In this document: positions 1-64,000 of the stretch, piece by piece
Numbering within the stretch: the stretch's first letter is position 1
Layout of the letters: every line of letters begins with the position of its first letter
Assembly (NCBI GenBank): GCA_965205025.1
Contig: CBDBFU010000028.1
Location: forward strand, 64,001-128,000
DNA length: 64,000 nucleotides
Origin: Candidatus Poribacteria bacterium
GTDB lineage: Bacteria > Poribacteria > WGA-4E > WGA-3G
Direction of reading: 5' to 3'
The notes under the pieces: generated by a model
The model's input: the letters and a program-made list of their open reading frames with translations, nothing else
Database searches by the model: none
What the model was told of the DNA's origin: nothing
Program-made: the position numbers and the translations under genes

Positions 1-2
1 TG

Positions 3-887
3 ATACCCGGCAATATAGATCAAATTGATAAATGGAATTCACAGAAATTCCCTGAGATTTTCAGAAAATATATTCGATTAACCCGTAATGCAGCAAATGA
101 GAAACCTGATTTAATTGTCTGGCCAGAGACAGCCATTAGAGGAGAAATATTAACAGGGGAATGGACTGACTCCCATAAACTTTTTTCACAGATGATGAAT
201 TCTAATGGTGATATACCAATGCTAATTGGTGCAACAGATCCAGATGCATTTGGGGATATATATAATCGTGTCATATCTATAGCTTCAGATGGTGAAATAC
301 TGGGTAAGTATGCAAAAATGCATCTTGTTCCGTTTGGGGAATATGTTCCTCTAAGTGATTTTTTGCCCAACTTCGTTCAATTCTTACCCTTTCAACATGG
401 AAGATCTGTTGAGATATTATCAATTACAAAATCTGGAGAAAATAAGGATATAAAGGATTCAGTAAAAGTTGGTACATCCATCTGTTTCGAATCCGCTTTT
501 CCTAATCATTTTCGTAAATTTGTGAAAAAAGGTGCGAATGTGATGGGGATTCTTACAAACGATGCGTGGTTCGTAGGGACAGCATTTCCAGAATTACATT
601 TAGCAATGGCACCATTCCGTTCGGTAGAAAACAGAATTGACGTATTTAGGTGTGCGAATGGAGGTTACACATGTACAGTTGATAAATTCGGCAGAATTAA
701 ATCCTCTTTTGTAACACCAGATAATGATAAAGAGTATGTAATAGCTGGTATTTCACTATTTGATGGTAGGCAGACAATTTATACCCGTTATGGAGATTGG
801 TTTCCAATTCTATCAATATTCGTTACATTACTTATAATATCAGTTCAGATCAAACTTCACATAAACAATACACGTTTACAGAAATAA
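3..887 (+). CDS. lnt: Apolipoprotein N-acyltransferase (5'-truncated by window edge)
   Basis: Frame is open from base 3 (IPGNIDQIDKW...). Nitrilase-fold triad motifs IVWPETA, YAKMHLVPFGEY and ICFES, plus C-terminal TIYTRYGDWF. Confidence 0.95.
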   Translation: MPGNIDQIDKWNSQKFPEIFRKYIRLTRNAANEKPDLIVWPETAIRGEILTGEWTDSHKLFSQMMNSNGDIPMLIGATDPDAFGDIYNRVISIASDGEILGKYAKMHLVPFGEYVPLSDFLPNFVQFLPFQHGRSVEILSITKSGENKDIKDSVKVGTSICFESAFPNHFRKFVKKGANVMGILTNDAWFVGTAFPELHLAMAPFRSVENRIDVFRCANGGYTCTVDKFGRIKSSFVTPDNDKEYVIAGISLFDGRQTIYTRYGDWFPILSIFVTLLIISVQIKLHINNTRLQK

Positions 888-904
888 GAAAGGAATTACA
901 TATT

Positions 905-2009
905 TTGGTTGAATTAAAAACACAAATAGATGCATATACAACTCGACTTCAAGAACTCAGGGGGTATCTTTGACCTTGAAGTAAAACAGAAAGAACTTGA
1001 AGATCTTGAGAAAGAGGCATTCAGTACTGAATTCTGGGAGAATACACAAAGAGTTCAAACAGTTAATCAACGGATCTCATCTCTAAAAGAGGAAATAAAC
1101 GAATTTGATAATTTAGCAAATGCAATAGACGATCTTCAAGTACTCTTTGAATTGGCTATTGAGGAGAATGAGACTGATCTCCAATCCGAAATTGAAACTG
1201 GGTTAGAATCAATTGGTCAACAATTTGAGAAAATTGAGCTCAAATTAATGTTGGATGATGAGTTTGATGAAAATAATGCAATCATCAATATTCATCCTGG
1301 GGCAGGGGGTGTGGACGCTCAAGATTGGGCTGGTATGTTGATGAGAATGCATCTTAGATGGTGTGATCAACACAATTACACGACTGAAGTTGTAGATATT
1401 ACAAGTGGAGATGAAGCAGGAATTAAAGGCGCAACCATCTTAGTTAAGGGAACTTATGCTTATGGGTATCTGAAAGCGGAATCTGGGGTACACCGTCTCG
1501 TTAGACTTTCTCCGTTCGATTATAATAACAAGCGGCATACATCGTTTGCTGCAGTCCATGTAACCCCAGAAATCGATGACAGTGTTGAGGTGGAAATTGC
1601 CAATGAAGACCTTAGAATTGATACATACAGAGCAAGTGGCGCAGGTGGTCAACATGTAAATGTAACGGATTCTGCTGTGCGAATTACACATATACCCACT
1701 GGAATTATAATCCAATGTCAAAATGAACGTTCACAACACAGGAACAGAGAGATTGCAATGAAAGTGTTACGTTCCCGTTTGTATGAACATTTACGAGCTC
1801 AAAGAGATGAAGAGATAGCGAAACTCCAACCCGAAAGAAGAAATATCGACTTTGGTAGTCAAATTAGATCTTATGTTCTACATCCGTACCAACGTGTAAA
1901 AGACAATAGAACTAATCTTGAAACCGGAAATGTTGATGCAGTGTTAAATGGTGATTTGGATATGTTTATTGAAGGTTATTTGAAAATGAAACCCACAGGA
2001 AGTAATTGA
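905..2009 (+). CDS. prfB: Peptide chain release factor 2, translated via programmed +1 frameshift
   Basis: TTG start at 905 after AGGA. Frame 0 ends AGG GGG TAT CTT TGA C (959-974); the +1 frame contains the SPF and GGQ motifs. Confidence 0.97.
959..974 (+). promoter_or_regulatory. prfB programmed +1 ribosomal frameshift site (internal SD AGGGGG, CTT TGA C)
   Basis: Exact canonical sequence AGGGGGTATCTTTGAC. Confidence 0.97.
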
Positions 2010-2032
2010 AACATCACATACTGGAGGAACAC

Positions 2033-3466
2033 ATGTATAAAATACAAGATTATATTTACATAACACTGTTCTTCTGTTTGTTCTTGGTAGATTATAACGC
2101 ATGTGCAGCTGTGATTAATGTTCCAAATGAAGAATTTACGATCCAATCAGGAATTGATGCTGCCGAAAATGGTGATACCGTTTTGGTTGCAAAGGGAGTT
2201 TATAAAGGTCCTGGAAATGTCAACATCGATTTTAAAGGCAAACAGATAATAGTAAAATCTGAGAGTGGACCAAAAACAACAATAATTACATGTTCATATC
2301 AATCCAATACACGCGGGTTTAGTTTTACGAACAAAGAGACAAATGACGCTGTGTTGGAAGGTTTTACAATTCGCAATGGAATCCATATAAATGGTGGTGG
2401 AATTTACATTTTTAATTCTTCTCCAACAATAAAGAATTGCATTGTTGAGTGGAATCGAACTGTGAGAGACGGTTCAAGGACAGGACAAGGTGGTGGCATT
2501 TACGCTAAGAATTCGGATGTTGTGTTAAGGGGATGTACTATTAGCAACAACCGTGCTGTCTCCTACGGTGGTGGTGTTTTCTTTGAAGGATCCGAAGAAG
2601 ATGATATTGAAAAAAGAGACGGATTCTATCAACCAAGTGTGATTGACTGTACTATATCACATAATACGGGTAGTGGTATTCATAGTATAGAGAGTGTACG
2701 CACTATTATCAAAGACTCAAAAGTTTCTCAGAATTCAAGACGGGGTATAGTAGCTGCAATTTTTCAAAGGGGTGGCACTTTCGTAACGAACTGTGTAATC
2801 TCTCAAAATACTGGTGGTGGTGTGGAATGTAACGAATTCTCTATTTTGAAGATCCAAGATTCTGTCATCAAACAAAATACTGGAGAGATCGGTGGGGGAA
2901 TCTACGGAAGTCCGTCAGCAGAAATTGAAGCTACGAACTGTGTTATCGCTCAGAATATAGCGCAGCGATGGGGTGGTGGTATTGGCATAACATCTAAATT
3001 CGGTGGTACGACCATAACCAATTGTACCATTACACGTAATGTGTCAGAAGAAAAAGGTGGTGGCGTTTACGCTTCATTATTTGGTGCTGGTTTAACAATG
3101 TTAAACTCTATAGTTTGGGGAAATAGTTCTAACCGTACTCATAATGAAATCTTTGGCAGTGGACCAACAATCACCATTAGAAATTCTGATATCAAGGATG
3201 GAATCAAAGGCTTTGTAATACCACCATTTGATGAATGGCTAATCTATGAGGATAATATCGAAGCTGATCCGCTTTTCGTAAATCCTGATAGTGGGGATTA
3301 TAGTCTTGAACCAAACAGTCCAGCCATAGGAATGGGGCATACGGCGGAATTAAAGATAGATGTCGAAGAAGATGAACAAGAACAAGAAGAAGAAAAGGCT
3401 CCAGTTAATGTAACTTCAGCTGGAAAGCTTGTTGTAAAATGGGGTGTTTTGAAACAAGAAGATTAG
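2033..3466 (+). CDS. Secreted right-handed parallel beta-helix (pectin-lyase-like) protein with C-terminal KLxxxWGxLK motif
   Basis: GGAGG RBS before ATG 2033; signal peptide; TIQSGIDAA..GDTVLV..GVY; repeated GGGI..NCxIxxN turns; DPLFV..DY; ends GKLVVKWGVLKQED. Confidence 0.85.
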   Translation: MYKIQDYIYITLFFCLFLVDYNACAAVINVPNEEFTIQSGIDAAENGDTVLVAKGVYKGPGNVNIDFKGKQIIVKSESGPKTTIITCSYQSNTRGFSFTNKETNDAVLEGFTIRNGIHINGGGIYIFNSSPTIKNCIVEWNRTVRDGSRTGQGGGIYAKNSDVVLRGCTISNNRAVSYGGGVFFEGSEEDDIEKRDGFYQPSVIDCTISHNTGSGIHSIESVRTIIKDSKVSQNSRRGIVAAIFQRGGTFVTNCVISQNTGGGVECNEFSILKIQDSVIKQNTGEIGGGIYGSPSAEIEATNCVIAQNIAQRWGGGIGITSKFGGTTITNCTITRNVSEEKGGGVYASLFGAGLTMLNSIVWGNSSNRTHNEIFGSGPTITIRNSDIKDGIKGFVIPPFDEWLIYEDNIEADPLFVNPDSGDYSLEPNSPAIGMGHTAELKIDVEEDEQEQEEEKAPVNVTSAGKLVVKWGVLKQED

Positions 3467-3486
3467 CTCTAAAGTTGGAGAAATAC

Positions 3487-4884
3487 ATGAAGAGATATTG
3501 CCAGCAAGTTTATTTAATTATCATTCTATGTTTCTTTTGTATGGATACCTCAATTTTTGCTGCTGTGATACAAATTCCTGATGATCTTCCTACAATACAA
3601 TCTGGCATTGATGCTGCAAAAAATGGTGATACGGTCTTGATCGCAGATGGAATCTATAAAGGTGATGGTAATGTTAACTTAGATTATAAAGGGAAACAGA
3701 TAATAGTAAAATCTGAGAGTGGACCAAAAACAACAATTATCAACTGTTCACATCAACCCAACACCCGGGGGTTTACTTTTACAAACAAAGAGACAAATGA
3801 CGCTGTGTTGGAAGGTTTTACAATTCGTAATGGAATCCATATAAATGGTGGTGGAATTTATATTTTTAATTCTTCACCAACAATAAAGAATTGCATTATT
3901 GAGTGGAATCGTGCAGTGAAAGAGAGTACTGTGACAGGACGAGGTGGTGGGATTTATGCGAAAAATTCGGAAGTAGATATTATTGGTTGTACAATTAGCA
4001 ACAATCAAGCCGAACATACCTATGGTGGTGGTATTTGCTTTGAAGGTGACAAAGAAGATCCTGACTTTTTTCTTGTAAGATTCTATCAACCGAGTATAAG
4101 TAATTCTATCATTGATCAGAATACTGGTAGCGGTATCCACAATATAGGGTATATACAGACACACATCAAGAAATCAATAATCTCTCGAAATACGCTACGC
4201 GGTATAGTAGCTACAGATTTTCAACGAGGCGGTACCTACATTACGAACTGTGTAATCTCTCAAAATACTGGTGGTGGTGTGGAATGTAACCAACACTCAA
4301 TAATGGAGATTAAAGATTCTGTCATCAAACAAAATACTGGAAAGATCGGTGGGGGAATCTACGGAAATACGGCAGCATCAATTGAGGCTACGAACTGTGT
4401 TATCGCTCAAAATATAGCACAGCAATCAGGTGGTGGTATAGGTATAGAATCTAAATGGGGTGGTACGACCATAACCAATTGTACCATTACACGTAATGTG
4501 TCAGAAGAACAGGGAGGCGGTGTATATGCTTTTTCATTTGGTGCAGGTTTAACTATGTTAAACTCTATAGTATGGGCAAATAGTTCTAATGGTACTCATA
4601 ATAATCTATTTGGAAGTGGACCAAGTATTGTTATAAAAAATTCAGATATCAAGGATGGAATTCAAGGTATTGAAATTCCACCATTTGATGAATGGTTAAT
4701 CTATGAAGATAATATTGATTCAGACCCACTGTTTGTTGATCCTGATAACGGGGATTATAGGTTAATGCAAGGGAGTCCAGCTGTAGGAATGGGGGCTAAT
4801 ACATTATCTCAAATTCCAACGAGTGTCAGGTCTGTTGGTAAGAAATGGTTGAAATGGGGAGAACTCAAACTGAATACACGTTAG
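3487..4884 (+). CDS. Secreted parallel beta-helix protein, tandem paralog of 2033..3466
   Basis: GGAG RBS before ATG 3487; same motifs and long identical blocks shared with the upstream gene; ends GKKWLKWGELKLNTR. Confidence 0.85.
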   Translation: MKRYCQQVYLIIILCFFCMDTSIFAAVIQIPDDLPTIQSGIDAAKNGDTVLIADGIYKGDGNVNLDYKGKQIIVKSESGPKTTIINCSHQPNTRGFTFTNKETNDAVLEGFTIRNGIHINGGGIYIFNSSPTIKNCIIEWNRAVKESTVTGRGGGIYAKNSEVDIIGCTISNNQAEHTYGGGICFEGDKEDPDFFLVRFYQPSISNSIIDQNTGSGIHNIGYIQTHIKKSIISRNTLRGIVATDFQRGGTYITNCVISQNTGGGVECNQHSIMEIKDSVIKQNTGKIGGGIYGNTAASIEATNCVIAQNIAQQSGGGIGIESKWGGTTITNCTITRNVSEEQGGGVYAFSFGAGLTMLNSIVWANSSNGTHNNLFGSGPSIVIKNSDIKDGIQGIEIPPFDEWLIYEDNIDSDPLFVDPDNGDYRLMQGSPAVGMGANTLSQIPTSVRSVGKKWLKWGELKLNTR

Positions 4885-4904
4885 AATGAAATGGGTCAAA
4901 CATT
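4885..4904 (+). repeat. Left copy of exact 20-bp direct repeat AATGAAATGGGTCAAACATT
   Basis: Identical to 6921-6940; begins immediately after the stop codon at 4884. Confidence 0.9.
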
Positions 4905-4990
4905 CTCATATAATTTACTGAATCAGATAGCAAGACTATTCTGATGAAATCTCCCAATTCGGCTCGCTTATCCGACGACAAGGAGGCATC

Positions 4991-5278
4991 ATGAAAAACG
5001 CTGAACTTAAACAACAAGCGATTGCTTATATTGAACAACTTTCGACTGAAAAACTTGAGACCGCCCTTAACTACCTCGCTGCTCTTCGGAATTCTGATCT
5101 TTGGGTAGCCGAGACGGAGTCGGAAGAACGAAAAAGTTCGGATCAGGTGTCTCCACTCCTTGCATTGGCGGGAACGTTGGAATGTGACGAGGAGAACATC
5201 AGTGATCGCCACGATGAGTTGATCGGTGATGGGTTACTAACAGAGCTATGGGGGCGTGCGGATACCTATAGTGGGTAG
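4991..5278 (+). CDS. Small antitoxin-like protein (DUF2281-like), no adjacent toxin
   Basis: AAGGAGG RBS; N-terminal IEQLSTEKLETALNYLAAL and C-terminal LLALAGTLE..ISDRHDELIG patterns typical of small type II antitoxins. Confidence 0.6.
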   Translation: MKNAELKQQAIAYIEQLSTEKLETALNYLAALRNSDLWVAETESEERKSSDQVSPLLALAGTLECDEENISDRHDELIGDGLLTELWGRADTYSG

Positions 5279-5308
5279 TCCACGTTAATTTTGTGAGTAG
5301 TTTCTTCT

Positions 5309-5366
5309 GTAGGAGCGACCTCCTGGTCGCGACATGATTTTTCGTAGCGCAAACTGTTAGTTTGCG
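5309..5366 (+). repeat. Two GTAG-type REP-like hairpins
   Basis: GTAGGAGCGACC-TCCT-GGTCGC (5309-5330) and GTAG-CGCAAACT-GTT-AGTTTGCG (5344-5366). Degenerate copies of the latter occur near 55794 and 57113. Confidence 0.7.
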
Positions 5367-5519
5367 TCCTCACAGGCACAATCTAAGCAATATTAAATAA
5401 TTAATTAGCAATTTTCCGATTTTTACCACAGACACTGAACCCGTAATTGACGCACAATATACATATCTAATATGTGAAATCCGTGTAATCCACAATTCAG
5501 ACAAAGTGGTAATGGAATT

Positions 5520-6848
5520 ATGAAACGTTATCCTGAATATAAAGACAGCGGTGTGGATTGGATTGGTGAGATACCAAAGGATTGGAATGCAGTTCCATTG
5601 ACAAAGTATTTGGAGTCTATCATTGACTACAGAGGTAGAACGCCGGAAAAGACAGAGAATGGAAGGTTTCTTGTTACCGCCAAAAACATAAGAGATGGTC
5701 AAATTGATTATGAACTTTCTCAGGAATTTACATCAGAAGATGAATATCAAAGATTAATGACCAGGGGTGTGCCACAAATAGGTGATGTGCTTTTCACAAC
5801 AGAAGCACCGTTGGGTGAGGTGGCAAATGTAGATGATGTCTCAATTGCTCTGGCACAGCGGATTATTAAGTTTAGACCTAAGACAGATTTACTTAATCCG
5901 TATTTTCTGAAGTATTGGATACTCTCCTATTGTTTCCAATCTGACCTACAGCGATATGCAACGGGTTCAACAGCACGAGGCATAAAAGCGAGTAAACTCT
6001 GTTTATTAAAACTCAATCTACCCCCTCTTAAAGAACAAACCAAAATCGCCAACTTCCTTGACCGAAAAACAGAACAAATCGACAAACTCATCCGCATCAA
6101 AGAACGAAAAATAGAACTCCTACAAGAACAACGCACTGCACTGATAAATCACGCAGTGACAAAAGGACTTGACCCAAATGTGGAGATGAAACCATCGGGT
6201 GTGGAGTGGATTGGGGAAATTCCAAAGCATTGGGTAGTTAAACGACTAAAATATTTAGCAAGATTAATATCAAAAGGGACAACTCCCACAACACTTGGGA
6301 GAGAAATTATGGATGAAGGTGAAATTCGTTTTATTAAAGGTGAAAACTTAGTTGATAGTCAAATCGAACTCGAACCTGCATACTTTATTGATGAAGAAAC
6401 AAACCAATTGCTAAATAGATCTAAATTAGAGGAAAATGACCTTCTTTTTGTTATTGCGGGAACAATAGGAAAAGTTGGAATAGTTCGATCAATTCATTTA
6501 CCTGCAAATACTAATCAAGCTTTATCATTTATAAGACTTAACGAGGATGAACTACCCGAATTTGTTTTTTATTGGCTGCAATCGGATAAAATTCAAAATA
6601 TGGTTTGGTTAGATGTAGTAAAATCAGCACAACCTAACTTATCTATGGAGAACTTAGGTAACCTGTATATACCATATCCATGTCTTACTGAACAAAGACA
6701 GATTATTCGATACATTAAGGAGAAATCAGAAACCATAGTTAATCACATTAAACAGTCTTATGAACAGATTAAACTCCTAAAAGAATACCGACAATCCCTT
6801 ATCACCGAAGCAGTGACAGGTAAAATTGATGTCCGAAACGAGGTTTAG
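5520..6848 (+). CDS. hsdS: Type I restriction-modification specificity subunit, orphan in this window
   Basis: Two TRDs, each preceded by SGV[DE]WIGEIP; helical spacers LPPLKEQTKIA and LKEYRQSLITEAVTGKIDVR. Confidence 0.93.
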   Translation: MKRYPEYKDSGVDWIGEIPKDWNAVPLTKYLESIIDYRGRTPEKTENGRFLVTAKNIRDGQIDYELSQEFTSEDEYQRLMTRGVPQIGDVLFTTEAPLGEVANVDDVSIALAQRIIKFRPKTDLLNPYFLKYWILSYCFQSDLQRYATGSTARGIKASKLCLLKLNLPPLKEQTKIANFLDRKTEQIDKLIRIKERKIELLQEQRTALINHAVTKGLDPNVEMKPSGVEWIGEIPKHWVVKRLKYLARLISKGTTPTTLGREIMDEGEIRFIKGENLVDSQIELEPAYFIDEETNQLLNRSKLEENDLLFVIAGTIGKVGIVRSIHLPANTNQALSFIRLNEDELPEFVFYWLQSDKIQNMVWLDVVKSAQPNLSMENLGNLYIPYPCLTEQRQIIRYIKEKSETIVNHIKQSYEQIKLLKEYRQSLITEAVTGKIDVRNEV

Positions 6849-6920
6849 ATCCTATCTTGTTATTTTTTTGATTCGGCGTACAATATAGGGGTATAAAGTT
6901 TATGGCAGTAACAAGCATAA

Positions 6921-6940
6921 AATGAAATGGGTCAAACATT
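6921..6940 (+). repeat. Right copy of exact 20-bp direct repeat
   Basis: Identical to 4885-4904. Confidence 0.9.
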
Positions 6941-7379
6941 ATTAAATAAAAAATGAAGAAAAAATCCATATCTAACAACTAACATACATATATCACAAAA
7001 ATAGAAGCACACTTTAAGAATATCTGTCAAAATGAAAATAAAATTAAGGGTTAGAACACAAACTAAAAACCAATAACTATAAACTAATGACTATCTATAA
7101 AAGCGATCCTAATTACGAACTTTTATATACGTTAAAAAACACGCATCTTTTGACGGTTAGAAATGTCAAAATCAGGAAGGACAACAAAAACACAAAAGCA
7201 CATTTTTTTGAAATTCTTATAAATCAAGTCCAAACTGCTATAACCCCATTCTATGACAGGGGTTATAGGGGTAATTTACACCAATTTCAATGTCACACCA
7301 TGTGACAAAAAGTGTAACTTTTTTCATTTTTTCGACGCATAGAGAAATGCAACAGTAATACGATCTACTGTCTGAGTAT

Positions 7380-7448
7380 TTAGGATTAAATGTCTGTTTT
7401 TATAGTTTATTTTTGTATGTATATTAGGATTAAATGTCTGTTTTTATA
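7380..7448 (+). repeat. 25-bp direct repeat pair TTAGGATTAAATGTCTGTTTTTATA
   Basis: Copies at 7380-7404 and 7424-7448, upstream of lysS. Confidence 0.8.
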
Positions 7449-7682
7449 CCTTTTTAACAATCAGAAATATCAGTTATTGAAGAGTATTCTCAAGACCAAG
7501 TTACAATCTACCGATCTAATTCGGGAAATTTGTGTAATCTTTCTATTCCAAACACAAGATAGGGATTTCAAGCCAAAAACTTTACTTATCTATAAATTGG
7601 TTTCATGTTGCATAGATTAGGAAATAAGGGTATAATTAAAAGGTCTATAATATGTATGTAAGAGGGGAAGGAGGGTAGATAT

Positions 7683-9155
7683 ATGGAAGAATCAAATGAC
7701 TTAATGCGACAACGAAAAGAAAAAGTAAATGAAATCCGTGAAGCGGGTATTAATCCTTATCCGCATCAATATACACCTACACACTCAACGTCACTCATTC
7801 ATAATGAATTTGAAGATGCGGATGATACACCAGATGAGAAAAATAAAGTCACTATCGCTGGAAGGATAATGACAAAACGCGATCATGGAAAAAGCAGTTT
7901 TGCACATATACAAGATAGTGAAGGACAAATCCAAATATACATACGACGGGACAATGTTGGACAAGATGCCTACCAGATATATCGAAAAGTTGATGTTGGT
8001 GATATTATCGGTGTGAGTGGCGTCGTTTTTCGGACACGTACTGGTGAGTTAACTATACTTGCTGATACAGTCGAATTACTCTCCAAATCTATCAGACCTC
8101 TCCCTGAAAAATGGCACGGTTTACAAGATAAGCAGACAAGATACAGACAACGTTATGCTGATCTTATCATGAATCCTGAAGTAAAGGATGTATTTATCAA
8201 GAGAACACATATTATACAAACTATACGGGACATGTTAAATGATGACAATTTCATTGAAGTAGAAACACCTGTCTTACAACCTATTTACGGAGGGGCAAGT
8301 GCGCGGCCATTTACGACTTATCATAATACATTAGATCAACCTTTATATCTCAGAATCGCGAATGAACTTTACTTAAAAAGACTAATTGTCGGTGGATTTG
8401 ATAGAGTCTATGAATTTTCACGTGACTTCAGAAACGAAGGAATGGACAGAGATCATAATCCAGAATTTACCATGTTAGAACTCTATCAAGCTTATGCTGA
8501 TTATCGAGAAATAATGGAACTAACAGAGAATCTTATTGCACAGACTGTTGAAAAACTACACGGCACAACAAAAATACAATACCAGGAGCAAGAGTTAGAT
8601 TTTACACCACCTTGGAACAGAATTACAATGGTGGAATCAATTCAGCAACACAGTAATTTTGATCCTGTTTCCTTATCTGATGACGAACTATACACTAAGT
8701 CTATTAATGCTGGAATTGAATTAGAAGGTGATGAATCAAGAGGTGAAATTATAGCAGAACTGTTCGATACATTTGTTGAAGATAAACTAATTCAACCCAC
8801 CTTTATTTATGATTACCCTATAGAAGTTTCTCCTTTTGCTAAAAAGAAACCTGAAAATCCTGAATATGTTGAACGGTTTGAATTCTTTATTTCTGGAATG
8901 GAAGTTGGTAATGCTTTTAGCGAACTAAATGATCCAATTGATCAACGACAACGTTTCTTAGAACAAGCAAGCAATTTAGAGAAAGGTGATGAAGAAGCCT
9001 TTATGGTTGATGAAGATTATCTACGCGCATTGGAATACGGAATGCCACCCACAGGTGGACTTGGAATAGGAATTGATAGATTGACAATGTTGTTGACTGA
9101 TCAATATTCCATTCGTGATGTGATTCTGTTTCCGCAAATGCGACCAGAAAGTTAA
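7683..9155 (+). CDS. lysS: Lysine--tRNA ligase (class II)
   Basis: OB-fold anticodon domain; YLRIANELYLKRL, FRNEG, HNPEFT and GLGIGIDRL motifs. Confidence 0.98.
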   Translation: MEESNDLMRQRKEKVNEIREAGINPYPHQYTPTHSTSLIHNEFEDADDTPDEKNKVTIAGRIMTKRDHGKSSFAHIQDSEGQIQIYIRRDNVGQDAYQIYRKVDVGDIIGVSGVVFRTRTGELTILADTVELLSKSIRPLPEKWHGLQDKQTRYRQRYADLIMNPEVKDVFIKRTHIIQTIRDMLNDDNFIEVETPVLQPIYGGASARPFTTYHNTLDQPLYLRIANELYLKRLIVGGFDRVYEFSRDFRNEGMDRDHNPEFTMLELYQAYADYREIMELTENLIAQTVEKLHGTTKIQYQEQELDFTPPWNRITMVESIQQHSNFDPVSLSDDELYTKSINAGIELEGDESRGEIIAELFDTFVEDKLIQPTFIYDYPIEVSPFAKKKPENPEYVERFEFFISGMEVGNAFSELNDPIDQRQRFLEQASNLEKGDEEAFMVDEDYLRALEYGMPPTGGLGIGIDRLTMLLTDQYSIRDVILFPQMRPES

Positions 9156-9716
9156 ATGCTTACACCACCGATACTAAATACAGAAAGGCTGTTACTACGA
9201 CCATTTAAGCTGGAAGATGCTTCAGAGGTACAACGACTGGCTGGGGAAAGAGATATAGCTGCAAACACAGCTGTCATTCCACATCCCTATGAAGATGGGA
9301 TGGCAGAGGAGTGGATTTTTTCACATAGCAAGGGATATGAAGAAGGAACTGCACTCAATTTAGCAATTACACAAAAAGATAACGATACCTCTCAAGAAAC
9401 TCTTCTAATAGGTGCAATCGGTATAAGTATTGATCTCACAGAAAAAATCGGAGAACTAGGATTTTGGATTGGAAAACCGTATTGGAACAAAGGTTATTGT
9501 ACAGAAGCTGCAAAAGAAGTACTCATGTACAGTTTTAATGATATAGGTTTAAAGAGTATTCACGCCTTTCATTTTGGAAGAAATCCTGCATCAGGAAGAG
9601 TATTGCAAAAAATCGGTATGCAATATGAAGACTCCTTTCCAAATGCTATTGAAAAATGGGGAAAGAAGGAAGACCTAATCAAGTATAATATTCAAAGTAA
9701 TGTTATTGATTCCTAA
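9156..9716 (+). CDS. GNAT family (RimJ/RimL-like) N-acetyltransferase
   Basis: TERLLLRP, ELGFWIGKPYWNKGYCTEA, NPASGRVLQKIGM. Confidence 0.9.
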   Translation: MLTPPILNTERLLLRPFKLEDASEVQRLAGERDIAANTAVIPHPYEDGMAEEWIFSHSKGYEEGTALNLAITQKDNDTSQETLLIGAIGISIDLTEKIGELGFWIGKPYWNKGYCTEAAKEVLMYSFNDIGLKSIHAFHFGRNPASGRVLQKIGMQYEDSFPNAIEKWGKKEDLIKYNIQSNVIDS

Positions 9717-9781
9717 TACACCTTAATCTGAGATAATTTATCAGGCTACGGCTGATATAGAAAATTAATTTAATCTATTAT

Positions 9782-11242
9782 ATGAAATTTGAATGGTTCG
9801 TAGCTTCACGTTATTTACTCTCTCGACGAAAACAATCTTTTATTTCGATTATTAGCGTTATATCTATAGTTGGGGTTTCACTTGGTGTTGCAACTGTAAT
9901 ATTGGTAATTGCTGTCTTGGATGGGGTTGAACATGGACTCAGAGATAGATTCCTTGCAAATGAAGCACATGTAGCAGTCAGCAAAATAGACAGAGGTTTT
10001 TTTGATGATTATGAGAAAAGAATTGATGCTATTCAAAAGGTTGATGGTGTTGTCTCTGTATCCCCAGTAGTATATACGCAATCAGCTATTTTTCAGAAAG
10101 GTAGTCAACGCATTGAAGATGTAATTTATATCAAAGGAATTGATCCTGAAGTAGAGGATACAGTTACAGGTTTTTCTAAATTTGTTGAAGGATCAGTAGA
10201 TTTTCAGGATCAGAAGATAATTGATCAAGCAAGTTTCCTCAATGATGAGTCAGTTACAGGAGGAATAGTACTTGGTGCACGTTTAGCAAGAAATCTAACA
10301 TTACATGAAGGCGATATACTCAGACTTGTAGTAAACTTAGAAGAAGATCCACATTCAGCTGGTGCATTTCTGCCAAGAATAAGAAATTTTGTTGTAATTG
10401 GTTTTTATGAATCAGAATTAGCTGTTTATGATAGTAGAATGGCTTTTATCCATTTGGATACTGCCCAGAAAATATATGAAAAAGAAGGTAATATTAATGT
10501 AATATTGGTTCGATTGGATGATCCTGAACTTGCACCTACAATTGGAGAAGAACTTATTGAGGTTGCTTCATTCGATATACTTGATATGCCTATTGCAACC
10601 ACTTGGTTGGATACACATGCACCACTGTTTGCAGCATTAGAGTTAGAAAAAATGGCAACTGTCATTATAGAGGCACTAATTATTCTGGTTGCAGCATTTA
10701 ACATTGCAAGTACATTGATAATGACGGTAATGGAAAAAACGAGAGATGTTGGCACGCTTCGCACACTTGGCGCGTCCCGTGGTAATATCATGTCTATATT
10801 CATGATTCAGGGATGTGTAATTGGCATGTTAGGTACACTTCTGGGAACAGCTTTGGGATTAGGCGTCTGTAAATTACTGAGTACAAATGTAATTCGACCT
10901 TCACCATTGATAGCATTTGCAACTATAGGACTATTAATACTCCTACAAATTAGTATTACCTTCAAAGTGGTATTATCAAGAACAAAACTAAAAAATATCG
11001 TAATGCTGGTTTTTTGGATTGTTGGAATTGCGTTTGTGTTATATTGTTTAGTTCAACCGATCTCATTAGAAGAATTAGGTTTGAGTGAAATATATCAGAT
11101 GAATCAACTCCCTATAAAAATTAATTGGTTTTTTGTTGGTTTTATTAATCTTCTCTCATTCTCTATCTGTTGGTTAGCTACGATTTATCCAGCATTTCAG
11201 GCATCCAATATGAGACCAATTGAGGCGTTGCAATATGAATAA
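9782..11242 (+). CDS. lolE: Lipoprotein-releasing ABC transporter permease (LolC/E family), with two extra C-terminal hydrophobic segments
   Basis: FVASRYL..SFISIIS, VAAFNIASTLIM.VMEKTRDVGTLRTLGA, YPA..AS..PIEALQYE; adjacent to lolD. Confidence 0.88.
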   Translation: MKFEWFVASRYLLSRRKQSFISIISVISIVGVSLGVATVILVIAVLDGVEHGLRDRFLANEAHVAVSKIDRGFFDDYEKRIDAIQKVDGVVSVSPVVYTQSAIFQKGSQRIEDVIYIKGIDPEVEDTVTGFSKFVEGSVDFQDQKIIDQASFLNDESVTGGIVLGARLARNLTLHEGDILRLVVNLEEDPHSAGAFLPRIRNFVVIGFYESELAVYDSRMAFIHLDTAQKIYEKEGNINVILVRLDDPELAPTIGEELIEVASFDILDMPIATTWLDTHAPLFAALELEKMATVIIEALIILVAAFNIASTLIMTVMEKTRDVGTLRTLGASRGNIMSIFMIQGCVIGMLGTLLGTALGLGVCKLLSTNVIRPSPLIAFATIGLLILLQISITFKVVLSRTKLKNIVMLVFWIVGIAFVLYCLVQPISLEELGLSEIYQMNQLPIKINWFFVGFINLLSFSICWLATIYPAFQASNMRPIEALQYE

Positions 11243-11245
11243 TCC

Positions 11246-11989
11246 ATGATTGTGATAACTCCATTAATGGAAATCTCTGATGTAATGGAAAAACTAATAA
11301 AAGTAGTAAATTTAGAAAAATCGTTCTTTGATGGTGACTCAGAACTGAAAGTCCTAAAAGGTGTTAACCTTGAGGTAAATGAATCTGAGATTCTGGCAAT
11401 TATGGGTGCATCAGGTGCTGGAAAAAGTACGTTACTGCATTTAATCGGAACACTTGATCGTCCTACATCTGGTAATATCTATTATGAAGATGAAGATATT
11501 ACAACCTACTCAGAACGGGAACTTACCCAATTCAGAAATGCCTCAGTCGGTTTTGTTTTTCAGTTTCATCAATTATTACCAGAATTTAACGCACTTGAAA
11601 ACGTGTTAATGGGAAAATTAATCTCAAATCGTAAATCTGGCTATACTGGAGGACAGCAGCTTAATCGGAACGAAATGAACGATAGAGCTGAGAACTTACT
11701 TGGAAGTGTTGGTCTATCAGAAAGATTAACACACTTTCCAAGTCAACTATCCGGTGGAGAACGACAACGAGTTGCTATTGCAAGAGCATTGATGAATCAA
11801 CCTAAAGTTATCCTCGCTGACGAACCAACCGGTAATATTGATGATATTACCAGTGAAGTTGTTTTTGATGTTTTGCTACAGGTTAATGAAGAACTCAACC
11901 AGACAATTATTATTGTAACACATGATTCACGCCTATCAAACCAAACAACCAGAACTGTGAACCTTGTTGAAGGAAAAATTACATATTAA
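11246..11989 (+). CDS. lolD: Lipoprotein-releasing ABC transporter ATP-binding protein (true start possibly 11285)
   Basis: Walker A GASGAGKST, GFVFQFHQLL, LSGGERQRVAIARAL, ADEPTGN. Confidence 0.9.
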   Translation: MIVITPLMEISDVMEKLIKVVNLEKSFFDGDSELKVLKGVNLEVNESEILAIMGASGAGKSTLLHLIGTLDRPTSGNIYYEDEDITTYSERELTQFRNASVGFVFQFHQLLPEFNALENVLMGKLISNRKSGYTGGQQLNRNEMNDRAENLLGSVGLSERLTHFPSQLSGGERQRVAIARALMNQPKVILADEPTGNIDDITSEVVFDVLLQVNEELNQTIIIVTHDSRLSNQTTRTVNLVEGKITY

Positions 11990-12026
11990 CCACAAATTAT
12001 AATAAGTATACAGGAAGGTTTAGTGA

Positions 12027-12899
12027 ATGTTGATATATCTTGACGGAGAATTTGTACCATGTTCGGAGGCAAAGATTTCCGTGTTCGATCATGGATTACT
12101 CTATGGTGACGGTGTTTTTGAAGGGATTCGTTGCTATAATGGTAATGTCTTCAAATTGGATGAACACTTAGAACGACTTTACGATTCAGCGAAATCGATT
12201 ATGTTACAAATCCCAATATCAATTGAAGAAATGAAGGAGAATCTACTTGAAACCCTCCGACGAAATGACCTTCATGAAGGGTATATCCGATTAGTTGTTA
12301 CCCGGGGTATAGGAGATTTAGGATTAGATCCAGAAAAATGTCCAAATCCTTCTGTTATTATTATTGCCGACAAGATAACTTTGTATCCACTGAATTTCTA
12401 TGAAGATGGATTAGAGATTGTCACTGTTTCTATACGACGAAACTATCCAGAAGCAATTAATCCTCGAATAAAATCTCTTAACTACCTGAACAATATACTT
12501 GCAAAAATTGAAGCTAAACAATCTGGTGCAGTTGAAGCATTGATGTTAAACAATGATGGGTATGTAGTTGAATGTACTGGAGATAATATTTTTTGGATAA
12601 AAAATGAAGTAATTGTTACTCCACCGCAACATATAGGTATATTAGAGGGTGTTACACGTAATTGTGTAATTGAATTAGCACAAGAAGCAGGATTTGAAAT
12701 AGAAGAACGTGTTTTCACACGACACGACTTATATATTGCTGATGAATGTTTCTTGACTGGTACGGCTGCCGAAGTAATACCGGTTGTAAAACTTGATCAG
12801 AGAGTAATTGGGAATGGAAAACCAGGGATAGTCACCCAAAAATTAATCGCCGCATTTCGACAATTAGCAAACAATAGTGGAACACCTATATATACTTAA
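12027..12899 (+). CDS. ilvE: Branched-chain amino acid aminotransferase
   Basis: DHGLLYGDGVFEGIR, KSLNYLNNILA, ILEGVTR, FLTGTAAEV. Confidence 0.95.
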   Translation: MLIYLDGEFVPCSEAKISVFDHGLLYGDGVFEGIRCYNGNVFKLDEHLERLYDSAKSIMLQIPISIEEMKENLLETLRRNDLHEGYIRLVVTRGIGDLGLDPEKCPNPSVIIIADKITLYPLNFYEDGLEIVTVSIRRNYPEAINPRIKSLNYLNNILAKIEAKQSGAVEALMLNNDGYVVECTGDNIFWIKNEVIVTPPQHIGILEGVTRNCVIELAQEAGFEIEERVFTRHDLYIADECFLTGTAAEVIPVVKLDQRVIGNGKPGIVTQKLIAAFRQLANNSGTPIYT

Positions 12900-12964
12900 G
12901 CAAGTTTAAACTCAATAGAATGATAAGGATGTATTCTTACGAATGCTTAAGGAGGAACTTCAAA

Positions 12965-15403
12965 ATGAATATTAAAAGACCACCTATTCAGCTACTCATA
13001 TTTAGTATAATTGCAATTTCTATCTCTCCATATATATGTTTCAATACGTTTGCTGGTCAATCAGAAGATAACACTTACGGACCAAAACTTTCTACTGAAA
13101 CGGTACAAGAAAATAAAACAGAATCATCTCAAGAAGAAACTCCTATAGTTGATGAATCATTACTCGTGAAAAAGATAGACTTTATTGGAGTACAATCCTT
13201 ACGTAAGGAAATGTTGCAGACTCTAATACAAACACAAATAGGACAAGAAGTATCTTCTGAAATACTTACAAAGGATATTGAAAGTCTTTACAAGGATACA
13301 GGATTCTTTTCTGATATTAGGGTCGAAGCTAAACCTGCATCAGATAGTGGACTTGAAATACATTTTATTTTTATAGAGAGTCCTAAACTTGAAGGGATTA
13401 CTATTATTGGTAACGAAGACTTGGATACTGGTAAACTCATGGATAAAGTTACCTTACGGAGATCAGAAATCTATAGTGATCGTCAAAGGTGGGAAAGTGA
13501 ACGCGCTATCCGCCAATTCTACCATGAGAAAGGGTATTATCTGGTAAGTATTCAAGTCCATGATGATTTAAATAAAGAAGAAAATACTAACCACATAACT
13601 TTCGAAATTGATGAGGGACCACGGGTTCGAATTACTGAAATTAACTTTATTGGCAATAATCAAGTAAGTGCGAAAAAGCTCATGAAAAAAATGAAGACCC
13701 GTGTTGGAAAACACTTTGATGAAATCCTTTTTGAAGAAGAAGATATAAGTCTAAATCTTAGGAATTATTATCAAGATCTCGGTTTTGCTCAGGTGAAGAT
13801 TCTGGGTCATGAGAAACGTTTCACTGAAGATAAAACTGGACTGATGCTTGACATTTCTGTTGATGAAGGACCTCAATTCGTTGTTGGAACGTATATAATT
13901 AAACTTCAGAAGGGAGAGAAGACTGTCTATTCTGAAGATAAGATACGTGGAATGATTGATCCGGCTGAAGGTGAAATATTTAATCGAGACACTTTCGAAG
14001 AATCAATCGCAGAACTACAGCAATCATACCTCGATAAAGGTTATCTTCTATCCGAAGTTAACCCAATCCCCTACTACGATGAAGCCAATGCTCTGGTTAA
14101 TATCACATTGAATATCAACCAGGGAGATGTAATTATTATTGACGATGTGCCTATACGTGGATTAGCAAAGACGAAAGAAAATGTCATCAGACGGGAACTT
14201 GATTGGTTAAATATAAAATCAGATGAACTCCTCGATGTTAAAGTCCTTCGTAAAGCTCGTCAACGACTCTTCCAGATGGGACCATTCATTCGTGCAGTAG
14301 ATTTTGTGCCAAGTGATACACGGAATGATAGCCGTAAGAATCTTGTTGTAAATATAGCTGAATCCCCTACTACAGGAACGCTTAGTGTCGGTGGCGGATA
14401 CGGGAGTGAAGGTGGAATTTTTGGTACTGCAGAAATAGGACAAAATAACTTGTTTGGCAGAGCATATAGAGTTCATCTAAAAGGTGAGTTAGGAACTCGT
14501 GATCATCATACTGCTCAAGCAAGTTTCGGCTCACCATGGATTTTTGGAACACCCACTCGGTTAAATGCACGCATATATAACAACCGACGGTTTAGACGAC
14601 ATTATAGTACTGTCGCATCCGCACTTTACCAAAACTTTGAAACTGACCGATATGTTTGGGAAACAAGAGGTGCATCAGTTTCACTCGGACGACCTATCAG
14701 CTACGATATTGATCTGTCTGTAAGATTCCGAAACGAATACGTATTAATTGAAATACCAGATAGAGAGCCATCTAATCGGTCCACACGGAGTATTCTATTC
14801 GCAGTAGGACGAGACACGCGGGATTATCGGACTTCTCTTTATGATCCTATGGGGGGAAGTTCGAGTAGTATATCTTATGAATACTCAGGGGGACTCTTAG
14901 GGGCAGATAACCAGTTCCAAAAGTATACTGCGGATACAGGTTGGTTCTACAATCCCTGGTGGAATCATGTATTTGCCTTCCATTCACGCGCGGGTTATAT
15001 GATTAGTAGAAGCAGTGATAATAGGGAACTCTACTACGAAAGATTTTACCTGGGTGGTGTTGATACTGTCAGAGGGTATGAAGATTATGAGATTTATCCG
15101 GATCCAGATGAAAATGAACAGTTTAATCCTTTTGGTGGTAACAAAGTGTTTTTTGCTAATTTTGAATATCGCATTCCTGTTTCACCACAACTCACCACTG
15201 CTCTTTTCTTCGATGTTGGACAAGTTTGGGATGAATCAGTGATGAATCCATTTAACCAAATTAATCTAAAACGTGGTGCAGGTGTGGAGGCACGATTACA
15301 AATGTTAGGTATGTTAGCACGCTTTGGCTGGGGATATGCTTTTGACAGGCAAACTAGACCGCCACAAGGCAGATTCTATTTCACGATTGGACCAGGATTT
15401 TAA
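12965..15403 (+). CDS. bamA: Outer membrane protein assembly factor BamA
   Basis: AGGAGG RBS before ATG 12965; five POTRA-like repeats; beta-barrel with VRGY motif and C-terminal Phe; followed by skp and lpxD. Confidence 0.93.
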   Translation: MNIKRPPIQLLIFSIIAISISPYICFNTFAGQSEDNTYGPKLSTETVQENKTESSQEETPIVDESLLVKKIDFIGVQSLRKEMLQTLIQTQIGQEVSSEILTKDIESLYKDTGFFSDIRVEAKPASDSGLEIHFIFIESPKLEGITIIGNEDLDTGKLMDKVTLRRSEIYSDRQRWESERAIRQFYHEKGYYLVSIQVHDDLNKEENTNHITFEIDEGPRVRITEINFIGNNQVSAKKLMKKMKTRVGKHFDEILFEEEDISLNLRNYYQDLGFAQVKILGHEKRFTEDKTGLMLDISVDEGPQFVVGTYIIKLQKGEKTVYSEDKIRGMIDPAEGEIFNRDTFEESIAELQQSYLDKGYLLSEVNPIPYYDEANALVNITLNINQGDVIIIDDVPIRGLAKTKENVIRRELDWLNIKSDELLDVKVLRKARQRLFQMGPFIRAVDFVPSDTRNDSRKNLVVNIAESPTTGTLSVGGGYGSEGGIFGTAEIGQNNLFGRAYRVHLKGELGTRDHHTAQASFGSPWIFGTPTRLNARIYNNRRFRRHYSTVASALYQNFETDRYVWETRGASVSLGRPISYDIDLSVRFRNEYVLIEIPDREPSNRSTRSILFAVGRDTRDYRTSLYDPMGGSSSSISYEYSGGLLGADNQFQKYTADTGWFYNPWWNHVFAFHSRAGYMISRSSDNRELYYERFYLGGVDTVRGYEDYEIYPDPDENEQFNPFGGNKVFFANFEYRIPVSPQLTTALFFDVGQVWDESVMNPFNQINLKRGAGVEARLQMLGMLARFGWGYAFDRQTRPPQGRFYFTIGPGF

Positions 15404-15495
15404 GAGAACTTTAATTACTTAGTTTACTATTCTAATATTGATATTTACAAAGCAGAGACTATAGTAAAAGGTGTTCTGCTATAAGAGGATTTTTT

Positions 15496-16041
15496 ATGAA
15501 AAAGTATGTTTTAATTTTATGCTCAATTATGCTATTCAGTATGTTGAGTGGTAGTATTGGACAAGAAGGTTTTAAATTTGGTGTTGTAGACACACAACTT
15601 GTATTGGATAACTATGGGAAATTTAAGGATGCTAATGAAATTCTCCAGACTGCAGATAAACGGTTGAGAGACAAGCTTGAAGGGTTATTTCAAGAAATTA
15701 GAACTTTACAAGAGAAATTAACAAAAACAGAACTATTTCTTGAGAAACCTCAGACTGAAGAACTGCAAAACCAAATTAAGACTAAAGAAGATGAATTCAT
15801 GCGGGAAAGACAAGCTGGTGAACAAGCATTGCTGGATAAGCAGAAAGAACTAATGGAACCAATCCTGAAGGAAATTGAAGAATTGATTAAGAATACTGGA
15901 AAAGAACAGAATTATGATCTGATAATTAGTAAACAAGCAGCACTATATTACAATGAAAAGTATGATATCACTGATAGTCTGATTGAAACTATAAATAAAT
16001 TGCCAGAGAATAACGCTGAAAAGAAACCTGCAAATGAATAG
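15496..16041 (+). CDS. skp: OmpH/Skp periplasmic chaperone
   Basis: Signal peptide, KFGVVD, coiled coil, YDLII..YDITD; synteny bamA-skp-lpxD. Confidence 0.9.
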   Translation: MKKYVLILCSIMLFSMLSGSIGQEGFKFGVVDTQLVLDNYGKFKDANEILQTADKRLRDKLEGLFQEIRTLQEKLTKTELFLEKPQTEELQNQIKTKEDEFMRERQAGEQALLDKQKELMEPILKEIEELIKNTGKEQNYDLIISKQAALYYNEKYDITDSLIETINKLPENNAEKKPANE

Positions 16042-16083
16042 ATTTATTTGTTTGGCATGAACATCCGTGAAACGAGGTGAAAT

Positions 16084-17145
16084 ATGAGCATCAAACTCAA
16101 AGATATATGTAAACACCTTGGTGGTGATCTTTCTGGAGATGGAGAGATTGAAATTACGGGTGTATCTGGCATAAAGGAAGCTGAACCAAATCAAATTACC
16201 TTCGTAGCGAATGCAAAATACCTTAGTGCTATTGCAACAACCCAAGCTTCAGCAATCATCATAGGGAGAGGCGTATCAGGAAATGGTAAAGCAACAATAT
16301 GTGTAGATAATCCATATTGGGGTTTTGTAAAAGTTCTGGAATTGTTTGCCTGGGATTCCGAAACTATACCTCAGACAGGTATACATGAGACAGCAATATT
16401 AGGTGAAAACGTCTCTATCGGCGAAGGTGTAACTATAGAACCATTTGCCGTGATTGGTGACAATGTGGAAATTGGTGATGAGACAATTATTAAGCCTCAT
16501 GTCTACATAGGGACAGATAGCAAAATTGGCAAGAATGGATTAATATATTCACAGGTGAGTATACGAGAAAATGTGACTATTGGGGATAATGTCATTATAC
16601 ATTGTGGGGCTGTAATTGGTAGTGATGGATTTGGATTTACACCAAATCCGTCAAATAATAGTCCCTACAAGATTCCACAGATTGGAACTGTAGTTATTGA
16701 GGATAATGTAGAAATTGGGGCAAATACCACTATAGATCGTGCAACTATTGCTGAAACACTCATAAAGAGTGGAACAAAACTCGACAATCTTGTTCAAATT
16801 GCTCATAATGTAGTTATCGGGGAAGATTGTTGTTTGGCTGCACAATCTGGTATGGCTGGTAGCAGTACACTTGGTGATAGGGTCAATATTGCAGGACAAT
16901 CAGGTGTGGTAGGACATTTAACGGTAGGTGAAAATAGTGTTCTTTATGCAAAATCCGCGATCACAAAAGATACACCCCCAAATAGCCAACTCTCCGGTTT
17001 TCCTGCCCGTCCACATAAACAGGAATTACGTTTTCAGGCAGCAACTCGAAAATTACCTGAACTTATGCAGGAATTTAAACATCTTCAAAAAAAAGTAGTA
17101 GAACTTGAAGAAAAGTTAAAAACTCTTGAACATACAGAAGACTAA
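16084..17145 (+). CDS. lpxD: UDP-3-O-acylglucosamine N-acyltransferase
   Basis: Hexapeptide repeats; IGSDGFGF, EIGANTTIDR, KLDNLVQIAHNV. Confidence 0.96.
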   Translation: MSIKLKDICKHLGGDLSGDGEIEITGVSGIKEAEPNQITFVANAKYLSAIATTQASAIIIGRGVSGNGKATICVDNPYWGFVKVLELFAWDSETIPQTGIHETAILGENVSIGEGVTIEPFAVIGDNVEIGDETIIKPHVYIGTDSKIGKNGLIYSQVSIRENVTIGDNVIIHCGAVIGSDGFGFTPNPSNNSPYKIPQIGTVVIEDNVEIGANTTIDRATIAETLIKSGTKLDNLVQIAHNVVIGEDCCLAAQSGMAGSSTLGDRVNIAGQSGVVGHLTVGENSVLYAKSAITKDTPPNSQLSGFPARPHKQELRFQAATRKLPELMQEFKHLQKKVVELEEKLKTLEHTED

Positions 17146-17258
17146 TATCTAACAAAATCCAATACACATCACTTCAATAGATTAACACATTTCTTCCACT
17201 CCTCACCGTTTAAATACTGCAAGTAATCCAAATAATATATACATTTTTTAATATTGAT

Positions 17259-18113
17259 ATGAAACAGATTCTATCGTATGTTGAATTGACTCGTCCTCTT
17301 AATGGGATGATTGCTTTTGTTTCAGCATGGTTAGGTGGTATGTTTGCAATCAATGAAACCTTGCTGACCATCACAGATTATCGACTCTTTCTGGTGTCTA
17401 TAGCTGCGTTATTATTATTATCTGCTGGAAATGCAATTAATGATTATTGTGATTATACCACAGACAAGATTAATAAACCAAATAGACCCATACCTTCTGG
17501 AAGGATAAAGAGAAGTAATGCTTTGATTTTTGCCTTGATTCTAATGAGTATTGGAATTCTAATAGGATTATACATAAATTTCTACGCATTCTGTATTGCA
17601 ATTATAGTTATTCTTTTACTTATATTCTATGCTAAATGGCTAAAGAGAACTCCTTTCTTAGGAAACATAGTAGTTAGTTGTTTGACCGCTATAACCTTTA
17701 TTTCGGGAGGGGTGGCTATTGGATCAATAAAGGGGACTATCATTCCAGCAATCTTCGCGTTTTTATATACTACTGCACGGGAAATCGTAAAAGACATTGA
17801 AGATATTGAAGGAGATCAAAAAACACAGGTTAAAACATTAGCTATTATCAATCCAAAACTTGCTGTAAATATAGCATTGAGTTTCATGGGTTTTGTTATT
17901 TTTTTCAGTCCAATACCTTATCTAATTGGATTTTATTCTTGGCATTATCTCCTCCTAATAATATTTGGTGTTGATATAATACTTGTCTATTTAGGATTAC
18001 GACTTTGGAAGGATTCTTCAAATAGTAATTGTGCTTTCATCCAACGTTGTATGAAATGGGATATCTTTATTGGATTAGGGGCAATTTATCTGGGATCTGT
18101 AATGAATGTATAA
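17259..18113 (+). CDS. UbiA-superfamily prenyltransferase, DGGGP-synthase-like
   Basis: TRPLN, NAINDYCD..DKINKPNRPIPSG, REIVKDIEDIEGD; multiple TM helices. Confidence 0.85.
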   Translation: MKQILSYVELTRPLNGMIAFVSAWLGGMFAINETLLTITDYRLFLVSIAALLLLSAGNAINDYCDYTTDKINKPNRPIPSGRIKRSNALIFALILMSIGILIGLYINFYAFCIAIIVILLLIFYAKWLKRTPFLGNIVVSCLTAITFISGGVAIGSIKGTIIPAIFAFLYTTAREIVKDIEDIEGDQKTQVKTLAIINPKLAVNIALSFMGFVIFFSPIPYLIGFYSWHYLLLIIFGVDIILVYLGLRLWKDSSNSNCAFIQRCMKWDIFIGLGAIYLGSVMNV

Positions 18114-18148
18114 AGAGGTAGGACATACTACTTTTTGTCCTAATTAAA

Positions 18149-19393
18149 TTGAAAGACTACAATCAAATATTAGCATTCTTAGATAATCAGAACTCCGAGT
18201 GTGAGTGGATAAATAGATTTACACAATCCTATCATATCTTCACTCGTACAGGAAAATGGGATCATGAATATCAGATATATACATCTGGATGGAAAGAAAT
18301 AGAAGGAGTTATGATTCTTCACCCAGAACCAGAGGACGGTATTGACTATAATGTAATATTAAGTGCCAAGACTGAACGGAGCTTACGAGAATTACTATTA
18401 AAATTTCCAAGATGCCGTATAGGTAATTTTTCATTCACTAAAACTTGGATGAAATCCAGAAGTGAAAACATATTGACATATAATAATGATCAATTTAAAA
18501 ATGGAGATATATTTCGGGGAATGAAACGAGGAAGTGAAGGAAGTGAAAAAAATAGAACCATAGATAAGAAAAAAGATTCAATTGTTACAGAAATTCGTAA
18601 ACTATCTCAAGAAAAAGGGAGAAGTGAATTAAATCAATTCATGGTTGAAGGTGATCTGTTGGTAAACCGCGCTTTCAAAGATGGTTTACCAATAGAATCT
18701 ATAATATATACTTCTAAATATATTACATCTCAGGACGGAAAGAGTTTTCTAATGGAAGCATCAACAGATAATATTTCAATCTATAATGTTAACGATGGTG
18801 TTATGGGGTCAATCACAAAAACCCGTCCAGTTCCAACAATACTGGCTTCAATACATTACTTTTACGCTCCATTTTTCTTAGATACTGAAGAACTGAACTT
18901 TCAATATTCACACAATTGTACGCTATTAATTGCAGAAAACATTGAAAATCCTGATAACTTAGGTATGACTATACGGACTGCTGATGCAGCAGGTGTCTCA
19001 GCAGTATTGATTACTGGGGATGGATGCAGTCCATTTCATAAGAATTGTATACGTGCATCACGTGGAGCTATTGGTCGTCTTCCATTGTTTCATAGTCCAT
19101 CATCAGTATTAGCAGTTGAAGAATTAATCCGGGCTGGATGGAAAGTATATGGAACAACATCAAATACAGATAATGATTTATATGGAATGGAGATGTCATT
19201 TCCTAATTCAGTGATTGTTGGTAATGAAAATACTGGAATACTACCTGAAACATTGGAAAAATGTACGAATATAATTAGGATTCCAATGGCACAAGGACAG
19301 TCTTCTTTAAATGTTGGTGTTGCTGCTGGAATTCTCCTATTTGAAGTTTCACGCCAAAAACAACCTAATCAATCCAACTCTCCTATGTACTAA
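18149..19393 (+). CDS. TrmH/SpoU family RNA methyltransferase with long N-terminal extension
   Basis: ENPDNLGMTIRTADAAG, VGNENTG, IPM..SSLNVGVAAGILL. Confidence 0.88.
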   Translation: MKDYNQILAFLDNQNSECEWINRFTQSYHIFTRTGKWDHEYQIYTSGWKEIEGVMILHPEPEDGIDYNVILSAKTERSLRELLLKFPRCRIGNFSFTKTWMKSRSENILTYNNDQFKNGDIFRGMKRGSEGSEKNRTIDKKKDSIVTEIRKLSQEKGRSELNQFMVEGDLLVNRAFKDGLPIESIIYTSKYITSQDGKSFLMEASTDNISIYNVNDGVMGSITKTRPVPTILASIHYFYAPFFLDTEELNFQYSHNCTLLIAENIENPDNLGMTIRTADAAGVSAVLITGDGCSPFHKNCIRASRGAIGRLPLFHSPSSVLAVEELIRAGWKVYGTTSNTDNDLYGMEMSFPNSVIVGNENTGILPETLEKCTNIIRIPMAQGQSSLNVGVAAGILLFEVSRQKQPNQSNSPMY

Positions 19394-19503
19394 AAATCTT
19401 TCAGTCAATATTTTCAATTGAAGGTAGTTTGACAATATGATAAGATAGGATTTATAAGATCTTGGGTTAAAAATACTCATCATTAATACAAGAGGAAAAA
19501 ATC

Positions 19504-20790
19504 ATGAGACTATCCATTTTATGCATAATGTTAAGTCTGGTGATTTCTTTAGTGTCTGCTGAAGAAGCACCAAAGCAAGATTCTAATATTGAACAGGTGA
19601 AATCATGTACTGAAAATCTACAAGAAATTGGTAAAGCAATCCAATCCTATAGGGAGGAACACGGAGAATTTCCAAATTGGCTTTCAGACCTTCATCCTCA
19701 ATATATAACCGATAAGAATATACTGATCTGTCCATCAGATAATAATGATGGAAAGGTGCTCTACTCACGAGCTGTTGATCCCAATTTACCTGTAAGTTAT
19801 AACTATGAACTTTACTCTGGACAAAGAAAGACTGTGAAGGAAAACCGAGTCATGTATGGTGATGTTGTACCAATTGTTCGTTGTATGCATCACTTAAACA
19901 ACACTGGTTTTTCCATAAATTTATGTTTTGATAATAAGGTTAAACAATTACCATATCAATGGAATAGTTCGCTTGTAGAATTGTATGGGGATGTTGAGAA
20001 AGCGATTAAATCGTTAGAGGAAGGTTTTGAGAAACAACCGAAAAATAGACAATTCTTCAATGTATATCCAATTCTCGCAAAACTATATGTAGATGCTGGA
20101 CGACTTGATGATGCAGATAATCTCATTAAACGCTATAAGACACTAATAATAACCAATAACTATTCGCACCACCTTTATTTGGGTAATATGCTCAGACTGT
20201 TGAATCGTCAGGATGAGGAGCTTGAATTGTATCTGGAATTCGACAAAGAATATCCAAAGAATCGGTTTATATTAGAGAGAATAGCAAACATATACAAGGA
20301 TCAAGGAAAAACTGAATTAGCCTTGGAATACAGAAAAAAATTTGTACCAGGATTAGCATACATTGGAAAGATGGTACCAGATTTTAACGCAACAGATCTT
20401 GATGGCAACGCAATATCCATTGAAACATATCGTGGAAAAGTTGTATTGGTTGATTTTTGGGCAGTATGGTGTGGACCCTGTGTTGCCGAAACGCCTAATA
20501 TGAAGAAGGTATATGATGCCTATAAGGATAAAGGGTTTGATATTATAGGAATTAGTCTTGATAATGATGAAGCAAATCTAAGAGAATATCTCAAAGAGAA
20601 AAACATTACTTGGCGACAAGTATTTAGTGGAAAAGGATGGGATAGTCCGGTAGCAAGACAATATGGAATATATAGTATTCCAAATATGTGGCTTATTGAT
20701 AAAGATGGGAAATTAATATCCAATAATGCCAGAGGGAAAAAATTAGAGAGTTTGGTAGTTGAAGCATTGAATGATAAGACAATTGAATAA
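19504..20790 (+). CDS. Exported TlpA-family redoxin with TPR-like region and N-terminal extra domain
   Basis: Signal peptide; C-terminal PDF..DLDG..GKVVLVDFWAVWCGPC..IP. Confidence 0.85.
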   Translation: MRLSILCIMLSLVISLVSAEEAPKQDSNIEQVKSCTENLQEIGKAIQSYREEHGEFPNWLSDLHPQYITDKNILICPSDNNDGKVLYSRAVDPNLPVSYNYELYSGQRKTVKENRVMYGDVVPIVRCMHHLNNTGFSINLCFDNKVKQLPYQWNSSLVELYGDVEKAIKSLEEGFEKQPKNRQFFNVYPILAKLYVDAGRLDDADNLIKRYKTLIITNNYSHHLYLGNMLRLLNRQDEELELYLEFDKEYPKNRFILERIANIYKDQGKTELALEYRKKFVPGLAYIGKMVPDFNATDLDGNAISIETYRGKVVLVDFWAVWCGPCVAETPNMKKVYDAYKDKGFDIIGISLDNDEANLREYLKEKNITWRQVFSGKGWDSPVARQYGIYSIPNMWLIDKDGKLISNNARGKKLESLVVEALNDKTIE

Positions 20791-20808
20791 TCAAACTGTA
20801 ACCTAATT

Positions 20809-20844
20809 GGAGTGGTGTTCTTTTTACCAGAATTCCACTCCTAC
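20809..20844 (-). repeat. GTAG-type REP-like hairpin, possibly acting as a terminator
   Basis: GGAGTGG...CCACTCC followed by TAC (GTAG on the minus strand), just after the redoxin stop. Confidence 0.5.
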
Positions 20845-20867
20845 CCATTATGTATCTTCAAATGTAA

Positions 20868-21941
20868 ATGAAAATTGTTGTCTTAAGTGATAATAGACCT
20901 GGGCATTACAAGCAATCTTTGGGTATGGTACAAAACCTTACCGATTATACTATTGAATGGCAAGACATACGATTCCGTCAAAAATGGCGTGACAACCTAT
21001 TACGAATTTTTATCTGTATATTCGGTAGGTTTTCCCTACCAACGCCATTCATAAAATCCCTCCTCGAATGGAGTCTTCATTCTACTGACTATAAGTCTCT
21101 ACTCATTAAAAACAATGTAGATATAGTAATGTCTACAGGTTCATCTCTTGCTACAATAAATCTTCTTCTTGGAAAACTCTATCAAGCAAAAACCATTACT
21201 TGTCGTAGGCCATCCCCAATCGGAATACGTCATTTTGATCTTGCAGTCCTCCCTATGCTTTCATGGCATACAAGTAAAAATCAGAAAAATGTTTGTAAAA
21301 CTATTGGTGTGCCAAACCCAATCTCACCTGAACTTCTAAATAAAAAAAAAGATGATTATGCCAAGACTCTAAACTTGGATAGGCGTAAATTCATAGGAAT
21401 ATTAATTGGAGGAACTGATAAATCTGAGACTATCACAATTGATGATGCAAAACAACTATACAAAACCATTGAAACAGTTATAAGACACCTTGATTCACAG
21501 ATTCTCCTTACAACTTCTCGACGCACTGCCCCAGAGGTCACCGATTACTTAAAATCTACATTGGAACCAACGAATTGGTGTCCACTTTTCATTGAACCAA
21601 ACACACCATCGACTATTGATGATCCTTATGAAGCCATACTTTCATTAAGCGATCTTATTATTGTTACTGGGGACAGTTTTTCAATGGTATGTGAAGCAGC
21701 GAGTAGTGGAAGAAGTGTAATAGTTCTTCCTATGACTCTTAAAGTTACAAAAGAACCAAGAAGATATGAAGTATACAGATACATGGAGGAACAAACGATG
21801 TTAACCATAAGCAATTGGAATCAGCTTAATCTACATATCAAAGAACAATTCAAAGGTAATACATCAACTAAAATACTACAAGATACAGAAACAGCAGTCC
21901 GAGCAATACGGAAACTACTAAAATCTAAACAAGAGAAATAG
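20868..21941 (+). CDS. ELM1/GtrOC1-like putative glycosyltransferase
   Basis: SDNRPGHYKQS, LIGG, TTSRRT, VTGDSFSMVCEAASSG. Confidence 0.8.
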   Translation: MKIVVLSDNRPGHYKQSLGMVQNLTDYTIEWQDIRFRQKWRDNLLRIFICIFGRFSLPTPFIKSLLEWSLHSTDYKSLLIKNNVDIVMSTGSSLATINLLLGKLYQAKTITCRRPSPIGIRHFDLAVLPMLSWHTSKNQKNVCKTIGVPNPISPELLNKKKDDYAKTLNLDRRKFIGILIGGTDKSETITIDDAKQLYKTIETVIRHLDSQILLTTSRRTAPEVTDYLKSTLEPTNWCPLFIEPNTPSTIDDPYEAILSLSDLIIVTGDSFSMVCEAASSGRSVIVLPMTLKVTKEPRRYEVYRYMEEQTMLTISNWNQLNLHIKEQFKGNTSTKILQDTETAVRAIRKLLKSKQEK

Positions 21942-22110
21942 AGCAACAAATCGATATTCTCAGTGTTATCAATAAAAATTGCAACTAATGTAATTCTAAT
22001 ACAAAAGTAAAATACGATGGTTTCATTTCTGAAACTTTATCTACTTAGACAACACCTCTAAAGGAAGGTCTGGATTTCTATTCTACCTCATATACTTAAC
22101 AGCAAATAAC

Positions 22111-22137
22111 AAAGGGAGGTAAATATACCTCCCTTTT
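22111..22137. terminator. Probable bidirectional intrinsic terminator
   Basis: AAAGGGAGGTA-aata-TACCTCCCTTTT between convergent genes. Confidence 0.8.
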
Positions 22138-22171
22138 GAATCAAGTAATTCTGAAACAAGTCAACAAGTTG

Positions 22172-23107
22172 TTAATTCATATCGTCATCAGTATCTTCCA
22201 TCATAGGTTCATAATACCCAGAACCAAATAAATATCCATCATGCCGAATTGCCCAAGTCCGTTTCAGTTCATCCATCATATTCTCAGGATTCGGCCACAT
22301 ATACTCAACCCATAAACCTGTGCCAGTGGCTTTGGCTATATTTTCCCCAACCTGTGTGCCGTCATCTCCAACAACATTCTTAAGATCTGTACCTATAAAA
22401 TCCGGTCTTGGGGCATGGGCAACAAAACTATCATTTTCACCTGTAATGAATACATACCACTGTCCATCAATGTTTGCTTTATCATTGTAATAGGTTGCTG
22501 TTGCTTCAATACCTAATGCTTCATACCGTGCTATAGCTTCTAATACAATTTCGCGTGTATAAGCTTCTGGATTTTCTTTTGTAGCTTTTACAACTGTAGA
22601 TGGATCTGGTGTCCATGGTACATAATAGCCTGTCGCAAAAAGATAGCCTTCGTATCGAATTGACCACGTGCGTTTAATCTCTAACTTATTTGTATCAGGA
22701 TTTGGCCATAAATATTCTGTCCAAAGACCACTTTCTGTAGCCATCGCTATATTTGCACCTACAGGTGTTCCATCAATACTATCAATTTCTTTAATATCTT
22801 TACCAAGGAAATGCTGTGCCAATGGATGAGCAACATAAATATCATCTTTATCTGTAATGAAAACATACCATTGACCATCTATATTCGCTGGATCATGGTA
22901 ATAGGCAGCTGTAGCATCAGCACCATCGGTTTTGTATTTATCAATCGCTTGTTGAACAAGGGCTATTGCGTAGGTTTCGGGCATATCTTTTGTGGGTATT
23001 TCAGCTTGTTCGACAGAATCCATTAAAGACTTGGTTAAATTCTCACACCCAATTATACTTAGAACTGTAAAAGAAAAAATAAGCAGTATTACAAATTTCT
23101 GTTTCAA
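22172..23107 (-). CDS. Lipoprotein with two tandem single-Cache domains and no output domain
   Basis: Lipobox LSIIG-C; duplicated GQWYVFI..VAH..G.W.EY.WPNP..KRTW..GYLF.GYY units. Confidence 0.8.
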   Translation of the reverse strand: MKQKFVILLIFSFTVLSIIGCENLTKSLMDSVEQAEIPTKDMPETYAIALVQQAIDKYKTDGADATAAYYHDPANIDGQWYVFITDKDDIYVAHPLAQHFLGKDIKEIDSIDGTPVGANIAMATESGLWTEYLWPNPDTNKLEIKRTWSIRYEGYLFATGYYVPWTPDPSTVVKATKENPEAYTREIVLEAIARYEALGIEATATYYNDKANIDGQWYVFITGENDSFVAHAPRPDFIGTDLKNVVGDDGTQVGENIAKATGTGLWVEYMWPNPENMMDELKRTWAIRHDGYLFGSGYYEPMMEDTDDDMN

Positions 23108-23309
23108 ATTTGACTCCTTTTATGACATAAATTATAGAAGAATTAAATAATTTTTTATAAACATACATAATTGTATAATCTAAATTTTGGAATGTCAAAT
23201 TGCTTATACCCTTGTATTCAATTTTGTGTTAGTATAGTTGTAGTCTCATAAATGGCAGAATATGTATATTATGATTATATTCTAATCTTACTTATCATTG
23301 GAGATTCAA

Positions 23310-24539
23310 ATGGCAGATACATTGGCAATTTCAGGTGGAACTCCTGTTCGAAACACAGAAACTCACCCTTGGTCTTCCTGGCCCCAGAATACATCTGAGG
23401 AATGGAATTCAAAAGTTGAACCATTACTTCGAGATGTTTATATGAGTAGTAATGAAGGTTCAGGTGGGACTATGATACCTCGTTTTTGTGAACAATATGC
23501 CTCTTATACAGGAACTAACTACGCACTATTTATGCCACACGGAACAGATTCTATTAGTGCCGCATTAGCGGGTGCTTTAGATTTGGATGGTTTCAGTGAT
23601 GGAGGTGAAATCATCGTTCCAAACTATACATTTGTGGCAACGGCAAGTGCAGTATTGGAACGAAGGTGTACTGTTGCTTTTGTTGATATATCTCCTGACA
23701 CATTCACAATTGATCCTAAGGCTGTAGAAGCTGCAATTACACCTAAGACAAGGGCAATTCTTCCTGTCCATCTTGGTGGACACCCTGCAGATATGGGGAC
23801 ATTGCAAGAAATAGCCAAAAAGCATGAGTTATATCTGATTGAGGATTGCGCACAAGCACACGGAGCAGAATATCAGAATAAGAAAGTTGGAAATCTCAGT
23901 GATGTAGGTGCATTCAGTTTCCAAGCATCAAAAAACCTTACTTCTGGTGAAGGTGGTATGGTTACAACAAATGATAAAGATATCCATGACCGAGTCTGTG
24001 CATTTATGAATGTAGGACGCGCTCCCGGTGGGGCAAGGTGGGAATATCCCCGATTAGGATGGAACTATCGACCTTCAGAATATCTTGCTGCTATTTTACT
24101 TGTTAGGTTAGATCTTCTTGAAGAACAGACAAATCTACGGAATCGAAATGCTGTATATCTCTCATCATTGCTGGATGAAGTTCACGGTATTACTCCTCCA
24201 ATACATGCAACATGGGTAACAAAACACGGGTATCATTTGTATTGTATGAAATATAATCCAGAAGGTTTCGGTGGGAAATCACGTGAGGAATTCGTAAAAG
24301 CTCTCTCAGCAGAAGGCATTCCATGTTCAAGTGGTTATCGTTCACCATTGTCAAGAGAACCTGGTATGGCACATGTGGGAGAGAAATATCCTGATCTTAT
24401 TCGAACACTTCCTTGTCCAAATGCAGAATTAGTTTGTGAACAAAGTATTTGGTTATTCCAAAACCTGCTCTTAGGTTCTGAATCTGATATGAATCAGGTC
24501 ATTGAAGCAATAACTAAGATACACATCGCATGGAACTAA
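23310..24539 (+). CDS. DegT/DnrJ/EryC1/StrS family PLP aminotransferase
   Basis: GGAG RBS before ATG 23310; VPNYTFVATA, IEDCAQAHGA, FSFQASKNLTSGEGG. Confidence 0.92.
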   Translation: MADTLAISGGTPVRNTETHPWSSWPQNTSEEWNSKVEPLLRDVYMSSNEGSGGTMIPRFCEQYASYTGTNYALFMPHGTDSISAALAGALDLDGFSDGGEIIVPNYTFVATASAVLERRCTVAFVDISPDTFTIDPKAVEAAITPKTRAILPVHLGGHPADMGTLQEIAKKHELYLIEDCAQAHGAEYQNKKVGNLSDVGAFSFQASKNLTSGEGGMVTTNDKDIHDRVCAFMNVGRAPGGARWEYPRLGWNYRPSEYLAAILLVRLDLLEEQTNLRNRNAVYLSSLLDEVHGITPPIHATWVTKHGYHLYCMKYNPEGFGGKSREEFVKALSAEGIPCSSGYRSPLSREPGMAHVGEKYPDLIRTLPCPNAELVCEQSIWLFQNLLLGSESDMNQVIEAITKIHIAWN

Positions 24540-24574
24540 TTTGATTTGGATATTAAACAAAAACCAATTCTCTG

Positions 24575-26404
24575 ATGCAAGAACAAAATAATAAACCACT
24601 TCTTGTTTATGACGGTGATTGCGATTTCTGTAAATATTGGATTACACAGTGGCAACATATCACACAGGATAGAATAAAGTATGTTCCATATCAGCAAATT
24701 GCATCAGAATTTCCCAATATACCTCTCTCTTCATTCCAATCGTCCATCAAATTAATACACACTGATGGTCAGGTTCATTCAGGTGCAGAGGCAGTCTTTC
24801 GTGCTTTGAATAATAGAATCCTGCTTTGGTGTTATACTAAGTTGAAGCTCTTTTCTGTTATATGTGAAGTATCATACCGAATTATTGCTAATAACCGTTC
24901 ACTATTCTCAGCATTAACCCGATGGTTATGGGGAACACATAATGAAAGAGTTACACTTTCATTTTCGCGTTGGATTTTTCTTAAAGGTCTTGGGTGCATC
25001 TATCTGTTTGCTTTTCTATCACTATGGGTTCAAATTCAAGGGTTACTTGGAAGTAATGGGATACTACCAATCGATCGGTATTTATCTAATATACAACTAC
25101 AGATAGGTTTTAAGTCCTACACCCTTTTACCTACACTTTTCTGGCTAAATTCTTCCGATTTTTTCTTACATATACTTTGTGGAATAGGGGTTGGTCTTTC
25201 ATTATTACTAATCGTTGGCTATATACCAACCCTCTGTTTAACAACCCTATGGGTTCTATACCTATCTCTCGTAACTATCGGACAAGTCTTTCTTAGTTTT
25301 CAATGGGATGTACTACTACTGGAAACTGGTTTTTTGGCAATCTTCATCTCTTCCCTTAGAATAAAGGATAATATAAATGCCAATTCATCATACCATTCAT
25401 TATATATATGGTTATTACGTTGGCTTTTATTCCGTTTAATGTTCGCTTCTGGTTATGTAAAATTAGTTAGTGATGAAGTTTGGCGTAACCTTACAGCACT
25501 CAACTTTCACTATGAAACACAACCATTACCCACATTGTTTGGATGGTATATACACCAATTACCTGAGTGGTTTCATAAGGCTTCAACATTCTTTATGTTT
25601 GGTGTTGAACTTGTCATACCATTCCTGGTTTTTGCCCCGCGTCGACTTCGTACATTAGGATCTTTCATTCTCATTGGTCTGCAACTATCGATTATACTTA
25701 CTGGTAATTACTGCTTTTTTAATCTACTAACTATATTACTATGTCTGCTACTAATAGACGACATCACTTGGAAAAAATTAATTCCAAAAAGATTCATTCA
25801 TACAAGACCTATTATTGATAAGTCCCTGAGAACTACCAGTAGGATTTGTTTGGTATCTTTAGCAATTCTACTTTTCTCATTGAGTTGTCTAAGATTTACC
25901 GGTCAACTGTTACCTGAAACTAAGATTAGAGAATTAGTTTGGAAAACACCGTTACAATGGATTACCCCTTTTCATTTAGTAAATACCTACGGTCTCTTTG
26001 CCGATATGACAGAAACACGACCTGAGATTGTAATTGAAGGGAGTAATGATAGGATTAACTGGATTCCTTATGAGTTTAAATGGAAACCTGGCGATCTATC
26101 AGAATCACCAAAATGGGTTGCTCCACACCAACCGAGATTAGACTGGCAAATGTGGTTTGCAGCACTTAGAGGAAATGTGAGAAACACGCCATGGTTTCTC
26201 AACTTTATGGAAGAATTGCTAAGAGGAAATCAAGATGTGGTAAATTTATTGAAAGAAAACCCATTTCCTAACGCTCCGCCAAAATATTTACGTGCCAATT
26301 TATACAACTATGAATTTACCGATATTGAAACTAAGAAGACTGAAGGCAAATGGTGGAGAAGAGAGAAAATTGGTACATACTGTCCAGTAATATCACTTCG
26401 TTAG
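24575..26404 (+). CDS. Lipase maturation factor family protein with N-terminal DCC1-like thiol-disulfide domain
   Basis: YDGDCDFC; FQWDVLLLETGF, HYETQPLP, APHQPRLDWQMWFAAL. Confidence 0.9.
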   Translation: MQEQNNKPLLVYDGDCDFCKYWITQWQHITQDRIKYVPYQQIASEFPNIPLSSFQSSIKLIHTDGQVHSGAEAVFRALNNRILLWCYTKLKLFSVICEVSYRIIANNRSLFSALTRWLWGTHNERVTLSFSRWIFLKGLGCIYLFAFLSLWVQIQGLLGSNGILPIDRYLSNIQLQIGFKSYTLLPTLFWLNSSDFFLHILCGIGVGLSLLLIVGYIPTLCLTTLWVLYLSLVTIGQVFLSFQWDVLLLETGFLAIFISSLRIKDNINANSSYHSLYIWLLRWLLFRLMFASGYVKLVSDEVWRNLTALNFHYETQPLPTLFGWYIHQLPEWFHKASTFFMFGVELVIPFLVFAPRRLRTLGSFILIGLQLSIILTGNYCFFNLLTILLCLLLIDDITWKKLIPKRFIHTRPIIDKSLRTTSRICLVSLAILLFSLSCLRFTGQLLPETKIRELVWKTPLQWITPFHLVNTYGLFADMTETRPEIVIEGSNDRINWIPYEFKWKPGDLSESPKWVAPHQPRLDWQMWFAALRGNVRNTPWFLNFMEELLRGNQDVVNLLKENPFPNAPPKYLRANLYNYEFTDIETKKTEGKWWRREKIGTYCPVISLR

Positions 26405-26441
26405 ACATTAGAATCAAATAACAACTATATTAGGTGAGAAA

Positions 26442-27203
26442 ATGCAAAGTGAATTTATATCGGTTGCATTAGATGCAGCCAAAAAAGCTGAAGATATCAT
26501 TCTATCATACTATAATGGAGATATTAATGTTGAGTTAAAAGAGGATGAAACCCCGGTTACCTATGCAGATAGAGAAGCTGAAAAGGTAATTAGAGAAACA
26601 ATTAAACATACATTTCCAGACCACGGTTTCTTAGGTGAAGAGTATGGAATTGAAAAAGGGGATTCACCTTATATCTGGATAATTGACCCTATAGACGCTA
26701 CCAAGAACTATATCAGAAAAATACCAATTTTTGGTACACAGATCGCATTAATGAAAGATGATGAATTAATCGTAGGTGTCTCTAATGCACCACTCTTAAA
26801 TGAAGTCCTATATGCAGAGAAAGGACATGGAGCATTTCTAAATGAAAACCCAATCAATGTATCAGAAATTACAGAACTGAATGATGCAATGATATGTCAT
26901 GGTGGGATAAAATGGTTTGTTGAAAAAGGTACATTCCATGGGATATACGACCTAATCAACGATACTGCTCGAAGTAGAGGGTTTGGTGACTTTTATATGT
27001 ACCATCTTCTGTCTTCTGCAAGAGCAGATGCAGTAATTGAAGCTGCAATTAGTATTTGGGATATAGCTGCAATTACTGTAATTATACAAGAGGCAGGTGG
27101 CAGAGTGACAGATTTACAAGGGAATGATATTATAACAAGGACGAATTCACTATTGGCTACAAATGGAATACTACATAATGAAATACTAAGCTATTTTCAG
27201 TGA
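26442..27203 (+). CDS. Inositol monophosphatase family protein (possibly HisN-type histidinol-phosphate phosphatase)
   Basis: GEEYG, WIIDPIDATKNY, RGFGDFY, WDIAA. Confidence 0.85.
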   Translation: MQSEFISVALDAAKKAEDIILSYYNGDINVELKEDETPVTYADREAEKVIRETIKHTFPDHGFLGEEYGIEKGDSPYIWIIDPIDATKNYIRKIPIFGTQIALMKDDELIVGVSNAPLLNEVLYAEKGHGAFLNENPINVSEITELNDAMICHGGIKWFVEKGTFHGIYDLINDTARSRGFGDFYMYHLLSSARADAVIEAAISIWDIAAITVIIQEAGGRVTDLQGNDIITRTNSLLATNGILHNEILSYFQ

Positions 27204-27360
27204 AGAACTGATCAATAAATTATCATATCATTTCATAGCAGTCTTGTAATCTTGAAAGACATTTCTACATCTGTGATTCTATTGCTTGAACTTTAAGCAA
27301 TTACTATATATAATAATACTCATTTAGATTCGTAGTGGTTAATCCAAATTAAAGAAACTT

Positions 27361-28077
27361 ATGCCAGAAAAAATAATCCCAGATAAGCTTGTAGTTTTAA
27401 CATTTGATGATGGTTGTAAGTCTCAAGCGACCTTTGTTGGACCATTATTGGAAAGTTACGGTTTCGGTGCCACCTTCTATATTACGGAAGGACTTGGATT
27501 CTTAGATAATAAAGAAGCATATATGACTTGGGAAGAGGTATTATCACTCCATGATGCAGGCTTTGAAATAGGTAACCATACCCAGCACCACCGAAATGTA
27601 TCCACCCAATCTAAAGATGAACTGACGGAAGACCTACTCCATATAGATAAACGATGTGAAGAATATGGTATATCAAAGACGACTACATTTTGCTATCCTG
27701 GTTATAATTATTCAGATGAAGCAGTTCAGGTCGTTAAAAACTACGGTTTTCAATTTGCAAGACGTGGCATTGCCCCAGAATTTCCTTACGATTCTGAAGG
27801 TGGTAGAGGACCTGCCTATAACCCATTAATACATGATCCTCTCTTAGTTCCCACTACGGGGGCATCCGGACCAAATTGGGATTTTGACGATTTCAAATGG
27901 GCATTAACTCAAGCAACAGATGGTAATATAACCATTTTAACTTTTCATGGAGTTCCGGATATAGAACATCCGTGGGTACACACAGAACCCGATATATTTG
28001 AAACATACATGACATATCTTGCCGAGAACGACTTCACTGTCATTGCCCTCCGCGATTTATCAAGTTATATTTCTTAA
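27361..28077 (+). CDS. Polysaccharide deacetylase (NodB-like)
   Basis: LTFDDG, EIGNHTQHH, FCYPG, LTFHG. Confidence 0.9.
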   Translation: MPEKIIPDKLVVLTFDDGCKSQATFVGPLLESYGFGATFYITEGLGFLDNKEAYMTWEEVLSLHDAGFEIGNHTQHHRNVSTQSKDELTEDLLHIDKRCEEYGISKTTTFCYPGYNYSDEAVQVVKNYGFQFARRGIAPEFPYDSEGGRGPAYNPLIHDPLLVPTTGASGPNWDFDDFKWALTQATDGNITILTFHGVPDIEHPWVHTEPDIFETYMTYLAENDFTVIALRDLSSYIS

Positions 28078-28493
28078 TATAACTGAATCGGTTGTAGAAG
28101 ATTTACAGTTATTAATCCTTATATTCTACTTCATAACCACAGTAGGTTCGGATCTAACTTAGGAATAAGTTTGTTTTTCAGGTGTAAATGTTGTATACTT
28201 ATTAGGCTTTTTCTGATACATCAGGAGTAGGTATAGTTATTTTGTAATATTTATCTTAATCCTTGATATTTAAAATATCACTATTAACCTAAAACATTCT
28301 GTATCTATATGAGTTCTGATACGTAGTAATTGATTAGTTCTGAAAATCTATTTAACTTTATCAAAGACAAGGTGACATTATTATTATATCTTAAATTCAT
28401 TAATATTATATAAAGGGGTATATTACATCAGATCAATTCCTTGTATGATGTAATGAAGTGCACAGTCCATATACTTGTGTTGATTTTACGTTC

Positions 28494-29033
28494 ATGTTAA
28501 AAGAAATTACAAATAATGTTACCCGATGGGACACGTATATATTCCAACGTATTTTCGGTTGGGGTGATAGGAGATTTCTTACCCGTTACTTCCGTATACT
28601 ATCCTGGAGTGCTAATGGATATCTATATCCGTTAGTAGCAATGTACGTATTAATTACATTCGAAACATCAATTACGAAACCTTTCTTACTTTCAGCCGCG
28701 GTTGCATTCCCAATAAAAGGTATTTTATACCATTTGATAAAACAAACTCTAAAACGTGATCGTCCTTATCAAAAAATTGATGAAATTACATTTAGAGTCC
28801 GACCACCAGATCGTTTTAGTTTTCCTTCCGGTCATACTGCTTCGGCATTTCTTGTTATGACCCTGTTATCAAGTTTTTTCCCTATTCCAATCTTGCATTT
28901 TACAACGTTTATCTGGGCTTCTATGGTTGGCGTAGCCCGTGTGTATTTAGGTGTTCATTATCCTACCGATGTCCTTGCTGGTTCAATGCTCGGTATATTC
29001 TCAGCAGAATTTGCTATGTTGATTGTTCAATAA
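28494..29033 (+). CDS. PAP2 family membrane phosphatase (alternative GTG start at 28458)
   Basis: [26 protein letters not shown]. Confidence 0.92.
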
Positions 29034-29368
29034 ATTGCACATAATTTACCCGATAATATGTAAAGTATTTTGAATACTCCGAAATAGAGACTATAGTCAG
29101 TTAATTAACTTGTACCAAACAATCAATCTTCTCGGTAATCTACACATTAATTAAATAAAACCTATCGTTGTTTTATTTCCTTTTGTTATCGGCATTTCTA
29201 TGACAATAGAATTACCGCAGCATCGAATTTGAATTCCGTATTTCTCAATCTATACAGTAATTCCTAATTCCTGTAATTGAATTGTATTGTGATGATATCT
29301 ATCATCAAATAGATTAGTTTATTCTTAAAATATACTATAATCAAGTTTGCAGTAAAGGTTTGTAAACT

Positions 29369-31267
29369 ATGTATAGACATCTCTTAGCATTAACTATATT
29401 CCTGATTTCCCTCTTCCTTTATATACAGAACATCTACGGACAACAAGAAAATCCAGATTTTTTGTTGCCATCAAATGCTGTAAAACGCATAGGAAAAGGA
29501 TTCCTATATGACCTTGAATACTCACCTGACAGATCAAAACTTGCTGTTGCGACTACTTTAGGTATTTGGATTTATGATACTACTAATGGAAATGCACTGA
29601 ATCTATTAACCGGTCATACTCAAGGTGTAACTTCAGTATGTTTCAATTCTGATGGAAGAATACTTGCAAGTAGCAGTTATGATGATACAATACGTTTATG
29701 GGATATGGAAACGGGGAAATTCATAAGAAAGTTTTCTGGTCACACCAGTAATGTCTATACAGTGGCATTTAGTCCTGATGATCGTACCATTGTAAGTGGT
29801 AGCAGGGATGAGATGATAGGATTTTGGGATGTCGAAACCGGTAATTTAGATAAGACTATAGCAGGGCATGTAAACGGAGTCTATGGGGTTAGATATTCTC
29901 CTAATGGAGAAATTCTGGCAAGTTATGGGGGTAATGAGAGGATTAATCTTTGGAATACAGAAACTGGGGAATTTATCAATACGCTGAATCCAAAATATCA
30001 TCCTACCTTAGTTGGAGCAACTGGAATTGAAGCAATAGTATTCTCTCCAGACAATACCACTCTTGTATCTGCAAATAGTAATGGAACAATTCGAGTATGG
30101 GACCTTAACAAGCTAAAAATAAATCGGACATTTGAAACAACTCAAAGTGAGGTATATGCAGTCAGATTCAGCCCTGATGGGAAAACACTGGCAATAAATG
30201 GTCCTCTCAATAATGAGAATACTATTCAAATTTGGGATATATCCACAGGAAATCAGATATCAGCTCTCAACGGACACACTGATATAGTTGCATCATTAAA
30301 ATTTTCACCTGATGGAAATTCCTTAGCGAGTTATAGTTATGATAATACCATACAATTTTGGAATGTTAAGACGGGAGCTCGAATACGAACTATTACAGGT
30401 CATAATAATGGAGTTATTCGCTCTGTCATGTATTCATCGGATGGAAAGACTGTAGCATCTTTTACTCATAGAGGAATTATGCAGGTATGGGATGCAACAA
30501 CATATAGTTTGATAAGTAATACAAAGGTGGAATTTCAGTCGTTTAGGTGTGCTGACTATTCACCGGATAGTCTGACATTTGCTTTTGGTCATAATAATGG
30601 AAAGATAAAAATAATCAATAGGATTTCAGGTGAAAATATACATACAATTAAGAATGCTCATTCAGGAGTTATAACATCTGTAGCATTTAGACAAGATACA
30701 AGAATACTTGCAAGTGGAAGTTATGACAAGATGGTGCGTTTATGGGATGTTTCTACTGGTAAACTTATAGATACATTAGCAGGTCATGAATATGCAGTCC
30801 TAACAGTACAATTTTCACCATCAGGAGATATATTGGTAAGTGGAAGTAGTGATGGAATCCTATATTATTGGGATGTTAATACCGGAGACCCTATACGAAC
30901 AATTGCTGCACACACAGATCGGATTGAAAACATCTCATTTTCAAAAACAGGAGATAAACTTGCTACTTCTTCTGATGATGATACTATTCGATTATGGGAT
31001 GTTTCTACAGGCAGCTTTCTGAGAACTATTACACCAAATAGGAACATCTATTCGGTGAAATTTTCTCCAGATGGAAAGACATTAGCAAGTTCACATCTAC
31101 GAGCAGTTTTTCTTTGGAATGTTTCTACAGGTGAATTCATAAATATGTCCACAGGACATAGTAGAGCTATTTATGGTTTGGCATTCTCTCCTGATGGAAA
31201 AACATTGATAAGTGGTAGTCATGATCATACGATGATTGTACGGAAAATGAATCCAGGAAACAATTGA
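29369..31267 (+). CDS. Secreted WD40-repeat protein (double beta-propeller size)
   Basis: Signal peptide, LPSNAVKRIGKG cap, many GH..V..FSPDG..WD repeats. Confidence 0.92.
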   Translation: MYRHLLALTIFLISLFLYIQNIYGQQENPDFLLPSNAVKRIGKGFLYDLEYSPDRSKLAVATTLGIWIYDTTNGNALNLLTGHTQGVTSVCFNSDGRILASSSYDDTIRLWDMETGKFIRKFSGHTSNVYTVAFSPDDRTIVSGSRDEMIGFWDVETGNLDKTIAGHVNGVYGVRYSPNGEILASYGGNERINLWNTETGEFINTLNPKYHPTLVGATGIEAIVFSPDNTTLVSANSNGTIRVWDLNKLKINRTFETTQSEVYAVRFSPDGKTLAINGPLNNENTIQIWDISTGNQISALNGHTDIVASLKFSPDGNSLASYSYDNTIQFWNVKTGARIRTITGHNNGVIRSVMYSSDGKTVASFTHRGIMQVWDATTYSLISNTKVEFQSFRCADYSPDSLTFAFGHNNGKIKIINRISGENIHTIKNAHSGVITSVAFRQDTRILASGSYDKMVRLWDVSTGKLIDTLAGHEYAVLTVQFSPSGDILVSGSSDGILYYWDVNTGDPIRTIAAHTDRIENISFSKTGDKLATSSDDDTIRLWDVSTGSFLRTITPNRNIYSVKFSPDGKTLASSHLRAVFLWNVSTGEFINMSTGHSRAIYGLAFSPDGKTLISGSHDHTMIVRKMNPGNN

Positions 31268-31332
31268 CTTTTCATATCAAAATGCATCCATGATTATGTT
31301 TATACTCTTTCAAAATAACAATACAATTATCT

Positions 31333-33240
31333 ATGAAATATCTTAATTACCTATATATTACAATCGTTCTCTTATGTTTAAATCTATCCATAAATGAGAC
31401 ACATAGTCAATTAGATCCCCAATTGAATCTTCCTGATGGGGCAATTGCACGGATCGGGACCGGACGTGTATATGATATGGAGTATTTCCCTGATGGGACA
31501 AAACTTGCAGTTGGTAGTAGTATTGGAATTTGGATATATGATGTAAAAACTGGTGTGCCTCTTGACTTACTTAGAGGTCATACCGGACCTATAAATACAA
31601 TTATGTTTAGTCCCGATAAAAATACAATTGCTTCTGCAAGTGATGATAACACCGTAAGGTTATGGGACGCATATACTGGAAAACAATCTGAAACTCTATT
31701 TCAACATCCTGATGATGTTAATACAGTTGCATTCAGCATTGATGGATCAAAACTCGCTACTGGTGGGGATGATAATAGGGTCAGACTATGGGATAGACAT
31801 ACAGGTGAACTAATTTCTATTCAAGAAGGACATACAAGAGATATAAGTACAGTGATCTTTTCTCCAGATGGGAAATCGCTTGTAAGTGAGGCAGCACATA
31901 GTGACACCTACATTCGGATTTGGGATGCAGCTACTGGTGAATTTCTATCTGCAATTTACGAAAATGCTTGGGTAGAAGCTATTGACATATCTCCTGGTGG
32001 GAGTATTCTGGTTAGTGCAACAAGATCAGGAGAAGTGAATCTATGGGATCTAAATTCATCTCTCCTGCTTAGAACATGCGATATGAAGGATTTTGGTAAT
32101 GTAGTTATCAACAGTATAGAGTTCTCTCCTGATGGAAACACAGTTGTTGGTGGTGTCTATGGAGAAGCTTTATGTGTTTGGGATGTCTCCACTGGTGAAC
32201 TCAAAAAGGAAATTAATCCTATTGACTCTGTAACTGTATTTACACTTTCTCCAGATGGAAAAACTATAGCAATTGCAATGGAAGAGGGTCTCATACAGTT
32301 TTGGGATTTAACCACTAAAACACTAAATAAGACTATTCTTGGACATATACCAAGTGCTACATCTGTTGTTTGTTCTCCTAATAACAACATACTGGCATGT
32401 GGGAACAGTCTATATATAAACTTCTTTGATTTTGAAACAGGAAAACACATTAATAAAATTAGTGGACCTAATTCTACGCTTAGGTCAGTTGCATATTCAC
32501 CTAACGGAAAGATTATGGCAAGTGGTGGTGATTCAAATTATGTGCGTTTATGGGATGTCAAATCAGGAAGATTCCTTGGTTCTTTTAAAGGACATACACG
32601 AGATGTAAGCTCTATTGCTTTCTCACCTGATGGAAAGATACTTGCAAGTGCAAGTCAAGATAGAACTATAAGATTATGGGAAATTCGTTATGATGAACTC
32701 CTTATAATAGGTGATGAAATGAATAATCTTAAGGGACATACAGATTTTGTCTCTTGTGTTACTTTTTCGCCTAATGGACAGATACTTGCAAGTGGAGGTG
32801 AGGACAGTACAGTAAAGCTATGGGAGGTAAGCACTGGTAGACTCATAGATACCCTTGTTGGACATCCGGGTGATGTACGGAGTTTAGTGTTTACCCCAGA
32901 TGGACAGAAAATTGTGAGTGGAAGTTGGAGTACTAATTGGGATGGAACAGTTTGTTTGTGGGATAGCAAATCTGGTGAACTTCTTTCCTCACTACGTGGA
33001 GATATACCAAATATAGGTGTTGTCGCAGTTTCTCAAGATGGTTCTATGGTTTTCTATGGGAATGACGATACAATTGTCATTATGAATATGTCTAATGGTG
33101 ACATATTAAATACAATAAAGGGACATACGGATGTTATAAACAGTTTGGCTTTTTCAATAGATGGTCAGAAACTGGCAAGTGGGTGTAATGATGGTACGAT
33201 TCTAATTTGGGACTTATCACATTTTCTACTGAGTAAGTAA
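31333..33240 (+). CDS. Secreted WD40-repeat protein (paralog of 50913)
   Basis: Signal peptide, LPDGAIARIGTG cap, WD repeats. Confidence 0.92.
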   Translation: MKYLNYLYITIVLLCLNLSINETHSQLDPQLNLPDGAIARIGTGRVYDMEYFPDGTKLAVGSSIGIWIYDVKTGVPLDLLRGHTGPINTIMFSPDKNTIASASDDNTVRLWDAYTGKQSETLFQHPDDVNTVAFSIDGSKLATGGDDNRVRLWDRHTGELISIQEGHTRDISTVIFSPDGKSLVSEAAHSDTYIRIWDAATGEFLSAIYENAWVEAIDISPGGSILVSATRSGEVNLWDLNSSLLLRTCDMKDFGNVVINSIEFSPDGNTVVGGVYGEALCVWDVSTGELKKEINPIDSVTVFTLSPDGKTIAIAMEEGLIQFWDLTTKTLNKTILGHIPSATSVVCSPNNNILACGNSLYINFFDFETGKHINKISGPNSTLRSVAYSPNGKIMASGGDSNYVRLWDVKSGRFLGSFKGHTRDVSSIAFSPDGKILASASQDRTIRLWEIRYDELLIIGDEMNNLKGHTDFVSCVTFSPNGQILASGGEDSTVKLWEVSTGRLIDTLVGHPGDVRSLVFTPDGQKIVSGSWSTNWDGTVCLWDSKSGELLSSLRGDIPNIGVVAVSQDGSMVFYGNDDTIVIMNMSNGDILNTIKGHTDVINSLAFSIDGQKLASGCNDGTILIWDLSHFLLSK

Positions 33241-33336
33241 GATCGAATTATTGTAGAACTGTTGCTCAGTTTCTCTCGTGGATTGTTAGGCCTATTATTA
33301 AATGAATATAAATGAATTCGAAAAACGGAGATTAAA

Positions 33337-34071
33337 ATGAAGATACTTTACTTCATCACATTCCTGATTGCAATGCTGAATATGATATGTGGTAGTAATG
33401 ATAGAAACAATAATATTAATCAAAATAACAATCAGAATGTTGAAAATAAACCTAAAGAACTTCCTGCAGTTAAAGTACAAAACCCTCCTGTTATAGATGG
33501 AAAATTAACTGATGCTGCATGGAGAGATGCCCCACAAGGAACAGATTTTTTTGATAGAAATGCTGGTAATATCCAGGCGAAGGATCAGACAACCATAATG
33601 ATGGTATACACGGATGAAGCAATCTATGTTGCCTGGTATCTCTTCGATGAGAACCCAGATGAAATCGCTGCAAATGTTGAGCAGGACCAAGTACGTCCAT
33701 TCAATGAAGATTGGATTTCTTTCACTTTTGATCCGCTTCACACGCATCTATTTGATGACAGGATCTTTTTCATGTCCAACCCAAACGGAATCAAATTTGT
33801 AAGTCACCCACCTTTTGGTGTTCCTATGCAGGAAGTCGCTGAACTTTGGGATGTTGGCGCATCAATTGTCGCAGATGGTTGGATTGTTGAAATGGAAATT
33901 CCTTGGACAATGGTGCCTTATCCAAAAACAGATCAACCAATTACAATGGGGATAAATTTCGATAGAGGACATCATAGAACAGGTGCAAACACTTGGTGGT
34001 CAAAGGTCGAATTTAGAGAAGATGGTAGAAACGATGGACACTGGGTAAATGTCCTTCCTCCACAAGAATGA
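33337..34071 (+). CDS. Exported CBM9-like sugar-binding domain protein with Asn-rich linker
   Basis: Signal peptide; NDRNNNINQNNNQN; PPVIDGKLTDAAW, YVAW, WIVEMEIPW, MGINF.R. Confidence 0.7.
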   Translation: MKILYFITFLIAMLNMICGSNDRNNNINQNNNQNVENKPKELPAVKVQNPPVIDGKLTDAAWRDAPQGTDFFDRNAGNIQAKDQTTIMMVYTDEAIYVAWYLFDENPDEIAANVEQDQVRPFNEDWISFTFDPLHTHLFDDRIFFMSNPNGIKFVSHPPFGVPMQEVAELWDVGASIVADGWIVEMEIPWTMVPYPKTDQPITMGINFDRGHHRTGANTWWSKVEFREDGRNDGHWVNVLPPQE

Positions 34072-34199
34072 TCCTGTCTTCACAATAAAATGTGAGTATA
34101 AAGGCATCTGCAGAAAGAATACATACTCATTACACAATAGTAAGACTGATTGAAACAATGCCTAACAATCAGAAGTTCAAAAAATAATATGGAGCAGTC

Positions 34200-36029
34200 T
34201 TGATGAAAGGAATTTGTAGGATAACATATACCTCACTTACCATATTAATATTATCCATTTCAACTGCATATACATACAATGGAATAGAAGGTTATATTCC
34301 AGATGGTGCAATACAACGATTTGGAAAAGGATATGTATTCGATTTCGATTATTCTCCTGATGGTTCTCAACTTGCTGTAGCAAGTACGATCGGTATATGG
34401 CTATATGATGTGAAAACAAGAAAAGAGATAAGTTTTCTATCAAGACATACACATTTCGTAAACTCAATAGCCTTTAGTCCAAATGGTAACAATCTTGCCA
34501 GTGGTAGTAGTGGCAATACTATATTAGTTTGGAATGTGGAAGAAGGTGAAGTTATTACTACATTAAAAGGACATACTGATGAGGTATATTCCTTGGCTTT
34601 CACTCCTGATGGGAACATCTTAGTAAGTGGGGGTGAAGATGAGTTAATCAAAATATGGAATCTAAAAGACCGTAAAGCACCAATTACAATCCCGGGACAT
34701 ATTGATGGAGTTACATCTATTGCTATCTCTCCAGATGGGAATCTGTTTGCAAGTTCAGGTAGGTCTGTTCATCGTATTTCATTATGGAATTTGAAGAATG
34801 GGAAATTCATTAGATTTCTCTCAGGACATACAAAAGATATTAACTCAATTGCCTTTTTGTCTGATGGAACTACGCTTCTGAGTGGTAGTGACGATGGAAC
34901 TATTCGTTTTTGGAATACTATAGACGGAAATCAGTTGAAGACTTACGATGGGATCTCAGCAATTTTATCACCTGATGAAAATAGAATCGCAAGTTACACA
35001 AGTGACGGTTTTATAAAAATCTGGGATATTCAATCTGGTAATCTATTAGGTACAACGAAACCTGCCACCGAAAATGTCTATGATATGATGTTCTCACCTG
35101 ATGGACGCACAATTACAGCAAGTACAGGTTTGGAAATACATTTTTGGAATGTTGAAACCGGACACCTCATTGATACTATTAGCGGTTATTCCCAAGGAAT
35201 TGATTCCTTAAAATATACACATAACGGACAAACTCTTGTGACTGTTGATGACTATATTAAAATATGGGATCTTACAAATTCCAAACTACAGAAAAGCCTT
35301 TCCTTTCAAGAATCCGTTTCATCTATTTCGTTGGTACCAGATAACGACACACTTGCAATAGGAGATTATGACAATCTAATTTACCTATGGGATATGAATA
35401 CTGACATGAATAAAATCATTCTTAAAGGACATAAGGCAGGGATTGCATCAGTAGCTTTCAGTCCTGATGGAAAAATACTGGCAAGTTCCAGTTGGGATGA
35501 TTCAATTCGTTTATGGGATTCTATCACTGGTGAACACATTACTACTGTCACAGAAGAAGCGTTTAGTAGTAGAAATATAGAATTCTCAAAGGATGGAAAT
35601 AGTTTGGTATTTGTAAATAGAAATAGTAGTATAATATTTTGGAATTTAGATACTTGGAATATAGAAAAAGAAATAGATTTAGAGGATAATTACCCTTATT
35701 CTATGGCTCTTTCTGACAATGGTAAAACACTTGCTATTGGCTATGACAATGAGGAAGTCCATTTATTGGATGTATTAACGAATGAAATACTAAGAACAAT
35801 ACATACAACAGGACGGACTGATAAACTTGATTTCTCTCCAGATGGAAAAATACTTGCAGGGTGTGGTAGAGAAGTCTATTTATGGGATGTAAAAACAGGA
35901 AAATTAATTGATACACTAACAGGCCATACTAATCAAATCTTTACTATAGCATTTTCACCTGATGGAAAAACACTCGCCAGTGGTGGTTGGGATAGTACAA
36001 TAATCATTTGGGAAATCAAATTTAAATAA
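34200..36029 (+). CDS. Secreted WD40-repeat protein (paralog of 48855)
   Basis: Signal peptide, IPDGAIQRFGKG cap, WD repeats. Confidence 0.92.
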   Translation: MMKGICRITYTSLTILILSISTAYTYNGIEGYIPDGAIQRFGKGYVFDFDYSPDGSQLAVASTIGIWLYDVKTRKEISFLSRHTHFVNSIAFSPNGNNLASGSSGNTILVWNVEEGEVITTLKGHTDEVYSLAFTPDGNILVSGGEDELIKIWNLKDRKAPITIPGHIDGVTSIAISPDGNLFASSGRSVHRISLWNLKNGKFIRFLSGHTKDINSIAFLSDGTTLLSGSDDGTIRFWNTIDGNQLKTYDGISAILSPDENRIASYTSDGFIKIWDIQSGNLLGTTKPATENVYDMMFSPDGRTITASTGLEIHFWNVETGHLIDTISGYSQGIDSLKYTHNGQTLVTVDDYIKIWDLTNSKLQKSLSFQESVSSISLVPDNDTLAIGDYDNLIYLWDMNTDMNKIILKGHKAGIASVAFSPDGKILASSSWDDSIRLWDSITGEHITTVTEEAFSSRNIEFSKDGNSLVFVNRNSSIIFWNLDTWNIEKEIDLEDNYPYSMALSDNGKTLAIGYDNEEVHLLDVLTNEILRTIHTTGRTDKLDFSPDGKILAGCGREVYLWDVKTGKLIDTLTGHTNQIFTIAFSPDGKTLASGGWDSTIIIWEIKFK

Positions 36030-36071
36030 CACCTATATTCTAACGAAATAGCATAGGTAAGAAAACAACTT

Positions 36072-38156
36072 ATGGAAAACGTAAAAGATAAATCACTTCA
36101 GCAAAACAGTAAAGACATCCCTGGTACAACTGTGCTCTTTGAATTGGAATATGAAAACGAGAACTATAGGGCAAAAGCAAGAGGAAGCGGCTTTTTCATC
36201 GAATCTGACAAAATTGTGACGAATGTGCATGTTCTGGCAGGTGCTACAAAAATAACCACAAGACGCGTTGACACAGAACTATTTTACACCATTGAAGGGA
36301 TTGTAGCCTTTGACGATAAAAACGACCTTGCTATCCTTAAAATTGCAGAAGAAGATAAACCATTTATTATTGGTGACAGCAACACAGTTCGGAAAAGGGA
36401 CAAAGTATATGTGATTGGTTATCCAAACGGAAAAGAAACTTGTGTTGAGAGAACTGTTCACAGCATCCGAAATATTGGCAAACGTATCATATTTGACAAC
36501 AAACTTTCCGAAGGGAATAGTGGAGGTCCTGCACTAAACAATGATGGTGAAGTCATAGGGGTGGCAGAATCTGTAAGAATATCAATTGATAACAGCGGAC
36601 CGACTAAAGGTACAGCTATTTCCTCTAATGTACTTAAACTGCTACTGGACGAGGTAAGACAAGTGGAATCTATTGATGTGTGGCAAAAACGACCACATAT
36701 TCAAGCTTATACAATTGCTGATATGGGAAATGAAAAACGGGAAGAAGGTAAATATAAGGAAGCAATAGAACACTATAATACAGCCCTCAACCTCAACCCA
36801 CATTTAGGTGAAATATACCAGAATCGAGCAGTAGTTAAGATGACGTTAGGGAGATATAATGAAGCATTCGCTGATAGACGAACAAGTATCAGACTTAATC
36901 CTGAACAATTTAGTCTTACTGGCTATGGGGCATTTCTACAGCAGAAATGGGAGATACTTAAAGCCTATGGTTTTAGTCTTTTCCTGAGTATGTTATGTGG
37001 CGTATTTGGCAGGGTTAAATGGATAAACATCCAGGCTGTTTCAAAAGCTGCAACTGCTCAAATAAAAGTTGAACAAGGAAATATAAATGAAGCTCGAAAT
37101 CTCTACCAAATGGCGATTGAGGACAGTACTGAGGCAATCAAACTGAAACCGAAGTGGAGCAAAGCCTATAATTCACGAGGTTGGATAAAGTATCTTTTTG
37201 GAGAATTTGAAATTGAACATGGGAACTCATCCAAGGCACAAAAATTATTCAAAGATGCAGTAGTCGACGCTGATGAGGCACTTCAATTAGAATTAATAAA
37301 AGAAAAATTACGGTCTGCTTACTATCATACGCGGGGTGCTGCAAGAGATAGTCTTGGTGAGTATAGCGAAGCAATAGAAGATTTCAAAGAATCTATACGC
37401 TTAAATCCAAAGAAGGCTTTATTATACCGAGATCGGGGTTTAGCCAAAAACGCTCTCAAGCAATACGAAGATGCTCTCAAGGATTTTCAGAAAGCTATCC
37501 AATTGAGATCAAAAGAAGCTATTAACTACTATCATAGAGGTGTTACGCTAAATAGAATCGGACACTATAAAGAGGCTATTGAAGACTTAAATACTGCAAT
37601 TCAACTTGATCAAACGAATGCTAATTCCTACTATCAACGCGGTTTTGCCAAAGAAATGCTTGGGCAACAGGATAAAGCAAAAACTGACTATAAAGAAGTA
37701 TTAAAAATAAATCCAAATGAACCGAGTAAATCTCATAAATTGGGTATAGCCAAATGTAAAATACGCCAATACGAACAGGCGATTGACTATTTAAATAAAT
37801 CAATAAAGCTTGATCCGAAATTTTACAAGGGATATCTATGTCGAGGATGTATGAAACAGACCCTCGGACAAGACCAAGACGCGATAAAAGATTTTGATAT
37901 AGTACTCAGTCATAATCCAAAGAATGCAACCGCTTACAGAAATCGCGGAGTGGCAAAACGTAAACTCGGGGCGTATGAGGACGCCCTTGAGGATTTGAAT
38001 GAAGCTATCTGTCTTAAACCTGATGACGGTAAGGCTTACAACGCGCGGGGAAATACCTATAAAGCATTACAACTACATTCCGAAGCGGAAACTGACTTTG
38101 CAAAGGCAAAAGAACTTAAAGTTAAAGGAGAGATCTGTTTTTCATACAAAGTATAA
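36072..38156 (+). CDS. Trypsin-like serine protease fused to TPR repeats
   Basis: GSGFF, TNVHV (His), NDLA (Asp), GNSGGP (Ser), then many AY.NRG..A.L.P TPR units; no signal peptide. Confidence 0.9.
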   Translation: MENVKDKSLQQNSKDIPGTTVLFELEYENENYRAKARGSGFFIESDKIVTNVHVLAGATKITTRRVDTELFYTIEGIVAFDDKNDLAILKIAEEDKPFIIGDSNTVRKRDKVYVIGYPNGKETCVERTVHSIRNIGKRIIFDNKLSEGNSGGPALNNDGEVIGVAESVRISIDNSGPTKGTAISSNVLKLLLDEVRQVESIDVWQKRPHIQAYTIADMGNEKREEGKYKEAIEHYNTALNLNPHLGEIYQNRAVVKMTLGRYNEAFADRRTSIRLNPEQFSLTGYGAFLQQKWEILKAYGFSLFLSMLCGVFGRVKWINIQAVSKAATAQIKVEQGNINEARNLYQMAIEDSTEAIKLKPKWSKAYNSRGWIKYLFGEFEIEHGNSSKAQKLFKDAVVDADEALQLELIKEKLRSAYYHTRGAARDSLGEYSEAIEDFKESIRLNPKKALLYRDRGLAKNALKQYEDALKDFQKAIQLRSKEAINYYHRGVTLNRIGHYKEAIEDLNTAIQLDQTNANSYYQRGFAKEMLGQQDKAKTDYKEVLKINPNEPSKSHKLGIAKCKIRQYEQAIDYLNKSIKLDPKFYKGYLCRGCMKQTLGQDQDAIKDFDIVLSHNPKNATAYRNRGVAKRKLGAYEDALEDLNEAICLKPDDGKAYNARGNTYKALQLHSEAETDFAKAKELKVKGEICFSYKV

Positions 38157-38226
38157 CCCACCGAAAACAGAACGAAAGCTGAATAATCTACCTAAGAAAT
38201 TCTCTGAATCAACGGTATGAATGACA

Positions 38227-38567
38227 TATGAAGATTAATTTTTAAATTCGGTAATTTTGAAAAATATCCAGTGCGGTTGGGAAACCGCACTATAGGCGTC
38301 AATTTAAGGAGAAGTACGCTATAAATTTCAAGTCGGTAGGTTCGGTTTCCCGGGGAACGCCTAAAGGTGTTCATACCGTTGATTCACCGAACCGGGTTTG
38401 TTCCAATTGCGTTCATAAAGTTTTTCGCTAAGGATCCAGTGCGATTAGGAAATCGCACCTACCGGCCTGGGAAAACCACTAAATTGACGCCTATGGTGCG
38501 GTTGGGAAACCGCACCTACCGGGTTTGGGAAAATTAGAATTACCGATATATTTTCTTAAAATTCATA
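38227..38567. mobile_element. Nested MITE/REP composite element
   Basis: Outer imperfect TIRs ATGAAGATTAA..TCGGTAAT / ATTACCGA..AATTCAT; inner 15-bp TIRs ATAGGCGTCAATTTA (38292-38306, 38480-38494); several GTGCGGTTGGGAAACCGCAC hairpins. Confidence 0.75.
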
Positions 38568-38991
38568 AGTCATTCCCCGCCTACCGGTGCTATAAGAATA
38601 TTTATTTTGGAAGAATGAAGATAAAATACCTATTATCAAACTCCCGTTAGATGTATGGATAATGTAAATGAAAAAAATGTTAATATTTATTGTTCTGAGA
38701 TGATTGTACTTTCACGGAAACCTTCACGGAGCAATTTTACGAACCCTTATTCTATAAGGGTTTATAATTTTAATGATACCAATTCTTCGTGAATCACGAA
38801 TGTTAATATATTATTAACTAAGTATAAACTAAATGTATCTTTGGTTTTCCTCTGGTACCATTTCTATGAAGGTAAACAGACCATCGACAGAAATACACAG
38901 AACCCAAAATCCCTTCCTACCCGCACAGATTTTTAAACCTTTTTCCCCTATATCATACTCTATATATTAAAACCAACTCAGGATTCTAATC

Positions 38992-41745
38992 ATGCGGAAA
39001 AATATTGTTGCTATGAGTAAACTCACAGATGAAGAATTGATTCGACACGTCCAGAATAGAGATCAGGATGCATTTTCTGAACTCATTACACGATGGACAC
39101 CACGGATAAAGGGTGTAGTCAGATCGAATTCCAGACAAAGACTCGACGCAGAAGAAATACACACCGACATCTGGATCGCTGTATGGCAAAATATAATTCA
39201 TCTTAGAAATATAGAGAGTTTCGGGGCATGGCTACATCGTATCGCCCATAACGCATGTAAACGATATTACACATTAACAAGACAATCTCGAAATGAAATC
39301 CCACATGAACATTCTGTGATTGTTGAACAGATGGAACAACAGGCTGCAGCACGATATAGAGAGAGACAACTGATGACAGATATAAAAGAAGCGGTACATC
39401 ATCTACCACAAAAGGTACGTTCAGTTGCTGAATTGTACTACTTAGAATCGTGGCACATCAAAGAAATTGCTGTCGAGTGTAATTTACCTATTGGAACTGT
39501 TAAGACCAAATTAAAGGAAATCCGAACACTTCTACGAAAGGAATTTGATGCGGAAGTCATAAAAGGAGCACCTATGACATCAAAAATAGAGCAACCGAAA
39601 AACACACCTACAAAGACTCACACAGGTAAAACGTCAAAAAACAGAATACCTGCGATTTTTAATGTTAATCCGAATGATCCGACTGGTGAAAGTTGGGGAG
39701 CACCTGAAGGGTTGTTTGCACGGTTCGGCAAAGGGGAGTCTAAAAGTGTTAAACTTTCTCCCGATGGGTCATATTTTGCAATGTCGACTGTATTCGGTCT
39801 GTGGTGGTATGATGTCTCTACAATGAAACCGATCTCTCTATGGGATCACATTGGAAGATTTGCCGTTAATATCGACTTTTCTCCAGATGGCAAGTGGGTT
39901 ATCCTAAGTACTGTAGCTCCATCTGTCAAGGTTTTGGAGGTCGAAACGGGTGAAACCGTGTTTGAAATAGATGTTCAGAAATCGTATGCTCGTTTCGCTT
40001 GTTCGTCAAATGGGAAATGGCTGGCGGTTGCTGATCAGGAAGGACCTATCAGGGTGTTAGATGTCCATACGGGGGAACAGATCGCTCAGATGGATTGTGG
40101 AGAACACAAGTGGAAAACGAATGACATTAAGCAACTTACTTTCACACCGGATGGAACGATGCTTGCTGCAATAGTTGTGCATCACAAGAAATACTCAGAA
40201 GACAATGAAGTTTTGAAACCAGATGACGAAGATACTCAAATCTATGTTTGGGATCCGGAAACAGGCAAGCCAATTGTGAAGTTTTCAGGAAAAACGTTTG
40301 AGATTTCACAGGACAGTCGTCTCATAGCGGGTGCATCAACTGATGGCACCTTGATCGATGATGAATTACTTTATAGCGATGTAGTTGTGTGGGATATCGC
40401 CACCAGTGAACGAATTACCTACTTCACGGAACATAGTAATTGGATAAACTCAATCGCTTTTTCACCTTGCGGAAAATACATCGCATCAGTTGACGAAATT
40501 TTACTGGTTTGGGAGATCGCTACAGGTACAGTACAGAAGCTAATTCCCAATGTGGAGGATCCATTCTATTCAAACACCGGACAACTATTCGCTATAGAAT
40601 ACCCCAATAAAACAGACGAAGCACCAGGATTTACCAACTATACTTTGGATGTGTGGAATGTTGAGACAAACGAAAAAACACTTGAGGTCTGTTCGGGTGT
40701 TGGGGGTTATTGGTTTGCCTACGACATAGCGAAAGCATACACAAACCAATTGATTGCGTTGCCTGCTGATGAAAGCATTACCAATAAAAAAGTTAAAGAC
40801 AAAGCTACAACTAATACTCCTATTTTAAATGTGGTGCATGAGCTCGATTTCTATGACCCTGGACCTGAGATTGACTGGATTGATGACCATACCCTTGTAG
40901 CACTTTCTTATGATGGATTAGAATTCTTTGATATTGATAAGGTCCGTCATAAAAACACACACTATTTTTATGATTTTGTTAGCGGTTTTGTTGTAATGCC
41001 TTCAGGTGAGATCCGGGTTATACTTTGTCATCATGAGGAGCGTTATAAAACGTGGCGTGTTCGGACACACGATAAACTTATCACAAAAATCCCTTTGCCA
41101 GATGAAATCTATGATAGGAATTGTGGTCCCGAATTTTCACCGATGGGGGATCGGATTGCGGTTGGATGTGAGATGGGGAATATCTATGTATGGAATATTG
41201 CCGATCCTGAAAATCCGTTAGTGCTGAAGGGACATAAAGCTGATAGTGGTGTATCAACGTTTTCTCCAGATGGACAAAGGCTGATAAGTTATGCTCGGGA
41301 TGAGTCTCGGCGTGTGTGGGATTTAGAGTCTTGTCAGGAAATCAATAGGTTGGAAATAGACAATGCTATTGATCCTGTTGGGCTTGTCTACTCTCCGTGT
41401 GGTAAATTCATTGCTGCTGAGTTGAGTACTGAGATCCGCATTTGGGATGCAGAAAAGCTGACATCGTTGCGTTCTATCCCGCAACCGAAACCGCATTACT
41501 GGCGTACAACTCCGCTTGTGTTCTCTCCTTGTAGTCAATTCATTGCTGGTACGACGTGGTGGGAGGAAGGTTATGAAAATTTGGCTGTCCGTGTCTGGGA
41601 TGTAGAGACGTGTGAACAGGTCGCAGATTTACGTGGACATGGTGATTTGTTGGTGAGTCTTGCCTTTTCTCCGAACGGCAAACTGTTGTCTGCTGGCTGT
41701 ATAGATAAAACAATTGTGTTGTGGGACTTAAAACCGTATCTATAG
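38992..41745 (+). CDS. ECF sigma factor fused to cytoplasmic WD40 propeller (WDLKPYL subfamily)
   Basis: Sigma region 2 (DAEEIHTDIW, FGAWLHRIAHN) and region 4 (IKEIA..PIGTVK), then WD repeats; no TM segment. Confidence 0.9.
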   Translation: MRKNIVAMSKLTDEELIRHVQNRDQDAFSELITRWTPRIKGVVRSNSRQRLDAEEIHTDIWIAVWQNIIHLRNIESFGAWLHRIAHNACKRYYTLTRQSRNEIPHEHSVIVEQMEQQAAARYRERQLMTDIKEAVHHLPQKVRSVAELYYLESWHIKEIAVECNLPIGTVKTKLKEIRTLLRKEFDAEVIKGAPMTSKIEQPKNTPTKTHTGKTSKNRIPAIFNVNPNDPTGESWGAPEGLFARFGKGESKSVKLSPDGSYFAMSTVFGLWWYDVSTMKPISLWDHIGRFAVNIDFSPDGKWVILSTVAPSVKVLEVETGETVFEIDVQKSYARFACSSNGKWLAVADQEGPIRVLDVHTGEQIAQMDCGEHKWKTNDIKQLTFTPDGTMLAAIVVHHKKYSEDNEVLKPDDEDTQIYVWDPETGKPIVKFSGKTFEISQDSRLIAGASTDGTLIDDELLYSDVVVWDIATSERITYFTEHSNWINSIAFSPCGKYIASVDEILLVWEIATGTVQKLIPNVEDPFYSNTGQLFAIEYPNKTDEAPGFTNYTLDVWNVETNEKTLEVCSGVGGYWFAYDIAKAYTNQLIALPADESITNKKVKDKATTNTPILNVVHELDFYDPGPEIDWIDDHTLVALSYDGLEFFDIDKVRHKNTHYFYDFVSGFVVMPSGEIRVILCHHEERYKTWRVRTHDKLITKIPLPDEIYDRNCGPEFSPMGDRIAVGCEMGNIYVWNIADPENPLVLKGHKADSGVSTFSPDGQRLISYARDESRRVWDLESCQEINRLEIDNAIDPVGLVYSPCGKFIAAELSTEIRIWDAEKLTSLRSIPQPKPHYWRTTPLVFSPCSQFIAGTTWWEEGYENLAVRVWDVETCEQVADLRGHGDLLVSLAFSPNGKLLSAGCIDKTIVLWDLKPYL

Positions 41746-41764
41746 AAAATAAGGAGGAAACATA

Positions 41765-43825
41765 ATGCAAAACCGAAAACCTACACAGTTGAATGTTGTC
41801 TCGGACGACCCTACAGGGAATACTTGGGCGTTGCCAAATGGGGCAATTGTGCGATTTGGAAAAGGTGATCTGGGTGGTGTTAAACTTTCCCTTGATAACA
41901 CGTATTTTGCCGTTGGCACTGGATCAGGTCTATGGTGGTATGATGTCCCTTCAATGATACCGATCTCACTATGGGAAACGGAAAAAGGATTGATTAATTC
42001 CATAGTTTTCTCTCCTGAGGGTAAGTGGATCGTTACAAACAATTGGAGTGGTACCCTTAAGGTGTTAGACATTCAAACTGGGAAGTGTGTTTATAAAATG
42101 GAAGATCAATGGGCATGGGACGGAATTGCCTTTTCGCCTAACGGAGGGCGAATTGCAATTGCAGGAGAAGACATTAAGGTGCTGGATATGCAGCGCGGCG
42201 TGTGCATTGCACAGATGGTTGAAGAGACACATGAAGATGTGTCAAGTCATATTGATCAACTTACCTTTTCGCCTAATGGACAATATGTTGCAGCTGAAGT
42301 TATAAATTCTGAGGTATATTCGGATGATGGCGAACTTCTTAATCCTGGAGCAGCGGGGAATCAAATTTATATCTGGGATTCAGGAACAGGAACACAGTTG
42401 GCAAAGTTCCCGAGTGAAAGATTTGCTTTTTCTCCTGATAGTCGTTTAGTAGCGTATGCAGCACCTGACGATAACGATCCTGACAGCGTTGACTGCTGCG
42501 TATCGGTATGGGATATAGCAGCAAAGGAACGGATTGCTCACTTTATAGGACATAGTGATTATATTAATGATATTATCTTTTCACCTTGCGGGAAGTTCAT
42601 CGTATCAAGTCGAAAAACGCTACGGGTATGGGATCTGGCAACGGGAAAACAGAAATCCGTTTTTTCAATGTCAACTGACGACGAGATCGAGTTTGTCCGT
42701 CCAAGACCGGTCTACTCACCAGAAGGTGTGCTACATGCAGAAGTGACTAACTATGACAAGCGGCTTATTGAAGTGTGGGATATAGAAAGCAACAAAAAAT
42801 TACAGATACTTGAGTGGCCCCATGGCATTGGAAGCGAGTGTTTTGCCTTATGTCCTGATTTGGTTATCATCTACGCATTATCTTCTGATTGCACGGATGG
42901 AAAAACGCACACATTTCCGGCACTTCGTGAGCCTCGTTTTCCGTGGCCGGAAGCGATGGCTGTTTGGTTGGATGATCAAACGCTTGCAAGCAGAAGCATT
43001 AGGCAAGGTATCGTTTTATGGGATATTCCGCAAAAACGGGTACGGGAAACATTGATGGATGACAAAAATTTTGACTATTTTACTATTTCGATTCACGGGA
43101 GTATATTGGCAATGGAAATTGGGGACACAATCAAAATATGGGATGCTGGTGTATCGCGTAAACCAATCGTGGAGTTTACCATACCGCCTGAGGAGTTGAT
43201 ACTTCACAGAGGCAGGTTCGCTCCTACAGGTGACCAGTTTGCCACTGCAAATAGAAATGGTGCATTCTATGTGTGGCATTTCGAATCACCGGAATATCCT
43301 ACAAAGTTTGCAGGTCATACAGACCGCGTTGATTCGCTTGTGTTTTCACCAGACGGCAAACAGCTGGTAAGTGGCTCATCAGATAAAACTGTCCGATTGT
43401 GGGATGTTGAAGCATGCGGGGAGATTGCTATATTGCCCATGGACGAACCTCGTATACCAATGGGAGTAACGTTTTCACCGTGTGGCAACCTAATTGCTGG
43501 TGGAATGGACAACAAAATCCGTTTGTGGTGTGCTAAGCAACTGACAATACTACACACAATACCGCAATCTGAGAATAACATGCGGACTTATGCTCTTGCT
43601 TTTTCACCTTGTGGAAAGTATCTGGCATCTGGCACTTGGTGGCAGCCAGGGATGGAGAAGATGGCTATTCGGATATGGGATGTTGCTACAGGTGAGAATA
43701 TTCATACATTTTGGGGGCATAACTCAGATGTGCAATCACTTGCCTTTTCACCAAACGGTACAATGCTGGCGAGTAGTGGTTTTGATGGTACAATTTTAGT
43801 GTGGGATTTGAAACCGTATCTATAG
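41765..43825 (+). CDS. Cytoplasmic WD40-repeat protein, paralog of the propeller of 38992
   Basis: AAGGAGG RBS; DPTGNTWALPNGAIVRFGKG; ends WDLKPYL. Confidence 0.9.
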   Translation: MQNRKPTQLNVVSDDPTGNTWALPNGAIVRFGKGDLGGVKLSLDNTYFAVGTGSGLWWYDVPSMIPISLWETEKGLINSIVFSPEGKWIVTNNWSGTLKVLDIQTGKCVYKMEDQWAWDGIAFSPNGGRIAIAGEDIKVLDMQRGVCIAQMVEETHEDVSSHIDQLTFSPNGQYVAAEVINSEVYSDDGELLNPGAAGNQIYIWDSGTGTQLAKFPSERFAFSPDSRLVAYAAPDDNDPDSVDCCVSVWDIAAKERIAHFIGHSDYINDIIFSPCGKFIVSSRKTLRVWDLATGKQKSVFSMSTDDEIEFVRPRPVYSPEGVLHAEVTNYDKRLIEVWDIESNKKLQILEWPHGIGSECFALCPDLVIIYALSSDCTDGKTHTFPALREPRFPWPEAMAVWLDDQTLASRSIRQGIVLWDIPQKRVRETLMDDKNFDYFTISIHGSILAMEIGDTIKIWDAGVSRKPIVEFTIPPEELILHRGRFAPTGDQFATANRNGAFYVWHFESPEYPTKFAGHTDRVDSLVFSPDGKQLVSGSSDKTVRLWDVEACGEIAILPMDEPRIPMGVTFSPCGNLIAGGMDNKIRLWCAKQLTILHTIPQSENNMRTYALAFSPCGKYLASGTWWQPGMEKMAIRIWDVATGENIHTFWGHNSDVQSLAFSPNGTMLASSGFDGTILVWDLKPYL

Positions 43826-43878
43826 TTGTTAGCCTTTACAACAAACAAATCGAGTGCCTCAAAAATTGTGGATGTTTT

Positions 43879-44040
43879 AACTCCACGATCAACTTATGGG
43901 ATGTTGATACTGGTGAAAAAATGAAAACACTTATTGGACATACAAGTCATGTGACAGGTGTCGAGTTTAGTCCTGATGGGAAAACTCTTGTAAGTGGTAG
44001 TAGAGATGGCGCTGTGTTTATCTGGGAAATAAACATCTAA
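43879..44040 (+). pseudogene. Orphan C-terminal WD40 blade fragment
   Basis: STINLWDVDTGEKMKTLIGHTSHV..SGSRDGAVFIWEINI*; same ending as gene 47271. Confidence 0.8.
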
Positions 44041-44069
44041 TGTTTCATTACTTGATATGTGCAATATTA
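44005..44069 (+). repeat. Left copy of 65-bp direct repeat (63/65 identical to 48168-48232)
   Basis: GATGGCGCTGTGTTTATMTGGGAAATAAACATCTAATGTTTYATTACTTGATATGTGCAATATTA. Confidence 0.9.
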
Positions 44070-44078
44070 AAAGTTTTT

Positions 44079-44125
44079 CTCAATTATGACGATTCTGCAA
44101 CTAATTCCTATTCATATCGCGTCAC
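44079..44125 (+). promoter_or_regulatory. Putative ECF-dependent promoter module
   Basis: CTCAATTATGAC-N5-TGCAAC-N18-CGTCAC; same spacing at 47078 and 62850. Confidence 0.7.
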
Positions 44126-44164
44126 CTATAAATGAAAACAGCAATTTGTTTATGGAGGGCTCTG

Positions 44165-46672
44165 ATGGAAAGAGACGACACACAATTGATTCATAGTATA
44201 TTGTCAGGTGATGAGGATGCTTTTAGTGAATTAGTTAGGAAACATGAAAAAAGTGTCCACGCACATGCATGGCGTAAAACAAAAGATTACCATATTGCAG
44301 AAGAAATAACACAAGATGCTTTTCTGCAAGCATATAAAAAACTTGCATCGCTGAGAAACCCAGATCAGTTCGGTGGATGGATATGTGTAATCACGGATCG
44401 CCTTTGCACAGCATGGTTACGCAAGAAAAAACTATATATGCAATCGTTGGAATCTGTCAGTAATGAGGTTCTGGAGAAAACAGCGTATACCTCCTATATT
44501 GCTGAACAACATGAAGAAGAAGTCGCTGAGCGTCGCCGTGAAATCATTGAAAGCCTTATGGCAATGCTGCCAGCGAATGAGCGCACAGCGATGGTTCTCT
44601 ATTACCTTGGAGAGATGTCTTGTGAAGAAGTTGGCAAGTATTTAGGTGTATCTACGAACACGGTGAAAAGTCGTCTTAGCCGTGCTCGAAATCGTTTAAA
44701 AGCTGTCAAATTTGATGCAAAACCCGATATCTTATACCAGGTTGAACACGATTCAATCCCCGCTAAAAGTAGAAAAAGCGGACGCATAATAGGAGTTAAA
44801 TCGATGCAGAACAATTTAGTACAAGAGCCGACACAATGGAACTTACCAGAAACTGCAAAAACCCGTCTCGGTAGAGGGAAAATACGTGAAATACAGTATT
44901 CTCCCGACGGAACAATTCTTGCAGTGGCAAGCAGTATCGGTATATGGCTCTATGATATGAAAACATATCAAGAAATTGCACTACTTACCGAACATCCAAG
45001 TCAAGTTTCCAGCGTGGCATTCAGTCCAGATGGATGCACTTTAGCAAGTGGAAGTATGGATGGAACCATTCATCTATGGGATATAAAAACAAGTTCGTAC
45101 AAAAACATCTTAGAATCCTCGGATAGAACCTTAAGTCCTTTTACTGTCAGGGCACCGAGTTTGGCATTTAGTCCAGATGGAAAAACGCTTGTATGTGGAT
45201 ATAAAAAAACTATCCATATTTTCAATGCAATCACAGGTGAACTTAAGAATTCACTGATTACAGATACTTCTGGAGTAATCACACACATCGAATTCAGTCC
45301 AGATAGTGAAACGATTATTTGTGGTAGTATATACGGTGAAATCTCGCTGTGGGATGCGATCACAGGAAAACACAAGAACACAATTCCAGAACCGAGTGAT
45401 TGTGAGCATGCCATTGCATTTAATACTATTGGGCAAACATACGCTGTGAGTAATGTTATATCGGAACAAGATTGTGGTATTTACATCAACGACTTAAATA
45501 CAGGTGAGCTCAAGAACAAACTCACTGGAGATTCAATGCGAGTTGACTGTTTGGCATTTAATCCCTCGGACAATACCATCGCTACAAGTACGGAGGAAGG
45601 AATCTATCTTTGGGATGCACACACTGGTAAACACAGATTCACACTCAATGACGACTCACCTGACATGGAATTTAGATCTGACTTGGAATTTAGTCCGGAT
45701 GGGAAAACACTCGCGAGTGAAAGATGTGATGGTATTATCCGCTTCTGGGATGCGCACACAGGTAATCCAAAATATGATACTTTCAATGGGCATAACGGGT
45801 TTACGGAATCTTTTGCTTTTACTTCAAATGGAAAGACTGTTACAATTGCTTATGGCTATGGTACAATCCGTGTATGGGACACTAACACAGGACACCTCAT
45901 TAAAACACACAATGAGTTTAGAGATCCGATGTTAAACTATGAAATAGAAAATTTAATGTGTATTCCTGATGGAAAAATATTGGCATGGGGAGCTGGTGGT
46001 GAATCGGGTGAGTCCCGCATGCAATTATGGGATACAGTCACAGGTGAACACATAAACATAAATCTACCAGCGAAATATGAATGGAAAAACCATAACTTGG
46101 AACTCAGTCCCGTCGGAAATACACTTGCAATTGTATTTGATGACAATCTGCTCAGATTATGCAATATGTTTACGGGTGAAGAAAAGTTTGTCCTATCCAA
46201 CCCTAACAAAGATTTTTTTGATATGGCATTTAGTCCTGATGGTAAAACCCTCGCAAGTGGGAGTGACGACAATACCGTCCGTCTTTGGGATATTGACATA
46301 GGTGAACACAAGAAAACACTTACAGGACATACAGATGGGGTGTGTGACTTAGCGTTCAGTCCTGATGGGAAAACACTTGCATGTGGAGGCGGTGAAATCA
46401 TCTTCTTATGGGATATAGATACAGGAGATAACACCAAGAAGTTAATAAAACCTACACATCGCGTGTGTGACTTAGCGTTCAGTCCAGATGGAAAAACGCT
46501 CGCAAGTGGAGGATTTGAGAGTAACATTAACTTGTGGGATCCACACACCGGTGAGCACATTAAAACATTGACAGGTCATACAGCCTGGGTAAGAAGTATT
46601 AAGTTCAGTCCAGATGGAAAATTTCTTGGAAGTAGAAGTGACGATGGGACTGTACTTATTTGGAATATATAG
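44165..46672 (+). CDS. ECF sigma factor fused to cytoplasmic WD40 propeller
   Basis: GGAGG RBS before ATG 44165 (ORF track start 44132); IAEEITQDAF, EEVGKYLGVSTNTVKSRLSRAR; WNLPETAKTRLGRG cap; WD repeats. Confidence 0.9.
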   Translation: MERDDTQLIHSILSGDEDAFSELVRKHEKSVHAHAWRKTKDYHIAEEITQDAFLQAYKKLASLRNPDQFGGWICVITDRLCTAWLRKKKLYMQSLESVSNEVLEKTAYTSYIAEQHEEEVAERRREIIESLMAMLPANERTAMVLYYLGEMSCEEVGKYLGVSTNTVKSRLSRARNRLKAVKFDAKPDILYQVEHDSIPAKSRKSGRIIGVKSMQNNLVQEPTQWNLPETAKTRLGRGKIREIQYSPDGTILAVASSIGIWLYDMKTYQEIALLTEHPSQVSSVAFSPDGCTLASGSMDGTIHLWDIKTSSYKNILESSDRTLSPFTVRAPSLAFSPDGKTLVCGYKKTIHIFNAITGELKNSLITDTSGVITHIEFSPDSETIICGSIYGEISLWDAITGKHKNTIPEPSDCEHAIAFNTIGQTYAVSNVISEQDCGIYINDLNTGELKNKLTGDSMRVDCLAFNPSDNTIATSTEEGIYLWDAHTGKHRFTLNDDSPDMEFRSDLEFSPDGKTLASERCDGIIRFWDAHTGNPKYDTFNGHNGFTESFAFTSNGKTVTIAYGYGTIRVWDTNTGHLIKTHNEFRDPMLNYEIENLMCIPDGKILAWGAGGESGESRMQLWDTVTGEHININLPAKYEWKNHNLELSPVGNTLAIVFDDNLLRLCNMFTGEEKFVLSNPNKDFFDMAFSPDGKTLASGSDDNTVRLWDIDIGEHKKTLTGHTDGVCDLAFSPDGKTLACGGGEIIFLWDIDTGDNTKKLIKPTHRVCDLAFSPDGKTLASGGFESNINLWDPHTGEHIKTLTGHTAWVRSIKFSPDGKFLGSRSDDGTVLIWNI

Positions 46673-46677
46673 AAACG

Positions 46678-46709
46678 TCTAAGAATATATGCACATATTC
46701 TTAGATTTT
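46678..46709 (+). terminator. Possible terminator hairpin
   Basis: TCTAAGAATAT-6nt-ATATTCTTAGA then TTTT, directly after the stop at 46672. Confidence 0.5.
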
Positions 46710-46831
46710 ACAATTATAGTGAAATCTGAAAATATGTGCACACTCCCTGGTAGATGCGGTTGCTAACCAATGCAGAGGATCACACGGGGAATCATGGCGA
46801 ATACCATACGCGTATTCACCAAAAGGCATTG

Positions 46832-46915
46832 CCAGATGGCAACCCCCTTGCAAGAGGCAGTAGAGATGGCACTGTCCTATTGTGGGATCTTACTACCTCA
46901 GTCCTTAATCAATAG
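46832..46915 (+). pseudogene. Orphan C-terminal WD40 fragment
   Basis: Reads PDGNPLARGSRDGTVLLWDLTTSVLNQ*. Confidence 0.75.
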
Positions 46916-47039
46916 ACATATTATCTATTTTTAAAAGAAACAGCCTTAAAGTGCATCCATGAATGTGTATATAGTGGCAGACATTGTGTTTCAATAATTC
47001 TAACAAGTAGCCTTCGTTATATCAACCCTGATAGACATC

Positions 47040-47083
47040 ATTAAGAGATCATAGTCAGTATTATTCAACTATGATCTCTTAAT
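47040..47083. repeat. Perfect 16-bp inverted repeat
   Basis: ATTAAGAGATCATAGT-12nt-ACTATGATCTCTTAAT; overlaps the promoter module. Confidence 0.85.
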
Positions 47084-47124
47084 TGTGACAATCTTGCACC
47101 CAACTCGCTCAGAAAACGCGTCCC
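47078..47124 (+). promoter_or_regulatory. Putative ECF-dependent promoter module
   Basis: CTTAATTGTGAC-N5-TGCACC-N18-CGTCCC. Confidence 0.65.
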
Positions 47125-47270
47125 CTATATTGGAAACTAAAATAGACCGATATTCATTTAATAGGACACTTTTGAGTTGTAAGGGACCTCCGATTCCCGG
47201 TTATTAAATGCAGTTCGTCGCGATTCGGAGATAGTTCCTTGATAACACAGCAATTTAAGGAGAGAAAACT

Positions 47271-48203
47271 ATGGAGATAACGAGTGCGGACTACGCACTT
47301 TATTTAACATTAGAAGGACATCAGGAAGGAGTCAATAGTGTTGTATTCAATCGGGATGGTAATACACTCGCAGCAGACATGGATAACACTATCAGGTTAT
47401 GGGATATTTTCACAGGGCAAGAAAAGAAGATGTACTGGGTGGATATAGGGGAGCATTCCACAAGTAGTGTTAGAAGTGTTGCAATTAGTCCGAATGGATG
47501 TATTATCGCTGGGGGTGTCAACGAAAGCGAGACAATCTGTCTTTGGGATTTAGAAACAACGAGACAGACCCATTTATTGCGTGAGAGGACAAGTAAAGCT
47601 ATGCATTGGGTCAATACTGTGGCATTTAGTGTTGATGGTAAGATGCTCGCAAGTGGAAGTGAGGATGGGAACCTATACTTGTGGAATGTAAGGACAGGTG
47701 AAAAACTAAAAGCACTTACTGAGGGTACAGAGAATATCTTTAGTATTGCATTTTGTCCTGATGGTAAAACGTTAGTGAGTGGAAATGCTGGCAACACTAT
47801 CCGTCTGTGGGATATTGGTTCAGGTAAAAACATCGCGACGTTGGATGGGCATGCTGATTGGGTCTTTTCTGTAGCAGTTAGCCATGATGGCAAAACACTT
47901 GCCAGCGGAAGTAAGGATAAAACTATCCGTATATGGGATACGAACACAAAACAAGAATTAAAATCACTTATCGGACATAAGCACATCGTCTGGAGTGTCG
48001 CAATTAGTCCTGATGGTAAAACACTTGCAAGTGGAAGTGAAGACAACACCATACGTCTGTGGGATATTGCTACAGGAGAACAACTTACAACCATAACAGG
48101 ACACACCGCACCAGTGAAATGTGTCACCTTTAGTCCAGATGGCACAAAAGTGGCAAGTAGTACTGACGATGGCGCTGTGTTTATATGGGAAATAAACATC
48201 TAA
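47271..48203 (+). CDS. Cytoplasmic single-propeller WD40 protein (about 7 repeats)
   Basis: AAGGAG RBS; canonical GH..WD repeats; lacks the LPxGAxxRxG cap. Confidence 0.92.
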   Translation: MEITSADYALYLTLEGHQEGVNSVVFNRDGNTLAADMDNTIRLWDIFTGQEKKMYWVDIGEHSTSSVRSVAISPNGCIIAGGVNESETICLWDLETTRQTHLLRERTSKAMHWVNTVAFSVDGKMLASGSEDGNLYLWNVRTGEKLKALTEGTENIFSIAFCPDGKTLVSGNAGNTIRLWDIGSGKNIATLDGHADWVFSVAVSHDGKTLASGSKDKTIRIWDTNTKQELKSLIGHKHIVWSVAISPDGKTLASGSEDNTIRLWDIATGEQLTTITGHTAPVKCVTFSPDGTKVASSTDDGAVFIWEINI

Positions 48204-48232
48204 TGTTTTATTACTTGATATGTGCAATATTA
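48168..48232 (+). repeat. Right copy of 65-bp direct repeat
   Basis: Matches 44005-44069 with two mismatches. Confidence 0.9.
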
Positions 48233-48345
48233 CAAGACCTATGCATTTTTACGTGATAACGGATGTCCGATGCACTGCAGAGTTTTTACTGGGATATTTC
48301 TTCAGGGTTTTGAACCCCACCAGCGAGGGGGCTGCGTAAGTCGTT
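48233..48345. mobile_element. Degenerate MITE-like element
   Basis: Imperfect ends CAAGACCTATGCA / TGCGTAAGTCG; a cleaner TGCGTAAGTCCTG end occurs at 59220-59232. Confidence 0.45.
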
Positions 48346-48465
48346 CTAAATTTATGACAATTTACGAGCGATTTAAGTAAACCTCATAAAAGAAAGAATA
48401 TGCTAAAATGTATACAAGGATATGGATTTCACAGATATGGATGACTCAAAATGAAAAAGACGTAG

Positions 48466-48639
48466 TTTTCATTCTTCTTAGACATAAAAAGTGGAGAAGT
48501 ATTGAAAACAATTAAAGGTCATAATGGTAGATTGCTCGGATTGTCTTTTTCTAAAGATGGGAATCTACTTGCAAGTGTATGCAATAGTCGGAATATAATA
48601 ATATGGGATTTACCAACATTGTTTCTACAAGAACAGTAA
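48466..48639 (+). pseudogene. Orphan C-terminal WD40 blade fragment
   Basis: Reads LDIKSGEVLKTIKGHNGRLLGLSFSKDGNLLASVCNSRNIIIWDLPTLFLQEQ*; no start codon. Confidence 0.8.
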
Positions 48640-48754
48640 TACCATTTCTATTTAAATAGTTCACATCACGAGCACTCTTAGTAGTCCCCCTGATAAGGGG
48701 GATTTAGGGGGTTTCTTCAATCAGTAATGAGCAATCATCATTTAGAAATGGTAT
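48639..48754. mobile_element. MITE-like element with perfect 12-bp TIRs
   Basis: ATACCATTTCTA ... TAGAAATGGTAT enclosing GTAGTCCCCCTGATAAGGGGGATTTAGGGGG. Confidence 0.75.
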
Positions 48755-48854
48755 AATATACTTTGTGAATAAGAATTAAATTGTATGTATATTTGCAAAC
48801 GATAATTTAAAATAAATGCATAAATTAACTACCATGAAATGAGAGGATGAGGGC

Positions 48855-50828
48855 ATGAAGACCCAAATTATATTGATTCTACCAATTATCTCTTTTTGCT
48901 TTGCAATGAGTGCAATTTGTTATGCAAGAGAATATATAGAAAATTATTTACCTGAAGGTGCAATCGCTCGTTTTGGTAAGGGTTATGTATTTCACTTTGC
49001 ATATTCACCTGACGGCTCAAAATTTGCTGTAGCCAGCACTATCGGTGTATGGTTATACGATACTGAGTCCTATGAAGAAATAAAACTATTTACCGGTAAT
49101 ACGGATTATCTCAATTTTGTAGAATTTAGTCCTGACGGAAATACACTCATTCAGGTATTTTATGAGTACGAAACATCATCACACATAATTCAGATATGGG
49201 ATGTTTTAAATGGGGATCTTGTCTCTACCCTTAAAGGGGATTTCAATGAAATTGCCAACATTATCTTTAATCATAACAGTAAAACTGTTGCAATTAGTGG
49301 GAGAAATGGTAGTTTCATACATATTTGGAATCTAATCACAGAGAATTTAATAGAACTTAGGGGCCATACTGATGAAGTGCAGAGAACAGCCTTCAGTCCA
49401 GATGGAAAAACATTGGCAAGTGGAGGAAAAGATGAAGTAATTCGTCTATGGGATGTAGAATCCGGTGAACTTAAACATACTTTTGCTGGACATGCACTTT
49501 CAATTGATTTCCTAAAATATGCATCCGATGGAGAAATGATTGTCAGTCACGGCGGTGACAACAACGTTTGTCTATGGAATGCAGAGTCGGGTGAATTAAT
49601 ACACATCATTTCAGATTTTAAAGATGAAATTACAGATCTTGATTTTGCTGCGGATGGGAAGACTCTGGTGACTGCTAATTCAAATGGTCTTATACAGACG
49701 TGGAATATGCCTACGGGAAGAAAACTTGATGAATTTAAATGGAATACACATGTAGAATTCGTTCAGTTTTCATTTGATATGAATACCATTGCAGCCTACG
49801 ATGATAAAGGATCTATTCTCCTGTTCTCATCAAACGGCTTAGAATTACGCCATACCTTAAAAATGATAGGTAGGGAATCTATAAATGACTTAGCATTCTC
49901 TCCTGATGGAAGTATGATTGCAGCATCAAATGGATTCGACATTAACTTCTGGAATATTGAAACTGGTGATTTAGTAGACGCAATTACAGGTTATTATGAA
50001 GTTGTCGGTGAAGCATTGTTTATTCCAGATCGTGATTTGTTAGTAAGCGTTGATAGGGGTGTAAGAATTTGGGATTTGAATACCTTAAAATTACAGAGAA
50101 CCTTGCCATCTACAGAATCAGTTAGACGTATTCAATTATCACCAGATGGGAATACCTTGGCATGTGGAAATTCGGACAATCTTGTTCTACTATTCGATGT
50201 AAATACTTGGTTGAATAAATATACCCATAAGGGACATATTAATGGTATATCTTCGGTTGCCTTCAGTCCAGATGGAAACACTCTTGTTAGTAGCAGTTGG
50301 GATAATACAATACGATTATGGAATGTCCACACTGGAAAATACATGTCTACATTAAAAGGGGAGACCTCTGAACCTGAGTATGTGACCTTTACACCAAATG
50401 GCAAGAGAGTGGTGAGTATTGATGATGAAAAGATACGATTTTGGGATATTAATACAGGTATTCTTGAAAAAACAATTGATTCAGAAGAAGATGAAGTATA
50501 CTCTTTTGTATTTTCTCCAGATGGTAGGATGGTTGTCAGTAGTGTGGGCAAAAAGATACTTTTTTGGGATATTGATTCTGGGGAACTAAAGAAGAGTATC
50601 CCTGTTGAAACCTGGGTAAACTCTTTAGCATATTCTCCAGATGGAAAAACGATTGCATGTGCTGGGTATAATACTGTTTCTCTCCATAATTCTAATACAG
50701 GAGAACTCAAAAAGACATTTACCGGACATATTGGTCCAGTAAATTCAGTCTCCTTTTCTGCAGATGGAAAGACACTCGCCTCAGGCAGTCGGGATAGCAC
50801 AGTAATCCTATGGGATTTAAGTAAATAA
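48855..50828 (+). CDS. Secreted WD40-repeat protein (paralog of 34200)
   Basis: Signal peptide, YLPEGAIARFGKG cap, WD repeats. Confidence 0.92.
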   Translation: MKTQIILILPIISFCFAMSAICYAREYIENYLPEGAIARFGKGYVFHFAYSPDGSKFAVASTIGVWLYDTESYEEIKLFTGNTDYLNFVEFSPDGNTLIQVFYEYETSSHIIQIWDVLNGDLVSTLKGDFNEIANIIFNHNSKTVAISGRNGSFIHIWNLITENLIELRGHTDEVQRTAFSPDGKTLASGGKDEVIRLWDVESGELKHTFAGHALSIDFLKYASDGEMIVSHGGDNNVCLWNAESGELIHIISDFKDEITDLDFAADGKTLVTANSNGLIQTWNMPTGRKLDEFKWNTHVEFVQFSFDMNTIAAYDDKGSILLFSSNGLELRHTLKMIGRESINDLAFSPDGSMIAASNGFDINFWNIETGDLVDAITGYYEVVGEALFIPDRDLLVSVDRGVRIWDLNTLKLQRTLPSTESVRRIQLSPDGNTLACGNSDNLVLLFDVNTWLNKYTHKGHINGISSVAFSPDGNTLVSSSWDNTIRLWNVHTGKYMSTLKGETSEPEYVTFTPNGKRVVSIDDEKIRFWDINTGILEKTIDSEEDEVYSFVFSPDGRMVVSSVGKKILFWDIDSGELKKSIPVETWVNSLAYSPDGKTIACAGYNTVSLHNSNTGELKKTFTGHIGPVNSVSFSADGKTLASGSRDSTVILWDLSK

Positions 50829-50912
50829 ATCCAAGTATTACTCCATTATTGAGATAAATTATATACTTGTTTGAAATTGAGATAAAATTATAATCATTTG
50901 TGAGATAGAAAT

Positions 50913-52808
50913 ATGAAGATAATAAGGACATTAATAATTACTTTTACACTAATTCCTATGTTATATTGTATCTGTGTCTATGCTCAAGGATTAGAAGAGA
51001 TCAGTTTACCTGATGGTGCCAAAGCAAGAATTGGCAATGGTAGAGCAATGAAGGTCAAATACTTTCCGGATGGTACTCGAATTGCAATCGCATGTTCTAT
51101 AGGTATATGGATTTATGATTTACAAACGGAAGAAACGATAGATCTTCTCACAGGTCACACAGGTCCTGTCAATTCATTAGTTTTCAACCCTGATGGGAGT
51201 ATGTTTGCTACTGCCAGTGACGATAATACCGTTGTGTTATGGGATTCGAATACAGGAGAAAATTTACGAAGACTTAGGGGGCATGGTGATGACGTTAATG
51301 ATGTTTCTTTTAACCCTGACGGACAGATACTTGCAACAGCAAGTGATGATAACTCGGTCGGATTATGGAATATAAAAACAGGAGAAAAGATTAAGGATAT
51401 ACGAGGACATTCAGATAACGTACTTGCACTGATGTATTCAATGGATGGATCTATAATTGCAAGTGGTTCTTATGGGAACGGTGATACTGTTTGTATATCA
51501 AATCCAACTTCAGCTGAAGTTTTACACCAAATTTCTGACGAACAATATGGTATACAAGATGTTGAATCGGTGGATTTCTTAAAGGGCAGTACTCTATTTG
51601 CAGTAGCAAGTTATGAGAAAATAAGTCTAATAGATGGAATTACAGGAAAACTGATGAGTACTTGTCACGTGGAAAGTTGGATGGATCAAATATATTCAGT
51701 TGAGTTTGCTCCTGACGGAAAGACACTTGCAAGTGGTACTGGCAACAATGGAGTATGTATTTGGGATGTTGCCACAGGAGAATTATTACAAGAACTTGGA
51801 ACAGACGATTCAGTTATTTCTGTGACCTATTCTGCAGATGGAAATACGCTTATAAGTGTAACCGAAGATGGGATCATACACTTTTGGGATTTGAATAATG
51901 AAAAACTCACGAATACGATTACAGATTTTTCGTTTTATATATATTCAATGGTGTTTTCATCCGATGGAAAAACACTTGTCTGTGGAAATAAGTCAAAGAT
52001 ATCTATCTGGAATCCTGAAACATTAGAAATTATAAAAACTATTCGCGGACAAAAAGGTCAAGTCACATCACTTGCATTTTTACCAGATGAAAAAGTACTG
52101 GCTTCATCAGATTCTAACAATAGTCGTTTATGGGATATAAAAACTGGAAGATTCCTCGGGAGTTTTAAAGGTCATACAAACACAGTTAAATCAATCGCAA
52201 TTTCTCCTGATGGAAAAATGTTAGCAAGCGGGAGTCAAGATAGCTCAATTAGACTATGGGAGATTCGCACCAATAATCAATATATGATTGGGGATCAAAT
52301 AGCAATATTGAAAGACCATACAAGGAGAATTACCTCCGTAACATTGTCACCAGATGGCAGTACACTTCTAAGTGGGAGTTTTGATAATTCTCTTATGTTA
52401 TGGGATGTTGAAAATAGAAAACTCTTAAAAACATTGAATGAACACAAAGATATAGTCGATTCAGTAGCATTCTCACCAGATGGAAATACATTTGCAAGTG
52501 GGGATCGAGGCGGACGGGTGTGTTTATGGGATAGTAAGACACAAGAACTCATAAGGACTATTAGGGCACCAACCTATTGGGTAGATTGCATTACATATTC
52601 ACCTGATGGAATGTTTCTCTCATTTGGGAGTGATGACCTTGTAAATGTGTATGACTTGAAGTTAGAAGTAATTATAAACACCTTCCGTGGACATACCAAT
52701 TTGGTGAATAGTCTCGTCTATTCCCCAGATGGAAGAATACTTGCCAGTAGCTGCCGGGATGGAAGCATACTGTTATGGGATCTATCAAAATTGGTTGATG
52801 ATAAGTAG
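50913..52808 (+). CDS. Secreted WD40-repeat protein (paralog of 31333)
   Basis: Signal peptide, SLPDGAKARIGNG cap; shares GRFLGSFKGHT..IRLWEIR..IGD with 31333. Confidence 0.92.
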   Translation: MKIIRTLIITFTLIPMLYCICVYAQGLEEISLPDGAKARIGNGRAMKVKYFPDGTRIAIACSIGIWIYDLQTEETIDLLTGHTGPVNSLVFNPDGSMFATASDDNTVVLWDSNTGENLRRLRGHGDDVNDVSFNPDGQILATASDDNSVGLWNIKTGEKIKDIRGHSDNVLALMYSMDGSIIASGSYGNGDTVCISNPTSAEVLHQISDEQYGIQDVESVDFLKGSTLFAVASYEKISLIDGITGKLMSTCHVESWMDQIYSVEFAPDGKTLASGTGNNGVCIWDVATGELLQELGTDDSVISVTYSADGNTLISVTEDGIIHFWDLNNEKLTNTITDFSFYIYSMVFSSDGKTLVCGNKSKISIWNPETLEIIKTIRGQKGQVTSLAFLPDEKVLASSDSNNSRLWDIKTGRFLGSFKGHTNTVKSIAISPDGKMLASGSQDSSIRLWEIRTNNQYMIGDQIAILKDHTRRITSVTLSPDGSTLLSGSFDNSLMLWDVENRKLLKTLNEHKDIVDSVAFSPDGNTFASGDRGGRVCLWDSKTQELIRTIRAPTYWVDCITYSPDGMFLSFGSDDLVNVYDLKLEVIINTFRGHTNLVNSLVYSPDGRILASSCRDGSILLWDLSKLVDDK

Positions 52809-52864
52809 GGATAGTCCACGTTTAGAATTCACTTTTTCCAAAACCTGCAATTTTTTTTATTTTT

Positions 52865-52892
52865 TGCACCCTTTTTTGTCCTTAATTGTATC
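52865..52892 (+). promoter_or_regulatory. Variant ECF-type promoter
   Basis: TGCACC-N18-TATC, same -35 and spacing as the module at 44096/47095/62867. Confidence 0.45.
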
Positions 52893-52987
52893 TTTATACT
52901 TTTAAAGAGTAAGTTTGGCTACAATTAACAAATTTCGGTCTATTTATTCATAATTGACTTTATACCAGATCTAATGGAGTTTTTCTG

Positions 52988-55713
52988 ATGGTAGATGAAG
53001 ATGTTCAACTAATTAATAGAATTTTATCAGGTGATGACGACGCTTTTTCCACATTAGTTGAAAAGTATCAAAAAGGAATTCATGCTTTTGCATGGCGGAG
53101 GATTGGGGATTATCACTATGCTGAAGAAATTACTCAAGATACTTTCGTGCAAGTCTATAAAAACCTTTCGTCACTCAGAAATCCTTATCAGTTTGCGGGA
53201 TGGTTATATGTGATTGCTAATCGCCTATGTCTTAAGTGGTTACAAAAGAAAAAAATGAACGTTCAATCGTTAGAGGACACACCCATGGCAGAAATAGAAC
53301 AATATTCATATAACAAGTATATATTGGAAGAGCGAAAGACGAATGCCAGAGAAAGTGGTCTTGAGATAGTTAAGAAACTTCTGGATAAACTTCCTGAAAG
53401 TGAACAAACTGTCACAACCCTTTACTATTTAGGTGAAATGACAGCAAAAGAGATAAGTAAGTTCTTAGGCGTGTCGGTAAACACGATTAAGAGTAGACTT
53501 CGCCGAGCGCGCATTCGTTTACAGGAAGAAGAACTACCGTCTGAAGAAATATTGAACTCTGTTCAATTCTCTACCAATCTTAGTGAAAACATCCTACAGC
53601 GAGTTGTTGATATAAAACCGACTCCGATTCCAAGTGCAAAGCCAACACTTCCATGGGTAGTTTTCAGTGTTGCTACCTTTTTAGTTATGTTATTAGGTGT
53701 TTCCAATCAATACTTTGATCATTTCCAAAAACCTTATAGTTTTGACACACAATCTGAACAGACAGTTGAAATTACTGATGCCCATGTTTTTCTTGACACA
53801 GATGTAAGACCCTCTAATCTAAATCAAGTAGGACGAACTGATACTGATGGCAATAACAGTGGTATCAGTGTTCAAGATTCTGACTCGGTTATAGCGTCTG
53901 ATGAACAGGATTGGCACTTGCGAGGCTTACCCGTAGGTGTGAAAGCACGGATCGGTAAAGGCTTCATAACTGGAAGAATCTCGATTTCAACTGATGAAAA
54001 ACGTATGGCGATACCGTGTAGTATCGGTATTTGGATATATGACACAGAAACAGATAAAGTACTTGATCTAATCACAGGACATTCTAATTGGTATAGGAAC
54101 GTTGCGTTTAGTCCAGACGATATCCTGTTGGCGAGTGTGCGGGGGATAAAGTAGTACATATGTGGGATGCACGCACAGGTACTGAACTTTGGACCATGCA
54201 AGGTCATAAGGACATAACAAAGGACGTGGTATTCAGTCCGGATGGTTCACTATTAGCAAGTGGAAGTGAAGACGAAACCATCCGTCTATGGGATGTGCGA
54301 ACCGGCACACATATTAGGACGTTAATTGGACACATTAGAGGTGTAACAAGCATTGCATTCAGTTCAAACGGTGAAACGTTAGCGAGTGGCAGTGACGACA
54401 AAACTTTACGGTTGTGGGATGTGCATACAGGGGCATTAGTGCAGACAATCAGGGGATATGAAACTGCTGGAATAAATTCCGTTGCGTTTAGTCCGGATGG
54501 TAGGACAATTGCGAGTGCAAGTGATCACAATACCTTTCATCTATATGACGTACAGACAGGTAAATTACGCTACAAGTTGGTAGGAAATAATGGCTCAGAT
54601 GTCCATACGGGTATTGATTTTGTTAACTTTAGTCCAGATGGGTCAAAATTGGCAACTGCAAATCGAGATCGTACAATACGTCTGTGGGATGCACATACGG
54701 GGGATTTGATACAGGTGCTCAATGGACACAGGTCACATGTTCTCAGCGTTGTATTTAGTCAAGACGGTAAAACGTTGATAAGCAGTAGCAGAGACAACAC
54801 CGTGCGGTTGTGGGATGTAGATACTGGAGAAGAACTACGTAAGATGGTAGATCATATGCGGGGTTTACGTAATGTAGCGTTCAGTCCGGATGGGAAAACA
54901 CTTGCAAGCTGTACTTGGGGCAATAACGTTCGGTTATGGGATGTGCAAACGTGTTCACTGCTTCAGTCACTGGAGGGACATACCAAGTCTGTAACAAACG
55001 TTGCGTTCAGTCCGGATGGACAGACATTAGCGAGTAGCAGTTGGGACAATACCGTTCGTTTATGGGATATAAAAACGGGCATTTCGCTTCCACCTCTGGT
55101 TGGACATAATAAAGGGGTCATGAGCATTAACTTTAGTCCGAATAGCAATACTCTTGCAAGTGGCAATTATGATGGCACCATCTATTTGTGGGATACGCAA
55201 ACAGGTAAACGGAAGTATACGATGACAGCGAGAAATTGGGTCAATAGCGTTGCGTTCAGTCCAGATGGTTCTGTACTTGCAAGTGGTAGCTGGGACAATA
55301 CTGTGCGTACGTGGGATGTGAATACCGGCACATCGCTTTTGACATTGGATACAAATCAGAATGTCAATTCTGTCGTGTTTAGTCCGGACGGGAAGATGCT
55401 TGCATCTGGAGATCATAACAGCACCTTGCATCTATGGGACGCTTTATCGGGTGAACCGCTTTGGACGTTGGCGGAACAACGAGGAAGGATCAATAGTATA
55501 GATTTCAGTCCGAATGGAAAAATACTGGCAAGTGGAGGTGATGATGGCACTGTGCTGTTGTGTGATGTACTCACTGGCACTCCTTTTCGGACACTTAATA
55601 AACATCGAGGTCCTGTTGATAGCGTTATGTTCAGTCCGGATGGTAAAACATTGGCGAGTGCAAGTGGTTGCACCGTATTGCTGTGGGAAATTAGATCTGA
55701 TACGGTGAATTAG
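52988..55713 (+). CDS. ECF sigma - TM helix - WD40 fusion, split by a 1-nt frameshift near 54135-54145 (ORFs 52988..54154 and 54160..55713)
   Basis: Sigma2/sigma4, TM LPWVVFSVATFLVMLLGV, GLPVGVKARIGKG cap. The first blade continues in the -1 frame as GDKVVHMWD. Confidence 0.85.
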
Positions 55714-55748
55714 GTTTGTTGGACAGATTCGCCACTACTACTCATCTA

Positions 55749-56020
55749 ATACCATTTATAGTAATTAAGTCTCATTAATTGAATTTCTTTAATGTAGCAC
55801 AAACTTCATGAAGATTAAGTAAATATTTCGGTAATTCTAATTTTCCCAAACCCGGTAGGTGCGGTTTCCTAACCACGGGGAATGCTAAATAGCATTCATA
55901 CCGTTGATTCGAATTTCTAACACATTACCGAATTATTATTTTAATCTTCATCCAGTTTGTGTAGGATTTTAAGACATAAATAACACCTAATCATGGAAGA
56001 ATCATTTATAGAGATGGTAT
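55749..56020. mobile_element. Nested MITE/REP composite element
   Basis: Outer ATACCATTT/GATGGTAT ends. A GTAGCACAAACT..AGTTTGTG hairpin is split by an element with TIRs ATGAAGATTAA (55808) / TTAATCTTCAT (55951). Confidence 0.7.
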
Positions 56021-56246
56021 AAGTTGACAGATTACAAGATTTGGACGAATAAGCATAGCAAAACTGATTTTTGACATTCTGCAAGTTGTCTACACCGAAA
56101 TTGTATTCATAAAGAGAATAATCGCTGGCTATGACTACATTCGAGTTTGAAAGTATTATTATTTCTTATCGCAACAAATATAGAAAAACTATATAGTGAT
56201 AAGTAGCAACTTAGGTTACCATACATCCAAATGGAGGAATTCAACT

Positions 56247-57099
56247 ATGAAAAACTCTTTATTCGTTATCATACTAACCATATTATTCTCTATAGTAATA
56301 TCCAATCTAACCTCAGCAGAGATTGTCATAGACGGACTCGTAAGCTATTGGACATTTGACAAAAACGATATAATCAATAGAACATTAAAAGACGTATGGG
56401 GTGAAAACAACGCAACAATACACGGAGACCCTAATACCGCTACAGGCATAGCTGGAGAAGCACTCAAATTCGATGGCAGAGGCGATTACATTGATCTAAC
56501 AACACTCGGTGATTTTGGAGGGCAGTTAGGGAAATCCACCTTTGAAGCTTGGATAAAAACTACCAACACAACTGATTGGATGACGCTTATAAATACAAAT
56601 GGACATCTGTGTCCTAATTGGGGAATTCAAATAAACGCGAGAAAAACTAAAAATGCTCTTTGTTAGGGCGGAAAGGATGCTTTCCTTCAACCATAGTCTA
56701 ACAGATGGAAAACAGTGCTTTCCAATTGTTCTCGGTGATTATTCACCTGTATTCGATGGGAAATGGCATCATATCGTCTACATACTGGATTTTGAGATAA
56801 ATGAAGCAGGTGGACGCGGGAACGAAAGGGTCTATATTGATTCTATCCGAAGACCAAGGTCAACAGCAAATGTTCAGGAAGAATTTGGCTTTTTCCCCTT
56901 CACTGCTCCTGTCTATCTTGGTGCAAGAAAAATCGATGATACAGCATACAGTTTCTTTAAGGGATACATAGATGAAGTCCGTTTATATGATCGTCCTCTC
57001 ACAGAAAATCAAGTCATCAAAAACTACAATTCAAGAACACCTTACAACGTCGAACCTAAAGAGAAATTGACAATCCTTTGGGGCAAACTCAAACAGTAA
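56247..57099 (+). CDS. Secreted LamG-like (concanavalin-A fold) protein with C-terminal motif, frameshifted (+1) near 56642-56662
   Basis: Signal peptide, GLVSYWTFD, ALKFDG..DY, TFEAWIK | WHHIV, FKGYIDEVRLYDRPL, VEPKEKLTILWGKLKQ. Confidence 0.82.
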
Positions 57100-57193
57100 T
57101 CAGAAATATTTAGTAGTGTAAACTGTTAATTTGCGTGCTAAGATTCACAAAATGTAATATTAAAAAACTTCAATTTGGAGAATATATTTTATT

Positions 57194-58034
57194 ATGAAAA
57201 TATTGAAAAGATGTATTATTTTTGTCCACATAACTATTTTGACATTACTAATGTCTATAAGTATATCTATATGTTCCTTTGCACAAGGAAAGGTAAATGT
57301 TAAAGGGGGACCTATTCCCGAAGTAGAATGGATGGTAAATGTCGCTGGAGAGTCCGTTAAACGAGGATCATTCTAATGTTGACACTTGGATTACCAAGTG
57401 GTATGGACCGGATGGTAATTATGAAAACAACGGAGGATTTATTAAGAGTGCCCCATTAGACCTAATTGAAGAAGGGACTGATGGAAAATTAGACCAACTT
57501 ATACTTTCCACAGTTACAGGATTGAATAAAACCAAATCTGTTGATATCAATTGGCCACTTAATGGCGGAAAACGAGATTGGACAGTCTTCGAAATTAACC
57601 CCGATAGTGCAAATAATATTTGGAAAGAAGGTGGCGGAGCCAATAATTTTGACACATACGCAATTTGTGTTATAGACGCACCGAAAAATATGAAATCTGT
57701 TATGTCTCCTGCTCATGATGATCATGCACAAATATGGATAAATGGTGAAAAATGGTATAATCATTCGCAATGGACTGGTGGAACGACACGAGTTAACTAC
57801 AATATTGAAGTTGAATTGAATAAGGGTGCAAATATACTCTTATTTAGGTGTGGAGAAGGAGGGGGTAGTGCATACCTAAACCTTCACTTTGACGACGCAA
57901 CTCACGATGCCGTTGATATTTACCCAGATCAGGCAGATGACAAAATTAGTTTCTTCAAAGAGATATTTGGAGCATTATCAATTGAACCAATTGATAAACT
58001 AACAACAATATGGGCAGATATTAAACGGAGATAA
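57194..58034 (+). CDS. Secreted beta-sandwich protein of unknown function with C-terminal motif, frameshifted (+1) near 57359
   Basis: Signal peptide. Removing one A gives AGESVNEDHSNVDTW. HDDHAQIWING and LNKGANILLFR; ends IEPIDKLTTIWADIKRR. Confidence 0.75.
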
Positions 58035-58145
58035 ACTATATTAACCTGAGTTTGAAATAGAATTCAATTTTAAAATATTGTGTATACTATGTGATAATTA
58101 TGATACCATTTATCATAAATATCCAACTTTAGAAGGAGGTTATTG

Positions 58146-59061
58146 ATGTTTGTCAACTTTAAACTCTTATTAAGCGTAATGCTACTACTCAGCTACGTTG
58201 TCCCTGTCTTTGCTTTTGAGCCTTCTGGCGGTGTTTTGTTGCTGGATGGTGAGGATGACTATGCCATACTCCCCTTTGCGGAACATGGAATATATTATCC
58301 CTGAAGGTACCCGTGAGTTTACGGTGGAGGCTTGGGTCTATCCAAAAGCTGAACCGAAGGAAAAAGATAATGACCTCATTCTTAGTCAGCAAGTTGTCTT
58401 CAGGATGATCGCAAGGGACAGGTGCAGACCTAAAAAGAATCAATTTTGCAGTACTCGGTATGCATATCTTTCAAGAGAAGGGGCTCACGGAATCGCAGGA
58501 ATAGATGATGCAATAGAGAAAGATCAATGGAACTATATAGCAATCATCTTCAAGAATAGCACACTTTATCATGTGACAAACGATCAAATTACTGGAGGCA
58601 GACAATTGGTTTTTGCAAATAGAGTGTCTTCAAATATTCGTAGACCTGAAGGGGTTGAAGCCTTTGTCGTAGGCGGATTTGATGAAGATAAGGAAATGTT
58701 TGATCGTCATGGACAATTGTTATTTCAAGTGAGTTGGTTTCAAGGGGCAATTGATGCTATAAGGTTTTCAAATATCGCCCGATATGATTTACCTAATGAG
58801 CCTGGAATCCATCCGTTTATTCCACCGCAACGCCTCTTTAGTGATCCGCACACGTTAGCATTTTGGGACTTCAATGACAAAGAAGGTGAAACGGTCTTTC
58901 AAGATGAATCGGGAAATGGAAATACGTTAGTTGGCATGAATGGTGCTATGACGATTGGTGGAGCTGGTGTTAATCTTATTCGTGATACCGATGATGGACT
59001 GGATGTTCGTCCAAACAACTCTTTAACAACGACATGGGGACAGATAAAATTGAGGGAATAG
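58146..59061 (+). CDS. Secreted LamG-like protein with C-terminal motif, frameshifted (+1) near 58289
   Basis: AGGAGG RBS; MFVNFKLLLSVMLLLSYVVPVFA signal; LLLDGEDDYA | FTVEAWVY, FQGAIDAIRFSNIARY, TLAFWDFN; ends SLTTTWGQIKLRE. Confidence 0.8.
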
Positions 59062-59314
59062 TTATACTAAAACGAAAACTAACGTGAGTTTGAAAAATAG
59101 TTAGACTTCCACATTTCCACTTAAAGTCCACCTGTTAAGGGGGACTTAGGGGTTAAAAGACAAATAAACTATTTAATTGTCAGATTTTTTGACTAAAATC
59201 TCCTATTTTCTACACAAACTGCGTAAGTCCTGATCATATTACATTCCAATTGCTGTGATAATACCGAATCAAATTACCTGAAAATCCACTATTCTAATTC
59301 ATATTAATCAATAA

Positions 59315-60133
59315 ATGAAGTATTTATTTTCTTTTATTTTATGCTTGATGCTTCTATCTCAAATTTCAATTTCTGGGACTTATGTTGATACATTTGAGGA
59401 TCGTAGATTGTCAGATTGGAAAGAGATTAACGTAAATGACTCTCGACCTGTCAACTGGAAAGTATCCAATGGAGAAGTCCGTGTAGAAAGTAAAGATAGC
59501 AATACTCGGATACTCGTTCTAAAAGATATAGAATGGACAAATTATGAGGTGGGAGTTGAGTGTGATGCCTCTTAAAAGACATGGACACGGACACATTGTT
59601 CTGGCTTCAAGAGTCACACCAACCAGAGCCATTGTTTTTACTATAGGCGATATATTCTGGAACGCTCCAATATCAATCGCTACAGGAACGATTCTCAACT
59701 TGGAAAATGGAGGATTAGAGGGAACTCCGTTGCAGTTCGCTAAGATACGGAATCTTCAAAATGGCAATAAGCAACAAGTAAAGATTGATGAACTATTACG
59801 GGTTGGGGTAGATCTGCCTTGTAATAATGTACATCCATATCCATTTCTAAAAACACATGAGTGGACACATCTAAAACTAATGGTCAGTGGCGACCTATTT
59901 ATGCTCTGGGTAAATGAGGAATTAGTTCTAAATACAAAATGTAATTTGCACATTTGGCATTTCTGAAAGGTGACCTTGTCACTGGAAGCATCGGTTTTGG
60001 CATAGCAGGATATACTGCTCTATTTGACAATTTTGTGGCTTCAGGTGAGGAAATACCCAACCAAGGTAGATTGTCCGTCCAACCACAAGAGAAACTTGGA
60101 CTCACATGGGGAAAATTAAAAGTGGGTCAATGA
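59315..60133 (+). CDS. Secreted protein (DUF1080/LamG-like fold) with C-terminal motif, two frameshifts (near 59551 and 59945)
   Basis: Signal peptide, TYVDTFED, WTNYEV|ELSVMPLKRHG, WTHLKL..LWVN | GSIGFGIAGYTALFDNFV..SVQPQEKLGLTWGKLKVGQ*. Confidence 0.75.
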
Positions 60134-60230
60134 TTATCTTTAATAACCTACCTATCTAATCTTACCTGACAGATATTATGTAGTCTATCAATCCAACGAT
60201 GGACTGGAATCCTATATTTGCCATTTATTT

Positions 60231-60382
60231 ATAGAAGGTGTCAACAGCAGAGAATCTCGTCACTTTCTGAGAACACACCACATGTGCTATAATGTTAGGT
60301 GTATTTAACAGGATAGCACTCAATTAACCAGCGGTGGACATATAGGTACGATCTGCCTTTGGGATTTGAAATAGTTTATTAG
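60231..60382 (+). pseudogene. Decayed 3' end of a WDLKPYL-type WD40 gene
   Basis: Aligns by eye to the last ~150 nt of gene 60510 (KVSTAENLVTF*EHTT..QDSTQLTSGGHIGTICLWDLK*). Confidence 0.7.
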
Positions 60383-60509
60383 TTCTGTACTTTACTCTCG
60401 CGAATCATCTATAGCATTTTAATCCTACATGTATTGCCAAACTCCAAAAGTCAATTTCGCATAACATATCTGAGTGCAAAGTTACTAAGACAATTTCCTT
60501 ATGTCATAA

Positions 60510-62507
60510 ATGGACAAAATATTGAAAAACAAAACTACTTCCAATCTTAGTTCACTTGATAACAGAGATGTGACAACTTGGGCACTTCCTGAAGGTGCAC
60601 ATGCGAGATTAGGACGCGGACGTGCCAACGATATGGCATTTTCACCTAACGAACAATATTTGGTTATCGGCACAGCAATTGGACTTTGGTTATATGATCT
60701 ACCGACTTTATCTCCAATTGCTCTTTGGGATACCGAACGTGGAATGATTAGTTCTGTTATAGTTTCACCAGATAATCAACGGATTGTCACACATACTTTT
60801 TCCGAATCCATAAAGATATGGGATATTCGAGAAGGCATCTGTATAACTCAGATCGAGAAGCAAAACGAACGAGATATAACCAATCCTATCTTTTCTCAAG
60901 ACGGAGAGTACATTGCTACAATTAGTAATGAAAGAAATTGGAAAATTTACTTCTGGTGTTCTCATACAGGTAGGAAACTGAAAGAAACAGTAATTAAGCC
61001 GCCTCGTGAAGTTTATCCTATCTGTTTTTCACTTGATTTGAATTTGTTAGCAGGTAAGACCAATGATCCAGATAATGTGGACAGAAATAACGGGAATGAT
61101 TCAATTATAATTTGGAATGTAAATTCTGGAGAACAAATTACCATCATTGAGAATTATCCAGAACCAGTGCGAAGGTTCTGCTTTTCTCCATGCGGACAAT
61201 ACCTTGCAGCAGGTAATTACCATGGTAAAATACATGTATGGGACATCACACGCGAACAACTGGAAGCTACTTATTCTGAATATGGAAACGCACAGATGTA
61301 TCCATATTATCTTACAGATGGTGAATTAATTGCTTGTGCTGTTTCTGATCGCGTAGCTGAGATTTGGAATGTAAGAAAGCATGAGAAAATAAATGAATTT
61401 GCGCATCGTGGTAATACTGGAATAGTTAGTTTTTCGGACAGTGGTACACAAATGGCACATGCAAGTCCGAGCGAAATCAAAATCTGGAGGAAAAGTAATA
61501 ATTCTGATATTCATACTGTTTCATCTCTCCATGGACATCTCACAACGATGGACACAATAGTTTTTTCAAAGAACGAGAAGACGCTTGCTGCCGGATTTTG
61601 GAATGACAATGTCCTTCTATGGGATCTTGCCAGTAGACGGTCATACCGACCAGACAGTGAAAAACTACCTGGGACTTCGCATAATGTTTATAGATCTCCT
61701 AACGATACTATTATTACTACCAACAGATTAAAAGAAAAAATAATTGTATATGAGCTTGGTAAGAATGAACCGATTGCAGAATTGGTTGGTCCAAAAGAGG
61801 GTTTAGGTCGCGCCCAAGCATACACTTCCACAGGAGCAAGGATAGCAAATGTCGACAGAGACGATAACATACATATCTGGGAACGATTATCAACCTTATA
61901 TGACAGGTCAAAAACCGAAACTTGGAAAAAGATCGCTACGATCCATAATGATGAAGAATTTACTTACGGATTAAGGTTTAGTCCGACTGGAATGGCGTTT
62001 AGTCCAGATGGAAAACAGCTCGCAACTATATCAAGATCACAGGATTGTAAAGCCTGTTTGTGGAATGTTGATACAGGGATACAGATTGCTGAGCTTCCTA
62101 TAACCCCACCATCAAGAAGGGGAATGTATCGTGATTATGATACTGGGATAGCATTTTCGCCAGATGGCAATATCATCGCAGGTGGAATGTGGCACGGGAT
62201 TGTCCTGTGGAATGCAATAGATGGAAAATCCATTAAATACATCCCACACTCGGAGGAATATCAACGACCTATCACATTATGCTTTTCGCCGTGCGGACAG
62301 TATTTGGCTTCTGGGGCATGGTGGACACCAGATTTACAAAAGGTGTCTATCCGAATATGGAAGGTTCCAACAGGTGAGAATCTCACCACTTTTTGGGGAC
62401 ATACCACAGATGTCCAATGTTTTGCATTTTCACAGGACAGCACTCTATTAGCAAGTGGTGGACACGATGGTACGATTTACCTGTGGGATCTGAAACCTTA
62501 TTTATAG
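60510..62507 (+). CDS. Cytoplasmic WD40-repeat protein (WDLKPYL subfamily)
   Basis: WALPEGAHARLGRG cap; SPCGQYLASGAWW; ends WDLKPYL. Confidence 0.9.
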   Translation: MDKILKNKTTSNLSSLDNRDVTTWALPEGAHARLGRGRANDMAFSPNEQYLVIGTAIGLWLYDLPTLSPIALWDTERGMISSVIVSPDNQRIVTHTFSESIKIWDIREGICITQIEKQNERDITNPIFSQDGEYIATISNERNWKIYFWCSHTGRKLKETVIKPPREVYPICFSLDLNLLAGKTNDPDNVDRNNGNDSIIIWNVNSGEQITIIENYPEPVRRFCFSPCGQYLAAGNYHGKIHVWDITREQLEATYSEYGNAQMYPYYLTDGELIACAVSDRVAEIWNVRKHEKINEFAHRGNTGIVSFSDSGTQMAHASPSEIKIWRKSNNSDIHTVSSLHGHLTTMDTIVFSKNEKTLAAGFWNDNVLLWDLASRRSYRPDSEKLPGTSHNVYRSPNDTIITTNRLKEKIIVYELGKNEPIAELVGPKEGLGRAQAYTSTGARIANVDRDDNIHIWERLSTLYDRSKTETWKKIATIHNDEEFTYGLRFSPTGMAFSPDGKQLATISRSQDCKACLWNVDTGIQIAELPITPPSRRGMYRDYDTGIAFSPDGNIIAGGMWHGIVLWNAIDGKSIKYIPHSEEYQRPITLCFSPCGQYLASGAWWTPDLQKVSIRIWKVPTGENLTTFWGHTTDVQCFAFSQDSTLLASGGHDGTIYLWDLKPYL

Positions 62508-62532
62508 AATTTAGAGAACATCTCTAATAATT

Positions 62533-62766
62533 CTATAGTTTGGACAATTAGTTTGGACAATTTCTGAGAGGTGCTTCACCTTTTTTCAAAGGGTTTCTGG
62601 TTTTTCGCCACGTGTCTCACGCTAATCCAACTCTAAGAAAAATAAACTCGGATGGACTAAAGCGTAGCCCCAGCGGGGCGAAATGTGTGTAGAAACGTCA
62701 TATCTCCTCAAGATCCAAGCCCCAGAGGGGCGAAATGTATATCGCTTCAAACTGTCCAAATTATAG
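62533..62766. mobile_element. MITE-like element carrying a REP pair
   Basis: TIRs CTATAGTTTGGACA / TGTCCAAATTATAG (1 mismatch); internal AGCCCCAGMGGGGCGAAATGT twice (62666, 62718). Confidence 0.7.
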
Positions 62767-62849
62767 TAATAATGTAGTACTTCCATTTTTTTCTAGATAA
62801 TCTTGAAAGGAGAATCTGAAATTGTTAGGAGAAAATGGATCCGTAACTC

Positions 62850-62896
62850 CTCAATTATGACACTCATGCAACCCACCAATCACAAAAAAGCGTCAC
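62850..62896 (+). promoter_or_regulatory. Putative ECF-dependent promoter module
   Basis: CTCAATTATGAC-N5-TGCAAC-N18-CGTCAC. Confidence 0.7.
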
Positions 62897-62930
62897 CCAA
62901 TTGTAACACCTATATTATGCCGAGGTAAAA

Positions 62931-64000
62931 ATGGAAGTAAACTATTCTAAACTAATCCAAAAGATCTTAGCTGAAGATGAAACTGCTTTTACAGTATTAG
63001 TCCACAAATTCCAAAAAGGGATTCACGCACTCGCATGGAAGAAAATAGGGGATTATCAGATAGCCGAAGAGATAACTCAAGTTTTACCATGGGGTATTGT
63101 TGCCACATCTACAATTATTATGATTCTGTTATTTGGCATAGGTAATCAACTCATCAGTCCATATCAGAACCCATATAATGTTGAAGCACAATCTGAGTCG
63201 TCAATTGAGATTGTTGATGCTACAAGAGTACAAGATATAATACCGCAGCAAAAAGTACAAAATCGAAATGGAAAGAATATTCAGGAAGGTCAAAATCAGA
63301 ATGAAGGTTTATCAGAAAAAGGAGAAAACATGCAGAACGACTCCATAGATGATACTATGCAATGGTACTTACCCAAGAATGCAATTGCGCGTTTTGGTAA
63401 GGGCGGTATAAGAGATATATTGTATTCTTCCGATGGATCAACGTTAGCTGTCGCAGGAAAAATTGGTCTTTGGCTTTACGATACATCCACTTATGAAGCT
63501 ATCGACATGATACCGTCTGAATCTACTGAATTTAATTGCTTAGCTTACAGTGTTGATGGAAATTTCTTTGCAGCAGGCGATAGGCAAGGAACTATACATT
63601 TATTAAATAAAAAGACTGGAGAGAAAATCGAGATAAATGCTCATACAAGTTGGGTGAATGGACTATCCTTCAATCCTAAGGGTACAATCCTGGCAAGTGC
63701 TGGTCGGGATTTTCTTCTTCAACTTTGGGATGTTAACACCGGTAAACAAATAAAAACTCTAAAAGAAACAAACTCAGAAATTCAATGTATTACCTTTAGT
63801 CCAGATGGCAACACTTTGGCAAGTGGAGAGGGTAATGTTATTCGTTTCTTCGATATCCATAGTGGCAATGAAAAACCCCTTAATGCTCACACCAGCTGGG
63901 TTGATGATTTAGCTTACAGTCCTGATGGAAAATCAATACTAAGCATCAGTGATGATAACCAAATTTTTCTTTGGGATGTCAATACACTTCAAAAGAAGAT
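62931..64000 (+). CDS. Truncated-sigma - TM - WD40 fusion protein (runs off the window; absent from the ORF track)
   Basis: GAGG RBS; MEVNYSKLIQKILAEDETAF..IAEEITQ joined directly to VLPWGIVATSTIIMILLFGIG, then WYLPKNAIARFGKG and WD repeats. Confidence 0.88.
   Translation, partial: MEVNYSKLIQKILAEDETAFTVLVHKFQKGIHALAWKKIGDYQIAEEITQVLPWGIVATSTIIMILLFGIGNQLISPYQNPYNVEAQSESSIEIVDATRVQDIIPQQKVQNRNGKNIQEGQNQNEGLSEKGENMQNDSIDDTMQWYLPKNAIARFGKGGIRDILYSSDGSTLAVAGKIGLWLYDTSTYEAIDMIPSESTEFNCLAYSVDGNFFAAGDRQGTIHLLNKKTGEKIEINAHTSWVNGLSFNPKGTILASAGRDFLLQLWDVNTGKQIKTLKETNSEIQCITFSPDGNTLASGEGNVIRFFDIHSGNEKPLNAHTSWVDDLAYSPDGKSILSISDDNQIFLWDVNTLQKK

Follow-up and report, generated by a model that had tools for sequence, protein, structure and literature searches.

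A short C-terminal tail on exported proteins throughout the Poribacteria, a candidate sorting or attachment signal

The window, the 64,000-nucleotide stretch of DNA analysed here, belongs to a Candidatus Poribacteria MAG that is ∼95% complete (G000, 95.5%). Six of its plus-strand genes, two near the start and four at 56.2–60.1 kb, encode proteins that finish in variants of the same short tail (Table 1). These are the six tails listed in a first-pass annotation of this DNA, and their positions are borne out by the ends of the ORFs at 3466, 4884, 57099, 58034, 59061 and 60133 (stop included). A profile of the tail matches exactly these six genes in the window, with scores of 20–37.5 bits, the two beta-helix proteins being the weakest. 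As had been noticed, the tail is absent from the window's secreted WD40 proteins.

Table 1. Genes ending in the tail in the window, with their tails and the sites at which reading frames are split.
Feature	Position	Strand	Evidence
Exported right-handed beta-helix protein	2033..3466	+	Pfam Beta_helix 2.9e-22
N-terminus of 2033..3466, MYKIQDYIYITLFFCLFLVDYNACA		+	Signal-peptide-like
Divergent tail of 2033..3466, VTSAGKLVVKWGVLKQED	3410-3463	+	Tail profile 20.1 bits, C-terminal
Exported beta-helix protein, paralogue of 2033..3466	3487..4884	+	Pfam Beta_helix 3.3e-20
Tail of 3487..4884, VRSVGKKWLKWGELKLNTR	4825-4881	+	Tail profile 24.0 bits
LamG protein with signal peptide	56247..57099	+	Pfam Laminin_G_3 on both halves
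Tail of 56247..57099, VEPKEKLTILWGKLKQ	57049-57096	+	33.9 bits
Split in 56247..57099	near 56659		Base absent in all four runs; 304-codon single frame once corrected
Exported protein without Pfam family	57194..58034	+	ORF, tail
Tail of 57194..58034, IEPIDKLTTIWADIKRR	57981-58031	+	32.8 bits
Split in 57194..58034	near 57352		Base absent in all four runs; 289-codon frame once corrected
LamG-like exported protein	58146..59061	+	Laminin_G_3 5.3e-05, under curated cut-off
Tail of 58146..59061, VRPNNSLTTTWGQIKLRE	59005-59058	+	37.5 bits
Split in 58146..59061	near 58289		Base absent in all four runs; 313-codon frame once corrected
DUF1080/3-keto-disaccharide-hydrolase-like exported protein	59315..60133	+	Weak 3keto-disac_hyd matches, two pieces
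Tail of 59315..60133, VQPQEKLGLTWGKLKVGQ	60077-60130	+	31.4 bits
Splits in 59315..60133	near 59551 and 59944		Indels at both; 272-codon frame once corrected

The first-pass annotation had also placed a signal peptide on all six proteins. As assembled, only the beta-helix genes (2033–3466 and 3487–4884) have signal peptide and tail in one ORF; the other four genes are each split by frameshifts, with the signal peptide in another frame. One base is missing at each of 56659, 57352, 58289 and 59551 in contigs derived from public reads (runs X1–X4, from three studies); the X1 contig is also without base 59271 and carries an additional T behind 59944. With these differences introduced, the region comes out as four uninterrupted ORFs of the lengths given in Table 1, all ending in the tail. 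The orthologue of 57194..58034 in the congener G004 is intact, with signal peptide and tail (294 aa), as is that of 59315..60133 in the congener G012 (289 aa). Since the read contigs restore single ORFs and the congener orthologues are intact, the breaks are single-base indels of the assembly, and the read-derived contigs rule out a reading of the four split genes as pseudogenes. An intergenic repeat is present at ∼59.1 kb, and searches of Rfam and for inverted repeats around it returned nothing.

The tail has the consensus L-x-V-[ED]-P-x-[GD]-K-L-[TA]-T-T-W-G-x-[LI]-K, a conserved part of ∼17 residues, followed by 0–10 polar or basic residues (mostly K, R, Q, S and N). The pattern is much larger than the six cases first noted. 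Across the 5.66-Mb genome the tail profile matches 135 ORFs at ≥15 bits with the motif no more than 8 residues from the stop, and one further match lies 10–12 residues from the stop (136 in total). All 135 tails have the W and the last K, with the first K present in 128 and the V in 126. A regular expression for the tail gave 132 matches in the six-frame ORFs of the genome, 121 of them at 0–6 residues from the stop, and in a library of 1.84 billion proteins, 145 of the best 150 matches reach to within 8 residues of the protein end. Regular expression, profile and library search thus agree that the motif is confined to C-termini. The ∼135 tail genes amount to roughly 3% of crude gene calls and encode small proteins, with a median of 266 codons.

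All that could suggest an origin by chance, from a DNA repeat or from faulty annotation is that the motif is short, and the controls refute these sources to the point of leaving them a negligible probability. Reversed sequences of the genome gave no such profile matches, the same search pattern read backward gave none in any of the genomes surveyed below, and the tail is encoded by varied synonymous codons and conserved across 176 genomes. The pattern is therefore far beyond chance. It is also kept in paralogues of just 18–33% identity, and the invariance of its residues, the divergence of these paralogues and the varied codons point to selection on the tail peptide.

A strict DNA pattern for the tail was found in 173 of 176 Poribacteria genomes, with no match to the backward-read control in each. 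With the tail profile, the three pattern-negative genomes give 86–116 matches each (E≤10); of the 150 matches listed (E≤1.2e-5), at least 20 come from each. The tail is thus present in all 176 genomes searched and is phylum-wide and, as had been suspected from six genes, lineage-specific, and because the three pattern-negative genomes carry it too, the phylum offers no negative genome for phyletic profiling. Whether a database model already exists had been left as a question for checking: no Pfam or NCBIfam model matches the tail, and no NCBIfam sorting-signal model matched the six window proteins. The tail alone gave best scores of 0.83–0.85 in the ESM Atlas, to unnamed clusters of ∼40 aa and under the level that the tool treats as meaningful. 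No paper covering the tail was found in the literature searched, in which the strings KLTTTW and KLATTW had no occurrences and the papers listed for TTTWG and ATTWG dealt with other subjects; titles and abstracts on Poribacteria together with type IX secretion or LamG hold nothing on the tail, and a broader search led to Kamke 2014 but to nothing on the tail.

Most tail proteins are predicted to be exported. By a crude hydropathy rule rather than a trained predictor, a signal-peptide-like start is present in 94 of the 108 tail ORFs of ≥200 aa (87%) compared with 924 of 3230 other ORFs (29%; odds ratio 16.8, p=2e-35), which upholds the association proposed at the outset. A lipobox-like motif is present in just 2 of the 108. 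Agreement was likewise obtained on the absence of a TM helix, as the last 30 residues of these 108 ORFs contain no hydrophobic stretch or TM segment (maximum 15-residue hydropathy of the tail 1.35; median 0.33).

The proteins that carry the tail differ, as first described, and the differences extend well beyond the window. When 43 tail proteins were scanned with Pfam, 18 contained Laminin_G_3, eight a PD40 propeller, six DUF1080 (one of these also with Laminin_G_3), three CBM9, two NPCBM and one an LRR with a metallopeptidase, and six had no family. Beta_helix, from the window genes, is an additional passenger family, for a total of at least seven. In six large proteins the tail is preceded by a domain ('YYYQIEDVS...') for which neither NCBIfam nor Pfam gave a match. 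All Pfam matches stop before the tail. An AlphaFold model of a LamG tail protein has pLDDT >90 to about residue 220 and 39–56 over the tail; in that of a propeller protein pLDDT is >90 to about residue 313, and 10-residue blocks at the C-terminal end average 78, 56 and 63. In both models the tail is predicted, with low confidence, to be undocked and outside the passenger fold. These data bear on a possible structural role, with the tail as a strand or lid serving to complete the passenger domain or to regulate it. In LamG proteins the tail does directly follow the last helix of the domain, but it is shared by at least seven Pfam families that are unrelated to one another and is modelled away from the fold in both cases, and we consider a structural role largely refuted and very improbable.

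Several known C-terminal tags resemble the tail in part. Like the type A CTD of the T9SS (TIGR04183), it is a C-terminal tag without TM helix on Sec-exported proteins, it occurs on varied cargo that numbers dozens to hundreds of proteins per genome, and an invariant Lys lies only a few residues before its end; for type A CTDs, Lauber et al. 2024 describe a nearly invariant Lys close to the C-terminus (PMC10994853). According to the same paper, the T9SS signal is a folded seven-stranded beta-sandwich of ∼70–100 residues that is recognised by its shape (PMC10994853). In contrast, the tail has ∼17 conserved residues, no predicted fold and a place on small rather than large proteins. TIGR04183 did not match the six window proteins (E≤1) or a 160-aa C-terminus (E≤10), and comparison by hhalign with the genome's own T9SS-type CTDs gave a probability of 0.1%, with no profile similarity.

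The PEP-CTERM/exosortase, LPXTG and GlyGly-CTERM tags are also short, lineage-limited and shared by many exported proteins, and tags of the PEP-CTERM type have, like the tail, a small Pro motif at the start (PEP there, V-E-P here) and a basic end. PEP-CTERM and sortase-type tags, however, all have a TM helix between motif and basic cluster. The tail has none, unlike PEP-CTERM and LPXTG, and its consensus differs from LPXTG; exosortase (PF09721) had no matches in the MAG at its 95.5% completeness, with the control matched in one archaeon. Dockerins, which pair with cohesins, are likewise portable C-terminal modules of secreted carbohydrate-related proteins that could be tied to a common scaffold. 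They are duplicated Ca-binding modules of ∼60–70 residues with a matching cohesin family, far longer than the tail, and the Pfam scans of tail proteins returned no dockerin family. Encapsulin and microcompartment targeting peptides share with the tail a short linear form (∼10–20 residues), a C-terminal position and unrelated cargo bound for one destination, but their cargo is cytoplasmic and without signal peptides, unlike most tail ORFs. The outer-membrane beta-signal read by BAM has a terminal aromatic residue and belongs to beta-barrels, whereas the tail ends in polar or basic residues on soluble folds.

Taken together, the anatomy of the tail proteins leads us to infer a sorting or anchoring role, and a phylum-specific signal for sorting or attachment of exported proteins is the most likely reading, held with slightly better than even confidence. 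All parts of this proposal that could be tested have stood, including that the motif keeps to the C-termini of exported proteins and does not belong to one fold; the function itself is deduced from that anatomy, as it was at first. Sec would export the protein to the periplasm by an ordinary signal peptide. A component of the envelope might then read the flexible tail as a linear peptide and either take the protein through the outer membrane or keep it attached to the cell surface. In this genome the cargo would be ∼135 small proteins, lectin-like or propellers and for the most part of a single domain, and the result a glycan-binding surface layer in sponge symbionts. PD40/TolB-like proteins are classically periplasmic, and for these passengers a periplasmic role would fit as well as surface display.

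Components reminiscent of the T9SS offer a candidate machinery. An SprA-like ORF of ∼2200 aa, matched in 3–5 collinear segments, was found in five of five genomes (best 67–77 bits against a curated cut-off of 200), a PorV-like protein in 61 of 61 (95, 87 and 66 bits; cut-off 250), and three PorU-like ORFs in the MAG (300, 288 and 240 bits; cut-off 420). By these matches, all under the curated cut-offs, Poribacteria appear to carry SprA-like, PorV-like and PorU-like genes. A 2014 single-cell study reported no T9SS structural genes (PMC3909097). Searches for GldL, GldM and GldN, which had no positive control, gave no matches. Matches to GldK involve many paralogues, mostly over the C-terminal half of the model, which we take to be a generic FGE-sulfatase-type domain. 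The same genomes contain ∼55 true TIGR04183 domains, which mark large proteins, and it is presumably these CTD proteins that the SprA-/PorV-/PorU-like set serves. It is also the best candidate machinery for the tail. Among the PorV-like relatives listed, 26 of 28 end in F, unlike the tail proteins, and a complex prediction for PorV-like (29 rows) and tail (59 rows) sequences gave 0.00, which, as a prediction made without controls, speaks neither for nor against binding.

A fuller version of the sorting reading, which we advance tentatively and at somewhat less than even confidence, is that the tail directs proteins into an as yet undescribed pathway of outer-membrane sorting or attachment that is confined to Poribacteria. 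This pathway would equip the surface of each cell with more than 100 lectin-like proteins, either through a motor-less SprA-/PorV-/PorU-like apparatus that works beside the classical CTD cargo or through machinery without known relatives.

The tail might instead dock, in the manner of a dockerin and non-covalently, to a common envelope receptor or scaffold and have no part in translocation. The receptor, which could be a barrel of the outer membrane or a protein with repeats or a propeller, would gather the many lectin-like modules into a single complex at the surface or in the periplasm. A flexible peptide added to many small binding modules is what such docking calls for, and a conserved internal motif followed by 0–10 variable residues suggests groove binding rather than recognition of a free carboxylate. 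Exported repeat proteins, such as the signal-peptide-bearing WD40 proteins of the window, are abundant in these genomes, and in some PD40 homologues from relatives an amphipathic-helix-like C-terminus takes the place of the tail, as if the two were interchangeable anchors. Docking does not, however, need nearness to the stop, yet 135 of 136 tails lie within 8 residues of it. Neither does gene context point to a receptor or to other machinery: no gene family is convincingly enriched within three genes either side of the 117 tail genes among 4620 crude gene calls, where only tiny families (3–5 members), none of them machinery-like, stand out. We regard docking as rather unlikely. Lower still is the probability we give to a processing or quality-control tag, which a periplasmic protease or chaperone would remove or use to control turnover, with no role in localisation. 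In favour of such a tag, the tail lies exposed and unstructured at the C-terminus, the V-[ED]-P conserved immediately before its core could be a cleavage site, and PorU-like C25 peptidases are present; a maturation tag common to over 100 passengers that are unrelated, in each genome of one phylum, is nevertheless hard to explain, and known C-terminal protease tags need the extreme C-terminus, which is variable here.

C-terminal sorting tags have previously led to the sortase, exosortase, rhombosortase and T9SS machines. If the sorting reading is true, the tail would act as a linear signal that lacks both the TM helix found in sortase-type tags and the folded domain used by the T9SS, and a synthetic tail peptide would be a concrete bait for its machinery. 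Poribacteria are an uncultivated phylum of dominant sponge symbionts, and the tail marks mostly carbohydrate-binding modules and propellers that are likely to meet the host matrix. It may serve as a simple, computable marker of their surface or exported "interaction proteome". It would also supply a missing annotation model for these proteins, whose present labels say no more than "LamG domain-containing", "DUF1080 domain-containing" or "hypothetical".

The six tail strings reported in the first-pass annotation each close an open reading frame (ORF), exactly at the end positions listed in the table, and a profile (A1) built from 59 tails of the genome containing the window (G000) matched just these six in the window. 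The four genes at 56-60 kb scored 31-37.5 bits and the two beta-helix proteins, which have a divergent version of the tail, 20-24 bits. On true tails A1 gives scores of 28-46 bits. The assembly comprises 5.66 Mb in 33 contigs with a G+C content of about 38%, and yields 52,656 six-frame stop-to-stop ORFs of at least 40 amino acids. A loose regular expression gave 132 matches in this set, 121 of them 0-6 residues from the stop, while A1 gave 135 matches of at least 15 bits, all within 8 residues of the stop, and one further match 10-12 residues from it. Reversed sequences gave no A1 match of at least 15 bits, and chance is a barely credible explanation of the pattern. A motif not restricted to the C-termini of exported proteins, named at the outset as evidence against a sorting signal, was thus looked for and not borne out.

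Aligned on the tryptophan (position 0), the 135 tails have the consensus L(-12) x V(-10) [ED](-9) P(-8) x [GD](-6) K(-5) L(-4) [TA] T T W(0) G(+1) x [LI](+3) K(+4). W(0) and K(+4) are invariant (135/135 each) and K(-5) and V(-10) nearly so (128/135 and 126/135), followed by G(+1) in 102/135 (replaced by A in 22 and S in 10), L(-4) in 94/135 and P(-8) in 88/135 (A in 31). Between 0 and 10 residues (mode 3) separate the motif from the stop, with K, R, Q, S and N abundant among them. Since these residues are variable, the extreme C-terminus is unconserved, yet the motif must adjoin it.

The proposed link with export was borne out. Using one crude hydropathy rule rather than a trained predictor, by which background transmembrane proteins also score, and crude gene calls on an assembly with indel errors, signal-peptide-like starts were found in 94 of the 108 tail ORFs of at least 200 amino acids versus 924 of the 3230 remaining ORFs (odds ratio 16.8, p = 2e-35). 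Among the tail ORFs, a lipobox-like motif occurs in only two. The hydropathy of the last 30 residues is never transmembrane-like (maximum 1.35, median 0.33), in agreement with the original description of the tail. Many tail ORFs lacking a signal peptide are short and are probably split genes, because contigs assembled from public reads reveal indels in this assembly.

The description of all six window genes as encoding both a signal peptide and the tail did not hold as assembled for the four at 56.2-60.1 kb, which are frameshifted, with the signal peptide in another frame than the tail, but it stands after correction. Contigs from four public read runs were compared with the window over 56100-60200; X1 and X2 belong to one study and may derive from the window's own sample, and X3 and X4 come from two others. 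One base is absent at four sites in every covering run, including X3 and X4, which concur at the four sites that they cover, and the X1 contigs differ at two further sites (see table). After these changes the region consists of four single frames of 304, 289, 313 and 272 codons, all tail-ended, and orthologues in two congeners are uninterrupted ORFs of 294 and 289 amino acids with signal peptide and tail. Since the read contigs differ by one base at exactly the frameshift sites, the gene breaks are single-base assembly indels. Other genes in G000 that look split may likewise be artefacts, for instance the many short tail ORFs in which no signal peptide is seen.

Coordinates of features in the window and of T9SS-like loci elsewhere in G000
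Feature	Position	Remarks
prfB (release factor 2)	930-2009	directly upstream of first tail gene; ORF begins within the protein
Beta-helix tail genes	2033-3466, 3487-4884 (+)	tails end at 3466, 4884
Four further tail genes	between 56247 and 60133 (+)	tails end at 57099, 58034, 59061, 60133
One base absent, every covering run	56659, 57352, 58289, 59551	
Further X1 changes	59271; behind 59944	base absent; extra T
Intergenic element	about 59075-59240	~80-160 bases, between two tail genes
WD40-repeat gene array	29366-55713, 60510-64000	
WD40 genes with signal-peptide-like start	29366, 31294, 34188, 48843, 50904	
WD40 genes opening with ECF sigma factor-like segment	38971, 44132, 52958, 62907	
WD40 ORF pair	52958-54151, 54112-55710	perhaps a single gene with a further indel
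CTDs/T9SS-like genes (examples)	C14:291587-320011, C12:233653-233913	outside window
Weak PorV-like ORFs	C2:70839-71795, C28:166865-167812	325, 338 codons; adjoin giants of 3661, 3317 codons

Pfam analysis of 43 tail proteins from G000 upheld the view that the passenger domains differ. Laminin_G_3 is present in 18, the PD40 beta-propeller in 8, 3keto-disac_hyd/DUF1080 in 6 (one also with Laminin_G_3), CBM9 in 3, NPCBM in 2 and an LRR plus metallopeptidase combination in 1, while 6 have no Pfam family; the window contributes one more, the right-handed Beta_helix. All family matches stop short of the tail. Six large tail-ended proteins (573-1998 codons) were also found, five of which have an Ig-like segment preceding the tail that has no match in Pfam or NCBIfam. 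Two tail proteins were modelled in AlphaFold2 from alignments. The model of a LamG protein (mean pLDDT 89.6) exceeds 90 to about residue 220 and falls to 39-56 over the last 20 residues, and that of a PD40 propeller (mean 91.7) exceeds 90 to about residue 313 and ends in 10-residue blocks with means of 78, 56 and 63. Neither predicted structure includes the tail as a strand of the passenger domain. Given several passenger families and these models, the earlier concern that the motif completes one specific fold found no support, and a structural role for the tail is very improbable.

The tail residues V, K, L, W, G, L and K are kept between paralogues at only 18-33% identity. In some PD40 homologues of relatives (genomes G110 and G099; matches L220, L222, L244 and L245) the tail is replaced by an amphipathic-helix-like C-terminus that reads 'AFLNTR..LK.F..GLS.FLSN'; none of this type was found in G000. 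This replacement suggests that the position holds interchangeable anchors, and would suit a tail that is purely a docking peptide for a common scaffold, a reading that we nevertheless consider rather unlikely.

A strict DNA pattern encoding K-[LF]-x-T-T-W-G-x-h-K matched 41/41 genomes of the order and 173/176 of the phylum Candidatus Poribacteria, with tens of copies per genome, and the same pattern read backward gave no match in any genome tested. The matched DNA varies freely at synonymous sites; it is therefore the protein sequence that is conserved. In the three genomes lacking the pattern (G053, G054 and G056) the profile gave 86, 116 and 94 matches at E≤10, of which at least 20 per genome are among the best 150 listed (E≤1.2e-5). 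All genomes sampled from the phylum have the tail.

A scan of all 185,579 species genomes gave at least 115 stretches, and 110 among the matches listed are true tails as judged by context and stop position. Among the matches listed, 80 stretches have a title, which names Poribacteria in 70 cases. Four of the true tails listed are in 'uncultured bacterium' MAGs, and two (L055, L056) share one contig of a 1.9 Mb MAG labelled Pseudomonadota (G176), which has 5 tail matches on 4 contigs. These are probably mis-binned Poribacteria contigs, and the tail could serve as a marker of such contamination in wrongly labelled MAGs. One Synechococcus and one Psychrosphaera genome, the sources of two of the chance matches, have no tails. 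Among 1.84 billion representative proteins the profile gave 529 matches at E≤0.001, and 145 of the best 150 have the motif no more than 8 residues from their C-terminus. Names in the 10 clusters looked up were a DUF1080 protein of Candidatus Poribacteria, 'hypothetical protein' and one record of the sponge Geodia barretti, a parallel to the Pseudomonadota-labelled MAG within a cluster of tail proteins. Tails may also occur rarely in other phyla.

NCBIfam and Pfam gave no match to the tail, so that the existing database model left open by the first-pass annotation was not found, and close homologues are named solely 'LamG domain-containing protein [Candidatus Poribacteria bacterium]' or 'hypothetical'. 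A full-text literature search found neither the motif strings nor any account of a short Poribacteria tail. Closest in print is Kamke et al. 2014 (PMC3909097), whose article text describes a domain resembling TIGR04183, the classical T9SS type A C-terminal domain (CTD), in many poribacterial eukaryote-like proteins; the authors did not find structural genes of Por secretion and wrote that the pathway 'remains to be revealed'. That TIGR04183-like signal differs from the tail. G000 has 55 TIGR04183 matches above cut-off, and most of the 28 extracted look like classical CTDs ('YPNPFNPETWIPYQL...GVYFYTL...ATRKMLILK' then stop) on proteins mostly of 500-2200 codons versus a median of 266 for tail proteins. 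Aligned with these CTDs (hhalign), the tail profile showed no similarity (probability 0.1%).

Matches to the T9SS parts SprA, PorV and PorU were all below curated cut-offs. One SprA-like ORF of 2158-2225 amino acids with 3-5 collinear SprA segments (best scores 67-77 bits; cut-off 200) is present in 5/5 genomes (four closed, one in three contigs), and the G000 gene is interrupted by a contig end. G000 has three PorV-like barrels (95, 87 and 66 bits; cut-off 250) and three PorU-like C25-peptidase ORFs (300, 288 and 240 bits; cut-off 420). The best PorV-like protein is found in 61/61 sampled phylum genomes, usually with two paralogues, and 26 of the 28 PorV-like relatives listed have a C-terminal F. 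GldL and GldN gave no match in five genomes, nor did GldM in G000, the sole genome searched; since control genomes gave none either, the three genes may nevertheless be present. GldK matched many paralogues, mostly over the C-terminal half of the model, which we take to be a generic FGE-sulfatase-type domain. Exosortase was not found in G000, and analysis of the neighbours of tail genes in this genome found nothing. The giants adjoining the weak PorV-like ORFs have CTD-like ends, and these pairs resemble type B T9SS cargo with PorP/SprF-type shuttles.

We lean towards the tail being a sorting or attachment signal, such that a Sec signal peptide would export the protein and the tail would be recognized in the envelope. 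This is because the anatomy fits, with the Sec signal peptide N-terminal and a flexible, strongly conserved, passenger-independent peptide at the opposite end, and because each genome encodes over 100 cargo proteins and the taxonomic boundary is sharp. That the tail is a processing or quality-control tag appears improbable, and some weight is left for explanations other than those named here. For a sorting signal, the best candidate machinery, although unproven, would be the SprA-like, PorV-like and PorU-like proteins. According to Lauber et al. 2024 (PMC10994853), type A CTDs are recognized as folded domains, and a Lys close to the C-terminus is the only near-invariant residue on the surface with which they contact the translocon. 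This Lys, but not the fold, is found in the tail, which therefore lies outside the type A CTD family, even if it works similarly.

None of the WD40 array in the window has the tail (or a CTD), as first reported for its secreted members. Neither an Rfam match nor an inverted repeat was found for the intergenic element, which has many further copies (70-93% identity) in G000 and congeners. The internal start of the prfB ORF would be explained by the usual programmed +1 frameshift, if one is present immediately upstream of it.

Follow-up and report, generated by a model that had tools for sequence, protein, structure and literature searches.

Conserved Shine-Dalgarno sequences and start codons at the sigma-propeller junction of ECF sigma-WD40 fusion genes in Candidatus Poribacteria: candidate internal translation starts

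Background

Does an ECF sigma factor gene that continues in a single reading frame into a WD40 propeller yield one protein or two? The usual view of ECF sigma factors that carry a C-terminal extension is that each is a one-component regulator and a single protein. The genes that raise the question belong to a metagenome-assembled genome (MAG) of an uncultivated, sponge-associated Candidatus Poribacteria, which carries about 50 ECF sigma fusion genes. In this genus the C-terminal module of such fusions is mostly a WD40 propeller in the same reading frame as the sigma domain; some genes of the sigA type have an FtsZ-like, DnaE-like or helical domain instead. An original prediction, made from the letters of one stretch of this genome, held that an internal ribosome-binding site and ATG lie at the joint of several fusions, so that each gene might make both a sigma-propeller fusion and a free propeller, and it named fossils of gene fusion as the alternative. 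We have compared about 100-110 of the roughly 1,500 paralogs of the genus. The counts given below run over orthologs that share descent and are not independent events.

Results

Sigma-propeller genes in the window

The window is the whole stretch of 64,000 nucleotides that was analyzed. Its features relevant here are as follows.

38992..41745, + strand: sigA-type ECF sigma-WD40 fusion gene, 917 aa, without TM helix (open reading frame; Pfam Sigma70_r2 and WD40 propeller families)
38992..39573, + strand: sigma domain of the 38992 gene, 194 aa (alignment A1)
39564..39568, + strand: internal Shine-Dalgarno (SD) AGGAG, 5 nt 5' of ATG 39574 (read directly)
39574..41745, + strand: predicted sigma-less propeller product, 723 aa, starting at ATG 39574 (conservation of the ATG in orthologs)
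41752..43825, + strand: stand-alone cytoplasmic propeller paralog, 686 aa, with RBS AGGAGG at 41752-41757 and 7 nt to ATG 41765
44132..46672, + strand: sigB-type ECF sigma-WD40 fusion, 846 aa, without TM helix (open reading frame; Pfam)
44791..44806, + strand: internal AGGAG (44791-44795), 8-nt spacer and ATG 44804 (MQNNL), 13 codons before the cap (read directly)
52988..55713, + strand: sigB-TM-WD40 fusion interrupted in a G run by a frameshift of 1 nt (open reading frames 52988-54154 and 54160-55713)
60510..62507, + strand: second stand-alone cytoplasmic propeller paralog, 665 aa, with no SD scored before its ATG
62931..64000, + strand: copy of a sigB-TM-WD40 fusion with the sigma domain deleted, 736 aa, extending past the window
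63081..63149, + strand: TM helix of the 62931 gene, about aa 51-73 (hydropathy maximum 1.84)
63320..63332, + strand: internal AGGAG (63320-63324), 5-nt spacer and ATG 63330 (MQNDS), 3' of the TM helix (read directly)

ECF (group 4) sigma factors were taken as those with sigma-70 regions 2 and 4 and without region 3. Pfam Sigma70_r2 matches the 38992 gene at 40.1 bits (cut-off 24); Sigma70_r2, r4_2 and Sigma70_ECF are matched in 52988, and PF04542 and PF08281 in relatives. In the test for TM helices most sigB fusions, 52988 and 62931 among them, have a hydropathy maximum of 1.8-2.6; for 38992 and 44132 it is below 0. A segment, ..REALEHFQISPNLTDNIM.., is conserved between the sigma domain and the TM helix of the TM-type fusions; no Pfam match to it is among those listed for 52988. 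An Rfam search of positions 38000-64000 returned no match.

The description of these genes as sigma-WD40 fusions is correct for 38992 and 44132. It had to be amended for the pair 52988/54160, which is one frameshifted fusion, and dropped for 62931, where an in-frame deletion of 501 nt has removed sigma residues 51 to ~218 relative to the tandem neighbour C28:129239-131942. Since 62931 has no sigma domain, it is not a sigma/propeller pair. The gene family is highly dynamic, with tandem copies, one in-frame deletion and one frameshift.

The AGGAG motifs that are followed after 5-8 nt by an in-frame ATG (39564/39574, 44791/44804 and 63320/63330) can be read directly from the sequence as predicted. 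The fourth fusion, 52988, has no internal SD/ATG at its junction. ATG 39574 lies in the peptide ..VIKGAP-MTSK, in frame with the open reading frame and 42 codons before the propeller cap motif; ATG 44804 (..IIGVKS-MQNNL) and ATG 63330 (..SEKGEN-MQNDS) are likewise in frame, the latter also 13 codons before the cap. The candidate internal start of 62931 does fall 3' of the TM helix, and the stand-alone paralog at 41765 does begin alike, with AGGAGG, 7 nt and ATG. This paralog's N-terminus, MQNRKPTQLNVV.., and the linker in the 38992 fusion are homologous.

Rarity and strength of the junction sites

The 3' end of the 16S rRNA of the MAG carries the canonical CCTCC anti-SD, and the in-frame start codons at the junction sites are preceded, at 4-10 nt, by an SD able to pair with it. 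Such an arrangement is rare within genes: genome-wide, AGGAG stands 4-10 nt 5' of 0.38% of 21,622 internal in-frame ATGs and of 15.7% of the first ATGs in 3,319 long open reading frames. Duplexes with the genome's 16S tail average -9.8 kcal/mol at the junction ATGs (n=52, all <= -6.2), as compared with -4.4 for other in-frame ATGs of the same open reading frames (n=415) and -5.4 for first ATGs of the genome (n=1,498). The SD at 39564 gives -8.5 kcal/mol, against about -4.1 for the weak SD at the sigma start of 38992, and the internal SD is the stronger in 28/28 orthologs of this gene (-9.9 vs -4.1 kcal/mol). The duplex energy at 63320 is -9.3. Most sigB orthologs have only AAAGGA or ACAGGA as their SD (-3.3 to -6.6), which is no stronger than at an average gene start. 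Predicted mRNA folding around the junction ATG shows no dip at the ATG itself; structure is lower at +20 to +70.

The trait is confined to subfamilies. Only 6 of the 24 sigma-propeller fusions in the MAG have a strong SD (<= -7) with an in-frame ATG near the cap; a value of -6.2 is reached by 10, an in-frame ATG near the cap is lacking in 11, and 14 have no strong junction site. Among the TM-type fusions sampled (n=28), 7 lack an in-frame ATG near the cap.

Conservation at the nucleotide level

The ortholog set of 38992 comprises 30 loci from other species, with a mean pairwise amino acid identity of 0.65 and a minimum of 0.50. The junction codon is ATG in 29 of them, the exception (L067) having AAG. 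The Gly at -3 is encoded by GGA in 29/30 and the Arg at -4 by AGA in 20/20; genome-wide these codons account for 35% and 26% of usage, respectively. Of 17 conserved Gly columns, only one other is equally uniform (28/30 GGA), and none of the 18 other conserved Arg columns is monomorphic. The linker 3' of the junction Met is variable.

Twenty further sigA fusions, whose partners include an FtsZ-like domain and other propeller subfamilies, all carry the SD and ATG (20/20), the ATG lying 27 codons (17 loci) or 29 codons (3 loci) after the GTVKT motif. The SD is read in different codon registers (AGG AGG GGA, AGA GGA GAA, GAA GGA GGT, CAA GGA GAT) and the encoded peptides differ accordingly: IRRGT, ERGEV, IEGGI, QQGDI, EGVRI and IRRKT are found.

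For the sigB type we used the 'MQN/MEN' subfamily, to which 44132, 62931 and their orthologs belong; the 27 sequences compared have a mean identity of 0.49. A start-competent codon is present in 26/27 of these (ATG 19, GTG 7). Where the start position is Val the codon is always GTG (7/7), in contrast to the mixed usage of 19 other Val columns, and the Gly at -4 is GGA in 23/23, with 8 control Gly columns mixed. The orthologs of 44132 proper (L009-L014) have ATG (5) or GTG (1) and keep the GGA codon, mostly within the weaker AAAGGA. In the 62931 group the SD and ATG are kept in L096 and L098, L096 having GAGG over the peptide AEVEN; the ATG is shifted in L097. The check that accompanied the original prediction, whether the SD and start codon are conserved beyond amino acid constraint, thus had a positive result in orthologs of all three genes.

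The sigma domain and the fusion product

Mean column identity is 80% in the sigma domain (A1), with many invariant residues, vs 55% in the propeller (A2). Sigma and propeller share a single frame free of stops in 30/30 orthologs of 38992 and in the 20/20 further sigA fusions. Since the sigma part is the better conserved and one frame is preserved in the 30 orthologs, the fusion product appears to be kept as well. A structure prediction of the sigma domain (A1) with the propeller (A2) gave a score of 0.00, which carries no weight either way.

Stand-alone propellers and sigma-less derivatives

In stand-alone genes for cytoplasmic propellers, translation begins at the homologous MEN/MQN, and the start is equipped with AGGAG. 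Compared with these genes, the sigB junction clearly corresponds to their 5' leader, now translated, together with their start. Some derivatives have lost most of the sigma domain. One (G009) retains 46 aa of sigma4 followed by a 697-aa frame from the junction ATG; another, in the MAG itself (C26), retains 22 sigma4 codons and AGGAG-N8-ATG, and its 671-aa frame has no other in-frame ATG. A further sigma-less locus (G011:C238) has a short propeller frame of 566 aa. The frameshift of a split ortholog in G013 lies 3' of the junction and hence gives no information on the internal start. Searches beyond the genus gave no member of the sigA subfamily, the matches in 4 genomes of 2 other families having only ~30% identity. 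A search of sequencing runs matched no RNA run, and the best DNA runs contained <=0.44 of the words.

Discussion

Internal initiation and its alternatives

The comparison of orthologs shows that the junction SD and ATG (sometimes GTG) are under selection at the nucleotide level. Since a ribosome-binding site and a start codon are kept at the joint, each fusion gene with a junction site probably yields both the fusion and a free propeller, and we consider it reasonably probable that these sites are functional internal translation starts. Ribosomes would initiate at the junction too, so that a full-length sigma-propeller and a sigma-less propeller come from one gene. The idea of two proteins per gene is thereby supported where the nucleotides are conserved; it does not carry over to the wider family, in which most TM-type fusions have no such site.

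The main competing view is that the sites are neutral fossils, an SD and ATG left from recent fusions, or refreshed by gene conversion from stand-alone paralogs, and unused. The clear descent of the sigB junction from the leader and start of stand-alone propeller genes speaks for it, as do the dynamics of the family (tandem copies, in-frame deletion, frameshift) and the absence of the site from many paralogs. However, the very orthologs that keep the SD and start codons have mixed synonymous sites in their control Gly, Arg and Val columns, and in the sigA fusions the SD is kept across codon registers, with unrelated partners and a variable flanking linker. Because this conservation exceeds amino acid constraint, two proteins are favoured over a mere fossil. 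As an account of origin the fossil alternative holds for sigB, where a cytoplasmic propeller gene that once stood alone would have brought its ribosome-binding site and start codon into the fusion with a sigma gene; as a full account we judge it improbable. Nucleotide-level conservation of an element placed exactly on the domain boundary would also fit some other role of the RNA, either as an anti-SD-binding pause that aids co-translational folding or as the ribosome-binding site of a propeller-only transcript from an internal promoter, and we give such roles a small chance. A pause has no need of a start codon 5-9 nt downstream, yet ATG or GTG is found there in 29/30, 20/20 and 26/27 sequences. 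An internal transcript would still produce the free propeller from the same start, so only the mechanism would differ.

Selection could also act on the protein, for example on an (R/K)-G-x-x-M motif that serves as a hinge or protease site, the codon pattern being incidental. The Gly and Met are indeed conserved as residues, and proteolysis can activate sigma factors with extensions, according to a review (PMC8999054). The peptide nevertheless changes, both among the sigA fusions and in L096 (AEVEN), while the purine-rich SD stays, and neither the GGA codon for Gly (29/30 and 23/23) nor the constant GTG for start-position Val is expected from such a motif; we regard it as quite improbable. It is more doubtful still that the propeller is the only real product, with the sigma part an untranslated or decaying leader that is open by chance. 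Sigma-less derivatives exist and the SD of the sigma start is weak, as this would predict, but no part of the gene is better conserved than the sigma domain, which is in frame without stops throughout both sigA sets.

Under internal initiation, the free propeller would be made in excess in the 38992 group, because its internal SD far exceeds the SD of the sigma start in strength. It would most likely compete with, or act in trans on, the propeller-regulated sigma factor, and so resemble a co-expressed anti-sigma factor or decoy. In the TM-type genes the free propeller would be cytoplasmic and the fused one outside the membrane, so that a simple decoy role does not fit there.

Relation to known systems

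ECF57 sigma factors have a C-terminal WD40-like extension, for example in Singulisphaera acidiphila, that is thought to regulate the sigma factor, and a conserved pair of cysteines for which a link between sigma2 and sigma4 has been proposed (PMC8999054). The present genes had been likened to this group, and the label fits by architecture only. They share the ECF core (sigma2 and sigma4) and an extension of WD40-type repeats, in ECF57 thought to be regulatory via protein interaction (same source), with WD40 and many beta-propeller Pfam families matched 3' of the sigma domain. This pair is not seen in the 38992 group: A1 (28 sigA domains) has only one invariant Cys (C89), and the sigma4 Cys of 38992 is not conserved there. 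Unlike ECF57, these genes are found in Poribacteria, in ~50 copies per genome, many with a TM helix between sigma and propeller. The passages of PMC8999054 on ECF57 that we consulted describe no internal start site, and our literature searches turned up no report of internal starts in fusions of ECF sigma factors.

Fusions of sigma and anti-sigma factors with TM segments are represented by IutY of ECF243 and by ECF48, ECF52 and ECF53, for which release by proteolysis is expected (PMC8999054). Both 52988 and the parent of 62931 share with these the order sigma, TM helix, extracytoplasmic domain; here, in contrast, the outer domain is a WD40 propeller, and one subfamily carries a candidate internal start past the TM helix. 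In-frame internal initiation in bacteria gives N-terminally truncated proteoforms, arcB being a prominent case (bioRxiv 10.1101/520783). The junction sites are similar, in that an in-frame start with its own SD in a signalling gene would yield the C-terminal domain alone. They differ from known cases of this kind, to which CheA-S, IF2-beta and ClpB-80 also belong, since the host is a sigma fusion, the site recurs in dozens of paralogs and with several partner domains, and the evidence is comparative only.

In the classical sigma/anti-sigma operon, adjacent or coupled genes are carried on one mRNA and the ratio of the products is set by two ribosome-binding sites. The fusion genes would likewise co-express sigma and regulator from one mRNA; unlike the operon they lack an intervening stop codon and hence also make the two parts as a covalent fusion. 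We tentatively suggest, as a possibility we would rate below even, that these genes are the one-ORF equivalent of such an operon in dozens of paralogs of sponge symbionts. A weak ribosome-binding site would give sigma-X and a stronger, selected internal one an excess of free X; through competition or co-assembly with tethered X, the free form would set how active the sigma factor is. X would be the propeller or, in sister genes, the FtsZ-like or DnaE-like domain, and the TM-type isoforms would lie on opposite sides of the membrane. If so, ECF sigma factors would be regulated here in a way not described before. If a selected internal start does yield a free regulatory domain, the stoichiometry and logic of the circuit change, and annotation of such genes misses one product.

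Some further readings were rejected. An internal ECF-type promoter was suggested by GGAAC in sigB sites; by inspection this motif is absent from sigA sites, and a transcript starting downstream would leave the conserved ATG unexplained. SD-stimulated frameshifting was set aside because the A-run of some sigB sites and the TGA overlapping some ATGs are not conserved. An argument from essentiality fails, since the sigma-FtsZ-like and sigma-DnaE-like genes are second copies, with canonical ftsZ and dnaE elsewhere.

One database protein (P0080) is annotated by its source with the junction Met as its start. Large WD40 repeat expansions have long been noted in Poribacteria, and many of the genes in the expansion seen here are wired to sigma factors.

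Sigma-propeller genes of the window and their relatives

The window covers C28:64001-128000. The genome of contig C28 is 5.66 Mb in size, with 38% GC, and Candidatus Poribacteria MAGs are its closest named relatives. Between 34 and 64 kb the + strand of the window carries a series of WD40 propeller genes, four of which open with an ECF sigma domain. The genes are named here by their window start positions.

38992-41745, +, sigA-type sigma-propeller gene, 917 aa, TM helix absent
44132-46672, +, sigB-type sigma-propeller gene, 846 aa, TM helix absent
52988-54154 plus 54160-55713, +, one sigB-TM-propeller gene, divided into two ORFs by a frameshift of 1 nt within a G run
62931 onward, +, propeller gene with sigma deletion, 736 aa in the contig
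41765 and 60510, +, stand-alone propellers without signal peptide
34200, 48855 and 50913, +, stand-alone propellers with signal peptide

The frameshift in the 52988 gene, one nucleotide in a GGGGG run (54141-54160), may be a sequencing error or mark a recent pseudogene. The 62931 gene had been described as a sigma-WD40 fusion, but most of its sigma domain is gone. It is a tandem copy of the neighbouring gene at C28:129239-131942 (901 aa), and a 501-nt in-frame deletion took out sigma residues 51 to about 218, so that the TM helix, linker and propeller now follow just 50 sigma residues. The flanks of the deletion are 96% and 87% identical between the two copies (62931-63100 compared with C28:129239-130100). 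Directly upstream of the 38992 fusion is a 694-aa ORF (36072-38156) whose translation, judged by eye, opens with a trypsin-like protease region and contains many TPR-like repeats.

The genome has 48 sigB-type and 5 sigA-type long sigma fusions, and 88 ORFs carry the propeller 'cap' motif, [WY]-x-LP-x-GA-x-ARxGKG. Most sigB fusions are ordered sigma, short conserved segment, TM helix, linker, and propeller or other domain. Stand-alone cap-motif members mostly have a signal peptide at the N-terminus, its end reading ..A-Q-D-Y-T-Q-W, and the cytoplasmic MEN/MQN types are the smaller group. Matches to the 62931-region query were found in 39 of 39 genomes of the genus searched, and to the other two fusion queries in 24/24 and 38/39, at about 50 sigB-type matches per genome. 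One relative with a smaller genome (G009, 4.3 Mb) has 3-6 matches to the fusion queries, compared with 20-60 in other members. Relatives in the databases are annotated as single proteins of ~900 aa, either 'sigma-70 family' or hypothetical. Outside the window, sigA-type ECF sigma domains are also found in frame with an FtsZ/tubulin GTPase domain (C5:24030-25286, 419-aa frame; Pfam Tubulin, 140 bits), of which 412-aa and 1435-aa versions exist in other genus genomes, and with a DnaE-like DNA polymerase III alpha (C4:126724-130038, 1105 aa; Pfam DNA_pol3_alpha, 239 bits). The canonical ftsZ (C20:184364-184846) and dnaE (C2:129437-130210) are separate genes.

Internal SD/ATG sites and their conservation

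Direct reading confirmed the three noted pairs of AGGAG (SD) and ATG at the sigma/propeller junction, at 39564/39574, 44791/44804 and 63320/63330, all in frame. The stand-alone 41765 gene begins in the same manner, as noted, with AGGAGG 7 nt 5' of its ATG. The 3' end of the genome's 16S rRNA has the canonical anti-SD. In 3,319 long ORFs, 15.7% of first ATGs have AGGAG 4-10 nt before them, as against only 0.38% of 21,622 internal in-frame ATGs; given this low internal background, three such sites at one domain boundary in 4 genes are far beyond chance.

Whether SD and ATG are conserved beyond amino-acid constraint was assessed in 30 orthologs of 38992 from other species (pairwise identity mean 0.65, minimum 0.50). 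These are related by descent, and such counts overstate the number of independent events. Sigma and propeller share one frame in all 30 loci. ATG stands at the junction in 29 (L067 has AAG), the glycine three codons 5' of it is GGA in 29, and the codon before that is AGA in 20 of 20 Arg cases and ends in A in all loci but one (TAT). The linker of ~25 residues that follows the junction Met is variable. Genome codon usage is 35% for GGA and 26% for AGA. Of the 17 conserved Gly columns, one besides the SD column is equally uniform (GGA in 28/30) and the rest mix all four codons; of the 19 conserved Arg columns, the SD column alone is monomorphic. Synonymous sites are therefore saturated elsewhere and frozen in the SD, and for 38992 the predicted conservation holds. 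The sigma start of this group has a weak but conserved AGGA (-4.1); by duplex energy (predicted pairing of the mRNA SD with the 16S rRNA tail, kcal/mol) the junction SD is the stronger in 28 of 28. The leader 5' of the sigma start (38960-38991) is kept across species (aaactggctcAGGAAtttgtttATG), and its SD is weak.

For 44132 and 62931 the same expectation was borne out to a moderate degree. The 44132 orthologs (L009-L014) and a second TM-less group (L015-L021) all have a start codon behind GGA, with the cap 13 or 23 codons further on. Of 28 TM-type fusions chosen by likeness to the 62931 linker and propeller, 21 belong with it to a 'G-x-x-x-[M/V]-[QEK]-N-N' subfamily; in the other seven ('DYTQW' type), which resemble signal-peptide propellers, no start or SD was found near the cap. 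An alignment of 27 sequences of the subfamily (44132 and 62931 relatives, mean identity 0.49) has ATG in 19, GTG in 7 and CAA in 1 at the start position. Valine there is GTG in 7/7, and each of 19 other Val columns mixes codons. At -4, Gly is encoded by GGA in 23/23, with GAG-G in two other sequences and 8 control Gly columns mixed. In the orthologs, however, the SD does not match the strength seen in this genome: it is mostly AAAGGA (-6.2 to -6.6), and some loci reach no more than -3.3 to -4.3.

Another 20 sigA-type fusions, drawn from 15 genomes, were selected solely on the sigma4 match; in these the sigma is joined to an FtsZ-like domain or to a propeller of another subfamily. Every one has an in-frame ATG, which lies 27 (17 loci) or 29 (3 loci) codons past the GTVKT motif. 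The SD before it differs in codon register and encoded peptide (AGG AGG GGA, RRG; AGA GGA GAA, RGE; GAA GGA GGT, EGG; CAA GGA GAT, QGD; AGG AGG AAA, RRK), and three sigma plus helical-domain genes have the same pattern. Because the SD persists across registers and peptides, this points to selection acting on the RNA rather than the peptide. Mean duplex energy is -9.8 kcal/mol at junction ATGs (n=52, all <= -6.2), -4.4 at other in-frame ATGs of the same ORFs (n=415) and -5.4 at the genome's first ATGs (n=1,498).

Origin and probable role of the junction

Cytoplasmic propellers encoded as separate genes have their start codon at the homologous MEN/MQN, together with AGGAG. A propeller ORF on contig C26 of this genome has upstream a remnant of the last ~22 sigma4 codons and AGGAG-N8-ATG. 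Since stops lie further up and the remnant offers no in-frame ATG other than the junction ATG, its intact 671-aa frame can start only there. In a G009 derivative the sigma is reduced to 46 residues, and a 697-aa frame runs from the junction ATG. As both sigma-less frames begin there, junction sites appear competent to serve as sole starts. To judge from these sequences, the sigB junction is the 5' leader of a former stand-alone gene, now read as linker. The suggestion that the sites are fossils of gene fusion thus holds in part, for the origin of the sigB junction, but as a whole account it is unlikely: the SD and start codon are under selection, which is strong in the 38992 group and moderate among the relatives of 44132 and 62931.

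Several observations bear against a functional start or limit its scope. Predicted mRNA structure does not fall clearly at the junction ATG. In TM-type genes an internal start would leave the short isoform cytoplasmic and the fused propeller external, which counts against function. Of this genome's 24 sigma-propeller fusions, 11 lack an in-frame ATG near the cap, six have one with duplex energy <= -7, and 10 reach -6.2; a strong SD accompanies 6/17 in-frame ATGs near the cap vs 7/68 out-of-frame ATGs. The trait is restricted to subfamilies of the fusions. The most likely reading, which we hold with moderate confidence, is a functional internal start that would yield a sigma-less propeller alongside the fusion, as originally proposed; this propeller might have a regulatory role.

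ECF57 sigma factors have WD40-like repeats in C-terminal extensions, with possible regulation by protein interaction, and sigma/anti-sigma fusions containing TM segments have been described (PMC8999054). The main text of the ECF classification paper (PMC7826278) mentions neither Poribacteria nor WD40. Our literature searches found no published account of internal starts in ECF fusions; C-terminal proteoforms from internal in-frame starts are known in E. coli (10.1101/520783).

A second SD-like site occurs genome-wide in sigB fusions at the end of sigma4, where ..L-K-K-E-E-x-M-I-R-E.. is encoded by AAG GAG GAA NNN ATG, giving AGGAGG, 5 nt and ATG at the sigma/TM-segment boundary. Among 22 paralogs with ATG or GTG at this position, about 15 carry the site, several C2 genes being examples; other paralogs have I, L, V or F, so this site may be amino-acid driven.
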